Source: Octopus sinensis
Taxonomy: Eukaryota
Assembly (NCBI RefSeq): GCF_006345805.1
Contig: NC_043012.1
Coordinates: forward strand, 36,704,001-36,768,000
DNA length: 64,000 nucleotides
Direction: 5' to 3'
Part shown: positions 1-64,000 of the stretch, piece by piece
Layout of the letters: each line of letters begins with the position of its first letter
How positions within the stretch are numbered: position 1 is the stretch's first letter
Position numbers and translations under genes: made by a program
The notes under the pieces: generated by a model
Seen by the model: only the letters and a program-made list of their open reading frames with translations
The model's database searches: none
What the model was told of the DNA's origin: nothing

Positions 1-545
1 AATGATGAAAGACTTTTCAAGCAACTTTTGTATGGTGAGCTGGAAGATAGGAGACCAGCACATGAACCCAAAATGAGGGTTCAAGGACTGCCTCAGAATT
101 GCTCTGATGCAGACAGGTATTTCAGGTGTTGATTGGGAGGCACAAGACTGAGATGGGTGGAGGAAGAGAGTGCCCAGTGGTTGCTCGAGATTTGAGAGGG
201 GGGGGGTGAAGCAGGAGAAGATTAGGAGAAGGTTTAGAAGGAATGAACCTGTGGAGAATGAGGGAGTGTTGCTTTTTGTGTGTGTGTAGTTTGTTGGAAG
301 AGGGGTTGAGTCGTGTGGGTCTGGTTAGCCTTCAGAGGACTCACAGGAATCGCCCCATGGTAAATTGTGATGTGGCTTTTGTTCACAACAAAACATGTGG
401 AAAGGGGTGCCTCTCAGTTGGAGGATAGAAAAGGCATGTCAGAAGAGTTCATACTGTGGCCCCTGGTCCTTCTGCTAGTCTGCACAGCTGTGCATTATGC
501 AATAGAATGTGCAAATCTTTGGCCAGGCTCAAGAGTCATACAAGG
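1..545 (+). mobile_element. RTE-clade LINE, decayed 3' fragment
   Basis: Frameshifted translation NDERLFKQLLYGEL...FKDCL at 1-100 and C-terminal zinc-finger-like CALCNRMCKSLARLKSHTR at about 490-545, both typical of RTE/BovB ORF ends. Confidence 0.75.
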
Positions 546-621
546 GCCTCACATTGCATCAACGTTGACTCATTTCAGCGATTCTTTCTAGCAATGGCTT
601 TGCTCGTATACAACAAAGCAG

Positions 622-684
<63 letters not shown>

Positions 685-2329
685 TATCTATCTATATGTA
701 TGTATATGTGCTGGCGTCATGTAAAAAGCACCTAGTACACTCCGTAAAGTAGTTGGCTGTTGGAGGGGCATCCAGCCATAGCAACCATGCCAAAGCGGAC
801 AGTTGGAGCCTTGTGCAGTCTTCCAGCTATGTCAGATTTTGTCAAACTGTCCAATCCATGCAGCATGGAAAACGGACATTAAATGATGATGATGATGTGT
901 GTGTGTGTGTGTGTGTGTGTGTCTCCTTGTTTTGACATCATGTGATGGTTGTAAACGAGCCTCTCTGTTCTGCAAGTGGTGTCCTTTGTTTCCAGTCCAG
1001 AGTGAAAAAACCTGTCTGACCATGGAGGAAATATTACCTTGCTTGGAACAGAAAGTTTGCCTCAAGCAATTCTATTCAGCCATGTAAGCATGGAACAGTA
1101 ATCGGTAAAACAACTCTGATGATGATGGTGGTGGTGGTGGTGGCAGCAGTGGCTTTTCAAGTTCAAGCCCATCTTTACTTTTTTTGTCTCATGGAAGTTG
1201 ATAGATGTATTTAACCAGTGGTATAGTGGAGTGGGTCAGCTCTGTTGATTTTTTTTTTTATCCAACTCAGCTGTGGTATTGTGTCTCAATAAAACACCAT
1301 TACTATTGTTGTTGTTGTTAGTATAGTGATGGTGGTGGTGGTGGAACTCTGCTGTGTGTGAAAAATATTGAACCAGTTTTCGATCAGATAACAATAAATA
1401 ATAATAGAGCAACATATTCCAATTGTCACGGCACACCCCAGAAGCTATTAATAGGTCAATGAACTGAGATATTTGTTGTTAGTTCTCGCGTGTACCACCA
1501 CCACCACCACCACCACCACCACCATAGTACTTGGTTGTCAGGAGGGTGGACTGGTCTTCATATGTTTTCATACATTCAATCTTGTCTGTTTTCTGTCAAG
1601 TAAACTCAGCAAACAACAGCCACCAGTGATAGCTTAGAAGGACTTGTAAAGGGGTGGAGGGGGTGGTTGCAAAGAAGTAAGACTTGCGAGGGTGGTAGTT
1701 GGAGGTAAAGAGCTGTGAGGTGGTAGAGCACCACACTCCATGCTTTACGTGGTTTGTTTGAGCTTTCTACATTTGCCTCAGTTGATTTAACCTTAAAATA
1801 CCATAACTTAGTTGTTGTTCAGTCCCAGGTCATTCCTGCCAGAGCAGACTTGTGATTAAAGACATGCCAGCCGTGACCATCCCTGTCTTTTCCTGTGTGC
1901 AGGGAAGCCAGAACCACATTATCCAATGTATATTCTTTCCTAAGATGGCAAGGTGTGATTTGATGGACTTTGGCTGCTTTTTCTAGCAGACTGAACAACC
2001 ATACACAAACTCCCCCTTATGGTTGGAATAAGTACCAGTAATATATCATGGCCATTGACTAACTAAACCAACAATGATTTCAAATATTGGTACGATGCCA
2101 GGAATTTATAGAGATGACCCAGAGTCTTTGAGAGAAATTTTGCAAGATTGGGTCCCACCTTGTCAGGAAGTTTTTCTTGGGTCTCTGGCCCCACCCTCAG
2201 TCCTATGTAGTCCTCTCTTCTCAAAGACCTTGCAGAAAGCATATGAGTTTCTTGAATTGATACTTATGTTCTTGACCCCAAGAGGGGATGAAAAGCAAAG
2301 CTGTCCTAGAATTGAACTAAGAACATTTA

Positions 2330-2749
2330 CCCTTCAGCATTTAAAGTGGCCACATCCGGCCCAGTTATTCTATGTATTTTATGATCTGGCTTTTCACACA
2401 TACCCTTCAACGTCGTCCCCAAAATAAACAATGACATCATGGAAATCTCAAAACGAGATAATGCACAATTAATTCAAAACAATGGGATTAGATAAGCATT
2501 ATATTTGACAGAATAATTTGAATGCTAAGGGGTCAGCCCTTTAGCATTTAAACCAGCCACAGCAGGGTAAAATATTCTACCCGATTAAGCGACTAGATCT
2601 GACCTCTCAGACCTACCCTTCAATGTCATTGTAAAAATAAACAATCGCATTATCAAAATGTTAAACCTACAAGATAATACATGATTAATTGCAGAAAATG
2701 TGGATAAAGAAGCATTATGTGTTAAGAGAATGATCAGTATAGAGAAGGG
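2330..2749. mobile_element. Two abutting piggyBac-like MITEs
   Basis: Termini CCCTTCAGCAT...ATGCTAAGGGG (2330-2532) and CCCTTTAGCATT...GAAGGG (2537-2749) joined through a degenerate 4-bp TTAA-like site. Confidence 0.55.
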
Positions 2750-4365
2750 TCAAAGGTTGATTATCAGTTCTTTTATCATTTTCATCATTCCACCATTCCA
2801 AGAAAAGGATTGAGGCTTAGACCTAAGTCTGTTACAAGCTCCAGGACTCAAGACTAGAGCTTCACCCTGTTTCCATTGCAGTAGAGATTACAACACAACA
2901 GCACCCCCTCCACTCCACAGGATGGGATGCCAGTTCCTCACAAGGTTAACTTCCCAGCTGAGTGGATTGGAGCAACATGAAATGAAGTGGCTTGCTCAAG
3001 GATACAATGCATTGCCTGGTCTGGATATTGAAACCAGTATCTTCTGGTTGTGAGCACAGCACTCTAACCAATAAGCTATGTGGCTTCAGGAAAGCCTTAC
3101 AGAACAATCTCAAAAGAAGCCCAAAGTTCTTTTGATACCATTCTACCTGAAGCCACCCATGGTTCTGTGTCACAAAATTCTTCAAAATTATCTTAAAAAA
3201 CTTCCATCAGAATGTAATGTTAATTTATGTTCCAAACATCAGATTAATAACGACAAAGTTATTTTACTGAGTTGTTTGTTGTTTTAAAAATAAATCAAAA
3301 CAAAGCAATGAATTTCAACAGAAATATGGGGACCGAAGGGTTAAGGTGATCCATCAGAATTTCATGTTTCTTTATGTTCCAGACACCTGCTGAATAATAA
3401 TGAATTTATTTTACTAAATTCCCTGTTATTTTAAAAATAAATTGAAACAAAGCTCTGTATTTCAAAAGAAATACAAAGCCTCTTTTTTTTACTTTGTGGT
3501 AACAAAAGAACTTCTGTAGTTTGAAGTGGTTGGACTGTCATTAAATATTTTCTTCTCTTCATTAACAACAACAACAAAAAAAAAAGGGTTAAAATGGAAA
3601 TTCTTTACAAAACCTCCAATAAATATTCATTCTTCTGCTTTGGCTGTGACTGAGTTGCTTTTTTAATTTTGGGAGTAAAATTGAATATTTTGATATTGTT
3701 GGATGATTGTTTTTATAATTGCTATTATCTACCTAGTGTCCCCACATGTTTTATAAATCTGCCACATGTGTTGTAATGATTCCAACCGTAAAAAAATACT
3801 TCATTGTTTTGTAAACATCACACTGTTTTATAAACCTGCCACATATGTTGAGAATTGCAAAACATGTGGCTCTCAACTGGTTTAAAAATCTGCCACATGT
3901 CATACCGTCCCACTTGTTTTATAACCATCCCCATATGTTTTGACTTCTCAAATGCATAACTATTCCACATCTCATAAATACTCCACATGTTAAAAGTTAC
4001 TCTACATGTTTTATGATTCTGTATACATTGTACTTCTACCCTACCTCATATATAACAACTGCACATGTATGTTACCCCCCCAAGTTTATCCTACTGTTTA
4101 TAGTGTTCACTAGGTAGATCATATGGTTCACTTATTAGTTTACATAATTTCCTACATGTGTAATTCATGAACAGCTTACACAGTTCACTGCACACTTTTC
4201 ACTGTTTACTGTACTGTTCACATGGTTTAGTGGCCCATAGAGGATAGTTAACATTGTTCATTGTTAATGTGGTTCATAATAGAATATATTGTATTTTCTG
4301 GCATAAAAGTTGAATTATTCAGACAAAAACTTTCAGTAAAGATTGTTTGCCAAAATAACATGATT

Positions 4366-4645
4366 GTCCTGGTTTAGGACGAATGTTGCTGTAATTTAGC
4401 CCCAGGAGACATTGTCTCCAGCTGGCTATACGACATGATCTGTGTCCTTATATTTTCGAACAAGGGAATCTAGCACCCCAACTCAGCTCAAAACAATATC
4501 TGTGTATCATGATTTCCAGATATTGTTTTGAGCTGAGTGGGGGTGCTAGATTCCCTTGTTCGAAAATATAAGGACACAGATCATGTCGTATAGCCAGCTG
4601 AAGACGGGGGCTAAATTACAGCAACATTTTATCCTAAACAAGGAC
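4366..4645. repeat. Foldback / MITE-like hairpin, about 135-bp arms, 14-nt loop
   Basis: 4366-4502 is the near-exact reverse complement of 4517-4645. Confidence 0.9.
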
Positions 4646-4989
4646 TGCTGCTGAATATCTCTCGTTGTGAGATTTAAGAATAGTAATTTTCTAAAAACTT
4701 TCAGCTAAAAACAGTAGGTTTTGACTTCTACACCAAGACAATGTTGTAGGACCATGACTTCCATGTGAAATGCAGCAGAATTTGGAAAGATAGGGATGAT
4801 GTTTGTGTGTGTTGTTTGAATGTTTACATTATATATTATGTCAATCTGTTTGCTGAAAAATGCAGTAATTATCTTAGTTTATTGTTAATGAGGTGATAGA
4901 AAGCAGTTCACTTATTTTGCTGTAAATATAATTTATAGGGTAAAAAGCATTGGGGCTGCTTCCATGTAATAATCACTGGTATTGGTGCC

Positions 4990-5345
4990 ATGTAAAGAGC
5001 TCTGGTACTGGTACCTTGTAAAGAGCTCTGGTACTGGTACCTTGTAAAGCATTCTAGTACTGGTACCTTGTAAAGAGAGCTCTGGTACTGGTACCTTGTA
5101 AAGAGCTCTGGTACTGGTGCCATATAAAGAGCACTGATGCCACGTAGAAAGCACTGGTGTTGGTGCCACACAAAAAGCACTGAACCATGTAAAATGCTCT
5201 GATGATGGTGTCATGTAAAAAGCACCCATTACACTCTAAAGTATTTGGCATTAGGAAGGGCATCCAGCTGTAGAAATATTGCCAACCCCTGTTGAGCCAT
5301 CCAACCCATGCTGGCATGGAAAACGGATGTTAAATGATGATGATA
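4990..5345 (+). mobile_element. SINE 3' half with (GAT)n tail and internal about 26-bp tandem repeat
   Basis: About 5 copies of AGAGCTCTGGTACTGGTACCTTGTAA, then the family motif GGAAGGGCATCCAGCTGTAGAAA...GGAAAACGGATGTTAAATGATGATGAT. Confidence 0.8.
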
Positions 5346-5779
5346 TGATTTATATGGCGATATCTAGTTTTCATTGTCGAATCCCTATGAGCACAGTCCA
5401 TGGTGGACAGTGCACGTACTGGTGTAGGTGTTCAGGGAGCATTTAGATGCTCAACCACAAAGGATCATCAAGGAACACATCATTGCATTCAGAAGTAGAC
5501 TGGATTATGATAACCTGATAAGCTATGGGGAGCTCTATATATAACAGTAGCAGACATACATCTATTTGTACACACAGTCTTTTCACTGTGTGTTTGTGCA
5601 TGTGTGTGTTCAGAGTCTATGCAGAGCTACAGCAGCAGTAAACAGTGACGTAACCGTTTTACAGCTCAGCTACAAATGATGCCATCACTATTTACGAGGT
5701 GGGCTGCTGATGATGTAAACGTTAGTGGCTGTGGCTGCAAACAGGTGACATCTCTAATGGTATTTGTTTAATTTTCCAG

Positions 5780-6081
5780 GAAGAGAACAACTGTGAACTG
5801 TATCCCGGTGTTAACAATGTAGGTAATACCTACTCCCTAAACTCGTTCAATGGTAACGTCCAGGCAGAGAAACAAGCAGCAGAGAAAGACATTGTGGAAA
5901 CAGCGGCAGTGAACCCTATGGAGTTCAAGCTGAGGCAGTCGGAATTTATGGAAGCCCAGAAGCAACAGGCTGAATTTATTGAAGCCCAGAAGCAACAGGC
6001 TGAGTTTATGGAAGCTCAAAAGCAACAGGCTGAGTTTATGGAAGCCCAGAAGCAACAGGCTGAGAAATTAGCCGAGGAAAG
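5780..6081 (+). CDS. BTB/POZ-domain protein, internal exon A (EENNCELYPG...(EFMEAQKQQA)x4...LAEE)
   Basis: CTAAT branch point at 5754, TTTTCCAG acceptor, open frame over all 302 nt, AG|GTTAGT donor; the phase-2 end joins exon B in frame. Confidence 0.75.
5942..6061 (+). repeat. Coding 30-bp tandem repeat x4
   Basis: GA(A/G)TTTAT(G/T)GAAGC(C/T)CA(G/A)AAGCAACAGGCT repeated four times in frame. Confidence 0.95.
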
Positions 6082-6793
6082 GTTAGTAGTCTTGCTATTT
6101 AAGTGTGAGATTTGTTGTTAGTTCAATATTTGATCTAAATTTTGAAGAATTCTCAGTTTTATGCTAAGACTTAGGAAGACTCTTAAAAGGTTTTTCAGAG
6201 TTTTCCAAATATGGTTCATTGTTTTAGTGGTTTAGTTTTGATTTATTTTCTTGCATTTACTTCTCCTGTCACCAACCCTTAACTTACTCTTTGTCCAGAA
6301 AGGGTTTCCTTTTTTTTTTTTATTTTGGATTCAAAAAGAATTGAAATGTGTAGAGCTAGCAGATGATTTGCTGACAAAAAATATCAACAGATGTCACCTG
6401 TTGCAGCCACAGCCACTAACGTTTACATCATCAGCAGCCCACCTCGTAAATAGTGATGGCATCATTTGTAGCTGAGCTGTAAAACGGTTACGTCACTGTT
6501 TACTGCTGCTGTAGCTCTGCATAGACTCTGAACACACACATGCACAAACACACAGTGAAAAGACTGTGTGTACAAATAGATGTATGTCTGCTACTGTTAT
6601 ATATAGAGCTCCCCATAGCTTATCAGGTTATCATAATCCAGTCTACTTCTGACTGCAATAATGTGTTCCTTGATGATCCTTTGTGGTTGAGCATCTAAAT
6701 GCTCCCTGAACACCTACACCTGAGTTCCAAACAATGATAGTGGTGAAACATGTGTAGGAATTTTATTATAAACTTGAGTTTATCCTTATTCCT

Positions 6794-6874
<81 letters not shown>

Positions 6875-6924
6875 ACTAAGTGGAGCAAGATCACACATGA
6901 AAACGAAAGGTGTCGCTGAGAAAC

Positions 6925-7394
6925 ACAGAGAAAATAGGCGATGAGTGTACATGCATATTTCAGGAAGTATTGCTCTCTCATCAGTATCACATCCAACTGA
7001 TCAACAATTCACAAACACATTGCGTAAATATATCAGTGATGTAACACTAATATATATCTTGTTGTATTTTGGGATGGTCATTTTTTTTTTGGCCTAATAA
7101 ACACACGCACTATATATATGTGACGAAAGATTTTCGGACAATGGATATGAGTTAAAATAATAAAATAAGAACAGTAATAAACTATTGGAGGGAAAATATA
7201 TAGTGCGTGTGTTTATTAGGCCCCCCCCCAAAAAAAAATGACCATCCCAAAATACAACAAGATATATATTAGTGTTACACCACTGATATATTTAAGCAAT
7301 GTGTTTGTGAATTGTTGATCAGTTGGATGTGATACTGATGAGAGAGCAATACTTCCTGAAATATGCATGTACACTCATCGCCTATTTTCTCTGT
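6925..7394. repeat. Inverted repeat, about 195-bp arms (6925-7117 / 7196-7394), about 80-nt loop
   Basis: Reverse-complement match with a few substitutions and a homopolymer indel. Confidence 0.9.
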
Positions 7395-7949
7395 CTTTGA
7401 TTGCATTGTTTATACAGACATATCTGTGGCATGAAATGCAGTAAATGTCAGTGCTGGCTCTGAACTCTATAGAAAATCCGTAGAGGTAAACTTGTGTGTG
7501 TGTGTGTATATATATATATATTTATATATTTGTGTGTGTGTATGTTTTGAATGTGAAACAATGTGTATATGTTAATAATATACACGCTGTCTGACAGCTG
7601 ACAGAATGTTCATTGATAGATGTAAAAACACTGCAGTTGGTGACAGTTAAAAGAATGGAACAATTGAAATATGGTGTCAGTTTATTCGTCGGATTTGCTG
7701 TTGTTTTGTTTTAACCTGGTGTTGGCTGTCAGCTCTGGTCAGCCTGACCAAACATCACACACGATCCAACTGTGACCATTATTCAATGTGTCCTTTTGTT
7801 ATTCTTTTACTCGTTTCAGTTGTTGGGCTGTGGCCATGCTGTGGCACTGCCTTGAAGAGTTTATTCAAACGAATTAACTTCTAGTACTTATTTCTGTGTC
7901 TTCTACTTACTTGTGAAGGTGCATGGCTTCTACTGACAAGTGAAAGCAC

Positions 7950-8280
7950 ATGGCGCAGGTGGTTAGAGCATCGGGCTCACAATCATGAGGTTGTGAGTTC
8001 GATTCCTGGACTGGGATGTGTGTGTTGTGTTCTTGAGCAAGACACTTTATTTCAAGTTGCTCCAGTTCACTCAGCTGTAGAAATGATTTGCAACATCACT
8101 GGTGCATCGGCCCCTTTGCCTTTCCCTTGGATAACATCAGTGGTGTGGAGAGTGGGGTGCTGGTAGGCATGGGTGACTGCTGGTCTTCCATAAACAACCT
8201 TGCCTGGACTTGTATTTTGGATGGGAACTTTCTAGGAGCAATTCCCTGGTCATTCAAGACCAAAGGGAGTCTTTACTCTT
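7950..8280 (+). mobile_element. tRNA-derived SINE (family D here; second copy at 55919-56258)
   Basis: A box TGGCGCAGGTGG, B box GAGTTCGATTCC, core TTCTTGAGCAAGACACTTTATT; collinear with the copy at 55.9 kb. Confidence 0.8.
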
Positions 8281-8896
8281 TTTACTTGTTCCAATGATCT
8301 ATTTTGCTACACTGGTAGATTACGAGGATGTAAGCAAACCAACAGAGGTTGTCAAGTAGTGGTGGGAGACAAACACATGCACAGAAAGTGAGTGTAAGCA
8401 GAGTAAGAGAGAGAGTGAGTGAGTGAGAGAAAGAGTGAGAGAGAGAGTTTAAGGCTTAAAGATGACAATGTATATAAATGAACTCCTTTTTGACAGAAGT
8501 AATGCAATAATTTGGTTCCCAGACTAAAAGACAGGATCCTGAAATTCTACTTCAAGCACACTGCAAACGTTTATGGATTGTGAATGTTCCAAGTTGTTGT
8601 GAAAGGGGAGAAGAAAATTCCTTGTGGTGTTCGTTTTGGCCCTTTTCGTGTGAGATTATGACATTCTCCCTAAATCGGATGCCAGACCATTGCAGGGTTC
8701 AAAGCCAGAGATTTTGAGGGGAGGGTGTGATCTCAGTTACTTATAGGCTATGGAAACTGGGTAACTGTATGGGTCTGGGGACTCAAGAAAAAAAGGAATA
8801 TGCTTTGTAGAATGAAGCTGAGACGATGCAAGGTTGAACTCAGCACATAAAAAGGGCCAAAACGAACACCACAAGGAATTTTCTCCTCCACTTTAA

Positions 8897-9204
8897 CCCC
8901 TTACCCGGCAGAAACGAATATATGCGTTTTGACCGAAATCGTTTTTTTCTATCTCTGGCGAGTTAACTCGTCAAAAGATAGACTCGCCAAAATCGACAGC
9001 AAACGAGTTCCTTCGTCTAAAAACGGGTTAACTCGTTTCTGCCCAAAGCGGTAATTTAAAATCAATATTATTGAATTAAAATTCATAATAAATAAGGTTT
9101 GAAATATACCTCGAAATCACCATTCAAAACATAGTAAAATAAAACAATTAAAAAATATGTCTGAAAAAATACATTTATTTTCAAAATAATTGTTGGGTAA
9201 GGGG
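8897..9204. mobile_element. piggyBac-like MITE
   Basis: 10-bp TIR CCCCTTACCC/GGGTAAGGGG with TTAA duplicated at 8893-8896 and 9205-9208. Confidence 0.85.
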
Positions 9205-10189
9205 TTAACAACTTGGAACATTTGCAATCCCTAAACATTTGCAGTGTGCATGAAGTACAATTTCCGGGTACTTGATTGGTACTTTATTTTATTGACCCTG
9301 TGAGGATGAAAGGGAAAGTTAATTTTCAGGGGATTTAAACTTGGAATGTAAAGAGTTGGAAGAATGCTATTAAGGATATTGTCTGATGTGTTAACAATCT
9401 TGGCGTCTTTCCACCTTGTAGAACAGTGCTTCTCAGCCATGGTTCCCAGAAACACATGTGGCCCTCAAGCATCCTTCCAGTGGACCCCAACGGTCTTCCC
9501 TCTATAATATAATAAAGTCTTCTTTAATTGACTTGTGTTTTACACTTTTTGGTACAGCCCCTTAAAAGAATCGAGGTTTTTGATCTGGCCTGGATATTAA
9601 AATGGTTGAGAGTGTGCTGGGTGCATTTTTTTAAGTAGTACCACCACTAGCGAGGTCACCTTATGATTGACAGGAAGAACTGGAGAGGTGGGTAAGGTGT
9701 TGAGAGAAGATAAAGTAAAGGGGCAGGGGGAAAGAGATTTACTGTTGTGAGAGGGTGGTGGTGGTGGTGGTGGAGAGAGAGAGTAGCAAGAAGTGACAGT
9801 ACTGGAGAGGGGGGGAGTTATGGAAAGGAGAGGAGGAAAGAGAAAGGGTAGCAAGGGTTGAAAAACAGGGGCAGAGCAGTAAAGGTGATGAAGTGGGCTG
9901 AGTAGGAGGGAGGGCACTCATCCAGTGCCATTCCACATTGTATAGGTAGATGAATATGGATGGGTGGAGTAGATGGAGGGTTGCATGAGAGATGGAGAAG
10001 CTGTGGGGAGAGGCTCAATGAAAAAAAAGAAGAGGTGGTCTAGAGAGAGGAGAGGGTATTGAGGTGGTGGCAGTGTGAGAAGAGAAAACGAGGAGTAAGG
10101 GGGTGGATGAATGCAGTGTGAGACAGATGGAGTGTCCTTAGCCACCCTCATTACCCGTCTTAACATTCTCTCTTCCATGTTTACCCAAG

Positions 10190-10450
10190 ACTGGATGTTT
10201 CTCTCGTACAATTGTATGTCATCAATTGTCTCAGTTCCTTGTCATCTCTTTTACGAGGCTCAGCTTCTTGAGATTGGTTCTCATCATTTCACCTCACCTC
10301 CTCCTAGCGTCTCCCCTTCCAAAAGCACCATCTACTTCACGCATTCAGCACTTCTTATGCCACTGTTGTCATCCATATGCACCACACGTCCATACCAACG
10401 CCAGTCTCCTCTCTCGCCAGCCACACTGGATTCCTCTTTCTACACAGTTT
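10190..10450 (-). mobile_element. Old RTE LINE 3' fragment
   Basis: Minus strand reads as a frameshifted RERRL.WYGRVVHMDD...GRGR-like C-terminus, homologous to 45950-46200. Confidence 0.6.
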
Positions 10451-10569
10451 CCCTTCCAAGGCCTTTGAATGTGTTGTTGAAGGATACAAATATTTTGCAT
10501 CTGGCCTTTTATGCCTGCTTTTTTTTCTTTCTTTTTGTAAACATGTTTGTGTTTTGTTCTTTTTTGTAG

Positions 10570-10711
10570 GCAACAAAGACAGAACGAAAATAAAGTATAT
10601 AAATATATGGTTTTGAATCACGAGAAGAAAATTCTGGAAACTCTTCGAACGCTTTGGAAAGGAAACCAGTTCTGTGATGCAATGTTGCAAAATGAATGCG
10701 TGTCCATTCCA
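10570..10711 (+). CDS. BTB/POZ-domain protein, exon B (QQRQNENKVYKYMVLNHEKKILETLRTLWKGNQFCDAMLQNECVSIP)
   Basis: Long pyrimidine tract + TAG acceptor, CCA|GTAAGT donor; H..IL..L..LW...FCD is the canonical BTB N-terminus; in-frame ATG at 10607. Confidence 0.9.
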
Positions 10712-10748
10712 GTAAGTTTCAGCCATTGTTTATTGTAAGATAACCAGT

Positions 10749-11175
10749 CATCATCATCATTGTTTAATGTCTGTTTTCCATACTGGCATGGGTTGGACGG
10801 TTCGACTGGGGTCTGGGAAGCCAGGAGGCTGCACCAGGCACCAGTCTGATCTGGCAGTGTTTCTACCGTTGGATGCCCTTCCTAATGCCAACCACTCCGA
10901 GTGTGTAGTGGGTGCCACCAGCACAGGGGCCAGAGAGGGCTAGCATTGACCATGATCGGATTGTGCTTTTTATGTGCCACCAGCATGAGGATCACTGCGA
11001 TTTGATTTTGATGTACTTGACTCAATAGGTCTCCTCAAGCATGGCACGTCGCCCTACAGTCCAAGGTACTTTTGAGTGGGCTGGTTATGCGACACTGGTG
11101 TAGGTTACAGCTGTGAACTCACTTTATTTGCTGGGTCTTCTCAGTCACAGCATATCTCCAGAGGTCTCAGTGTCC
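10749..11175 (-). mobile_element. RTE LINE 3' end/UTR with (GAT)n tail
   Basis: Reverse complement matches 37500-38020, which joins the RTE C-terminus to the SINE-shared tail. Confidence 0.7.
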
Positions 11176-11885
11176 CAAATAAAGGGCCTTGTGCACACTG
11201 CAATGCAGTTGGCACTAGGAAGGGCATCCAGTCATAGAAATCATGCCAAAGCTGACACTGGAACTTGGTGCAACCCTGCAGCTCACTGTCTTCTGTCAAA
11301 CTGTCCAACTCATGTCAGTTTGGGAGATGGACAGGTAAATGATGAGGGTGAATCGATTGCTGCTCCAGTTGGGATTCTGATTGGGTTGGTGGCTACCTTT
11401 GGGTATTTTAATTTTGTCTGACTATTGTAGTGAAGAATAATTAACAGGGCCACTTAGAACTGCATTTCTTAATCTGTGGGAAATTTCAGGATTTCAAGGG
11501 GACATTTAGGAATTCTGGTGTGTGCAGGGAATTTTTTTTGGTTAGGAAATTCTTTGTAATCTTTTCTTTACTGTTTTTATTAGATTTAGTTTCCTTAATA
11601 ATGATTTAAGGATGTTAAATAATTTAAAATTAATATAAAACCTTTAATATAAAATCTGTTTTATATTGATTTATATACAAGATTATTAATTTTTTATGTT
11701 ATGTGATAAATTGTCTTGTATACAAGATTAATCTCTAAATAATAATAGTTGGTATAAAGGGGGAAAGAGAGAGTAAAAGAGCTAGGGAGAGAGACTTAGC
11801 ATAAGATGTGCAGGATGAGTGCACATACTAGGCTTGGTGGCAGGCAATGAATAAAAATCTGTTCCTCTCTTCTCTCCATGCATGT

Positions 11886-11919
<34 letters not shown>

Positions 11920-14681
11920 ACACACACAGACACACATACTGTGAGAGACAAAGAATCAGAGACAGAGGATGAGTAAATAACTGAATATTATCGTTTGAAA
12001 ATTAATATTCATTATCATTTTCTATAAGCACTCAGAAATTTGCTAAAAGTTAAATTACAATTATTGTATGTGTGTCACATTCCTTGATATTATCCAATTA
12101 CTGATGGCAAATGTATTCTTCAAAAGTTACCCATCATATGATGGGTAACACTAGTGTTAATATAAATTTGTTTATGCTTTGCAATAATGTTGTATAAGAC
12201 TACTTTGATATAAAGTCATCAATGTTATGCAACAGTGTTGTATGCAAGACTATTTTGATATAAAGTTTGTTAATGTTAGAAATAGATCCTGTTGGATACA
12301 AGACTCAAGCTTTGTGAGAGAAACTTTGTAGATGGAAACTGTATGGAAGCCCTTCTGACAGACTCTCCCTGTAATTCAAAAGGTCAGCTTTGTCACAGTT
12401 ATGCTGGTTTTTTTTTTCCATGAATTGTGTTTAGTATACACATGTCTGGAATACTCAGCCACTTAGATGCTAGTTCAGTAATGATCTGTTTACATACAAG
12501 AAATACTTCTACCTTACATTTGCGGGGCAGGTGAATTGTGGTGTGCAATACTACCCCCCCCCCCCCAAAAAAAACAAAGGTTACAAAACGCTGGCTGAGA
12601 AGTAAACTCTTACACAAACAATTTCCTCCGTGTCATAATTCTTTGTTTTTGTTGGTGTTTAGTGTAAGGTGAGCCATTTTTTAACAGAATTACGATGGAA
12701 AATGTTCCAAAATAACTTATTTACACCACAAATATATCCAATCCTAAAACAAAGTATTCAGACGAGAATAATTAATTCATTTAAGTTCAGAGAAGGAAAG
12801 CAACGTTGTCATATTTTTTGGACAAATTAATTCGATTGTTGAAAAAAACAAAACAAAAAAAAACACAAGAATTAAAAAAACTAATTTTGTAGTCCAAGGG
12901 AGGTAATTTTTTCTTTTGGAACGACCCACGAAAAGAAATGAAATGAGATTAGTGAGATACCCGTTCAGCTATGGCCTCAACGTTTGAAATTTGGGGAAAA
13001 GGGCCACTCAATTAAATTCGTACTTATTTTATAGATCCTGAAAATACGAAAGCTAACGTCGACCTGGGCGGAATTTGAACCGGGCATGTAAAGACAGACG
13101 AAATGCCACTGAATATCTTATTTTGTCTTTTGTGATAATGGTTCTGCTATAGACCAGGGAAATATCTCTAGGTAACAGTTTGAGGCGGTGGATTAACAGA
13201 ATCGGTAATCAACCAGATATAAAAGCCTTGAGTTATTTAGTTCTGGCCCTCTATGTCCCGAGTTCAAACCATGTTGGGGTCAACTTCATTTTCCATCCCT
13301 CCAGAGTGATAAAATGAAATCAAGTACGAAAGGGAATCAATTAATATTGGTCTGTCAGAGGCGTCTTTAAGAGATTCTGACTGAAGATCTCAAAGGAATC
13401 TTCATAATACTGCTTGTGCTTCAATGGTGGGTAGGGGTTCGAACACCAGTTGCTATTGTATTTTTGTAAGGGTTAGTGATCCCCACTCCCTACCCCACAG
13501 CTATTATTATTAGACAGGGAATAGTATCTGCACTAATAAATATCATCATCATCATCATAGATTAACGTCCACTTTTCCATGCTTTCATGGGTCCGGCAGA
13601 ACTTTGGATTTTTTACATCTGGGTGCTGTTCCTGTCTCCAACCCTCACCTGTTCCCAAGTAAAGTCATATTTTTCCTATGACCAGATATGTTTTTGCACA
13701 ATATTGGAAATGAATGACACCATATGATGATGATGCTCACTGACAACCAACATGTCATGTCCAGGCAACACTACACTAAAAAACATTTACATATGTATGT
13801 GCACACACTCATACATGCATATATATAAAGGTACTACACTACCTTGTTGCTTACTTTGGTTATGTCACCATCGTTTAAAGCCGACGTTAAACGATGATGA
13901 TATAACCAAAGTAAGCAACAAGGATATCCAAGGTAGTGTAGTACGGTCGTTTCATGCTACTTCATTTTATTAAACACTGTAAGTATTACATCAGTTTTAA
14001 AATGTCGAACAATCTTCAGCCACATATAGAATTTTTTAATTAAATGGACAATGTACATTTTTGATTTATATGGACAATACCATACCAAATTCTGGTGCCT
14101 TTAACTTAAGTACCATATTCATCTGAATCTAAATTTTGCTGAATTTATATATATATATATATATGAGAGAAAATGCAGATTATGAAGTTAATAAGAGTTT
14201 TTTATCAGCAACAAATTGAACATTATCCCTTAGGGCTGTTTCAATTATACACAGTGAATTAATTAAATATTAAGTTCGTATTTCTGAGCATAATATCTTC
14301 AGAGGGAAAAAATATGTCCTTAGATGTTTTATTTGTTTGTTCATGGTTTCATTATAGCAGACTACTATAAAGAATCCATGAAGAAACATATAAAACATCT
14401 ACGGATACATTTTTTCCCTCTGAAGATATTATGCTCAGAAATATGATTAATTGAAAACAATTTGAGTAAGTATTACATCTGACAGAATAACAAGAGTGCC
14501 AGAAGGTTAAAGACAAAATCCATTCCTACCTGCACCGAGTTGGTTATCGTTGACGACAATTTAGTCAGCTGGTAACGAAAAGTTGTCTCCCTTACATCCA
14601 GTTTTTTTCTACTCATTCTATTACTACCAGGGGCCCAGCATGTATAAAAATTCAATAGACAACATATTCTCAATATATATT

Positions 14682-14909
14682 TCTTTACTACCCACAAGGG
14701 GCTAAACATAGAGGGGATAAACAAGGACAGACAAACGGATTAAGTCGATTACATCGACCCCAGTGCGTAACTGGTACTTAATTTATTGACCCCAAAAGGA
14801 AGAAAGGCGAAGTTGAACTCGGCGGAATTTGAACTCAGAACGTAACAGCAGACGAAATACAGCTACGCATTTCGCCCGGCGTGCTAACGTTTCTGCCAGC
14901 TCGCCGCCT
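14682..14909 (-). mobile_element. Complete tRNA-derived SINE (family C) with 15-bp TSD
   Basis: Head GGCGGCGAGCTGGCAGAAACGTTAGCACG, B box GAGTTCAAATTCC; TSD TTCTCAATATATATT at 14667-14681 and 14910-14924. Confidence 0.9.
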
Positions 14910-15494
14910 TTCTCAATATATTATTTTCTCAATACATATTCTCAATATAATATAGTGTACATTTAAACACAAGAGAAACTGCCTTCAACAGGCAGCTTTA
15001 CATGCTAGAAGAAGCAGTCAAAACGACCGAAACCACATTTAAGAGCAATCTTCAAAAGGAATGAAAAATAAAAACTTCTACTTTATTTTATTCCGGTCAG
15101 ACCCTAGGTTTCTAAAATTTTTTTAGCAAATGAAATAATTTGCTTGGCGAATTTTTCATCAGTGGCCATGCCATAACACTTACATAATTAAGAGATGATT
15201 AACACGTGTCTCTTTGTTATACATGATAATTTTTCAATTGCTAAAAACATATACGTAAAATATATATAGGGTAGTGAGTTTTTTTTTTAGAAATTTCACT
15301 ACCAGTGGCCTAGCGTGTATAAAAAGTCAATAGACAACATATTCTCAATACAAAATAGTGTACATATAAACACAAGAGAAAACTTAAATGTGGTTTTGAT
15401 CGTTTTGACTGGTTCTTCTAGCATGTAAAAACTGCCTGTTGAAGGCAGTTTTCTTTTGTGTTTAAACGTACACTATTTTATATATATATATATA

Positions 15495-15790
15495 TCACAT
15501 GACCGACCAGGTTATCAGATGTTGCTACACATCACTGGTCACAATGCACTTCGCATTGTTTTAGCTTTCAAATGAGGCCATCCTGCTGGCTAAGCGAGCA
15601 GGCCAACAGCAGAAGAAAGTGTGATAGACAGCTGTGGCGAAAGAGTACAGCAGGGATCGATACCACCCCCTACTGGACCTTTTTAGGTGTTTTCACTCAA
15701 TAAACACTCACAACGCCCGGTCTGGGAATCGAAACCATGATCCTACGACTGTGAGTCCGTTGCCCTAACCACTGGGCCATTGCGCCTCCA
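15495..15790 (-). mobile_element. tRNA-derived SINE (family E)
   Basis: Minus-strand head GGAGGCGCAATGGCCCAGTGGTTAGG...GGTTTCGATTCCC (A and B boxes) followed by a non-tRNA body. Confidence 0.75.
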
Positions 15791-16107
15791 CACACACACA
15801 CATGACAGGCTTCTTTCAGTTTCCATCTACTAAATCCACTCACGAGGCTTTGGTTGACCTGAGGCTATAGTAGAAGACACTTGCCCAAGATGTCATGCAG
15901 TGGGACTGAACCCAGAATTCTGTGCCTACGTACATATACACTCACACACACATTCTTATGTATGTATGTATGTATATGATGATGAGAAAATGATGATAAT
16001 TATGTTATTGTCATCATTTAACACCTGCTTCGCATGCGTTGGTTGTTTGACAGGAGACTGATTAGCTGTAGGGCTGTGTCAAGTTCTAATGTCATGTTTT
16101 ATATATA

Positions 16108-16486
16108 TCTTTATATATAAAAGTCAAGTTGTGTGTCTGTCTCCTACGATTTAGATTCCTAACTACTCCCACATTTTGCAGTGCAGTTTAACCAAAACTG
16201 GGTATCTTATAGTCGTGATTCATATCGAGCCCTTCTACGATGAGTACGATTTTAAAAAAAAATTACCATCATTTTTTTCCATTTTAATGCATTTTTTCGC
16301 TATTATATAAGGGAAGTAACTCTCTAAAAATGTCTACGATGAGTCAATGATTTAAAAAAAAATTTACCATAATTTTTTTTCCATTTTTAATGCATTTTTT
16401 TTGCTAATTTTTGGCTATAACTCTCTAAAAATGTTTATACAGTTATTTCCCTTACAAACCCGAGCAATGCCAGGCGATACTGCTAG
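16108..16486 (+). mobile_element. Non-autonomous Helitron
   Basis: Starts A|TC, ends CTAG|T, with GC-rich subterminal hairpin-like CCCGAGCAATGCCAGG about 11 nt before CTAG; no TSD. Confidence 0.75.
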
Positions 16487-16510
16487 TATATATATAAAAT
16501 TGTGTGTGTG

Positions 16511-16624
16511 TATAAATGTTTTGAACACTTTGGAAAGAGAACCAGTTCTATGATGTAATGTTGCAAAATGACTTTGTCTCTATTCTGGTCAATTTTAGCT
16601 GTTGTTTATTGTAAAATAACCAGT
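16511..16624 (+). pseudogene. Decayed duplicate of BTB exon B 3' part plus intron start
   Basis: Aligns with 10598-10748 with an internal deletion of about 32 bp; donor degraded to GTCAAT; no acceptor. Confidence 0.85.
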
Positions 16625-17089
16625 GGCACACAAAATGCATCCAGTAAACCCTGTAATGTAGTTGGTGCTAGGAAGTCGTAGAAATCCTGCCAAAGCTGAC
16701 CCTTGAACTTTACATGCGACCCCCTGCAACTCACCGGATTCTGTCCAACCCATGCCAGTATGGGAGCTGGGCATTAAATGGGGATGAATCCTTGTGCAAG
16801 TGTGTGCTACTATAGTCCTGGGCCAGCCAAGGCTTATGCATGGACTGAATAGATGGAAACTGCAGGAAGACCATTGCATGTTTATATATAACCAACAGAG
16901 TGCCACAATGTATACAATAGCGACTGTTTAGCCATTTTCACAAAAGTTTACTTCTAAAGTTAGCAGTCTGCTACTATAGTCTTGGTAACACTAGTATATA
17001 TATATATATATTATACACCTAAACACATATTATCTCCCCTATTCTTTTAGTAATATGATTGTTTTTCCTTCATAATTTTCAATGTTATA

Positions 17090-17790
17090 TCATCATCGTT
17101 TAGCGTCCGTTTTCCATGCTAGCATGGGTTGGACAGTTCTACTGGGGTCTGTGAAGCCAAAAGGCTTCATCAGGCCCAGTCAAATCTGGCAGTGTTTCTA
17201 CGGCTGGATGCCCTTCCTAACACCAACCACTCCGTGAGTGTAGTGGGTGCTTTTTACGTTCCACCCGCACAGGTGCCAGACAGAGCTGGCAAACGGCCAC
17301 GAACGGATGGTGCTTTTTATGTGCCACCGGCACGAGGGCCAGGCGAGGCTGGCAACGGACACGAACGGATGGTGCTTTTTACGTGCCATCGGCACGAGGC
17401 CAGTCGGGGCGGTGCTGGCAACGGTCGCGAAACGGAAGGTTCTCTTACATGCCACCGGCACTGGTAACACATCTGCAATTTCCATTGATCGATTTCCATT
17501 GGGGTTCAGCACCACTGTGTGGAACCTTGGGCAAGTGTCTTCTATTATAGCCTCAGGCTGACCAAAGCCTTGAGTAGTTTTGGTAGACGGAAACTGAAAG
17601 AAGCCCGTCGTATGTGTGTGTGTCTGTACCTCCACCATTGCTTGACAACTGATGTTGGTGTGTTTATGTCCCCATAACTTAGTGCTTCAGCAAAAGAGAC
17701 CGATAGAATAAGTACTAGGCTTACAAAGAATAAGTCCTGGGGTCGACTAAAGGTGGTGCTCCAGCATGGCTGCAGTCAAATGAAACAAAT
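17090..17790. mobile_element. Two adjacent SINEs: (GAT)-tailed family A (minus, with about 60-bp internal VNTR) and family B (plus)
   Basis: Family motifs GGATGCCCTTCCTAA and GGTAGACGGAAACTGAAAGAAGCC...CAGCATGGCTGCAGTCAAATGA. Confidence 0.75.
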
Positions 17791-18863
17791 AAAAAATATA
17801 TATAAATATGAGAGATCACTTAACACTGAATTGGATTCAGCAAGGAAATCTGAAGTCAGCAAAGTTATCTCCCTTCCTCTGTTGCCTACGACAAAGGACG
17901 TTCTTGTGTGAAGAGAAGAAATAATGAAAATATCAGTGAGAAAATATGCAAAATACATCAAAGATTTGCTTCACTTTAAAGTTTAAAAAGTATTTTTACT
18001 TCATTGTAATTATCTCTCATTGTATATTTTCCTTGGCTTTCTCTAATTTAACATTCTTCGTCATGACTGTTCCTGTATTGTCTCTGTAACAATAGAATAG
18101 AAACCTGTTACATCTGTGTACTGGTTCCCCTCATTATCTTAACCATATTTCATGAGGCATGTACAACCTCTGATGAGACCCCAATAAAGTTCGAAAATCG
18201 ATCAATGCTGTTCATAACTTTTTTCAGTCTCTGGAGAAATATTTAAATTTGCTGTTTATATATCTACCATGTAGATTTACACACACACACAAATGTTGTA
18301 GTTTGGTTTGGCAGAAAACAAAAGATGAAGGCAGGTGTGAGAACAGCAAGCAGGTGTATTAGTTTGATGCTTAGGAAGAATGGAGAAGTCTTCGACGTTT
18401 CGAGTCTCAGCTCTTCAACAGAAAGGATTGAGAGGGAAAAAAATGGAGAAAGATTATATTCTTTTGTTCTTTTACTTGTTTCAGTCATTTGACTGTAGCC
18501 ATGCTGGAGCACCGCCTTTAGTCAAACAAATCGACCCTGGGACTTATTCTCTATAAGCCTAGTACTTACTTTGTTGGTTACTTTTGCCAAACTGCTAAGT
18601 TACGGAGATGTAAACACACCAACATCGGTTGTCAAGCGATGGTAGGGGGACAAACACAGATACTCACAAGGCTATAGTAGAAGACATTTTCCCGAGGTGC
18701 AGTGTGTGTGTGTGTGTATTTATAAATGTGATATAAAATTGGAAAATACATTATATTTGATATAATGTTTCAGTATTTGAGATGTACCGCTTCTTAATAT
18801 CATCTGATACTAATAAATAATTTAACAACAACTAATGCCAAATGTTTCTTTTTATAATTTCAG

Positions 18864-19937
18864 GTGCATAAAATCCTCCTCATTGCGTGCTGTCCAAAAA
18901 TCTTAGACACGTACGACTACATTATGAAAGACACCAACGTCCAAGTGTGTTTCCCCCGCAAAGTATCTGCTGACGCTCTCAGAGCCTTTGTTGATTACCT
19001 TTATAACGGGTCATTAAACTTAAGTAAATCTATCCTCGACAGCATGGAGTACCTCTCAGGGATGCTGGGTTTGGATGATATTCGTCAACTGTGCAATCAA
19101 TTTCGATTAGACTTATTTAATGATTCCAATAATGTGCCTGACAAGACCATTGTAACTGTTAGCCACTCTCAGAATACTTCAGGGCTCCATCTTTCTTTGT
19201 CGAATCCCCCAGCCACACCACCGCCACCTATAATTCGCCTCTCATCACAAACGACTTTGTCTGCAATGTCCACGACCAATATACAGATGCCATCTTCTTC
19301 TCCACACTACCAAGATAATCGGAGAGTAAGCTACTCACAGAAATCTTCAGAAAACAGATTTAATATTTTACCAGAACATTCTACAGATTCTGAGGTTTTA
19401 AATGTGAACTCAATAAAGTTAGAACCAGAAGTTGATTTGACGGTTGATGATTGCACGGAGGTGAAGCAGGAAATCGCAACGTACCAAAACAGCGAAGATT
19501 GTCAATTTGGTTCTTGGTCACAGATCGATTCTCAGAGTGACGATTCGTTATCACATCGTAAAAAGAATGACTCTGTTAATTTTGACATCCAAACCACAGT
19601 TGATCTGAGTGTAACGCCTTTAAAATCTTTCACAAGTCATTCACAAAAGACTGCTAGCCATGATGACCCCGACTTGCAAAGTGTCATAACTATATCCCCT
19701 TCAAATTCTCCACTTCACTCCCCGACTTCTGTCGATTCTTCTCCTGATGTCCAGACTTTTGAAGTAGATTCAGAAACACCAAACCTAAAGACACATCTGA
19801 ACCCTTACCCTGTCGGCTTAGTTATGGCTAACACACACAATCTCACATTAACAGAAAATAATAGGAAAAAAAGAAGCACTTTTGAAGATTTTGATGTAGA
19901 TTTTGAGTGCAAAAAGTCTAAAATGGCACTTCAGTGA
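18864..19937 (+). CDS. BTB/POZ-domain protein, terminal coding exon C (VHKILLIACCPKIL...MALQ*)
   Basis: TTTCAG acceptor, phase 0 with exon B, giving FCDAML...VHKILLIACC...ALRAFVDYLYNG (BTB core); 357-codon open frame ending TGA TAA; AATAAA at about 19951. Confidence 0.9.
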   Translation: MHKILLIACCPKILDTYDYIMKDTNVQVCFPRKVSADALRAFVDYLYNGSLNLSKSILDSMEYLSGMLGLDDIRQLCNQFRLDLFNDSNNVPDKTIVTVSHSQNTSGLHLSLSNPPATPPPPIIRLSSQTTLSAMSTTNIQMPSSSPHYQDNRRVSYSQKSSENRFNILPEHSTDSEVLNVNSIKLEPEVDLTVDDCTEVKQEIATYQNSEDCQFGSWSQIDSQSDDSLSHRKKNDSVNFDIQTTVDLSVTPLKSFTSHSQKTASHDDPDLQSVITISPSNSPLHSPTSVDSSPDVQTFEVDSETPNLKTHLNPYPVGLVMANTHNLTLTENNRKKRSTFEDFDVDFECKKSKMALQ

Positions 19938-21984
19938 TAATGAATTTGTAAATAAAGTTGTTGGTTGAATATTTTTCTTTTCCTGTTTACCATGAAAATA
20001 GCATTTAAGAATTGTGAAGATGATGAAGGACACTACATCACATCTGTTTGATGTCTTAGGAAGGAAGTACTTGGACAGCCAAACAGACAGGAAGTTTCCA
20101 GTTTCTTTCAGTTGTAGATTCTTTCTTATCCTGAAATCGAATTGAAATGGTTGATTGTTTGAAAATATATTTCAAACACAGTAACTGTTTGAAAATTATA
20201 TATACATGCTGTATAAATAAGCATTCTAAAGTGTGTATAAATAATTTTGAATCACTCTAACTCTTTCTCTAAGATAATTAAAAAGTAACTTAACGAAGTC
20301 AGTTCATTTAAGTTTCATAATAGAGACTGACTTTTGTGCAACTTTGTATTATAATAATACTAATGATGATGATGATAATAATAATATTGATAACATCAGT
20401 TGTCAAGCAATGTAATAATTATTACAATGTAATAATAGATGCATGTGCCTAGTGTACCCTTATCAGACGGGTAGTCATGATGGGTATATTGGGCTTCGTA
20501 TATTTTACCCCAGTGTCACTTTGATGGCATGAACTGCTCTCTCACTCAATAATAATAATAATAATAACAATAATAACAATGATAATATTAATAATAATGA
20601 TGATGATAATAATAACAATAATAATAATTATATTTAAAGGATTGCTGTTACTCCTCCAGAAAGTAAAGAAACATATTCTGGTTCAGAGAACCATCTAGAT
20701 AAAGACTGTTGATGAGTGATGCTGAAAATTAATTAGTCTTTAATGAAGTTTTAGGTTAATTGTAGTGAGGGAGTTCTTCTGGGATGGGTAGATGTCTTTT
20801 GTTTTTCTGGCAGCTTTCCTGAGATTGTACTCAAGTGGTCCCACTAGGATGGTATGGAGTTATTTCAGGTTGAACATTATTATTATTAGCAGCATTTTGT
20901 TCATCTTTACATCCTGAGTTCAAATTCTACTCAGATCAACTTTGCCTTTCATCCCCTCTTGGGGGTCAATAAAACAAATACCAGTCATGTACTGGGGTTG
21001 ATGTAGTTGATTTACCCCCTCTCCCAAAACTGCTGGCCTTGTGCCAAAATTTGAAACCATTATTATTATTAAAGGCAGCAAGCTGGTAGAATTGTTAGGG
21101 GGTTGGACCAAATGCTTAGTGGTATTTCTTTCAGCAAATTCTGCTGAGGTTAACTTAGACTTTTATCCTTTGAGAGGTGAGGCAACTGAGCCCTGCCCCT
21201 TCCACTGTAAATTTCTGGCCTTGTGCTTATAGTAAAAAGAAGGCAGTGATCTGGCAGAATTGTTAGCATGCTGGATAAAGTGGTATTTCGTCTGTCTTTA
21301 TGTTCTGAGTTCAAATTCTGCTGAGTTTGACATTGACTTTTATCCTTTCGGGATTGATGAAATTAGTACCAGTTAAACACTGGGGTCAATGTAATCGACT
21401 TGTCCTTCCCCACAAAATTTCAGGCCTTGTGTCTCTAGTAGAAAGGGTTATTATTATTCATTACTGTCCAGACATCTGGAGACATAGATTGTGGCGCTCA
21501 GTCTGACTATATTGAAGCATCAAACCTGAAGAATATATTTTGGAGGTTGAGGATTACCATTTTTGCTGACCATAGAGAGGGAGTGACAGTCCAATAACAC
21601 CATCGTCAAGAAGTGGTTTAGTCTCTTTCTTAATAAACATTACAAGTGGTGGAGAAAACTGGTCAGATTTTGTGGCATTTGGGTTACAAATTTTGCGTCA
21701 GTATGCAGGGGTGGTCACTAGCGTAAGTTGAGCAAAAGTAGGGTTTGATTCAATCCTCCTTTGACTGGATATATTACATAACCATGTTTCATCTTTAAAC
21801 ATTCACATTACTCTCTCAAAAGTAATTAATTATGCATTATCTCGTTTTGAGATTTAATCATGCTTTATCTCGGTTTGAGAAGCCGGATTTTGTCTGCTTG
21901 AACATAAAACAGAATATTTGGACTGGATATGACCATTTTAAATGGTAAAAGGTTAAGAAAGTCACATCTCCAAATTACATTCAG

Positions 21985-22440
21985 TGACTGGCATCTGTGC
22001 TAGTGGAGCGCTAAGAGCACCATTCGAGCGTAATTGTTGCCAGAGCAGCTAACTGGCTTCTGTGCCAGTGACATGTAAAAAGCACCATTTGAGCGCAATC
22101 GTTACCAGCGTCGCCTTACTGGCACTTGTGCTGGTGGCACGCGACAAAACATTTGAGCGAGGTCATTGCCAGTGCCGCTGGACTGGCTCCTGTGCAGTTG
22201 GCACATAAACAACACCATTTGAGCATGGCTGTTGCCAGTACCACCTGACTGGCCCTCGTGCCAGTGGCACATAAAAGCACCCACTACACTGAGTGGTTGG
22301 CGTTAGGAAGAGCATCCAGCTATAGAAACTCTGCCAGATCAGATTGGAGCCTGGTGCAGCCATTTGGTTTGCCAGTCCTCAGTCAAATCGTCCAACCCAT
22401 GCCGGCATGGAAAGCGGACCGTAAACGATGATGATGAGTT
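21985..22440 (+). mobile_element. Family A SINE with diverged about 66-bp internal repeats
   Basis: About 4 units anchored on CACCATT(C/T)GAGC and ACTGGC, then the standard (GAT)n-tailed 3' end. Confidence 0.75.
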
Positions 22441-23552
22441 CCCTGGCGTGCATTTGTTGTAGCAAAGCTGGTTGAGTTTGATGCTGTTTGTTTAGATTGA
22501 TATCTTTGCTGCACAAGCATAAGGGTCACAGTCAGAACAAGGCCCAAAATAGCATTTTTATGTTTGGGATGATTGTTTATGACAGGAACAGTAAAGTCAT
22601 TTGCTCCCTTAGGGGGTTGGACCCTGTTTTTGCTACAGTTTGTTGTAAGGTATTGAGGGAAAGTCAAGGCTGCATTTCTGTGACCAGTAACAAGAGAGTT
22701 AGTTTCTATGATTCCGAATTTGATGCAGAGTTCTTAAAGGGTGACGTTTAAATTTTTTATCTCGTTTCGGTCACAGGACTGTGGCCATGCTGGGGCACCG
22801 CCTTGAAGTGTTTAGTCAAGCAAATTGAGCCCAGGGTTTTCATTTTTCTAAGGCTTATTCTATCAGTCTCTTATACTGAACTGTCAAGTTACAAACCAGC
22901 ACTGATCATCAAAGTGGTGGTGGTGGGCCATGGACCCCCCCCCACACACACACACAATGAACTTCCACACAGTTACCATTTACCAAATTCAGTCAACAAG
23001 AAATCAGCCGGCCTGGGACTATAGTGAAAGACACTTGCCTGAGATACCGTGCTGTAGGATTGAACCTGAAACCACGTGGTTGCAAAAGTGAGTTTCTTAC
23101 ATACAGAGCCAAGCCTGTGTGTTGTGTATGGTGAAATGACATCCTGGAAATAAAGGAACCACTAACGTGCTTCTTGGAATACGTCGGCAGTTACAGCCTG
23201 AAATTGATAGTTTCTGGTCAGATTGTGTTGAATATCATAACTTAGGTTTCAGTTCCTCTTTTCACAACTGCAATTAGAAGCTACAAACAAAAACAAAAAA
23301 CAAATAAATGTTCTCTTCTGCTATTTTATCCTTCTGCATCCAGATCGCTCTGCCAAATGTAAGGTTTATTTATTCATTGCTTTGAATTAATCTTGCATTA
23401 TTTCACTGCTTCAAGGTTTCAATGATGAGATTGTTTATTTTTACAATGACATTGCAGGGTAGGTCTGAGAAGTCAGATCTAGTTGGTTATGAACATATAA
23501 TCAGGTAGAATATTTCAGCCTGCTATGGCTGGCTTAAATGCTAAAGGGTTGA

Positions 23553-23771
23553 CCCCTTCGCATTCCGATTACTCCGTCAAATGTAATACTTATTAATTCC
23601 CATTGTTTTGAATTAATCATGCATTATCTCGTTGTTTAGAGATTTCAATGATGTGATGGTTCGATTTAGAATGGCATTGTAGGGTAGGTGTGAGAGGCTG
23701 GATCTGGACAGTTTGAACTTAAAATAGGTTGAATATTTTGGCCAGATAAGGCCTGTTTAAAAGCTAAGGGG
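23553..23771. mobile_element. piggyBac-like MITE abutting a second MITE that ends at 23548
   Basis: AAAGGG-TTGA-CCCCTT junction; right end GCTAAGGGG. Confidence 0.55.
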
Positions 23772-24238
23772 TGAAAGAAGATGTGTTTGACGGTTGGCAT
23801 TGACGTAGTCCAGTCAACAATTTGCAATATGGCTTAAAATTGAAAATGAGATCAAATTGGTAAAGTGAGTCTGTTGATGGGTGTGGAAATTCAGCCTAGA
23901 AAATATTGGAATGTAGTTTCTAGTGCAGCCACTCAGAACCGTATGCGATGAAGTACCATCAAAGCTATGTACTTGAAGAAATCTTTCCTGTGATGATGTT
24001 GTTGTTGTTACAATATTTTACCATATGAAGCATTTCCTGGTTGATCTTGTGAAAATTACTATTTTTGTGTTTGACCTCAATATACTTTTGGGATGAACAC
24101 AATCATCGTGTAATGCCCATGTTCTGTGCTGGCTGGCATGGTGCGATTGTACAGTATGACAGGATCATGCTCTATACTAGATGCTTTTTTGATGCCACCA
24201 ACTCTAGCGAAGTTGCCAGCTTGGAGATAGGGGCTTAA

Positions 24239-24451
24239 CCCTTTCGTTACCAACCTGGCTGAAACCGGCTCTGGCTCTGAGTTTTGTTTTCAAAAGTTTT
24301 GAATTAAAATCTTCCACCAAACTTTAGTCACAATTTATGTTCCTAACCCTAGCTTAATGATAACCAAGTTATTTTACTAAATTCTTTGTTATATTTAAAG
24401 TAATTGAAAGAAACACAAAGCATCTCAAAATAAATATGGTAATGAAAATGG
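24239..24451. mobile_element. piggyBac-like MITE
   Basis: TTAA flanks on both sides; imperfect TIR CCCTTTCGTTACC / GGTAATGAAAATGG. Confidence 0.65.
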
Positions 24452-26919
24452 TTAAAATATAAGGAAAGAGGGAAGAGCAGGCATTTCGTCAAAGAGGACC
24501 TCTATGGCTTCTTACATTTAGAATGGCAGCTGAGAATTAAAACAAGTTGTTTTATTTAGCTTAATATTCAATTTAAGTTTAGGTGGCGAGCTGGCAGAAA
24601 CATTAGCACGCCGGGTGAAATGCTTAGCGGTATTCAGTTGGTTTCTATGTTCTGAGTTCAAATTCTGCTGAGGTTGACTTTGCCTTTCATCTTTTGAGAG
24701 ACGATAAATTAAGTACCCGTCAAGTACGGGTCATTGACTATCCCCCTCCCCTAAAATGTCAGGCCTTGTGCTTTTAGTAGAAAGGGTTATTATTATTATT
24801 ATTGAAGGGAGCTGACAATCGTTATTTTGTCTGTCTTTACATTCTGAGTTCAAATTCCACCGACGTCGACTTTGCCTTTCATCCTTTCAGGGTTGATAAA
24901 TTAAGTACCAGTTGAGTACTGGGGTCGATCTGATCGACATATTCCCTTTCCCCAAATTTCGGGCCTTGTGCCAAGAGTGGAAAAGAATATTCAAAATAAG
25001 TATCTGAGGCATGGATATAATGTAGACGTGTGCTCTCGGTACTAATGCTGGCTGTTAGTCTTGAACTAATGGAGACCATAGAGCACCGCACCCAGTCCAC
25101 TGGGTTAGGAAGGGCATCCAGCTCTTGGAAATTATGCCAAAACAGACAAATGAAGCCTAGTGCAGCTCTCCAGCCTTGCCGGCTCTTGTCAAACTGTCCA
25201 ACCCATGCCAGCATGGAAAATGGACATCATCATCATCGTTTACCATCCGCTTTCCATGCTGGCAGGGGTTGGACGGTTTGGCTGAGGGCTGGCAAGCCAG
25301 GCAGCTGCACCAGATTCCAGTCAGATTTGGCAAAGTTTCTACAGCTGGATGCTCTTCCAAATGCCAACCACTCTGAGAGTGTAGTGGGTGCTTTTTACAT
25401 GTCAGTGGCACGAATAAGTGAAAAGAAAAGACTGGGGGCCAGAAGTGCAATAAGGATTTCTTAGCTGGTGACATAACCTAAAGGTTTGTTGTGGGATTGA
25501 ATCAAAGCTAAATGAACTCCAGTTCCTGTTAATATGACACAATTTTGTTTCTATATTAAAGTTTGTCTGATGATTGAGTGTCAAATTGGAAATGAACTCA
25601 TAAATGTGCTTAATTGGACTGACTTTGTATCAGTCATCTGTCACTGATGAGAGAGAGGAAAAAGGATTTGGTGAGCGAACTACAATGGATCTCAGTTGTT
25701 CAATGTTTGACTTCTCCATTGACATTAAATATAGCCCCATTACATCATTGTATGACCCCCACCCCTTCACCTACTTAGGGTCTTGCTACTCCAGGTCAAT
25801 GTTTCCACTAAAATAATTTCTAGTGGAAGCAAAAGGGAAACAAAGTAAGCTTTGTTTCTTTCTATTTTTGTTACCCGGTCACTTGATGCCTCTGTTGGTG
25901 CTGGTGCCATGTAAAAAGCTCTGGGAATGGTGCCACATGGAAAGCACTCTCTACCCTCTGTAAAGTGGTTGGCATCAAGAAGGGCGTCCAGCTGTAGAAA
26001 CTGTGCCAAAACAGACTATAGGACTTGGTGTGGCTCATGGCCTTGCCAGCTTTTGTCAAACCGTCCGATCCATGCCAGCATGGAAAACAGACGTTAAATG
26101 ATGATGATGATGATGGTGATGGTGAGTTAGGTGGGAAAGAGAGGGTCTGAAAACAAAGGTGTAGGACATTCATAACCAATGCAAGAGAGGCCGACATCAT
26201 GTGGCTGGATGCAGATGGTGGGGGTCGACTTGCTACCCAATGTGTTTGAGAGCAGAGGAGGAACTGAGGCAGAGATAGGAAGGAGGGGCACTGCCTGTGA
26301 CCTTTGCAGGGCCCCTGAGAATTCTGGGATGGTGGGAAGAAGGTATCTTCAGATCAGCAGTCTGGTTTGAATGCTTGCATTAGAGTCGACTCCTCCTCTA
26401 ACGACACCCAACAAGTCAGGTGGAGGTGTTAAATCAGGCAATGGATGAAGTTCATCAACCAAGAAGGCCATGGATGGATTTTGAACTCAAAATATGAATA
26501 GCCAACACAAAGAAGCATCCTGTGTGATAATCTAATGATTCTGCTAGACTATATCCCCTTGTCTGATCCTTTATTGATTGCAGAAGGATGAAAAGCTAAG
26601 TTGATCTTGACAGGAATTGAACTCAGGACATAAAGAACTGGATCAAATGCTGCGTAGCATTTCATTTGATCCTAACACACTGATCCTAACACACCGCCTC
26701 AGCTCAACAGAACCACTCGTTAAGTAACCACAGGCCCTGCTGCTCTTGCTTCCATAATACACTGCTGTTCCCATTGTATGTTATTAGACAAGGTTAACAT
26801 ACTAATTAAACAGCTGTAATTAAAATAAAACTAATTAAATGAAAACATCAGTTTTAAAACAGGATCTGAATGTTAAGAAATTCAACAAACGAGAAAAGCA
26901 GAATCACTTAGAAGAATGG

Positions 26920-27960
26920 TGGATGGTTTCAGGCAAGTTGGGTGTCTATAGTTGGTTGGTTAATGTTGTAACAGGAGGCTAAGTGTGTAGGGCAGTTGTG
27001 CTCTCCCCCATCAGAGCATTTTGGAGAGAGCCAAAAAGATGGAAATCAGTTGGTGCAAGGTCTGCTGAATATAGAGGATGGGGAAGAACATGTCAGGCCA
27101 AATCTAATATTCCACCCTGGGGGATTCTTGCTGAATGTGCATTATCATAAAGAAGCGCAACGTTTCTTCTATTGGCGAGTGCAGAGTGTTTCCATAAAAG
27201 ATTTTCATGTTGCAACTGTTGAGAGTGTAGTTGGCGTTTAGAGTTTGATTGCAGTTTAAGAACTCAGAATGAATAATACTGCAGTGATTGCACCATACAT
27301 GCAACATAACCTTCCTTCCGTGGAGGTCAGCCTTTGAAATAGGTTGTGGAGATTTATTCTTGTCAGTCCACTGCCTTTTGTGTTGAACATTGTCATAAAA
27401 GACCCCTTTTTCATCACCTGTAATGATTTTATTGAGAAACAGGTAATTTCTCTGCCTTGAAAGAAGACTTCGTCACTACGCACATGCAATTTTCCCCATT
27501 CTTCTCACCAACAGTATGGAGAACTGGAATACCCAGCTTGATGACTTTTCCTATTTTCTTCCATGTGGTGGCAAATGGTGGATTGCGATATGTTGAGGAC
27601 AACTGCTAATTCTCAAGCACTTTTATGAGGATTGAATTACAGTAATTCTCTTAAAGCCTCTTGACCAAAATCTGATGAGCATCCTGGTCTGAGTTGATAT
27701 CTCAATGGAAAATCTTCAGAACAAAACTTTGAAAATCAATTTTGCACTTGCTGGTCAGTAATGACACCTTGCCCAGAAACACTGCATATTTCCTTTCCTC
27801 TTTCTATGGCATTTTTTCCATTCTTACACTCCTACATCACAAGTCGAATATGCACTTTCATATCAAACAATGACATGCATACTTTCATTGTTTGAGATGA
27901 ATCACAGATGAGACTCTTTTAAGAACAGTCGTCTTCATTTCAGTTTTAAATGCATTGCTA
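26920..27960 (-). mobile_element. Mariner transposase pseudogene (near full length, decayed)
   Basis: Minus-strand motifs HIRLVM.ECKNG, IITGDEKGVFYDN, KVMLHVW...NQTLNA, LLYDNA, HPPYSPDLAP-like and HLFGSLQNAL; many stops and frameshifts. Confidence 0.88.
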
Positions 27961-28276
27961 AAATTTACTTCCAAAAAAGACAGAAATTATTTATGACTCG
28001 AACCAATATATATATATTTATATCAGCGCCGCTCCGACTAGCCTCCGTGTCGGTGGCACGTAAAAAGCACCAACCGATCGTGCCTCGCCTGGCACGTAAA
28101 AAACACCCACTACACTCACGAAGTGGTTGGCATTAGGAAGGGCATCCAGCTGTAGAAACACTGCCAGATCAGACTGGTGCCTGGTGCAGCCTCCTGGCTT
28201 CCCAGACCCCAGTTGAACCATCCAACTCATGCTAGCATGGAAAGCGGTCACTAAACGATGATGATGATGATGAGAT

Positions 28277-28309
<33 letters not shown>

Positions 28310-28530
28310 TCTCTTTTACTCTTTTTACTCTTTTACTTGTTTCAGTCATTTGACTGCGGCCATGCTGGAGCACCGCCTTTAGTCGAGCAAATCGACCCCA
28401 GGACTTATTCTTTGTAAGCCCAGTACTTATTCTATCGGTCTCTTTTGCCGAACCGCTAAGTGACGGGGACGTAAACACACCAGCATCGGTTGTCAAGCAA
28501 TGCTAGGGGGACAAACAAACACACACACAC

Positions 28531-28590
<60 letters not shown>

Positions 28591-28775
28591 ATATATATAT
28601 AATATATATATATATACATATACGACAGGCTTCTTTCAGTTTCCGTCTACCAAATCCACTCACAAGGCATTGGTCGGCCCGGGGCTATAGCAGAAGACAC
28701 TTGCCCAAGATGCCACGCAGTGGGACTGAACCCGGAGCCATGTGGTTGGTTAGCAAGCTACTTACCACACAGCCA
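28310..28775 (-). mobile_element. Complete family B SINE with (TAAAAGAG)n tail and central (TA)n/(CA)n
   Basis: Head GTGGCTGTGTGGTAAGTAGCTTGC...GGGTTCAGTCCC; homologous copies at 42705-43095, 46385-46740 and 63570-63965. Confidence 0.85.
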
Positions 28776-30654
28776 CAATATATATATAGGTGTGGCTGTG
28801 TCGTAAGATGTTTTTTCAATCACATGGTTCCAGGTTCTATCCCACTGTGGCACTTTAAGCAAGTGTCTTCTACTATAGCCTTGGGTCGACCATAGCTTTG
28901 TGAGTGGATTTGGTAGACAGAAACTGAAAGGAGCCCGTTGTATATATATATATATAATTATCCTCATCGTTTAACGTCCGCTTTCCATGCTAGCATGGGT
29001 TATAATATACATACATATATAATATACACACACATATATATATATACACATATATATATATATAGATAGATATAATATATATGTTTATGTCTGTGTTTGT
29101 CCCCTACCACTGCTTGACATTCAGTGCTGGGTGTGTCTAAATCTTTGTAACTTAGCAGCTTGGCAAAATAAATCGATAGAATTTCAGGTATAAAAAAGAA
29201 GTCCTGAAGTCGAATCCTTCAATTAAAAACTCTTCAAAGCAGTGCTCCAGCATAGCCAGAGTCTACTGACTGAAACGAATAAAAGAAAAAAGACAAATTA
29301 AATTTAAACTGTTTATACAATGGTGATCATTATCTCTGTTAATCTACAGCAATTAAGACTAAACCAATAAATAGGTTGGGTTTTACGAGGCCTTTTTCTG
29401 AACATCCTTGACAACAAGTGACAGCAACATCCTTGTTTTTGTTGGTAATTCTGATGGATATGCTAGGCAGTGCCGTGAGGGCTACTTGGCCATACATGGC
29501 GGCTATAGATATAGTTCTGAAAATGATTCCTGGAAATCTGGGAAGTGACCATCTGCAGCATGACCTTCAGGAAACCAACCAACAGCTACTTGGACATGGA
29601 CCAATCAGACAAACACTCTCACCAATCAGATCTTATTGTCACTAGAAAGCCGGATGGACAAATGGTTGTTTATACTAAGTCTTTCTCTGGGAAAGAATCT
29701 ACCACTTCAGAATTTACTTGACTCACTGAGATGCAAAACAATAGACAGGAGAAGGACGATGTGGGAACTGAATTTTACTTCTATGAAATATGTTTAGAGA
29801 ACTTTTTGGTAACGCGAGGGAGGAGACAGGGACTGATAACAAAAAGTAGCAGTCCATAGGTTATTTTGTTCCATGGGTTGGTTTCATGTGACACAATTGT
29901 TCCACGGATCAGGGGACCACATGCATAACCAAAACACAATAAAATGCATAAATATATATGTAAACAAAATTTTTGTTTCGTTTTTGGAAGCATCGAATGT
30001 GTTTCGTATTTTACAGACAAGAAAGTAATATTTTGAATGCAGTGAAACCAGCAGAAAGATTGGGTACTTTACCCTTATAAGGTGGAAAGAGTTGTCATCA
30101 GACAGCCATGGGACTCGAACCCACACCTCGCAGATACTGACCGAGTACTCTTCCAATCAAGCTAAACTACCCACTGACAACAATTTCTGTCACATTAAAT
30201 GCTTAAAACTTAGCTTCTTTTGAAATGCGACAACATATGTAACAAACTTTTTTCTTTGTTTCTGGAAGCACCAAATGTGTATCGTTTCACACAGACAAGA
30301 ATGCTGTATATAATTTAATCGTTGGTTTCAAATTTGGGCACAAGGCCAGCAATTTCAGGAGTCGATTTCATCAGCTTCAGTGTTCAACTGATACTTATCT
30401 TATTGACCTCGAGAGATAAAGGGTAAAGTTAAGCTCAGTGAAATTTGAACTCAGAACATAAAGACAGATGAAAGTTGCTAAGCATTTTGCATGGCATGCT
30501 AACCATTCTGCCAACTTTTGGCCTTATATAATTTAATTATTATGTATATAATACATATATATTACATAATATAATACATACATAATACATTTATATTTAT
30601 ATTACATATATAATACATACAGTACATATATATTACATAATATATATGTATATC

Positions 30655-31520
30655 ATATGCGTGGCATGTAAAAAGCACCATTTGAGCTTGGTTGATGCTA
30701 GTGTCACCTGACTGGCTCCTTAGCTGGTGGCACATTAAAAGTGCCATTCAAACGTGGTTGATGCCAATGCCATCTGACTAGCCCCCATGCTGGTGACACT
30801 TAAAATGCACCATTTGAGCATGATCAGTGCCAATGTCATCTGACTAGCCCCCATGCTGGTGACACTTAAAATGCATCATTTGAGCATGATCAGTGCCAAT
30901 GTCACCTGACTAGCCCCCATGCTGGTGACACTTAAAATGCACCATTTGAGCATGATCAGTGCCAATGTCATCTGACTAGCCCCCATGCTGGTGACACTTA
31001 AAATGCATCATTTGAGCATGATCAGTGCCAATGTCACCTGACTAGCCCCCATGCTGGTGACACTTAAAATGCACCATTTGAGCATGATCAGTGCCAATGT
31101 CATCTGACTAGCCCCCATGCTGGTGACACTTAAAATGCATCATTTGAGCATGATCAGTGCCAATGTCACCTGACTAGCCCCCATGCTGGTGACACTTAAA
31201 ATGCACCATTTGAGCATGATCAGTGCCAATGTCATCTGACTAGCCCCCATGCTGGTGACACTTAAAATGCACCATTTGAGCATGATCAGTGCCAATGTCA
31301 CCTGACTAGCCCCCATGCTGGTGGCACTTAAAATGCACCCACTACACTCTCGGAGTGGTTGGCATTAGGAAGGGCATCCAGCTGTAAAAACCTTGCCAGA
31401 ACAGATTGGAACCTGGTGCAGCCTCCTGGCTTGCCAGTCCTCAGTCAAACCGTCCAACCCATGCCAGCCATGGAAAACGAACGTTAAACGACAATGATGA
31501 TGATGATGATGATGATGATG
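30655..31520 (+). repeat. 66-bp minisatellite (about 9 near-identical units plus 2 diverged) expanded inside a family A SINE
   Basis: GCCCCCATGC recurs at 30781, 30847, 30913, 30979, 31045, 31111, 31177, 31243 and 31309; the SINE 3' end follows. Confidence 0.92.
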
Positions 31521-32687
31521 ATACATATATATTACATAATACATATGTATGATATATGGAATACATATATAATGCCAAACCACTCTGCAGACTGCGATAG
31601 TCAATAAAACAGAAGGAACATCTTTAAAATCGATTCATTTTGTGTGGTCTGGTGCCGAATGCTTGAATGGCTGGGTGGCTGTTGATCCTTGAATTGGAGG
31701 ACAACTTGAAGTTTCCCGTAGTCAACCAGTTGGAGGGTGTTTGCAGATGAGATTTGTGGCCGGAGTAAGGGGTTCCTGTCTGAAGCAGGATAACCTGGTG
31801 ATGAAATGGTATTGTAGATGGAGAGTCATAAGAGCTAAAAAGACAATTGTGCGGGGAAAAGAAACAAGACATTAAGTTGACGTGATAGAGAGGGAAAAGA
31901 AAAACCAGGTGATTTAGTCCCTGATTTGTGCTGAGAGGATCAGAGGTGTTCAGGGTTGTGTATCAGGGCCAATGTGGCTTAGTGGTTAATGTGATGGACT
32001 CGTGATCCTAAGATTGTGGTTTCAATTCCTGGACCGGGTGACATTTTGTGTTCTTGAGCAAAACACTTCATTTCACATTGCTCCAGTCCAGAGTGGACCA
32101 AGACATCATTGGAGTTAAAATGTATTTGAAATGGCTGTTGGTCACTTTTACTCACTGTCAATGAGACGATGCTTAAGAATGATTCTAGGAGAGGTTACTA
32201 AGTGTAGAATTAGGAGGAATAGGAAATCCTTCAAGAATATCCAACAGAGGGAATGGCTGTCGAAGCAAACAGTCATAGCATTGAAGTGGCAATTAAGGAT
32301 ATGAAGACAAGGAAGTGGCAGATGCATCAAAGAATAGTCAGAGAGATCTTTCATCTTTCTCTTGTTTCAGTCATTGGACCATGGCGATTCTGGCGTGCAA
32401 CCTTGAAGGGCGAACAGGACTTGGTTTTTTTTTCTTTAAAAGTTTGGGACTTATTCTATTGGTCTCTTTTTGTGAACTGCTTCTAAGTGATTCTGCTTTT
32501 CTCGTTTGTTGAATTTCTTAACATTCAGATCCTGTTTTAAAACTGATGTTTTCATTTAATTAGTTTTATTTTAATTACAGCTGTTTAATTAGTATGTTAA
32601 CCTTGTCTAATAACGTACAATGGGAACAGCAGTGTATTATGGAAGCAAGAGCAGTAGGGCCTGTGGTTACTTAACGAGTGGTTCTGT

Positions 32688-33125
32688 GAGGAGACCACAG
32701 TGGACAATAGTATTAAAGGTGGGGGTCAGGCAAAAGTGGAGAAGAGGGGGACAATGGTGTCTCTCGACTGGAAAGTTCTGAGAATCCAGGAACTCATTCT
32801 ATGGGCCATGTCAACTTTTCTGTTTATATGAGTGGCCCAGCTTATGTTGTTGCCCACAATTACTCCCAAGTCTCTGATGTTGTTGGATGCCATGAGAGCT
32901 TCACCTGAAGGAAGGGAGTATGGGAATTTCAGGGTATTATCTTTTCCAAAGTGAATTAACTCAAATTTGTCCTTGTTCAGCAGCATATTAGTCTTTTCTT
33001 CCCATTGGATGACAGCCAGTAGGTCTGACTGAAGGCATGCCCGGTCACCCACTTCATTGACGGACTTCTGGATCTTGGAATCATCTGCAAAGATTCTTAT
33101 GTTACTCTGCTTAATGATGCCAGTA
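32688..33125 (-). mobile_element. CR1-type LINE fragment (post-RT region)
   Basis: LQSDLLAVIQW...NMLLNKDKFELIHFG...RDLGV; homologous to 60500-60930. Confidence 0.85.
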
Positions 33126-34206
33126 ATGTCTTTTATATGATATTTACCAATGTGAACTACAATGAAAAAAATATGGGCAAGACATGGTATATACTTGTTT
33201 TTGTGCAGGGGTTCCTTGAGACATGTAATTTATTTTAAGGGTTACGCAAGGGTAAAATGGTCGAGAAACACTGGTCTTGAGTAATATAAAACTTTCCTTT
33301 CATAAGTTTCAAGTTAATCTGCCTGGTTGGAAAATATTGTGAATGTGTATCGTATGTATGATGCAGGGACCCCAGGGGGATAAATTCTGTGTACCATTTG
33401 TGAAACATGGAATAGGCAAAGGGTTAATAAAACTGGGTTTAGAAGAACGGTTTGTGACCAGGGTGCAAGCCATTGTAAGGAGATGCAGATTGTAAAGAAA
33501 GAGTTGGTGATGAGTTCATTGAGGAATTTAGGGTGCAGTTAGGCATTCATAAAGGGTCACTTCTCAGTCCTGTCCCTATTTATCAGATCCTATATGCTGC
33601 AAGTTATTTGAAATCTGATTATTAGAAATTTAGGTAGTTGGCTCCATAGCTAGTAAACTGGAGGTGAAGAGTTCAAACCTCTCTGGAGCTTCAGTTTTGT
33701 TCTTTAAGGCAGCTGCTCAAAATATTCAGTCGCATTTCGTCCATTTTTTTGTTCTGAGTTCAGTTCCACTGAGGTTAACTTTGCCTTTCATCCTTTCGGA
33801 GTTGATAAAATAAATACCAGTTAAGCACTGGGGTCGATGTAATTGACTTGCCCCTCCCCTCAAAATAGAATCATAAATCTAAGTGCTTGTTTTCCATCTT
33901 TTTTTTGCTTCATGAAATCTATTGAAAATCAAAATGAATTCATAGTCTTTGATATAGGAAAAGACTGATTAAAAATATGGTATTTGTAACAAAGTCAGTA
34001 TTAATAGCCATCTGTCCACCATACTTAATGTATACACACTGTTGCTTGGCCAATTAGTACAGCAACTGACTCATCAGCAATATGTATGACACATGGATAG
34101 GTACTTTAATTTAATACTGTCTCACTTCCATATACCGGATAAGTATATACACTCCAACAATGTAGGTGGGTGTGTGTGTGTATGTATGTATGTGTTTGAG
34201 TGTTTG

Positions 34207-34238
<32 letters not shown>

Positions 34239-35489
34239 TATTAGAGACAAAACCACTATTTTGCAAAACAAACAAGGAAAGACTTAATCAATACATAAAA
34301 TTTTAATAAATAGTCAAAAAAACCGCCACACATACACATATATATATATGTCATTACCATGATCATCGTTTAATGTCTGCTTTCCATGCTGGCATATGGG
34401 GTTGGATGGTTTGACTGAGGGCTGCACCTGGCTCCAATATATATATATCCAAGAAGGTGCTGAAAAGTTCCATCCATCCCATGCAAGCATTGGAAAAATG
34501 GACATGAGATGACGACGATGACAAGAACAATGATGATAATGATGATGATGATGATGGTAAAGATGATGACGATGACGATTATGGTGATGGTGACGAGGAT
34601 GAAGATGACAGTGATGATGATTATGATGATGATGATGGTGATGATGATGATGATGACAACGGCAGCAATGATATATTCTTGTGTGTGTGTGCGTGTGTGT
34701 GTGCATGTGCTTGCGTGCACACGGATGTGTGTGTGTGTGTGTGTGTAATTGCTGGCTGATTACAACAGAAAGCTTTCTATTTTGTTTGAAGTGCGAAAAT
34801 ATTATTAATAAAAAAAAACCAAAAAAAAAACCGAAATTAATATTAGGAAGGAATAACAATAAAACGATTGTTCCCAAGTAGAACTTTTGAATTTGGAAAT
34901 AAATATTTCTCTGTTCAAAGGCACTTTATTCTATTTTACTAAGTTAATGTACGGCTTATTATTAATTAGTTGTAAATAAATGATGTAAGGTTATTAACAC
35001 CTCTCTTCCCCATCCCTCTCCCTTTCTGTCTTTGTCTCTCTCTCTCTCTTTCTTTCACATTCCGACATGGACAAAGAACACTGTTTTTCTAACTTACAAA
35101 GCCCCAGTTGCTGTTGCTGAAGGCTCTTGAGGGGGGAAAGAGAGAAAGAAAGAGAGAAAGAAAGAAAGAAAGAAAGAAAGAAACTAACAAAAAGCCAACT
35201 CTAATTGACACGACTCCAAAGACACAGTGTTTGGCGAGATGTCAGTCCAAGCAATAATGATGACGATAACGATGATTAATAATAGTAATAATAATAATAA
35301 TCCTTTCTACTAGAGGCACAAGGCCTGAGATTTGGGGGAGGGGGTATAGTCAATTACATTGACCCCAGTACTCAACTGGTACTTATTTCATTGACCCTGA
35401 AAAGATAAAAGGTAAAGTCAACCTTGGTGGAATTTGAATACAAACAAGAAGTCATACCACCTAACAAATATGAAGAAGAAGAAGAAGAA

Positions 35490-35872
35490 GAAGGAACAAC
35501 AAAAGCTATAAAACAAATGAAATCCAAACTAAAACAAGAACAGACCATGATAAAACGATGGCAAGAAAAGCCCCTTCATGGCAAATACTGGGCTAAACTA
35601 AACGCAAAAGAAATGAGCAGAGAAAAATCCCAGCAATGGTTGAGAAACTCAGGACTCAAAGCAGAGATTGAAGGATTTTTAATTGCAGCACAAGACCAAA
35701 AGCCTCCCCACCAGAAATTACCAAAAACATGTAATGAAAAAAAACATAACAAGTAACTGCAGAATATGTGGAGATGGACAAGAAAAAATAAATCATATTA
35801 TCTCTAGCTGCCCAGTCCTGGCTAGGAAGGAACATATTCACAGACATGACAGAGTTGGGACCTACATACGTC
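35490..35872 (+). mobile_element. Dong/R4-type (RLE) non-LTR retrotransposon fragment
   Basis: W.EKPLHGKY, GLKAEIEGFLIAAQDQSLPTRNY, CRICG...INHIISSCPVL...RHD (CCHC knuckle); starts in a (GAA)n tract. Confidence 0.85.
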
Positions 35873-36805
35873 ATCATAATCTAATGTCCATTAAATGATG
35901 ATGATGATGATGACAGCGATGATGGTTCAAGGATTCCTCTATGACAGTTTCTGCCTAAACACTTGATTTGCTAAATATAGCAGCCAAGCCTTCTTCGAAT
36001 CTGAGCCATCTTTAAAAAAAACATGGTGGAAACACATTTATTTTAGGATGTCAGAGTGTTCAAAGAAATACCACAAGGTATTTACGTTTTGAGTTCAAAT
36101 CCCTTAGAGATCAACTTTGCCTGTCACTCCTCTGGGGTTCAATAGGATAAGGTCAAATAATGCCGGTCAACGCTAACGATTAGCCTTGTCCACTCCCTGT
36201 AGAACTGGTGACCTTGTGACTAAATTAGACTTCAAGGAAAAACGATACTGTTAATTGATGTTTTGTTTAGAAATTGTAATACGTTGACGAATCTGGGATG
36301 GAAACAATGAATCGTTTGTGAAACGATACCTTGGCCTCTAACAGATTCGTTGGAGAAGAGAAAGGCAGCAGCAACAACAACAACAACAATGACTATAATA
36401 GCAGCAGCAGAGGCAACAGTAGTAACGGCAACATGAATAACCATTATAACAGCGACAGCAGCAGCACCACCAGCACCAGCACCAACAGCAGCCGTCCAAG
36501 AATTTGGACCTGGAGATCTCCATTTCCAGCGACTTCGAGGGCCACTTCCCAGTGGTGTCGGGCGTCAATGAAGAGCCCTCGACTACAACAAAACGACCAA
36601 AGTTTTTTTTTTGTCCAAGGTCTGGGGTCTCCCGCCCCTAAGCCCTAGACCATCACCTAATCACCCTTACCCGTCTTGTTGCTTAACAACAACAACAACA
36701 ACGACAGCAGCAACAACAACAACAACTGCAACAATCCCAATAACTGGGATAAAGCCACCAATTACAACAACAGCATCAGCAACAACAACAACAACAGCAA
36801 CAACA

Positions 36806-36844
<39 letters not shown>

Positions 36845-37298
36845 ATAGAAGCTGTTTTAAAACAATGTCCTTTAACATGGAAGCCACAACAGACGACCAA
36901 AGATGAGTTTCCTTTCAGGAAGCTTTCAAGTGTTTTCTTTTTTTTTTTGTCATTTGTCATATTTCATTTTTTTTTTTCCTAAGATCCTGGGACCGAATTG
37001 AAATTCCAAAAAAAAAACAAAACCAGTTAACGTTAGACACAAGAAATATGAGAAACGAAAAAACTGTAAGTATTAAAGCGCCACAAATGCCTCCAAATCA
37101 TTTAATTAGGTCAGTTCGTTAATTCGCCGAGATGAAGGTTGCTGAACATTTAGGTGAAAAATAACTAAATAATTAACAAAAAAAAAAAGGAAATAAAATA
37201 AAATAGCAAAAGAATGTCTTTATTTGGCCTTGTGGATATAATGACTATGTTTGAGTAAAATAGTAGTAGTAGTAGTGATAATAATAATAATAATAATA

Positions 37299-37334
<36 letters not shown>

Positions 37335-37336
<2 letters not shown>

Positions 37337-38020
37337 CATAAGAAGCATCAAATGTGGTGTGCAAGAGAGACATTTGCACTGGTATGGTCATGTACTGCGG
37401 ATGGATGAGGAGAGATGTGTGAAGAAGTGCCACTCCCAAACAGTTGAAGGTATCCGGGGGAGAGGTTGACCCAGGAAGACATGGGATGAGGTGGTCAAGC
37501 CTGACCTTCGAACGTTGGGCCTCACAGAGGCAATGATGAAAGACCAAGATCTCTGGAGATATGCTGTGACTGCAAAGACCCGACAAATAATGTGAGTTCA
37601 TGGCTGCTTCCTGCACCAGTTTCGCATAGCCCCAGCCCATCCAAAGTACCTTGGATTGCAGAACGACCTGCTGTGCTTACCTTGGATTGTAGGGTTACCT
37701 GCTGTGCTTGAGGAGACTTATTGAGTCAAGTACATCAACATCAAAATAAATATCAAATGGAAATTGTAGTTGTGATACCTGTGCTGGTGGCACGTAAAAT
37801 GCACCATCTGAACGTGGCCGCTGCCAGCCCCCGCCCCAGCACCTGTGTCGGTGGCATGTAAAAGCACCCACTACACTCACGGAGTGGTTGGCGTTAGGAA
37901 GGGCATTCAGCTGTAGAAACATTGCCAGATCAGACTGGAGCCTGGTGCAGCCTCCTGGCTTCCCAGACACTGGTTGAACTGACCAACCCATGCTAGCATG
38001 GAAAACGGACGTTAAACGAT
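37335..38020 (+). mobile_element. RTE LINE 3' end with 3' UTR and (GAT)n tail
   Basis: DIRSIKCGVQERHLHWYGHVLRMDE...GRG followed by the tail shared with family A SINEs. Confidence 0.85.
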
Positions 38021-38033
38021 GATGATGATGATG

Positions 38034-38064
<31 letters not shown>

Positions 38065-38119
38065 TGATAATAATGATAATAATAATAATGATAATAATAA
38101 TAATAATAAGAAGAAGAAG

Positions 38120-38460
38120 AATAATAGTGTGGCATATCAAGGCGACTACAGTACCAGTGATTGTAGGATCTCTAGGGATGATAAAAAAAGGTACTGAAAC
38201 CTATTTGAAAATTATTCCAGGCTTACCATCCCTACAGGAAGTGCAAAAAATTGTGTTAACTGGAACGGCTCATGTATTGAGAAGAGCATTATCGCTGTGA
38301 AAACAACATCCATCCATGAATTTATTTATTTATTAATTTTTTAAATACATATTTTACCAGTGAATTTGTGTGTGTAATCTGGGAATGCATACAATGAGCT
38401 TCCCTGCCCTAGGTGTATGGAAAACACTCGGCAAGAACCGGAAGAAAATTTGAAGAAATA
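38120..38460 (+). mobile_element. Dong/R4-type 3' end in a (TAA)n array
   Basis: TVPVIVGSLGMIKK...LQEVQKIVLTGTAHVLRRALSL*, flanked by (TAA)n on both sides. Confidence 0.8.
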
Positions 38461-38489
38461 GGGGTAAAATAATAATAATAATGATGATA

Positions 38490-40480
38490 ATAATAATTAA
38501 TTCTGGTTTTATTGGCCACAAGGGCTAACATAAATCAAAAACATGTAAGGACAAACACAGGATGAAAAGTAGAAAGGGTTTTGCGAAAAAGAAACGTCCG
38601 TGTAAACATTAGAAAAACAGAAAAATATAACAAATAAAATTTCCAATAGGGGGAGGCACTTTGAAAGGTTACTCATGGAAAAACCCATAAAAGCCACTTG
38701 GTTGAGGGCAGTCAGAGCTTGACGGCACTCGAGGTGCCAAGCGCCCTTTCTTGGTCTGCGTATGATCAAAGTTTCAGCTCTGTCAAAGAGATGAGCTGCG
38801 GAAAGTTGCGTCTGATGAACAGTGACTACACCCGCTCACCGTCCCAGAAACGCTTGAGATGCCATAGTCTGAGTGCATGTCTGCGCATCAGCAGCCACAG
38901 CATGCCAAGGCCTCCGTTCAGTGGCTGTTGACAGCAGATGGAGCCCCTGACCACTGCTACCATGCCCTTCCACAGAAAGTCGAAGAGCAAGTGCACCAGC
39001 TTGGCCAACCAGCGGTCGGGACAAGGGGCGACGGTCAATTGGTAATAGATGACGGATGCGATGTACGCATTCGCCACCTCTGCTTGACCTTCCAGGGACA
39101 GCTTCCTCTCGGCCCATTTCTGGGTGAGATTGGCCACCCTGCTCATCACTTCGGCCCAGTTTTTCTCCACCAGGAGGTCCAGACTGAACCAGACTCCGAG
39201 CAGTTTAATGGGACCATCTGTCCAATGCCCTATGACGCTGTTGGATGGCATGAACTTGCCCCTCCAGGTGCCCAGTTGCAAGCCCACTGACTTTTCTGCA
39301 TTAATTTCCGTACCTGTTACCACTTCGTACTCGTTTAGCATCTCGCCCATCAGGTCGATGCGCCTGTGGCTCGACATTATCACGTTGACGTCGTTGGCAT
39401 AGGCAGACATGCTTTTTCCACATCCCAGATCATGCGGGACACCCCTCAAAGCCTCTAACTTCCACAGCAATGGCTCGAGAGTCATTACGTAGAGGTGGGA
39501 GGAGAGAGGGCATCCTTGGCGGAACGAATGTGAGATGTCGAAGGGCTTGGAAAGGTGACCGTTCACACGTATGACCAAGCAGATGCCACTGTACAAAGCA
39601 GTGATCCACCCGCTCAAGACCGGACTGAAACTGGCTGCCCAGAGAACAGCTGCCAGGTATCGATGGTCAACCCTATCGAAGGCTTTAGACTGATCTAAAT
39701 TGATCAAAGCCACACGCGCGCCAGCTTCGTTACCCACCCTCTCTATGATGTAGTGCATGAGATGGATAGACCTGGTGGGCATGGTGCATGTCTGCGTTTT
39801 GCCAGTCAGCTTGTCCATGACAGCACCAACCTCTTGGCTAGCACCTTGGCCAGAATCTTCAACTCTGCATTGAGCAGAGTGATGGGGCTAAAGTTCCCTA
39901 TCAAGACCCCTTGTTTGGGTCCTTTCTCAGCAATGCCACCACTCCTCGATAAACAAAAGCAAGAATTCTCACATTTTGTTGCCAGTTGCAGTAGACATTC
40001 GCCAAGAGACCTGCAAAGAAGTCTGGCATTGAAGTGTAAAGTTCGTAGGGCAGACCATCCAAACCCGGTGATCTACCTCTCGTGCAACTTTTCATCACTT
40101 CCTCTACTTCTCAGGCAGATATCAGTCTTTCGCAGCACTCTACCTCACTGGCTGAGAGTTGTGGCAGGCCGTCCAGGTACACACTGGAGTCTGACCCATT
40201 GTCCGTCCCGAACAGTCGAGCAAAGTGCTGCAGAAAGACCGCACACATCTGGCTTGTTTCGGAAACCTTGCACCCATTCTGGTCCACCAAAGACTGAATG
40301 GTTGGTTTGTTGCTGTGCTTTGCCTCTGTCACATGGGCCCATCGAGCAGCCTTAGTCCCCTCTCTGCTTACCGAACGTGCCTTAGCTCTGACAATGCAGC
40401 CTTCATGTTTGACATCAAAGTGTTGGTCGTTTAACAAGTGATCTTGTTTCCAAGGCAACCAAACCTGCTCACATTTATAC
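38490..40480 (-). mobile_element. L1/Tx1-clade LINE ORF2 (RT) fragment, frameshifted
   Basis: SPGLDGLPYELY, LDQSKAFDRVDHRYL, RQGCPLS, YANDV motifs in ORFs 40111-40458, 39901-40098 and 38826-39818; (ATT)n tail. Confidence 0.88.
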
Positions 40481-40624
40481 TACCAATTCTGAACATGACC
40501 ATGTTTTAAAAAATTATTTATCAAGGAGGAAAGGCTCTACTTATGGCTGTTGTCTGGTGGGCTGACTACCTTGTGCTTCTGGGTGGGTATTTCCACCAGA
40601 TTTCTAAAGAGTTTTTTGGAGAAA

Positions 40625-41275
40625 CTTCACCCTAGCAACCCAACATCGTCCAGAAATTTTTTTTTTTTTATTTTGTCATAGTTTTTGTGCTGAATTTTCA
40701 GTGTGAGTATGTGTGCTGGTGTTGTGTTGTGTGTGGGTCTGACAAAATCTGAAATTTTCGTGTTTGTATTGTGTTTCAAGTATGTCACTAGCTGTTCATT
40801 TTTCGTGTTTATTGCTGTAAGGTTGGTACTGGTGGTGGTGTCTGTGTTTGTGGGTGTGTGCAGTGGTAGTGGTGGAGAAGGTGTTGCTAATTGTTGTGGG
40901 TGCATGTTGCTGTTGTTGTTGTTGGGAAGCTTTACTTTCTCGTGCCTCCCCAGTTTGTCAGTTGTTTCTTTATATTCCTTTCTTCTTTTCTTTTTCGGTG
41001 GCACTGTGTGCCACTCCCCTTTCTCACTATCAGTACTTGCACTATCTGAGCTGATTTGGTCGGGAAAGGGGATGTCTTTGGGGTCTGTTTCAGTAGTGTT
41101 TCAAAATGTAGTTTTATCTGATGGTATTGTTGGTGGTGTAATTTCTTTTGAAATTGGTGTTGATGTTGGTGGTGGTGGTGATGGTATCATTGACTTCTCA
41201 TGTGTATATATGAAAGTTGCTGGCTTTAAGAGTATTGCAAAAATCTTGTTTGGATTTCCAACAATCTAAGTTCTT
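40625..41275 (-). mobile_element. Possible ORF1-like remnant upstream of the Tx1 fragment
   Basis: P/T-rich frame with EWHTVPPKKKRRK basic motif, same strand as the ORF2 piece, one internal stop. Confidence 0.4.
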
Positions 41276-41588
41276 TTACAGGGCTTAGAAAAACTAAAGG
41301 ACCGCTGCAATAAGTGTGTGAATCCGAGAGGAGAATATGTTGAATAAAATCATAATTAACTGATCTGCCTGTATTCTATTTTATCCAAAACCAGGAACAT
41401 TTCACCTCTGCCTCAAATACATATGAGATCTGGTGTAGCTCCAGGCCTTTGCCAGCTCCTGTCAAACTGTCCAACCCATGCCAGCATGGAAAACAGACGT
41501 TGAAGGAAGGTGATGAGTAATATGTTGTTTATTCCCAATTTGTCAAATGTTATTCATTTCTTTTCGTTTTTTTTGCTTGTTTCATGTT

Positions 41589-44577
41589 TGTTATAATCCT
41601 TAAAATGTTGGATTGTTATAATGTCCACTTTGGTATTAAGTATATTTAGCAAAACCAGTAAAGACACAACTGTCTCGGTCTGCCTACTACATACTCCGGT
41701 ACTTCATGTACTTCCCCTTACTTATAGTGACCAAGTTATTCCATTCGTCATGTGGGAGGGGTGTACCATTATTACTAATTCCCTACATATCCCCTTTTAA
41801 GTTTTTCTTACAAAATGTCATTTTATTCAGCAATAATTTTTTTTTATTCACCCCCACCTCCCTTTTTTGAGCCTCTTTTTTTTGTACAATTTAATATGTT
41901 TTGCACTTGGCACCTATTTTCAGGAACTCTGTGTTTTCTTTTCCTTTCACTTGTACACCTGGGTTCAATCCCCTGCAGTGGCATTGGTACTTGGAATGCA
42001 TCGTACAACCATTCCATCAATTCCTCCAACTTCTTTGGTTTGCTTTCCATGAATCTCTTGGTTCCTGTGTCTCTTTTTTATGTCCTTTTCTGCTTTTTAC
42101 CCAATACATCATTTTTACCTATGTATTTAGTAATTACACCATCTCCCCAACTCTGCTTTCCATTCTTGCATGCCCTCAAATATGCCTTTTCACCAACTTA
42201 AAGCATCTTGCTGTCTTCCCTGGCACTTTTTCTTTTCTTGCCAGGTAGCAATTAATCAAAGACTGATTTTACTTTCCTTTCAAACATCAGCTCCGCTGGT
42301 GATCTACCTGCTGGTGCATTCGGATTTGGTGTCACAGGGTACACTCTTAAAAATTGTTGAGGAGCTACCTCATTCGTGACTTCCTTATTCCATTTTCTAA
42401 GGGCTCTTTTGAAGGTGTTGGCAAAGTGTTCTGCCAGTGCATTAGATCTGGGGTGATATGGCGCCATAGTTATATGTTCTACCATGAATGTTTCACAAAT
42501 TTTTTTTATTCACTAGACACAAATTGCATTCCATTGTTGGACACTATCAGTTGAGGAAGTTAGTTTTTTTAGTTACAAATTTCTAGCCATTTCAAGAAGC
42601 TATCAACCACTACTAAGTCGTAAAAACCATTTAAAGGACCAGTGGAATCGATGTGTAGTCTCGACCACAGAACATCTACTTTTGAACAATGTTTACTTTT
42701 TATCATACTCTTTTACTGGTTTCAGTCATTTGACTGCGGCCATGCTGGAGCACCGCCTTTAGTCGAGCAAGTTGACCCCGGGACTTATTCTTTGTAAGCC
42801 CAGTACTTATTTTATCCGTCTCTTTTGCCGAACTGCTAAGTGACGGGGACGTACACACACCAGCATCGGTTGTCAAGCAATGCTAGGGGGACAAACACAG
42901 ACACACAAACACACACATATATATATATACATATATATGATGTGCTTCTTTCAGTTTCCGTCTACCAAATCCACTCACAAGGCATTGGTCGGCCCGGGGC
43001 TATAGCAGAAGACACTTGCCCAAAATGCCACGCAGTGGGACTGAACCCGGAACCATGTGGTTGGTTAGCAAGCTACTTACCACACAGCCACTCCTGCACT
43101 CATGTGCAATTTCTCATTTTGTCTTGGCTTTCATACAGGTGTTCCACTCAGACCCTCAGTTGCATTCGAACCTTTGACTGAACCAACTATATTTCCACAT
43201 AAAACACTTATGGGCATATTCCATACCTTGAATAGTTCCATCCATTCTGTGCTGAATAAATTAAGTGAACTTTTTTACACATATATCTTTGCCTCTTTTG
43301 TTTGACCTTGAAATGTTACATTACATATGAATTAACCGAGAAAATATAATCTTTTTCCTGTAACATTATGTGCAACCTTTTTTGATTTAAATAATTTCGG
43401 GTTACCAACATATTCCCAAGTTTTTTCGTTTATAATGGTGATATCACTACCTGTGTCCAATTGTATTTTAACACTTGAATTTCTGATTTTCACCTTCATG
43501 AATTTCCTCATCATTACATTACTAATTTCTTCCGATGACATACTATTTATTCTTTTTCCTTTGTTCTGACGTTTTGTGCATTGTCCTATATATGTCCAGC
43601 TTTGCGAGAATTCTCGTTCTAACTTCTGCATCCTTTTCGGCAGTTAGTCCCTCTCTAAATCAGGTATTTGAACATATCTGGCATTAATTCATCCAGCTTG
43701 AACTTCTTGCATTCCCTGTGATGTAGTCCTCGTTGTTTTTCTCTATGTTCAGACACTTCTACCCCCGCCAAGGACAATTACCCGAGGACAACAGATGATG
43801 ATTTAAAACTTCTTGATATATTGAAGATGGAGTAATTAACCAAGTGGGGTAATTGTCCTGGGGGTAGTTGTTGTCAGGGGGAATTGTCCTATGGAAGGGG
43901 GTGGTGTGGTAATCGCCCTGATATGCTTTCAATACATCTCAACACTTCTAAAGCAAACTTTGCTTGCTTACTTTCTTTGTAATTGGAATTTATAATTATT
44001 GTATCGTTCATGTTCTGCTGCCACCAGTTTTCTCAAGATTAAGCGTGTTTTCATCTCGTTTCCTCATATTTTCTGCAGTTTGCTTCGAAGGTAACTCCTT
44101 TGTCTGGTTCATATTTGGACTCTGTTATCGAATTTGCAACAGAGTCTGGTGAGAACACGTTTTTCTGACTTTCCTGATGATTTCAGAAATTGCAGCATTT
44201 GTTGTTGTTGGTGTTGTTGTTACTTCAGCTGTTGTTCTTGTAGTTGTAGCTGCTGCTGTTGCTGTTCTTTCAGTTGCTGTTGTTGTTTTTACAACTCGAG
44301 AAAATCGGCCAACAAATTTTCCATAATTCTCATAAAATTCTCACAACAGAAACTTTTGTGAGTTTGTTAACTCTTCACGAGTTGTTTAAATCCTTAAAAT
44401 GTTGGATTGTTATAATGGTCGCTTCGGTATACAGTATACTCAGCCAAACCAGTCACCATTGTCTCTGTCCACCCACTGCATATTCCGGTACTTCACATGG
44501 TTCTATTTACTTATTGTGACCAGGTTATTCCATTCATCACGTGGGAGGGGGTCTACTATTGTTACTAATTCCATACA
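41589..44577 (-). mobile_element. Ty3/Gypsy LTR retrotransposon relic lacking RT/RNase H
   Basis: Diverged direct repeats 41589-41787 and 44383-44577 (TG...CA), PPT AAAAGGGGATA next to the 3' LTR, gag-like VFSPDSVANSITE..YEP, protease LDTGSD (43332-43631), integrase RLHID..GP and PYHPRSNALAE (42252-42700). Confidence 0.85.
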
Positions 44578-45133
44578 ACTATATTTTGATGACACATAAA
44601 GTTATTATTCCATTATTAATGACACAAACCATGTACAGTATACTTCAGAGCGATTAGTTGAGTAAAGGGCGAAACGCCGAAAGTGAAGGATAAGAAAAAA
44701 AGCGGTCATAACGAAAACTGAATTGTAACGATAAGTGGGAACTCAATGTACAATTCACATATTGTTGTGATCAAGTGGTGTCAATATCTGGTTAAGATGT
44801 GTTTATAAACGAGAGGACTGAGAATGGTTGAAATTGTGTTGGTTACAAAGATCACGCACTACAGTTGGAACTAGGAACATGCTATTGTAGGGCACGGAAC
44901 CCAAGGTTTACGCATCCATAAAATAGAGTGAAAGATCAGTTAGAGTAAGGAATTGACTTGTGATATGGGAATGTTTTAGGAATGCAATGATTGCAAGAGG
45001 TTTTCGGTTCTGAGTTGTTATTTAGCGTCCGCTTTCCATGCTGTGCTTCCTGGCCTTACCAGCTCCTGTTCGAACCTCAGGTTCCGTGCCCTACAATAGC
45101 ATGTTCCTAGTTCCAACTGTAGCGAGGAGTACA

Positions 45134-46200
45134 TGGAGTACAGTGAAGAATTCCGGGTAGAGGTAGGGGTCCACCAAGGTTCAGCCCTCAGCCCCCTCCT
45201 ATTTATCGTAGTCCTCCAGGCAATAACGGAGGAATTCAAGACAGGTTGCCCATGGGAGTTCCTCTATGCTGACGACCTTGCTCTAATTGCTGAGTCACTA
45301 TCAGAACTGGAGGAGAAGTTTCAAACATGGAAGGAGGGATTAGAATCGAGGGACCTTAGAGTCAACCTAGCTAAAACCAAAGTACTAATAAGTAGGAAGG
45401 TAGACAAACCACAAATGTCTTCAGGAAGATGGCCTTGCTCGATCTGTAGAAAAGGTGTAGGTAGAAACTCTATATGATGTACCCAGTGTAAGCTATGGAC
45501 ACATAAGAGGTGCAGCAATATCAAAGGAAGGCTAACTGGGAAGATAGTTTTTGTATGTGGCAGATGCTCAGGAGCAATAAACTCTGAAAATCTGCAGAAA
45601 ACAACTTCCGTCACTTTCCAGGGGAAAAAACTAGAAGTAGTTGATAGCTACCATTATCTAGGTGACCAAGTCAGTAGTGGGGGTGGGTGCGCTGAAAGTG
45701 TAACTGCTAGAGTAAAAATAGCCTGGGTAAAGTTCAGGGAGCTCTTACCTCTGCTTGTGACTAAAGGCAGACTGTATGATGCATGTGTACGAACAGCCAT
45801 GTTACATGGCAGTGAAACATGGGCCGTGACTGCTGAGGACATGCGTAAGCTCGCGAGGAATGAAGCCAGTATGCTCCGATGGATGTGTAATGTCAGTGTG
45901 CATACTTGACAGAGCGTTAGTACCCTGAGAGAAATGTTGGACCTAAGAAGCATCAGTTGTGGTGTGCAAGAGAGACGATTGTGCTGGTATGGTCATGTGG
46001 CGAGAATGGATGAAGATAGGTGTGTGAAAAAGTGCCAATCCCTAGCAGTTGAGGGAACCCGTGGAAGAGGTAGACCCAGGAAAACCTGGGACGAGGTGGT
46101 GAAGCACGACCTTCAAACTTTAGGCCTCACTGAGGAAATGACCAGCGACCGAGACCTTTGGAAATATGCTGTGTGTGAGAAGACCAGGCAGGACAAGTGA
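45134..46200 (+). mobile_element. RTE LINE, 5'-truncated (RT to C-terminus)
   Basis: GVHQGSALSPLLF, FLYADDL, WYGHVARM...RGRGRPRKTW; stops and frameshifts. Confidence 0.92.
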
Positions 46201-48203
46201 GTCCAGCCCACTTATGTTGAGTAAATGACTAAACTTAAAATAATAATTGGTGGGTTAATTTTTCTATGGGGGTAACAGGGTGGATAAGTAATAACAAAAA
46301 GTAAAAATAAAAAAAATTACAATAATGGGATACGCTGATAGGTTTAGTCAAAGAGGGAGTGAGAGTACCATAACATTTTGAAGTAATCGTGATATTTCAC
46401 ATGGTTCTGGGTTCAGTCCCACTGTGTGGCAACTTGGGAAAGTATCTTCTACTATTGCCTCAGACCGACCAAAGCCTTGAGGGTGAGTTTGGTAGACAGA
46501 AACTGAAAGAAGCCCATTGTATGTATGTGTGTGTGCCTGTGTTTGTCCTCCACCACTGCTTGACAACTGGTGCTGGTGTGTTTACATTCCTGTAACTTAG
46601 CAATTCAGCAAATGGAACTGATAGAATAAATACCAGGTTTAAAAAAAAGTAAGTGCTGGAGTCAATTCATTCAACTAAAATACTTCAAGGTGGTGCCCCA
46701 GAATGGTCGCAGTTTAATGACTGAAAGAAGTAAAAGATAGAGAATAAAAAAAAACCCTCATTATTCAGCCCATCACCATTTACTTGCATTATCAAAATTT
46801 ATGCCACTGGTCTATTTGAGTTAATTCCCTTAGCTCACTCTTTTTTCCTAACTCTCTAGTGCCTGAATCAATAAACCAATCCTCAGAAGATTGATGACAT
46901 AACCAAAGATGGAACCTGTTTCCCCGCCAAAACTGAAGCGGAATCTCATACCAATTAGATGATGGATTTATTGATTAACTAATTATTCTGCTGTCTAATT
47001 ACTTGACATTGTGACCATGTTTGGGAGAACTGGTTTGATCAAGAGTTCAATGACATGTTGTACAACCTGCCTGAGTATTACTGTGTATGTTACGCCTGCT
47101 GCCTATCTATCAGTGGTATAGCTAATACGGGAGCAGGGGGTGCGACCACTTCACCCACTAAGCACATTTTTTTAAAATTGGCACCTCTTCAACAATTTTT
47201 GTAAACTCTTTAGTTAGCTATATCAGTAGTTGTAAGTTTCATACATAATGACATTGTTATGGAAACATGAAACTAATGAATGTAGAAAACAATTACGTAA
47301 ATTATAACTAATGATATATTTTGTGTAATATAAGAGAAATGAGTATAAAATTGTTTGGTATGTGTTTTTTTTGTGCTACTTGCCCTTGACTTTAGAACCT
47401 GGGTGTGCCTTTGTTGTGTATTCATTCTATGCAACATTTGTATATATACTTTACAACTGTGTATAGTACAACAGGAATATATATACAGTACAATAGCTGT
47501 GTGTGTGTGTGTGTATTAATTGAAGTGTACTGTGTTATATATCCATTACGGCCAATGTTACTCATTGGTTTCACACTAGGGGTTCAACAGTGTTTGGTAA
47601 CAGTCTGATTATGAAACCCTGTGCTCATCAGAGGTAGCTGTTATGGAATGAAATATGACACACACACACACACACAATTGAATCAGATAGTGTCAACAAG
47701 AAAGAGTACATTTGGACAGTTATTTTTTAATCACTATACAAGTTTGTTTCCATACAACATAGTTCTTCATATATACAGGAATTTGATTATGGTACAGTTT
47801 ACCTGTATAATGGGAACCAGTTGCATTTCATCAGGTGATATTCAATTGCCAAAATCTTGACTAGGAACTATATTGTAATACTACCAGCTATTTGGAAATT
47901 CCAAGGGGGAATGAGCTCTATTTTGTATTTTTCTGTGTTTCTAATGGAATATACCTTATATATATATATCATCATCATCATCGTTTAACGCCCGTTTTCC
48001 ATGCTGGCATGGGTTGGACAGTGTGACTGGGGACTGGCAAGCAAGGAGGCTGCACCAGGCTCCAATCTGATCTGGCAAGGTTTCTACAGCTGGAAGCCCT
48101 TCCTAACAACAACCACTCTGAGAGTAAGGTGGGTGCCAGTCAGGTGGCATCGGCCACGTTCAAATGCTGCCTTTTACGTGTCAAGCAGCACTGGCATCGA
48201 TCA

Positions 48204-48236
<33 letters not shown>

Positions 48237-48388
48237 TTGTTGAAATGGAAAGATGAATTTTCTTGTTACGGATTATTCAAAAGTTTAACCGATACCTGGG
48301 TAGCAAAAATCACAGCAGAAAAAAGCACGGTTGGAGATAAGACCATTTGGTGTTGCAACCGTGCGTTGGTGCGGATAATTGAAGTTTA

Positions 48389-49038
48389 ATATAATTAGTG
48401 AATGGAAGAAATGGAGTTGAACGAAGATTGTACAGAATTCCTTTTATTACATTCTACACATGTTTCAAAGGCCACAATTTTCCGAACACACAAACACAGA
48501 ATTTTTTCAGCCACCTGACAGGTTTTTTCAGCAGTGCTCATTATCTAGTGCCCCTCGCCAACATACGGCCGCGCACACATAGGCTAGTATACACATACAT
48601 GCTTTTAGGTAGGTTTTGTCTCGCCCCTAAAATACACCCTGTTTTCTTAAAATATTCAGAACATTAGTTTTGGTCACACAGAACATCTCCACACCCCTTG
48701 TTCCCATTAATTCCTCACCTACTAGATTTGACCGCGGCCTGACCTGTAATTATTCCAACGGACCTTTTGTCGGCCCCCACCAACCCCCTGATTTCAACGT
48801 ACATTGATAAACAGTTTAACCATGGGCTCTTAAGGAGCGTCCTCGCTCGAATTGCTTTGCTGCGCCTCTGTTTTGTTTTGTTCTGTCAACGTAATTCCTG
48901 CTTTTTCCTGAAGAGAAAGCTGCAATATGGTATCCTTATTTAATCAGAATTTGGAAAATTGTGGCCTTTGAAACATGTGTAGAATGTAATAAAAGGAATT
49001 CTGTACAATCTTCGTTCAACTCCATTTCTTCCATTCAC

Positions 49039-49047
<9 letters not shown>
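48389..49047. repeat. Perfect 95-bp inverted repeat (48389-48483 / 48953-49047)
   Basis: Base-by-base reverse complement with no mismatch found. Confidence 0.95.
48719..48907 (-). other. Putative exon of a minus-strand transcript (UTR or first coding exon)
   Basis: Acceptor CTTTCTCTTCAG|, donor AG|GTGAGG; all three frames have stops, but an internal ATG (MYVEIRGLVGADKRSVGIITGQAAVKSS) is open to the donor; CpG-richer than its flanks. Confidence 0.45.
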
Positions 49048-49082
<35 letters not shown>

Positions 49083-49438
49083 TATGTATGTATACAAAAC
49101 AACAACTGTGTGTATACAGTTCAACAGCTCTGTACATACAAACCATCAGCTGTGGATATAGAGAGTGTCCATAAATTATCTTTATACTTTGAAAAATTCA
49201 GCAGAAAATGAAAATTAAAGATAACTCAGCAAAGTTTACAAGAAAACATAGGCAAACAAATAGTTTTATTAGAAACCTGAGAATGCTTCCTCATGGGCTC
49301 CATTGGTTGCAAAGAAGTTGATCGAAGGATCTCAACATTAAATTCATACAATAAATTGTGGGAGATGTAAAGACAATTTAGGAACATCCTGCAGAGCAGA
49401 ACAGTTCATATATATACAGTGCAAGAACTGTGGACATA

Positions 49439-49926
49439 CAAATGTCTCAATTGTGCTCTGTTAGAACAGCCATGAAGTCATTTATTCAAACTGTTTGTCT
49501 CTCCCTCTCTCTCAACATATATAGTTCAAAAGCTGTGTATACACCCTACGGGTTGTGAATATATATTCCTGTTGTCAGAGAATATATAGATATACATACA
49601 TAATAGTTTCTTTATCAGTAGCCACTTACACACACACACACAGAGAAATCCTGTCTGTATCATTTGTCTTGAAAGAAAGAGGAGAATATGATGTTGTGAA
49701 ATTTATGCAGTTCCAAAGAATAACAACTGCGTAAGAGGGGTGAAATGGCTTCAGCTTGTAATCAACACCACATTCTTGGATTCCATTCTTTGCTAGGCTG
49801 CTCTTCCAACATTGGACCAACAGTCAGTTCTAGAAGAACGAAGAGATGCTCTGTGTGTGTGTGAGAGAGACGTGTTTGAATAAATGACTTCATGGCTGTT
49901 CTAACAGAGCACAATTGAGACATTTG
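49439..49926. repeat. Perfect 53-bp inverted repeat (49439-49491 / 49874-49926)
   Basis: Exact reverse complement, extended imperfectly by (CT)/(GA) tracts. Confidence 0.93.
49630..49829 (-). other. Putative non-coding exon of a minus-strand transcript
   Basis: Acceptor CTCTTCGTTCTTCTAG|, consensus donor |GTAAGT; stops in all three frames from the acceptor. Confidence 0.5.
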
Positions 49927-50046
49927 ATACTAGCCTGAAGATGGGCAGCGAATTCGAATTCTACAGTCGGGGATAGATAAAGTGGAACCATCACAACTTG
50001 GACGGTGATAATTGGTAAGGAATAAAGTAAAAGCCAGGAGGAGGAG

Positions 50047-50050
<4 letters not shown>

Positions 50051-50133
<83 letters not shown>
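50051..50133. repeat. (GA)n microsatellite
   Basis: About 40 perfect GA units. Confidence 0.97.
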
Positions 50134-50136
<3 letters not shown>

Positions 50137-50875
50137 GAAGAAAAAAAGGGGATTAATTGCTGTCAGCCTCCACTGACAAGATGCAAATGGGAGATAGGGT
50201 TGAATGAAAAGAGTGTTACGTCATCTTTTTTTTTTTATTTTATAAACTCTGCTGAAAACAGAGAAAGTCTGTGAAATAAATGTCTTTTATATAATGGCCT
50301 ACTTTTTTTGGGAAGGTGAATCTCTAATTGGAAGGTGGGAGTGGGGAATGGGGTAGGGGAGTGGAGTGGGAGTCAACAGACTAATAATGGTTTGGTTGGT
50401 TTAAGCGGAGAAAATTATGTGGGAAGTGGGGGTAGAGTAGAGCGGGGGGAAGTATTTTGCAAGGGATTTTGCTCTGTTGACAGAGAAATAACATGGCTTC
50501 AGTATATATATGTATGTATATACATATACATATATGCATGCACACAAACACACACACACCATCATCATCATCATTGTTTAACGTCTGTTTTCCATGCCAG
50601 CACGGGTTGGATGGTCCGACTGGGGGTCTGGGAAGCCAGGGGGCTGCACCAGGCTCCAGTCTGATCTGGCAGTGTTTCTACAGCCGGATGCCCTTCCTAA
50701 TGCCAACCACTCTGTGAGTGTAGTGGGTGCTTTTTATGTGCCACCAGCATGAGGAGAAAAGTAGTCGGGTAAGACATAATTATTTAATTTTTATGCTTCC
50801 TATGACTTAATTTCGAAACGTACGTCCGTAGGTGACTTAATATAGAATGATTGTCGTCATTTCTTTCTCTTTTAC

Positions 50876-50920
50876 CTGCGTTGTTTGCCTTTTAAGTGCT
50901 GTGGTTTTACTGAGATCTCT
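50876..50920 (-). other. Candidate 45-nt micro-exon
   Basis: TTCTTTCTACTTAAAAG| acceptor and CAG|GTAAAA donor; open frame RDLSKTTALKRQTTQ. Confidence 0.25.
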
Positions 50921-51205
50921 CTTTTAAGTAGAAAGAATAGCCATAACTCTTTGACTGCTATTTCTAAATTCGGTGTGTGGTGAGGCAAATCGTTGCTAAA
51001 CCCTTAACTACTTAGTATACATACATACATACATACATGTGTGTATATACGTGTGTGTGTGTGTGTGTGTATATGTATGCATATATATATAAACGATGAT
51101 GATGATGATATATATATATATATATACTAGCCTTAAAGCTGCCCTTCAGGTGGCATTCAGGCTACCTCCTGCAGAGGGCACTTTATACATGTATGTATGA
51201 GGGGC

Positions 51206-51600
51206 TACTGAAAAGTCCCTGGCTTTGGGTAAAAGAAGATACAGGAGGATCAGTTAGTTATGATTTCATTCAACATGTTCCCCTCTCAGATTCACAAACT
51301 TATTGCAATAGTTCTTCAGTTTTTCTAAGCCCTGTAAAAGAACTTGGAAGTGCATGCCATCAAAGTGACACTGGGGTAGAATATACAAAGCCCAATATAC
51401 CCCATCATAACTACCCGTCTGATAGGGTACACCAAGCACATGCATCACGATCATGTGTGCTACATGGTGATGTCTCATATCAAGATAAACAGCGCGTGAC
51501 CTTGCAGGTGGGGGTTCAGTTAGAATTTTCTTTAGGTCGAGTAACCCAATCCGCTCAAACGGTCCCTGAATATGGGTTGTTTGAGGATGTTGAATGAAAC
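51206..51600. mobile_element. Mariner-type terminal remnant with a nested short repeat
   Basis: TA-TGAGGGGCTACTGAAAAGTCCCTGGC resembles a mariner TIR; the 51350-51460 insert is homologous to 20455-20540 (minus). Confidence 0.5.
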
Positions 51601-51959
51601 ACCCATGTTTCCAAAGGTGAATTATTCAAACCCCAAAACATTCCTCTCAACACACGGCTATGATGCTCCCCCACTACTTCCACTCGTGATCAGAGATGCA
51701 CATATCGTCAGCCACTAAGGGACGTGCTCAACTGGTTATGGTCAAACAAGTGACAAGCAAATCTGTGGTATTGAGCAGAATATTTGCTCTAGCCCATCTT
51801 TTATACCAAGACATAACAATGTACATGATAACACTTCCAGTTAGTTAAGATGAGAAGCTATGAGAACCACTGCCTGGTACTAAACCTATTATTATTATTA
51901 TTATAGACGTTGCACAGTATACAATATCGTGAGGTTGTTAATTGAAGGTATTGTGTCTA

Positions 51960-52189
51960 GGCGGCGAGCTGGCAGAAATGTTAGCACGCTGGGCAAAATG
52001 CGTAGCCGTATTTCGTCTGTTGTTACGTTCTGAGTTCAAATTCCGCCGAGGTCGACTTTGCCTTTCATCCTTTCGGGGTCGATAAATTAAGTACCAGTTA
52101 CGCACTGGGGTCGATGTAATCGACTTAATACCTATGTCTGTCCTTGTTTGTCCCCTCTGTCTTTAGCCCCTTGTGGGTAATAAAGAAAT
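51960..52189 (+). mobile_element. Complete family C SINE with 14-bp TSD
   Basis: TSD AGGTATTGTGTCTA at 51946-51959 and 52190-52203; A and B boxes intact. Confidence 0.92.
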
Positions 52190-52204
52190 AGGTATTGTGT
52201 CTAC

Positions 52205-52400
52205 CTGGGGTTTGTACTGTTGCAAAGTCACAACAAGGACCACAGACAGACACTACTTTATGCAATATGCATGCAGTTCCAAGTAATGCCGACTTTTGCA
52301 ATACACCTGGATTGTGGGGTATTTCTGAGGTTTTCAGACGTTCTTTTCAGATTGGGTGATACTGAACCCAAGATCCAGTAATGATAGGGATATTATTATG
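52205..52400 (-). mobile_element. Dong/R4-like 3' end fragment
   Basis: IPIITGSW...EIPHNPGVLQKSALLGTACILHKVVS. Confidence 0.65.
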
Positions 52401-52817
52401 ATTATTAATAATTGCAATAATGAGTAAAGAAGTGAGTCGAACTTCCCAAATGTTTTTAGATGTGTCACAGGATAATCTTAGAATAATCACTGTTGCTCTT
52501 GATATGATCATCTCTGTTGACATCACCACCGCCACTGCCGTCGTCACCGCCGCCGCCACTGTGTCACCGCCACCACCACCACCACCACCACCAACAGCAA
52601 CATCAACAATAACAACAGCAACAACAACTTGTCTCAGTAGTTCCTCTTGTATTGTCATATTGAAGATGTCCTGGTGCAATACTTGAAAGCAGTCCACTTT
52701 TAAGAGAGAGAGAGAGTGAGTGAGAGAGAGAGGGAAATAGATAGATAAGGAGAGAGTGAGTGAGTGAGTGAATGAGAGAGAGAGGGAGATAGATAAAGAG
52801 AGAGTGAGTGAGAGAGA

Positions 52818-52852
<35 letters not shown>

Positions 52853-52995
52853 ATGATGGAAACAGTCCTGGGTGAGTCTTAATAGGACCAATCCTTTGTT
52901 TTTGAGAGAAAGAGGAGAAAGTTCTCTTTTCCTGTGCACGCGCACACACACACAAGCACAAACATACATGCACACACAAAGACAAACACATACAA

Positions 52996-53036
<41 letters not shown>

Positions 53037-53516
53037 TATAGACCTGTAATTCCTAAAACTATTTCATATCTTTGTTAGTTACAGAGGATGTTAGATGGCT
53101 AAATTTTATAACTCACAGTGGAATTTTATTGGTAAGTATATCACCAAAGTCTCTGTCTGTCTGTCTGTCTCCCCAGTTCTCCGTATATCTCTAAAAACAA
53201 AAAAACACAAACAGTGCCATTGCCACCGTCACAACCACCACCACCACCACCACCATTTGTGCCACTGCTATCAATATCATAAGAATTGCTTGATAAACTT
53301 GACTGCTAGAAATAGCAGTCAAATTTACCACAGAATCGAACTCCAACTGAAACAAATAAGGAAGGGCACATCGTATGAGGTTCTCCTAAATGCTTAAAAA
53401 TCACTGGCTGGTTGGTCATGGCAGGAACACTTTTTGTCATAACTCTGCTCTGTTAGCATTCATCTGGAGCTAAACAGCAGCACTGTTTTTATATGTCAAT
53501 AAGGGAGTCACTACAA

Positions 53517-54381
53517 TAGAGGTTCCCAACCCTTTTATTTAAATGAGTTTTCCCACAGACCCCTTTTAATATGCTCATCCTTATGTATTGATATATTCTT
53601 TTATTCTTTTATTGTTTTACTTGTTTCAGTCATTTGACTGTGGCTATGCTGGAGCACTACCTTTAGTCAAGCAAATCATCCCCAGGACTTATTCTTTGTA
53701 AGCCTAGTACTTATTCTCTCGGTCTCTTTTGCCGAACTGCTAAGTTATGGAGTATGTAAACACACAAACATTGGTTGTCAAGTGATGTTGGGGGGACAAA
53801 CATAGACACATAAACATACACACACACACACACATATATGCATAGTCGGAATTTAAAAAAAAACAAAAGATGAAGACAGGTGTATAAATAACAAACAGGT
53901 ATATTAGTTTAACGTTCGGGAAGGTGAGAAAGTCTTTTCCGTTTCAAGCCTATGCTCTTCAATACATATATATATATATATATATACATACATACACACA
54001 TATATATATATATATACATATATAAAAAGTTACTTGGAGGAGATGAAATGAAACGAATCGAATCGACGCGAGGGTGCTCAGTCATACAATAGTGTAATAA
54101 ATAAAATATATGCATACATACATACATATATGTACGTACCTACATCTACATGTATATATACATGCATATATAAATATATATATATTTAGAACTCAACGAG
54201 AAACGAAAACGTAAAAACAAACATGGAAACGGACCTTATATATATATATATATATATATATTTATTTTATACATACACACACACACACACATATATGAAA
54301 TTTTGAATTTAATTCATGGACCCCCCAGTACTACCTTTGTGAGCCACCATGGGTCCGCAGACCCCAGGGTGGGAATCACTG
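53517..54381. mobile_element. hAT-like MITE with nested SINE and microsatellites
   Basis: TIR TAGAGGTTCCCAAC / GGTGGGAATCACTG; 8-bp TSD CACTACAA / CACCACAA. Confidence 0.6.
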
Positions 54382-55054
54382 CACCACAAGGTTACTTGAT
54401 ATGTTAGAAATAATAGCTAAATCTCCCCCAGACCATCCATCCCTTGTGTCTAGTGCAGTTTTTCTCAATCATTTTCTTTATCTTTGGAGCCCCTTTGATT
54501 TGTATTTTACTCGGGTGGATGCCCATAGCTATTTGATGCTTAGAAAAAATTCCATTATATTTTTATAATTAAATATTATTAGGAATTATATAAAAAATTG
54601 ATTAAAATATTTTGTTAATTGTAGAAGTATAACCAATTTATTGCAGATAAGTTTTAACAAATGAAATCTTATGTGGACCCCAAGGTCATGTGACTCTGAA
54701 GGGTCATGTGGACTTCCTAGGATTATTTGGACCCCAATTGAAAGCAACAAGTCTAGGGGCCAAGAAATCCATAAGTCTCTTTGTAATTGAAGAATAATAT
54801 AAGATTTGTGTTTTACTTTGAGGTACATTTGGGTAGACCGTGGGGGTACATATTGATTGACTTAATGGCAGAGGTACATGTCAATAGACTGTCTGTGATT
54901 AATCTTGATATACTGGGGTACCAGTTGCTGGACTGAGGTACATGTTGATAGACAGGGGTAGATCTGGAAAGGCTGAGGTAGTACATCTTTAGACAAGGGT
55001 ACAACTTATTAAATAGGGGTGCATCTTGATAGACAAAAATAAATCTTCATTATT

Positions 55055-55249
55055 TACATTATTTACATTTGACAGATATTTATCCTCATCTTGTTTGTTG
55101 TTAACACAACGTTTCGGCTGATGTACCCTCCAGCCTTCATCAGGTGTCCTGGGGGAATTTTGAATGCCATATGCTTGTAGGCATATGGTATAGTGGTTAA
55201 GAGCGCAGGCTACTAATCCCAACATTCTGAGTTCAATTCCAAGCAGTGA

Positions 55250-55287
<38 letters not shown>

Positions 55288-55428
55288 TCGAAAAATACCT
55301 TAGGAATGAGAACCCAGGTTTGAAATTCCCCCATGACACCTGATGAAGGCTGGAGGGTATATCAGCCGAAACGTTGTGTTAACAACAAACAAGATGAGGA
55401 CAGATATCCATCAAATGTAAATAATGTA
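55055..55428 (+). mobile_element. tRNA-headed SINE-like element with a Penelope-type tail and a 5' inverted copy of that tail
   Basis: A box TGGTATAGTGG, B box GAGTTCAATTCC (55180-55240), (TAA)n spacer, tail 55320-55428 mirrored at 55055-55164. Confidence 0.7.
55335..55380 (+). ncRNA. Minimal type I hammerhead ribozyme motif (mirror copy at 55103-55148, minus)
   Basis: GACAC-CTGATGA-A-GGCTG(loop)CAGCC-GAAACGT-T-GTGTT: stem I, catalytic core, stem II and palindromic ACGT helix III. Confidence 0.6.
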
Positions 55429-55753
55429 CACGATTCTTCATCTCTCAAATATAGAACCAAAAGTACATCTTGTTAGCTACAAATACATTTTGTTAAACAG
55501 AAGCAAATGTTCTTAGGCAGGGGAATATCTTGTTAGATATGGATACAGTTCATTATATATGGTTACATGTTGTTAGGTAGGGGTATATCTTGTAAGTTAA
55601 GATATATGCTATATGCTGACTGATGCTAATTTTGAAAAAAACCAAAGTATACCTGGATAGATTGTGGTACATGTTGATAAATCAAGTGAGGTACATCTTG
55701 ACTGATTGAAGTAAATAGAGTGAAATACAACTTGGCGGTAAATGTAGTTAGAC

Positions 55754-56439
55754 CAGAGGTTTTCAAACTTTTTGGGCCACCGCCCGCCTCATGGCCACAT
55801 AATACCCTCAGCGCTCCCACCCCTATTTTTGTGTATAAATAAATATTTTATATTTTACTAATTTATATATACTATGAATTATTTGATATTTAATATAACA
55901 TTATATAATTTGTATGTGAAGGTGCATGGCTCAGTGGTTAGAGTGTCGATCTTACGATCGTGAGGTTGTGAGTTCGATTCCTGGACCAGGCTGCGTGTTG
56001 TGTTCGTGAGCAAGACACTTTATTTCATGTTGCTCCAGTTCACTCAGCTGTAGAAATGAGTTGTGATGTCACTGGTGCCAAGCTGTATCGGCCCCTTTGC
56101 CTTTCCCTTGGATAACACCAGTGGTTTGGGGAAGGGAGGCTGGTATGCATGGGCGAATGCTGGCTTTCCATAACCAACCTTGCCTGGACTTGTGCCTCGG
56201 AGGGTAACTTTGTAGATGCAATCCCATGGTCATTCATGACCGAAGGGAGTCTCCTTTATAATTTGTATACAATACTATAATAATATTATAATAAATTCAT
56301 AGTGTCTCCCAATCCACTGCCTTCCTCCTAATGGCTCCCTTTTCTCTATCCCCTCTTAGCTCCCTTTAGGCACTAGTGCCCACCTGGACTGTCTCAACGC
56401 CGACTGGCAGGGCGGTAGCACCTACTTTGAGAACCTATG
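55754..56439. mobile_element. hAT-like MITE containing a family D SINE
   Basis: TIR CAGAGGTTTTCAAA / TTTGAGAACCTATG; 8-bp TSD AGTTAGAC / GGTTAGAC. Confidence 0.7.
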
Positions 56440-56981
56440 GGTTAGACCGTTGTGTATCTTGATATACTAAAGTACATAGGTAACAATCAGGGACAGGTCT
56501 TGAGAGATTGTGGTACATTGAAACTGACAAAGGTACACTATGATTTAGAGAGGTATGTTTGATTGATTCAGCTGTACATTAATGGCTGAGGTACATCTTG
56601 ATAAACAGAAGAACATTTTGGACAGACTGAGGTACATATATATACATCCTTTATATTGTATTTTTAATTTTTTAAGTGTATCAGTCATTAGACTGTGGCC
56701 ATGCTGGGGCATCACCTTGAAGAATTTTAGTTGACCTTGCTATTTAATCTGTTACTCTCATTTGCTGAACTGTTAAGTTACAGGGATGTAAACAAACCAA
56801 CAAAGGTTGCCAAACATACACACATGCAGTCACACTCCCACTCATGTAGCTTGCTTCCCAATCAGATGGTTCCAGGTTCAGTCCCACTGCATGGCACCTT
56901 GGGCAAGTGTCTTCTACTACAGCCTCAGGCTGATCAAAGCCTTGTGAGTGGATTTGGTAGATGGAAACTGAAAGAAGCCTG

Positions 56982-57052
<71 letters not shown>

Positions 57053-57319
57053 GTGTCTATGTTTGTCCCCCCTCTGTCATTGACAACCGATGTTGATGTG
57101 TTTACGTCAGAGGGTATTGCATAAGTAACTTATAATGAACTCATCATGGGAAATTTAGGACATGAGCGTAATCAATAGAGGAAACTTGTGGGACTAAGAT
57201 GTGATGTTAGTGTTTGTTACTTTATGCTGATCACTAGCACTTGACTATGATAATTGGGTACACTACCAGCAGTATATTGATAGGTACTATCCCTTAGTTG
57301 GTTTCTCAAACAGAAATAT

Positions 57320-57613
57320 ATGTATGTATATATATATATGTGTGTGTATATATATATATATATAAAATATAAATATATATAAAAATATATATATATATAA
57401 TATAAAAATATATATATATTATATATATAAAATATATATATAATATAATATATATAAAAAATATATATATATATATATAAAAAATATATATATATATATA
57501 TATAAAAATATATATATATATATATATAAAAAATATATATATATATATATATATAAAATATATATATATATATATAATAAAATATATTATATATATTATA
57601 TAAAAATATATAT

Positions 57614-57660
<47 letters not shown>

Positions 57661-57678
57661 TATATATATAAATATATA

Positions 57679-57713
<35 letters not shown>

Positions 57714-57837
57714 TATATATATAAATATAAATAATATATATATATATATATACTATATAATATATATATATAATATATAAATATATATATATATATACAT
57801 ATAATATATATATAAAATATATATATAAATATATATA

Positions 57838-57876
<39 letters not shown>

Positions 57877-57945
57877 TATAATATATATATAAATATATAT
57901 ATATATAATATATATATATATAAATATAAATATATATATAAATAT
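57320..57945. repeat. Long (TA)-rich low-complexity array
   Basis: About 600 bp composed almost entirely of A and T. Confidence 0.97.
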
Positions 57946-60900
57946 TACTCACCCATTTACCCATTAATTCACCCATTTACCTGGAACGAATTCACCCATT
58001 TACCTGGAACAAATTCACACCATTTACCTGGAACAATTCACCCATTTACCTGGAACAAAACGCTCTATCCCACAAACTACAACACAGCAACCACCATAAT
58101 ACACATCACCACAACCACCAATATCTCAAACAAGGAATCCCCAAATCTGCCGCTATTCCCAGCGAGACAGATTGTGTTTGCACAGGGATTGCCTTTACCC
58201 ATCTCCCGGGGACTCGTCGGACATTTAAAGATAACCACTCACATAAAAATAGCCGCGGCCACAGTCACCTGCGGTTCCCTAGACAGGAAACCACCTCTTC
58301 TTCCTCTTTTTTAGCTATAATGAATCTAGCAAAAGAACTGGAAAAAAACATCCGAGCTATCACCCACCGCCATCCACCACTATTACCCCACTACACATGC
58401 CATTAAAAAGCAATCAAATAAACAAATCACCAAAACAATTAAAACCATCCACTCTCGCCTCAACATTTTTCTGCTAATGCCAAGGCATCAGCCCTTCACA
58501 ATACACAAAAATGGAAGATAAGATTCCTGGAGGACTGGGTCGAGGCCCATCCAAACCACATCCCTTTCTTCGTCCTCACTGAAACCATCTTAGTGACCTC
58601 CACTTGAAGCCGAGGTGAAAGTTAAAAATTTCAAAACCATTCGTGCTGATCGTGTTGGCAGAAGAAAGGGTGGGACTGCCATTTATGTCCATGATTCATT
58701 CTCAACAGAAGCCATGAACAATTTTCGAATGGATACTGCGAAGCAGTCGCTGTATTCAGTCAACCAACAACTTAACAGTAGTTGGGCTCTACAGACCACC
58801 CCAAACGCCCCTACCATGCTTCAAGGAATGCCTCAACAGCATAAAGTGTTTCATTCAGCAGTGTCAACCTGACAACATTTTAATGATGGGAGATTTCAAC
58901 CTTCCCGGGGTTGACTGGTCTACAAACATCTGCCGCCAGGTTCTTCTCTCTCAACCCCTGACAGGGAGGCAGGGAATCGCTTCTTGACTTCATGGATGAC
59001 TTCTTCTTGTCCCAACTGGTACTCGAACCAACGAGATGTCACAAAAACGTCTTAGACTTAATTTTCAGCAATCACACTGATACTATCCACAATATTGCAG
59101 TGGAGAAAAACCCTACTCTCCGACCATGACATGGTTCTCTGTGATCTGAGATTTCACTGGCCAAAATGCAAAACAAATGTCATCCCTCCTGCTCATCCAT
59201 TTGACACTATGGATTTCCACAATGCAAACTGGGAAGCGATCAATAATGATCTTGCACAAGTCGATTGGTCCTTCACGCACACATACACACCCACTAACAT
59301 CAAAAAGTCCTGGCAGTCACTTGTAGACACCATCACGAACATATGTGCAAGACACACCCCCCATTAAGATCTGCAAACAAATCTAAGTGTCGAATCCCTA
59401 GAAATAGAAAATCTCTCATAAGGAAAATTAAAAGAATCAACAAAAAATCAACATGCTGAAAATACTGTCAACAGCAACACCCCAACCTGACTGCCATCTC
59501 GTCGCTAGAGATTAAAAAACATAAACTCCAAAACAACATGATGTCTATCATCAATAGTCAGCGAAGAGCTGAAGAGGCCTGGGCCATTGAGAAGATCAAA
59601 CTCAATCCCAAAGTGTTCTTTTCATTTGCAAAAAAACACAGAGTCACTGGTTCTACTGTTGGCCCTCTGATTGATGAAAATGGTACTCTTCAAGACAATT
59701 CCAAAACCATGGGAGAAATATTGCAGAAACAATATTGCTCTGTTTTCAGCAATCCTGATATGACTGATCTGGGCTGTATCAGTGATGTTACTCCCCAATA
59801 CACTTTATCGGACATAACATTTGGCGCTCCTGATGTCTTAGCAGCAATAAAGGAAATGAAGCATAATTCAGCAGTAGGTCCCGATAGGTCCCTGCTTGTG
59901 TCTTGAAGATGTGTCAAAACCAACTTGCACCCCCTCTAGCCAATCTGTGGCGGAACTCATTGGATGCTGGATATATACCAGAAGACCTTCTATCCCAGTC
60001 TGTTGTCCCAGTTTTCAAAAAAGGAAACAAATCGCTTGCCGTGAATTACCGTCCATCTATCTCACTCACTCTCATATCATCAAGGTATTTGAGAGGGTGC
60101 TGAGATCGCGTATGACTCACTTCCTTGAGAGTCATAATATGCTGAACCCCCACCAGCATGGATTCCGTAATGGGAGAGATTGCCTGACGCAGCTACTGCA
60201 TCATTTTGATGACATTTTGAGAGCCTTGGGAAAGGGTTCCAACACTGATGTCATCTACCTTGATTTCAGCAGGGCCTTTGACAGGGTTGATCATAAGATC
60301 CTTCTGAGAAAGCTGTCCAATATTGGTGTCACTGGAAAGCTGCTGCAATGGATCAAGTGCTTCCTCTCTAACAGAACCCAACATGTTGTAGTCGAAGGAG
60401 TCAAATCCAGCCCAGCCAAAGTCAGCAGTGGTGTCCCACAAGGCACTGTGTTGGGCCCACTTCTCTCATCATCTACATAAATGATATTACTGACACCATC
60501 AAACACAGCAACATCAGAACCTTCGCTGATGATTCCAAGCTCCAGAAGGTCATCAATGGCGTGGATGACCGAATAAACCTTCAGTCAGACCTACTGGCTG
60601 TTGTCCAATGGGCGGAAAAGAATAACATGTTGCTAAATGAAGACAAATTCGAACTGATCCACTTTGGAAGGGAGGACGCTCTGAAACTCCCATACTCTCT
60701 TCCTTCTGGAGAAATTCTCATGGCATCCAACAACATCAGAGACCTGGGAGTAACAGTGGACAACAACATAAGCTGGGCTACACATATAAGCAGCAAAGTT
60801 GACATGGCCCAGAATGTGTTCCTGGATTCTCAGAACCTTCCAGTCGAGAGATTCCCACGCTATTATCCTTCTCTTCTCCACTTTTGCCCGACCCCACCTT

Positions 60901-61500
60901 GAATACTGCTGTCCACTGTGGTCTCCCTACACAAAAAAATATTATGAGAATTGAAGCTCCCCAAGGTCAATCACAAAAAAGATAGATGGCATGTCAGACC
61001 TTGACTACTGGGGTAGACTAAGAAGCTGAAATTGTATTCACTCCAACGACGCCGTGAACGCTACATTATCTGTATGATGTGGAAAATATTCCATCAGCAC
61101 TGTCCGAATGATGTTGGCATCACCTTCAAAATGCATCCAAGGCTTGGACCACGTGCCATCCGTCCACAACAAAAATCTAAATCGCATCACATAACGACAA
61201 TACGGCACAACTTTTCATCACCTCAATTGGACCCGCTCTCTTCAACATTACACCAGGACACGTCAAAAAGAAACTGACCACACAAAATTCAAGAAGTCTT
61301 TGGACAAATTCCTTCAACAGTACCGGACAAACCACCCACACCCGAATATGTCTCCGCAAACAATAACTCTCTGCTCGAATGGGCCTTGGTGCCCAAATCC
61401 TGAACTGAAAGACTTCGCCAGGTGGTGCTATTAAGTTAGACATGGCCTGGGCCAATACTGGCCAAAAACCTTTCTAAGTTATTCTAAGTTATAAGTTATA
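57945..61500 (+). mobile_element. CR1-clade LINE, near full-length but decayed
   Basis: 5' 21-22-bp tandem repeats; CCCH-like ORF1 remnant (ICRYSQRDRLCLHRDCLYP); APE motifs RADR..RKGGTAIYV, GDFNLPGVDW, SDH; RT LDFSRAFDRVDH, GVPQGTVLGPLL, FADDSK; (TAAGTTAT)-like tail. Confidence 0.92.
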
Positions 61501-62039
61501 TATATATAAATATATATATAAAATATATATATACAATATATATATAAATATATATATATAAATATATATATATAATATTTATCCTCAAACAACCAAATAA
61601 TCAAAACTCACACCCTTAAGAGAGAACATTTATATATATATACACTTCTTTAACTCCCAAGAAAGAATATATATATTTTCAAAAATCAAAAGGAAAACAA
61701 ACAAAAGAAAAACAAACATGACTAACTTGCAGGCCTGCAACAGACACGAAATTGGTCTGATAACGAAATTCACAAGTGGTCAAACAGATTCGTAGCAAGT
61801 TGAAACTATATCAAAGTATCTTTCAAACTGATAAGAGGCCATTATGAAAAGCTTCTACATATTTTCACAGTTCAAGAACAACAACAGCTAGAAAATCAGC
61901 AGCCACAACAACAACAACAACAGAATGAGCCACTCCTGGTTCCCACCAATGGCTGACCCTGACATCGGTCAGGCACAACAACACAACAACAGCCACAGCA
62001 ACAAGAACAACAACAACCAACTCCTCAACTCTAGCTTAC

Positions 62040-62885
62040 TAGACTTTGGAAAAGAGGATGCCCCTTAAACTCCCATACTCCCTTCCTTCAGGTGAAACTC
62101 TCGCTGCGTCCAACAACATAGAGACTTGGGAGTAATTGTGGACAAACACGTAAGCTGGGCCACTCATATAAACACCAAAGTTGACATGGCCCGCAGAATG
62201 TGTTCCTGGATTCTCAGAACTTTCCAGTCGAGAGATATCCACACCATTTCCTTCTCTTCTCTCTTCTCCACTTTTGCCCGACCCCACCTGAATACTGTTG
62301 TCCACTGTGGTCTCCCCACACAATACAAGGTATCATAAAAGTTGAAGCACCAAAGGGCAATCACAAAAAAGATAGATGGCATGACAGGCCTCGACTATTG
62401 GGGTCGGGCTAGAAAAGCTAAAACTCTATTCTCTCCAACGTCGTCGTGAGCGCTACATCATCTGCATGATGTGGAAATTATTCCATCAGCATTGCCCAAA
62501 TGATGTGGCATCACCTTTAAGTACATCCAAGGCTTGGGCCCCGTGCCATCCGCCCAAAACAAAAATCGCACTCTCATCTCATAACAACAATACGGCACAA
62601 TTATTTCACCTCAATTGGCCCCGCTCTCTAACATTAAACAACAACCAAAACACATTAAAACAGAACTGACCCTATTGGGTTCAAGAAGTCTTTGGACAGA
62701 TTCCTTCAAGAAATCCCGGATAAACCCCCTACACCTGGATATGTCTCTGTAAACAATAACTCTCTACTTGAGTGGGCCATAGTGCCCAAATTCTGACTTG
62801 AAAGACTTCACCAGGTGGTGCTATTAAGTTAGACATGGCCTGGGCCAATAATGGCCGAAACCTATCAAAGTATCAAAGTATCAAA

Positions 62886-62888
<3 letters not shown>
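62040..62888 (+). mobile_element. CR1-clade LINE, 5'-truncated second copy
   Basis: Collinear with 60670-61500; (ATCAAAGT)x3 tail running into (TA)n. Confidence 0.9.
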
Positions 62889-62922
<34 letters not shown>

Positions 62923-63569
62923 GATGAATGTATGTTCGTCCTTTAATTGGACATTTTTTTCCTAAGATTTCTGATGTCTTTTCTTCATACATTACTTTCA
63001 AATTTTTTTTAATAAAATATTCCTAGAGGTATGAAAGCTTGTATTGAAATTATCTGTATATGATTTAACTTATTAAACAAAGTTCAACAAATTCATTCAA
63101 AATAATGGAATGAAGGAGATTGGATGTTAAAATGGATTATATTTTTTATTTTTCATATTGCTATACAATTGTTTCCTACAAATGGACCCAGATATTCATA
63201 AATATATATATATATATACACATACATACTCACAGACACAAATACACAAGTGCCCCATCAGATATACAAACACACACACACATATGTGCTTTCAATAATT
63301 GATAAATGGTAAAATTAATTAATTAATTAATAATTAATACTTTTACCAAGTAGTTTGGTATGTCAAAGTAACCTTTATTGGTAACCTTATACAAAAATTC
63401 TATAATTATAAGCATAATTATAATTAGGGTTCAGCAAATTGCTTCACCATTTACCGAAATTTAGAAATAGCAGTTAAATACTATTCCTCTACCAAAAGAT
63501 ATCTCCCAGACAGCATTGGTTTCCACTTCTGATTTCAAATCAAAAATCTTGCAAAAGAAATTCACAAAC

Positions 63570-63717
63570 AGGCACAGGAGTGGCTGTGTGGTAAGTGGCT
63601 TGCTTACCAACTACTGCGTGGCACCTTGAGCAAGTGTCTTCTGCTATAGCCTTGGACTGACCAAAGCCTTGTGAGTGGATTTGGTAGACGGAAACTGAAA
63701 GAAGCCTGTCGTATATT

Positions 63718-63752
<35 letters not shown>

Positions 63753-63965
63753 TTGTTTGTGTATCTGTGTTTGTCTCCCCCAGCATCGCTTGGCAACCAA
63801 TGCTGGTGTGTTTACAACCCCATAACTTAGCAGTTTGGCAAAAGATACCAATAGAATAAGTACTAGGTTTACAAAGAATAAGTTCTGGGCTCGATTTGTT
63901 TGACTAAAGGTGGTGCTCCAGCATGGCTGCTGTCAAATGACTGAAACGAGTAAAAGAATAAAATA
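63570..63965 (+). mobile_element. Family B SINE
   Basis: Same head and TAAAAGA tail as 28310-28775. Confidence 0.85.
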
Positions 63966-64000
63966 AAACATATATTTTCATACCTAGTGGTGGTGGTGGG

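What the first reader, a model, noticed from the sequence alone, without database searches (positions are those of the whole stretch)
5421..49926. Recurrent architecture: internal exons looped out by near-perfect unique-sequence inverted repeats that stop just before the branch-point zone
Three predicted exons share the same geometry. Exon 5780-6081 (+) lies between 333-bp arms; exon 48719-48907 (-) between perfect 95-bp arms; exon 49630-49829 (-) between perfect 53-bp arms. In each case the upstream arm ends 26-45 nt before the 3' splice site and the downstream arm starts about 140-310 nt after the donor. The arms match none of the SINE/LINE families seen elsewhere in the window, so they look like local inverted duplications rather than chance pairs of TE copies. 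The repeats are seen in the sequence. It is established that flanking reverse-complementary sequences promote exon skipping and back-splicing, and that coleoid cephalopods edit dsRNA heavily with ADAR. A purpose-built exon-looping system is inference.
Basis: partly seen in the sequence, partly recalled or inferred. Interest (0 to 1): 0.78.

Follow-up and report, generated by a model that had tools for sequence, protein, structure and literature searches.

The report
Local inverted duplications; one brackets an exon
The three inverted repeats are real, but they belong to at least twelve such local inverted duplications scattered through this cephalopod-like window, and only one brackets a proven exon, so this is a candidate circular-RNA or exon-skipping site rather than a purpose-built exon-looping system.

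Summary
All three inverted repeats (IRs) exist at the stated coordinates:
- 5421-5752 / 6388-6720: 333 nt, 2 substitutions and 1 indel.
- 48389-48486 / 48950-49047: 98 nt, 1 mismatch, 95 nt perfect.
- 49439-49491 / 49874-49926: 53 nt, perfect.

Exon 5780-6081 (+) is a genuine internal coding exon of a BTB-domain gene. It is homologous to a Sepia pharaonis protein and splices in frame to exons 10570-10711 and 18864-19937. The two minus-strand "exons" have stop codons in every frame and no homology. Splice-like AG...GT segments of that quality occur by chance in 25-34% of spacers of that size.

The IRs are not exon-specific. The window holds at least 12 local, high-identity (86-100%) IRs, none overlapping the window's interspersed repeat families and none with a consistent target-site duplication. 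That compares with 3 in 146 kb of other cephalopod loci. Exon B has no flanking repeat pair of its own. The orthologous exon in two decapodiform cephalopods has no flanking IR.

Best reading: a general process of local inverted duplication, probably template switching or fold-back repair, with one product happening to bracket an exon. That pair should form a 333-bp RNA stem, which favours back-splicing or skipping and ADAR editing. This effect is predicted, not shown.

The parts
5421..5752 (.). IR-B left (upstream) arm, 332 nt, in the intron 5' of exon A
   Evidence: pairs with 6388-6720 with 2 substitutions and one 1-nt indel. No other copy in the window.
5753..5757 (+). CTAAT, a branch-point-like motif directly after the arm; its second A (5756) lies 23 nt before the AG of the acceptor
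   Evidence: Read from the sequence. A consensus match only, not a tested branch point.
5780..6081 (+). Exon A, a genuine internal coding exon (302 nt) of a BTB-domain gene. It contains four 30-nt tandem units encoding EAQKQQAEF(M/I).
   Evidence: Open frame. tblastn to Sepia pharaonis P0002 aa 265-344. In-frame splicing to exons B and C. Canonical ttttccag|G and AG|gttagt sites.
6388..6720 (.). IR-B right (downstream) arm, 333 nt, starting 306 nt after the exon A donor
   Evidence: In the RNA fold of 5411-6730 the two arms pair along their whole length, MFE -801 kcal/mol.
10570..10711 (+). Exon B of the BTB gene (142 nt); no flanking IR pair of its own
   Evidence: tblastn 82% identity to P0002 aa 346-394; splice model; no flanking pair.
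18864..19937 (+). Exon C, the last coding exon of the BTB gene (BTB/POZ domain plus tail, ends in a stop)
   Evidence: (PF00651).
48389..48486 (.). IR-J left arm, 98 nt
   Evidence: one mismatch (48484) against 48950-49047.
48950..49047 (.). IR-J right arm, 98 nt, abutting a (TA)n run at 49048
48719..48907 (-). Claimed exon inside IR-J: an AG...GT-bounded segment with no coding support
   Evidence: Stops in all frames; only short ORFs and no Pfam match; chance rate.
49439..49491 (.). IR-K left arm, 53 nt, perfect
49874..49926 (.). IR-K right arm, 53 nt, perfect
   Evidence: RNA fold z = -13.5.
49630..49829 (-). Claimed exon inside IR-K: no coding support. Its 'donor' lies at the end of a (GT)n run that pairs with an inverted (CA)n run next to the other arm.
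4366..4645 (.). IR-A: hairpin-type IR, arms of about 130 nt, 11-nt loop, 87% identity, in the intron upstream of exon A
6921..7398 (.). IR-C: arms of about 190 nt, 95% identity, 92-nt spacer, 200 nt downstream of IR-B in the same intron; no exon inside
8538..9267 (.). IR-D: older IR (88-91%) with a 115-nt left arm; its right arm is split by a ~310-nt insertion
13842..13923 (.). IR-E: 82-nt palindrome, 92%
14269..14451 (.). IR-F: hairpin-type IR, 90-nt arms, 86-89%
14945..15483 (.). IR-G: ~100-nt arms, 91%, 339-nt spacer, in a locally rearranged patch that also holds short direct repeats
44859..45122 (.). IR-I: 50-nt arms, 96%, 164-nt spacer, next to a LINE reverse-transcriptase fragment
55055..55428 (.). 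IR-L: 106-nt arms, 94%, 162-nt spacer. Its arms have ~73% matches in two Sepia loci, so this one is probably transposon-derived.

Best explanation
The three repeats are real. They are ordinary members of a larger set of at least 12 local inverted duplications in this window, with arms of 40-333 nt, spacers of 3-635 nt and identities of 86-100%. They lie outside the window's interspersed repeat families and lack target-site duplications.

Origin (inferred): a mutational process that copies a nearby stretch in reverse complement. The most likely candidates are replication template switching or fold-back priming during break repair. New copies then decay by substitution.

What is shown: one product, IR-B, brackets a genuine 302-nt internal coding exon of a BTB-domain gene.

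Expected consequence in the pre-mRNA (predicted from the fold, not observed): the 333-nt arms form an almost perfect duplex that places the acceptor and donor of exon A at the base of one stem. From established work on intronic complementary sequences, this favours back-splicing of exon A into a 302-nt circle or skipping of exon A. It also makes the arms a strong ADAR substrate. Skipping exon A alone shifts the frame, so the effect is more likely a cost or a down-tuning of the mRNA than a designed isoform switch.

Why the arm stops just before the branch-point zone: duplications that damaged splice signals would have been removed by selection.

IR-J and IR-K are the same kind of duplication in non-coding, transposon-rich sequence. 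The exons inside them are not supported.
For: - Repeats verified.
- Exon A verified by homology and reading-frame continuity.
- The window has 12 local IRs against 3 local direct repeats; 146.5 kb of other cephalopod loci has 3 local IRs (binomial P = 1e-4, sign test P = 0.035).
- No IR overlaps the interspersed-repeat families that cover 24% of the window (P = 0.04).
- No copies of any arm elsewhere in the window. No consistent target-site duplication.
- Arm differences are a mix of substitutions and small indels, with identity spanning 86-100%, so the events differ in age and are not all recent.
- 9 of 12 IRs enclose nothing exon-like.
- Exon B lacks its own IR. The orthologous exon in two decapodiform loci lacks one.
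- The arms pair fully in the RNA fold.
- Template switching is a documented source of new perfect inverted repeats (PMC5453318, PMC8794818, PMC10710096).
- Octopus circRNAs are low overall, and editing is concentrated in intronic and 3'UTR hairpins (PMC9699675).
Against: - The chance that a short-spacer IR encloses a real exon is small: 0.03-0.07 expected against 1 observed. Its upstream arm ends only 27 nt from the acceptor, so selection on IR-B cannot be excluded.
- With criteria matched to the observed sites, all three IRs with spacers of 382-635 nt have an acceptor-like site 15-50 nt from the arm end (6-7% each by chance). Those criteria were set after the fact.
- Eight of the 12 IRs lie within the BTB gene span (P = 0.002, region chosen post hoc), which a purely uniform mutational process does not predict.
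- The origin mechanism is inferred. No ancestral allele without an arm was available, because no octopod relative could be reached.
- A 64-kb window cannot show that the arms are single-copy genome-wide. IR-L has distant matches in Sepia.
Confidence: 0.65

Rival explanations
1. Selected exon-looping system. Unique inverted repeats are kept by selection around particular internal exons, ending just before the branch point, to drive regulated skipping or circularisation, possibly tuned by ADAR.
For: - IR-B brackets a real exon with near-perfect 333-nt arms that stop 27 nt before the acceptor.
- Enclosure of an exon is expected only 0.03-0.07 times by chance.
- IRs are concentrated within the gene span.
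- Acceptor-like sites sit 42-44 nt from the arm ends in IR-J and IR-K.
Against: - Two of the three exons have no support.
- 9 of 12 IRs enclose nothing exon-like.
- Exon B has no IR of its own.
- The arrangement is absent at the orthologous exon in two other cephalopods.
- Skipping exon A shifts the frame.
- Near-identity of the arms is what a young neutral duplication looks like.
- Octopus back-splicing is reported as low (PMC9699675).
Confidence: 0.05
2. Unrecognised low-copy foldback or MITE-type DNA transposons. Each IR with its spacer would be a small non-autonomous element with long terminal inverted repeats. IR-B would then be two opposed insertions of one element.
For: - Total sizes of 82-660 nt for most IRs fit MITEs.
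- The arms of IR-L have ~73% matches in two Sepia loci.
- IR-K is flanked by ATA/ATA.
- A 64-kb sample cannot reveal families with modest copy number.
Against: - No consistent target-site duplication at 11 of 12 IRs.
- No second copy of any arm or spacer in the window, although 24% of it is family repeats.
- No shared terminal motif among the IRs.
- IR-B cannot be one element, because its centre is a conserved coding exon. Its arms also lack individual duplications or tails.
Confidence: 0.15
3. Assembly artefact. The inverted copies were created by chimeric or palindromic long reads or by gap filling, and do not exist in the animal.
For: The youngest pairs are 99-100% identical. IR density is about 9 times that of other cephalopod loci. 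No reads are available to check.
Against: - Identities form a continuum down to 86%, with substitutions in every IR except the perfect K, which polishing artefacts would not give.
- Each extra arm is bounded by unique sequence on both sides, so it needs two switches, unlike missed-adapter palindromes.
- The spacers are 92-635 nt of unique sequence, one of them an intact exon.
- The window has no N gaps.
Confidence: 0.08

Closest known systems
Intronic reverse-complementary sequences that drive exon circularisation (inverted Alu pairs in human genes; minimal 30-40-nt repeats at ZKSCAN1 and Drosophila laccase2; Ivanov et al. 2015, cited in PMC9699675). Partly from my own knowledge.
   Same: Two complementary arms lie in the introns on either side of a single internal exon, within about 30-310 nt of its splice sites. 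They are far longer than the minimum needed, and no competing partner exists within either intron.
   Different: The arms are locus-specific sequence rather than two copies of a dispersed repeat. No RNA evidence of back-splicing is available here.
Mouse Sry, whose single exon lies between long near-identical unique inverted repeats and yields a circular transcript (my own knowledge: Capel 1993, Dubin 1995)
   Same: A non-TE, near-perfect local inverted duplication brackets an exon, which is the closest structural precedent.
   Different: The Sry arms are tens of kilobases long, and circularisation is demonstrated. Here the arms are 333 nt and nothing has been shown at the RNA level.
Template-switch mutations and fold-back inverted duplications (PMC5453318, PMC8794818, PMC10710096, PMC3907307)
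   Same: A reverse-complement copy of nearby sequence appears, with no target-site duplication. Inverted copies outnumber direct local copies, and perfect hairpins arise in one step.
   Different: Described short-range events are mostly tens of nucleotides, whereas these arms reach 190-333 nt. No ancestral state is available to confirm the switch points.
MITEs and foldback transposons
   Same: Small size and long terminal inverted repeats; IR-L has distant relatives in Sepia.
   Different: No target-site duplications, no shared termini and no extra copies in the window. IR-B contains a host exon.
Long intronic dsRNA hairpins edited by ADAR, including those reported for octopus introns and 3'UTRs (PMC9699675, PMC9989829)
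   Same: Long, near-perfect intramolecular duplexes inside a transcribed gene. At least 7 hairpin-forming IRs lie in the introns flanking exons A and B.
   Different: Editing could not be tested here. In most animals the usual source of such duplexes is paired transposon copies rather than unique local duplications.

Membership tests
Exon-flanking intronic complementary pair (circRNA / exon-skipping type) | The arms lie in the two introns flanking a bona fide spliced internal exon | tested here: met
   Applies to IR-B only. Exon 5780-6081 is homologous to Sepia P0002 aa 265-344 and splices in frame to exons B and C.
Exon-flanking intronic complementary pair (circRNA / exon-skipping type) | The same feature, for IR-J and IR-K (exons 48719-48907 and 49630-49829, minus strand) | tested here: not met
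   Stops in all frames, no ORF over 64 aa, no Pfam match. Splice-like segments of this quality occur in 25-34% of random spacers. Non-coding exons cannot be excluded without RNA data.
Exon-flanking intronic complementary pair (circRNA / exon-skipping type) | Complementarity of at least 30-40 nt close to the splice sites, and stronger across the exon than within either intron | tested here: met
   333 nt at 99%, lying 27 nt and 306 nt from the splice sites. No other partner for either arm. The arms pair fully in the minimum-free-energy fold.
Exon-flanking intronic complementary pair (circRNA / exon-skipping type) | Back-splice or exon-skipping junctions observed in RNA | not testable with these tools
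   No transcriptome data for this organism could be reached.
MITE / foldback DNA transposon | Target-site duplication flanking the terminal inverted repeats | tested here: not met
   Only IR-K has a 3-nt ATA match, with a 1-in-64 chance; the other 11 have none.
MITE / foldback DNA transposon | Multiple dispersed copies in the genome | tested here: inconclusive
   No extra copy in the 64-kb window or in two exact-match metagenome scans, but the whole genome was not available. The arms of IR-L match two Sepia loci at ~73%.
Template-switch / fold-back local inverted duplication | A reverse-complement copy of nearby locus-specific sequence, without a target-site duplication; inverted local copies outnumber direct ones | tested here: met
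   (12 inverted against 3 direct).
Template-switch / fold-back local inverted duplication | An ancestral or sister allele lacking one arm, with switch points at microhomology | not testable with these tools
   No genome from the same lineage was found. Decapodiform introns do not align.
Assembly artefact (palindromic or chimeric reads) | One arm absent from the raw long reads | not testable with these tools
   Indirect evidence argues against it: an identity continuum of 86-100% with substitutions, and unique sequence on both sides of each arm.
ADAR-edited long dsRNA | A long, near-perfect intramolecular duplex in a transcribed region, with clustered A-to-G differences between RNA and DNA | tested here: inconclusive
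   The duplex is predicted, and IR-B lies in introns of a gene with an intact ORF. Editing could not be tested.

The most novel reading that the evidence does not exclude
This lineage has an unusually active, non-transposon process of local inverted duplication. It seeds introns with long, near-perfect hairpins at about one per 5 kb here, roughly nine times the rate in other cephalopod loci. These hairpins would be a major home-grown source of ADAR substrates, and occasionally of exon-bracketing pairs such as IR-B that create new circular RNAs or down-tune genes. On this reading IR-B is a young natural analogue of the Sry arrangement, caught soon after birth.
Probability: 0.3. Interest if true: 0.6.

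Novelty: new member of a known kind. Interest (0 to 1): 0.35.

Why it matters
If IR-B does loop out exon A, it would be a clean, non-transposon case of a newly born intronic duplex acting on a conserved coding exon. That would be useful for asking how circular RNAs and exon skipping arise, and whether they cost the host.

The broader observation may matter more. Near-perfect local inverted duplications are dense in this window. If that holds genome-wide, it would point to a specific mutational process and would help explain where the many intronic ADAR substrates of cephalopods come from.

As it stands, the finding does not reveal a new regulatory system.

Tried and rejected
- Protein search with exon A alone found nothing. 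The exon was identified only through the Sepia BTB protein found with exon C.
- No protein from the same lineage exists in the databases. The best matches are 51-69% identical, so arm conservation and compensatory change could not be tested.
- The decapodiform orthologous loci L001 and L002 have no IR around the orthologous exon. Their introns do not align to the window.
- Rfam found no family in the window.
- Two exact-match scans of metagenome contigs, using arm sequence from IR-B and IR-K, found nothing. This is uninformative.
- I tested whether IR boundaries sit at (TA)n or other microsatellites. Only IR-G and IR-J abut one, which is not clearly above chance, so the idea was dropped.
- SINE or LINE origin of the arms is rejected within the window. 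Canonical MITE origin is rejected for lack of target-site duplications, except that IR-L looks transposon-related.
Individual ORFs were scanned instead.
- A first BLAST census missed self-overlapping palindromes; this was corrected.
Full report
**Observation**

All three inverted repeats (IRs) are present at the stated coordinates.
- IR-B: 5421-5740/6401-6720 is 320 nt ungapped at 99%. Allowing one 1-nt indel, it runs 5421-5752/6388-6720, 333 nt with two substitutions.
- IR-J: 48389-48486/48950-49047 is 98 nt with one mismatch at 48484, so 95 nt are perfect.
- IR-K: 49439-49491/49874-49926 is a perfect 53 nt.

The stated arm-to-splice-site distances are correct: 27, 42 and 44 nt upstream, and 306, 232 and 138 nt downstream. 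The window has no N gaps.

**The exons**

Exon 5780-6081 (+) is real.
- It is open in one frame.
- A search with the downstream 357-aa ORF found a BTB-domain protein of Acanthosepion (Sepia) pharaonis, P0002 (BTB domain PF00651 confirmed).
- tblastn of P0002 maps three consecutive exons on the + strand: aa 265-344 to 5810-6079, aa 346-394 to 10568-10714 (82% identity), and aa 394 onward to 18864-19391.
- Joining 5780-6081, 10570-10711 and 18864-19937 at canonical AG/GT sites gives one uninterrupted ORF ending in a stop.

Exon A is 302 nt, so skipping it alone shifts the frame. Exons A and B together are 444 nt, so skipping both keeps the frame.

The two minus-strand exons have stop codons in all three frames, no ORF above 64 aa and no Pfam match. 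Their splice-like motifs are decent. Using criteria matched to their strength, 25-34% of random 382-463-nt segments of this window contain an acceptor-donor pair on one strand or the other. If the acceptor must also lie 15-50 nt from the segment's end, the figure is 6-7%. The donor of the IR-K exon is simply the end of a (GT)n run that pairs with an inverted (CA)n run.

**The wider picture**

The three IRs are not special. A census by the repeat finder and by self-BLAST on the minus strand found at least 12 local IRs of non-simple sequence:

| IR | Coordinates |
|---|---|
| A | 4366-4645 |
| B | 5421-6720 |
| C | 6921-7398 |
| D | 8538-9267 |
| E | 13842-13923 |
| F | 14269-14451 |
| G | 14945-15483 |
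| I | 44859-45122 |
| J | 48389-49047 |
| K | 49439-49926 |
| L | 55055-55428 |
| H (long-range pair) | 26707-26914 / 32480-32687 |

Their properties:
- Arms are 39-333 nt, spacers 3-635 nt (H: 5565 nt) and identities 86-100%.
- Arm differences are a mix of substitutions and small indels.
- No arm has another copy in the window.
- None overlaps the interspersed families that cover 24% of the window (P = 0.04).
- None has a consistent target-site duplication or a shared terminal motif.
- Under one set of criteria the window has 12 local inverted repeats against 3 local direct repeats. Four other cephalopod loci, 146.5 kb from Sepia pharaonis and an ENA decapodiform assembly, have 3 inverted in total (P = 1e-4 and 0.035).
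- Nine of the 12 enclose nothing exon-like.

**Tests of the exon-looping idea**

- Exon B has no flanking IR of its own. The only other pairs across exons are diverged inverted SINE-type copies spanning exons A and B together.
- The orthologous exon A in Sepia (L002 67993-68310) and in the ENA contig (L001 4190-4453) has no flanking IR.
- Under uniform placement, the expected number of short-spacer IRs that fully enclose exon A or B is 0.03-0.07, against one observed. IR-B is therefore mildly surprising, but a single event cannot establish enrichment.
- Eight of the 12 IRs lie within the BTB gene span (P = 0.002). The region was chosen post hoc, and this clustering is unexplained.
- Published octopus data report overall low circRNA expression and no departure from other invertebrates in back-splicing. 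They also report that most A-to-I editing falls in introns and 3'UTRs, where hairpins are frequent (PMC9699675).

**Mechanism**

Shown:
- The arms of IR-B pair along their full length in the predicted RNA fold of 5411-6730, at -801 kcal/mol.
- IR-K folds with z = -13.5.

Established elsewhere: complementary intronic sequences across an exon promote back-splicing and skipping, and long duplexes are ADAR substrates.

Inferred:
- IR-B makes exon A prone to circularisation or skipping, and its arms prone to hyper-editing.
- The CTAAT branch-point-like motif at 5753-5757 sits directly after the end of the stem. This may hinder as much as help splicing of this exon.
- The IRs arise by reverse-complement copying of nearby sequence, through template switching at replication forks or fold-back priming in break repair (PMC5453318, PMC8794818, PMC10710096, PMC3907307). 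This fits the lack of target-site duplications, the excess of inverted over direct copies and the age spectrum. No ancestral allele could be examined.
- The arm stops short of the splice signals because copies that damaged them would not have survived.

**Rivals**

- Selected looping system: about 0.05, for the reasons given above.
- Low-copy foldback or MITE elements: about 0.15. The window is too small to exclude modest copy numbers, and the arms of IR-L match two Sepia loci at about 73%. Against this, target-site duplications are absent, and IR-B contains a host exon.
- Assembly artefact: about 0.08. The identity continuum with substitutions, and the unique sequence on both sides of every arm, argue against it. 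Only reads can settle the question.

**Limits**

- The organism is cephalopod-like, judged from its best protein matches.
- No genome of the same lineage could be reached.
- Conservation, compensatory change, genome-wide copy number and all RNA-level claims therefore remain untested.

**Verdict**

The sequence observation is correct, and one exon-bracketing pair is a good candidate for an RNA-level effect. The "recurrent architecture" and the "purpose-built system" are not supported. The more interesting lead is the high density of locus-specific local inverted duplications in this window.

Noticed in passing
window 4366-15483: Eight of the twelve local inverted repeats cluster within the BTB gene span (P = 0.002, region chosen post hoc). 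The pre-mRNA would carry at least seven long hairpins.
   Followed up: partly
window 16528-16605 (+): A degenerate copy of part of exon B (LWKENQFYDVMLQNDFVSILVN, 50% identity to Sepia aa 374-403) sits in the intron between exons B and C. It looks like an old local duplication or pseudo-exon.
   Followed up: no
window 5936-6064 (+): Exon A contains four tandem 30-nt units encoding EAQKQQAEF(M/I). The Sepia orthologue has a looser version of the same coiled-coil-like repeat.
   Followed up: partly
window 5207-5348 vs 10748-10915 and 17087-17271: Diverged (74-85%) inverted copies of the window's commonest interspersed repeat flank exons A and B together. Skipping both exons (444 nt) would keep the reading frame.
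   Followed up: partly
window 26707-26914 / 32480-32687: A 208-nt inverted pair at 99% identity, 5.5 kb apart. The right arm abuts a LINE reverse-transcriptase tail fragment (32726-33052, minus strand), so this pair may be two young copies of a LINE 3' end.
   Followed up: no
window 55055-55428; L004 825-911; L002 36760-36822: The arms of IR-L have ~73% matches in two Sepia pharaonis loci. This suggests an old transposon family shared across cephalopods.
   Followed up: partly
window 30099-30172 (-) and 30661-31339: A tRNA-Thr(AGT)-like gene or SINE head lies next to a tandem array of roughly 66-nt units (88-94% between copies).
   Followed up: no
window 38826-39818 (-), 45133-45477 (+), 59095-60902 (+), 43332-43631 (-): Fragments of non-LTR reverse transcriptases (Pfam RVT_1), plus an ORF with a retroviral-type aspartic protease motif (DTGSD). 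The region from 20 to 64 kb is transposon-rich, and no host coding exon was recognised there.
   Followed up: partly
window 8538-9267: IR-D has a 115-nt left arm, but its right arm is split by an insertion of about 310 nt. This shows that older IRs are being broken up by later events.
   Followed up: no
L002 (Sepia pharaonis gene model for P0002): The N-terminal 210 aa of the annotated Sepia protein come from exons 50-60 kb upstream and look unrelated to the BTB part. The model may be chimeric.
   Followed up: no

What the first reader, a model, noticed from the sequence alone, without database searches (positions are those of the whole stretch)
5421..6720. 333-bp, about 99% identical stem around the repeat-encoding BTB exon A, abutting its branch point
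The left arm ends at 5753 and the consensus branch point CTAAT begins at 5754. Exon A is 302 nt with phases 0/2, so skipping it would shift the frame. Exon B has its own ATG (10607) right at the canonical BTB start (MVLNH..IL..L). The stem could therefore switch between a long isoform carrying (EFMEAQKQQA)x4 and a short BTB-first isoform, or yield a 302-nt circRNA.
Basis: partly seen in the sequence, partly recalled or inferred. Interest (0 to 1): 0.7.

Follow-up and report, generated by a model that had tools for sequence, protein, structure and literature searches.

The report
Inverted repeat bracketing an octopus exon
A real, nearly perfect 333-base inverted duplication lies in the introns on both sides of a coding exon of an octopus FLYWCH/BTB gene; it should fold the pre-mRNA into a long double-stranded stem of the kind known to promote circular RNA, exon skipping and RNA editing, but nothing here shows that it switches isoforms.

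Summary
Arms 5421-5753 and 6389-6720 are reverse complements (330/333, two mismatches, one bulged A). They enclose the 302-nt exon 5780-6081, and the left arm ends one base before a CTAAT that lies 22 nt upstream of the 3' splice site.

The gene is the octopus FLYWCH/BTB gene LOC115220336 (Octopus sinensis; LOC106879774 in O. bimaculoides). Exon A is an old coding exon. It is present in all 13 named isoforms of three Octopus species. Two cuttlefish-type loci have an equivalent exon (260 nt in L001, the same length class modulo 3), and neither has the inverted repeat.

The arm has no other copy in the window, no target-site duplication, and no Rfam or protein-database match. I read it as a young local inverted duplication, not a transposon pair.

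The RNA is predicted to form the full stem (duplex -650 kcal/mol). This is the known architecture of complementary intronic repeats around an exon. It predicts ADAR hyper-editing, some back-splicing into a 302-nt circle, and some exon skipping.

Skipping does not give a BTB-first isoform. It gives a stop codon at 10591-10593, 13 nt before the ATG at 10607.

RNA-level effects, read support and presence in sister species are all untested.

The parts
5421..5753 (+). Left (upstream-intron) arm of the inverted repeat, 333 nt
   Evidence: BLASTN 330/333 against the reverse complement of 6389-6720. It has no other copy in the window.
5754..5758 (+). Candidate branch-point motif CTAAT. The branch A is at 5757, 22 nt upstream of the last intron base.
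   Evidence: Read from the sequence. It matches the YTNAY consensus. Its use in vivo is inferred.
5759..5779 (+). Polypyrimidine tract and 3' splice site (GGTATTTGTTTAATTTTCCAG)
   Evidence: Sequence. The exon boundary is confirmed by alignment of RefSeq proteins.
5780..6081 (+). Exon A, 302 nt, phase 0 in and phase 2 out. It encodes EENNCELYPG...AEKLAEE, including four 10-residue repeats.
   Evidence: Open frame. Matched by P0007 and other O. sinensis isoforms: tblastn 99% over 103 positions that run two codons into the upstream intron, where the one mismatch falls (exon A is identical). Present in all named isoforms.
5936..6064 (+). 30-nt tandem repeat inside exon A (about 4.3 copies) encoding (EFMEAQKQQA)x4
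   Evidence: the repeat finder family D3; self-BLAST.
6082..6388 (+). 5' splice site GTTAGT and the 307 nt of downstream intron that lie inside the loop
   Evidence: Sequence.
6389..6720 (+). Right (downstream-intron) arm of the inverted repeat, 332 nt
10570..10711 (+). Exon B, 142 nt, the start of the BTB domain. It contains the TAA at 10591-10593 that is read if exon A is skipped, and the ATG at 10607-10609.
   Evidence: tblastn 100% to O. sinensis isoforms.
18864..19934 (+). Exon C, the rest of the BTB domain and the C-terminal tail, ending with the stop codon at 19932-19934
   Evidence: tblastn 100% to P0007. Pfam BTB E = 2.1e-11.

Best explanation
The feature is a genuine, young, local inverted duplication of about 333 bp of intron. 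One copy lies on each side of an old coding exon (exon A) of the octopus FLYWCH/BTB gene LOC115220336.

When the gene is transcribed, the left arm, the exon and then the right arm emerge within about 1.3 kb. The two arms can then pair into a nearly perfect 333-bp double-stranded RNA stem with the exon in a 635-nt loop.

By analogy with tested cases, this stem should do three things:
(i) It is an excellent ADAR substrate and should be hyper-edited, which weakens it.
(ii) It brings the exon's own 5' and 3' splice sites together, so a fraction of transcripts should back-splice into a 302-nt circular RNA.
(iii) It should promote skipping of exon A. A skipped mRNA is out of frame and stops at 10591-10593, so skipping lowers the output of full-length protein and does not create a new isoform.

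Normal inclusion of exon A remains the main outcome. The repeat is most likely a neutral or mildly costly accident, not a selected switch.

Shown: the repeat, its geometry, the gene model, the reading frames, the predicted fold, and absence from decapodiform orthologues. Inferred: its origin, and every effect at the RNA level.
For: Repeat and geometry.

Predicted fold: the 1340-nt RNA folds with the complete stem, MFE -803 kcal/mol. The arm duplex is -650 kcal/mol, against -96 and -89 for each arm folded alone.

No competing partner for either arm within 64 kb.

Gene identity and constitutive use of exon A.

Age of the exon and absence of the repeat in L001 and in Acanthosepion pharaonis L002.

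Against a transposon: no target-site duplication at the unit's outer ends or at the arms' inner ends (sequence), no second copy in the window, no Rfam family, no hit of the six-frame translation in the protein collection. The arm also has no poly(A) tail and no terminal inverted repeats of its own (sequence).

Mechanism by analogy. At Drosophila laccase2, species-specific inverted repeats close to the exon are necessary for circularization, and long (about 400 nt) repeats act co-transcriptionally (PMC4617980). [quoted passage not shown] In octopus, ADAR substrates are enriched in introns, and circRNAs are low overall, consistent with ADAR antagonism (PMC9699675).

The window holds about ten other non-simple local inverted repeats without target-site duplications, so such duplications look like a common mutational product here. 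The rough expectation that one of them encloses a whole coding exon in this window is about 0.04. The arrangement alone therefore does not argue for function.
Against: - No RNA data could be examined, so editing, circular RNA and skipping are predictions only.
- All annotated isoforms include exon A, so the stem clearly does not block inclusion. Its real effect may be negligible.
- circRNAs are reported as low in O. vulgaris, with 296 high-confidence cases (PMC9699675).
- I could not retrieve the O. bimaculoides, O. vulgaris or O. sinensis genomic loci. The age, the copy number of the arm in the genome, and presence in an independent assembly are therefore untested.
- The junctions show no microhomology that would point to a specific duplication mechanism (sequence).
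Confidence: 0.55

Rival explanations
1. Selected isoform switch. Regulated formation or melting of the stem decides between a long FLYWCH-repeat-BTB protein and a short protein that starts at the ATG of exon B.
For: The stem abuts the candidate branch point and covers the 20-25 nt upstream of it, where U2 snRNP proteins anchor (established knowledge, not tested here). The exon is not a multiple of 3. An ATG lies 15 residues before the Pfam BTB match. Tissue- or temperature-dependent ADAR activity in cephalopods could in principle tune the stem.
Against: No isoform lacking exon A appears among 13 named isoforms in three species. Skipping puts a TAA at 10591-10593, so the ATG at 10607 follows an upstream ORF of more than 170 codons and would need reinitiation. 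The repeat is absent in both decapodiform loci, and at 99% identity it looks recent. Enclosure of an exon by a local inverted repeat is not rare by chance.
Confidence: 0.05
2. Two independent insertions of the same low-copy transposable element in opposite orientation, like inverted Alu or DNAREP1 pairs. The RNA consequences would be the same as in the best explanation.
For: This is the commonest origin of exon-flanking complementary repeats in other animals (PMC4617980). The window is rich in SINE, LINE and mariner fragments. The octopus genome outside the 64-kb window could not be searched.
Against: Both copies have exactly the same end points. Neither has a target-site duplication, a poly(A) or simple-repeat tail, or terminal inverted repeats of its own. 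There is no third copy or diverged relative in 64 kb. The six-frame translation has no protein-database hit.
Confidence: 0.2
3. Assembly or polishing artefact: one arm was wrongly inserted in inverted orientation in a long-read assembly.
For: Near-perfect identity. One of the three differences is a 1-nt length change in an A run, typical of long-read consensus error. Two more palindromes lie within 1.5 kb (4366-4645, 6921-7398). No independent assembly or reads could be checked.
Against: Fold-back read artefacts give zero-spacer palindromes. Here a unique 635-nt spacer holds an intact, conserved exon with good splice sites, and normal sequence continues on both sides. The neighbouring palindromes are only about 87% self-identical, which looks like real divergence.
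Confidence: 0.12
4. Hairpin-RNA (endo-siRNA) locus: the intronic stem is diced into small RNAs that silence a target elsewhere.
For: A 333-bp near-perfect intramolecular duplex is a suitable Dicer substrate.
Against: No other sequence in the window is complementary to the arms. The arm resembles no coding sequence or known RNA. Small-RNA data were not available.
Confidence: 0.03

Closest known systems
Drosophila laccase2 exon 2 flanked by inverted DNAREP1_DM repeats (Kramer et al. 2015, PMC4617980)
   Same: A single internal exon of an invertebrate gene lies in long introns and is closely bracketed by species-specific complementary repeats of a few hundred nt. At laccase2, base pairing is necessary and sufficient for circularization.
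   Different: The laccase2 repeats are copies of a dispersed transposon family and are only 69-75% identical. Here the arms are 99% identical, apparently unique, and lack transposon hallmarks. No circular RNA has been shown for the octopus exon.
[quoted passage not shown]
   Same: Intronic complementarity across an exon, with two linked outcomes: a circle and a skipped linear mRNA.
   Different: The zip-2 match is 13 nt and is conserved across nematodes. The octopus stem is 333 bp and is not conserved in decapodiform cephalopods.
Mouse Sry, whose single exon is flanked by very long near-perfect inverted repeats and is circularized (from my own knowledge of Capel 1993 and Dubin 1995; cited within PMC4617980)
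   Same: Near-perfect, non-Alu inverted genomic duplication around an exon.
   Different: The Sry repeats are many kilobases long and the circle is the main transcript in adult testis. In the octopus gene the annotated mRNAs all contain the exon in linear form.
Inverted Alu pairs as ADAR hyper-editing substrates and circRNA promoters; ADAR antagonism of circRNA (Ivanov 2015 and Rybak-Wolf 2015, as cited in PMC9699675 and PMC4617980)
   Same: A long intramolecular intronic duplex. The expected editing would weaken the stem and so limit back-splicing.
   Different: Alu pairs are typically much less than 99% complementary and compete with many alternative partners. Here the duplex is nearly perfect and has no competitor within 64 kb.

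Membership tests
Exon flanked by complementary intronic repeats (circRNA-type architecture) | Reverse-complementary sequences, one in the upstream intron and one in the downstream intron | tested here: met
   5421-5753 against 6389-6720, 330/333.
Exon flanked by complementary intronic repeats (circRNA-type architecture) | Functional canonical splice sites on the enclosed exon | tested here: met
   AG at 5778-5779 and GT at 6082-6083. The boundaries agree with RefSeq proteins of three Octopus species.
Exon flanked by complementary intronic repeats (circRNA-type architecture) | Pairing across the exon is favoured over pairing within one intron | tested here: met
   Neither arm has another match in the window. 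The MFE and centroid folds both contain the whole stem. The upstream intron runs beyond the window, so the test is incomplete on that side.
Exon flanked by complementary intronic repeats (circRNA-type architecture) | A back-splice junction or RNase R-resistant circular RNA is detected | not testable with these tools
   No RNA-seq access. The gene identifier is not in the held supplementary text of the O. vulgaris circRNA survey.
Alternatively spliced cassette exon | At least one mRNA isoform that lacks the exon | tested here: not met
   All 13 named isoforms (O. sinensis, O. vulgaris, O. bimaculoides) contain exon A. Isoforms X1 and X2 were not seen.
ADAR hyper-editing substrate | Long near-perfect intramolecular dsRNA within one transcript | tested here: met
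   333-bp stem with two mismatches and one bulge. Duplex -650 kcal/mol.
ADAR hyper-editing substrate | Clusters of A-to-G differences between RNA and DNA | not testable with these tools
   No transcriptome reads available.
DNA transposon or MITE with terminal inverted repeats | Target-site duplication flanking the element | tested here: not met
   Flanks are ...GCACGTACT|arm and arm|TGAGTTCC..., with no duplication.
DNA transposon or MITE with terminal inverted repeats | Multiple dispersed copies | tested here: inconclusive
   None in 64 kb, and no hit in the protein collection or JGI metagenomes. The octopus genome itself could not be searched.
DNA transposon or MITE with terminal inverted repeats | The internal segment belongs to the element, not to the host | tested here: not met
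   The internal segment is a host exon, present at the same place in the gene in two decapodiform loci that lack the repeat.
Inverted pair of SINE/LINE insertions | Each arm has retroposon hallmarks (tail, own target-site duplication, family members) | tested here: not met
   No A-rich or simple-repeat tail, no duplication at either arm, and no similarity to the octopus SINE copies abundant in the window.
BTB/POZ domain protein (host gene) | Pfam BTB match above the gathering score | tested here: met
   PF00651, 44.4 bits against a cut-off of 20.5, residues 129-229 of the exon A+B+C product.
FLYWCH zinc-finger protein (host gene) | FLYWCH domain | tested here: inconclusive
   PF04500 is precomputed for the orthologous isoform P0001. 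The exons that encode it lie upstream of the window.

The most novel reading that the evidence does not exclude
The stem is a maintained, ADAR-tunable regulator. Where editing is strong (neural tissue, cold), the stem is melted and exon A is included. This would couple cephalopod RNA editing to the dosage of a transcription factor. It would require the repeat to be conserved, or kept identical by gene conversion, in other octopods.
Probability: 0.06. Interest if true: 0.6.

Novelty: new member of a known kind. Interest (0 to 1): 0.3.

Why it matters
If the predictions hold, this would be an unusually clean natural case of repeat-driven back-splicing. The stem is single, 333 bp and 99% perfect, and has no competing partner. 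It lies 26 nt from a 3' splice site, around a frame-shifting coding exon, in an animal with very high ADAR activity. That makes it a convenient locus for asking how far editing and co-transcriptional splicing protect a gene from a structure that should be disruptive.

It is not a new mechanism. Local inverted repeats are frequent in this window, so many such cases are expected in this genome by chance.

Tried and rejected
- Orthologous Octopus genomic loci. I looked up P0013, P0009, P0015, P0001 and P0014; none is on record. The comparison among O. sinensis, O. vulgaris and O. bimaculoides could therefore not be made.
- Independent contigs carrying window ORFs that span exon A, the junction between spacer and right arm, or the arm itself. 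None was found.
- First protein search with the exon A+B peptide. It found nothing and missed even P0001, which contains that peptide, so that search was uninformative. A search from the exon B Met onward found the gene.
- Transposon origin. Tested through a window self-BLAST, inspection of the flanks for target-site duplications, a protein search with the six-frame translation and a metagenome pattern scan. All were negative.
- Known RNA family. Rfam gives only sub-threshold matches of generic long hairpins to plant miRNA models, at the neighbouring palindromes. Rejected.
- A composite transposon that carried the exon in. Rejected, because the exon sits at the same place in the gene in decapodiform cephalopods that lack the repeat.
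- An inversion with duplicated breakpoints. Rejected, because the exon is in the correct orientation.
- Conservation of intron sequence between octopus and decapodiform loci, to tell which arm is ancestral. Only exons align.

Full report
OBSERVATION

BLASTN aligns 5421-5753 with the reverse complement of 6389-6720 at 330/333 identity with one 1-nt gap, E = 3e-175. The repeat finder gives the ungapped core as 320 nt at 99%. The imperfections are C5481 opposite A6660, U5488 opposite C6653, and one extra A in the run 5739-5741.

The left arm ends at 5753. CTAAT occupies 5754-5758, and a pyrimidine-rich tract runs to the AG at 5778-5779. The exon is 5780-6081 (302 nt), followed by GTTAGT. The right arm begins 307 nt after the exon. 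CTAAT is the only good YTNAY match at a normal distance (branch A 22 nt from the 3' splice site), but its use is inferred.

THE GENE

Frame 0 of the exon is open for 100 codons. It joins in frame, through a split AGG codon, to an exon at 10570-10711, and then to a long terminal exon at 18864-19934. The product has a Pfam BTB domain (E = 2.1e-11).

A protein search from the exon B methionine onward found uncharacterized protein LOC106879774 of Octopus bimaculoides (98% identical). Its cluster also contains LOC115220336 of O. sinensis and the lifted-over O. vulgaris proteins. Exons B and C of the window match the O. sinensis isoforms at 100%, and one O. vulgaris protein (P0006) at 99.7% in exon C. 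The window is therefore very probably O. sinensis.

The 13 named isoforms differ only at the N-terminus. There, alternative first exons encode different FLYWCH-type domains or, in one O. sinensis isoform, a helix-turn-helix-like domain. All of them then share a common exon (outside the window), exon A, exon B and exon C. No annotated isoform lacks exon A. Isoforms X1 and X2 were not in the collection and were not seen.

AGE OF THE EXON AND OF THE REPEAT

Two decapodiform loci were retrieved: an ENA contig (L001) and the Acanthosepion pharaonis gene (L002). Both have an equivalent exon immediately upstream of the exon B equivalent, encoding a degenerate version of the same Glu/Gln/Ala/Lys-rich repeat. 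In L001 it is 260 nt, again 2 modulo 3. Exon A is therefore an ancestral coleoid coding exon in the same phase.

Neither locus has any inverted repeat around it beyond simple TA runs. Only exons align between octopus and L001.

The arms differ at 3 of 333 positions. That is less than the amino-acid divergence of this same gene between O. sinensis and O. bimaculoides (about 2%). I therefore infer that the duplication, or its last homogenization, is recent and probably specific to the O. sinensis/vulgaris lineage. I could not test this, because no Octopus genomic locus could be fetched.

ORIGIN

The arm occurs only twice in 64 kb. There is no target-site duplication around the whole 1300-bp unit or around either arm, as read from the flanks. 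The arm has no A-rich tail and no terminal inverted repeats of its own. It gives no Rfam match, its six-frame translation has no hit in the protein collection, and there is no hit in JGI metagenomes.

The enclosed segment is host sequence, so the unit is not a transposon that brought the exon in.

The window contains about ten other non-simple local inverted repeats. Several are 94-100% identical, and none has a target-site duplication. Local inverted duplication therefore seems to be a frequent mutational product in this genome, or in this assembly.

I favour a local inverted duplication. A pair of insertions of a rare element and an assembly artefact both remain possible. The usual fold-back artefact gives a zero-spacer palindrome, not a unique 635-nt spacer with an intact conserved exon.

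PREDICTED BEHAVIOUR

As RNA, 5401-6740 folds with the complete stem in both the MFE structure (-803 kcal/mol) and the centroid. The two arms together give -650 kcal/mol, against -96 and -89 when folded alone.

This is the known architecture of complementary intronic repeats across an exon:
- At Drosophila laccase2, species-specific inverted repeats close to the exon are necessary for circularization, and repeats of about 400 nt act co-transcriptionally (PMC4617980).
- In C. elegans, such matches promote both back-splicing and skipping of the enclosed exon (PMC8330042).
- ADAR editing of such duplexes antagonizes circularization. Octopus has many intronic ADAR substrates, and circRNA levels are low overall, with 296 high-confidence circRNAs (PMC9699675).

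I therefore predict heavy editing of the arms, some 302-nt circular RNA, and some skipping, with inclusion remaining the main outcome, as the annotation implies.

The stem also covers the roughly 20 nt upstream of the branch point, where U2 snRNP proteins bind (established knowledge, not tested here). However, about 640 nt are transcribed between the branch point and the right arm. The 3' splice site can therefore be recognized before the stem can form.

THE ISOFORM-SWITCH IDEA

Skipping exon A joins a phase-0 exon to exon B and reads GCA ACA AAG ACA GAA CGA AAA TAA. That puts a stop at 10591-10593, 13 nt before the ATG at 10607.

The BTB reading frame would then lie behind a long upstream ORF. 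The stop would be 118 nt upstream of the last exon junction, which is the classical signature of an NMD substrate. Skipping would therefore reduce protein output, not yield a BTB-first protein.

A circle of 302 nt is not a multiple of 3. Its longest Met-initiated ORF is 68 codons and ends 14 codons past the junction.

CHANCE AND SIGNIFICANCE

I took the spacers of the eight spaced inverted repeats in this window and its three coding exons. From these, the expected number of whole-exon enclosures is about 0.04 per window. Across a genome of gigabase size that implies many such cases without selection. The arrangement is striking but is not evidence of function.

VERDICT

- Observation: confirmed.
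- Interpretation: partly supported. The circRNA and editing predictions are plausible. The BTB-first switch is not supported.
- The feature is a new example of a known kind. Its interest lies mainly in being a clean test locus.

Noticed in passing
Isoform alignment A1; the variable exons lie upstream of window position 1: The host gene uses several alternative first exons, each encoding a different DNA-binding module: three distinct FLYWCH-type N-termini, and one helix-turn-helix-like N-terminus in O. sinensis X5. All are spliced onto one common BTB-containing body. This is the mirror image of Drosophila mod(mdg4), which has a common N-terminal BTB and variable C-terminal FLYWCH domains.
   Followed up: partly
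window 16525-16640 (+): A decayed partial copy of the 3' half of exon B, plus the first 35 nt or so of its intron, lies inside the B-C intron. It translates as TLWKENQFYDVMLQNDFVSIL (58% identical to the real exon). It also aligns to exon B of the decapodiform locus L001. The GTAAGT donor is not preserved, so it is probably a pseudo-exon.
   Followed up: partly
window 4366-4645 and 6921-7398: Two unique, nearly complete palindromes lie within 1.5 kb of the exon-A repeat. One is 280 bp with a 96-nt core at 95% and zero spacer. The other is 478 bp with 172-nt arms at 98% plus an inner 27-nt perfect pair. They give sub-threshold Rfam matches to plant miRNA hairpin models, which reflect only the hairpin shape.
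   Followed up: partly
window 48389-49047, 49439-49926, 55055-55428, 14945-15483, 44859-45122: Further local inverted repeats: 50-106-nt arms, 91-100% identical, spacers of 160-460 nt, with no target-site duplications and no shared termini. Frequent local inverted duplication may be a property of this genome or of this assembly.
   Followed up: partly
window 5758-5765 with 6379-6386: In both the MFE and the centroid fold, an extra AU-rich 8-bp helix forms just inside the main stem. It leaves the CUAA of the candidate branch point in a small internal loop. It is not part of the duplication and may well be chance.
   Followed up: no
window 4944-5227: A minisatellite of about 26-nt period (about ten copies) lies upstream of the left arm, followed at about 5230-5350 by a fragment of the dispersed SINE-like repeat. 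That repeat has at least ten other copies in the window, including an inverted one just after exon B at 10748-10915.
   Followed up: no
window 30661-31339: A tandem array with a period of about 66 bp, roughly 10 copies, 90-94% identical.
   Followed up: no
window 38829-39887 (-), 45100-45474 (+), 59878-60899 (+), 27107-27472 (-): Reverse-transcriptase fragments of LINE-like elements (Pfam RVT_1, E = 1e-13 to 1e-16) and a mariner-type transposase fragment (Transposase_1, E = 2e-12). The 44 kb downstream of the BTB gene looks like repeat-rich intergenic DNA.
   Followed up: partly
one search compared: The word-seeded protein search returned nothing for the 148-residue exon A+B peptide, although P0001 in the same collection contains it at about 97% identity. 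The repetitive query probably defeated candidate collection. A negative from that tool on repetitive queries should not be trusted.
   Followed up: no
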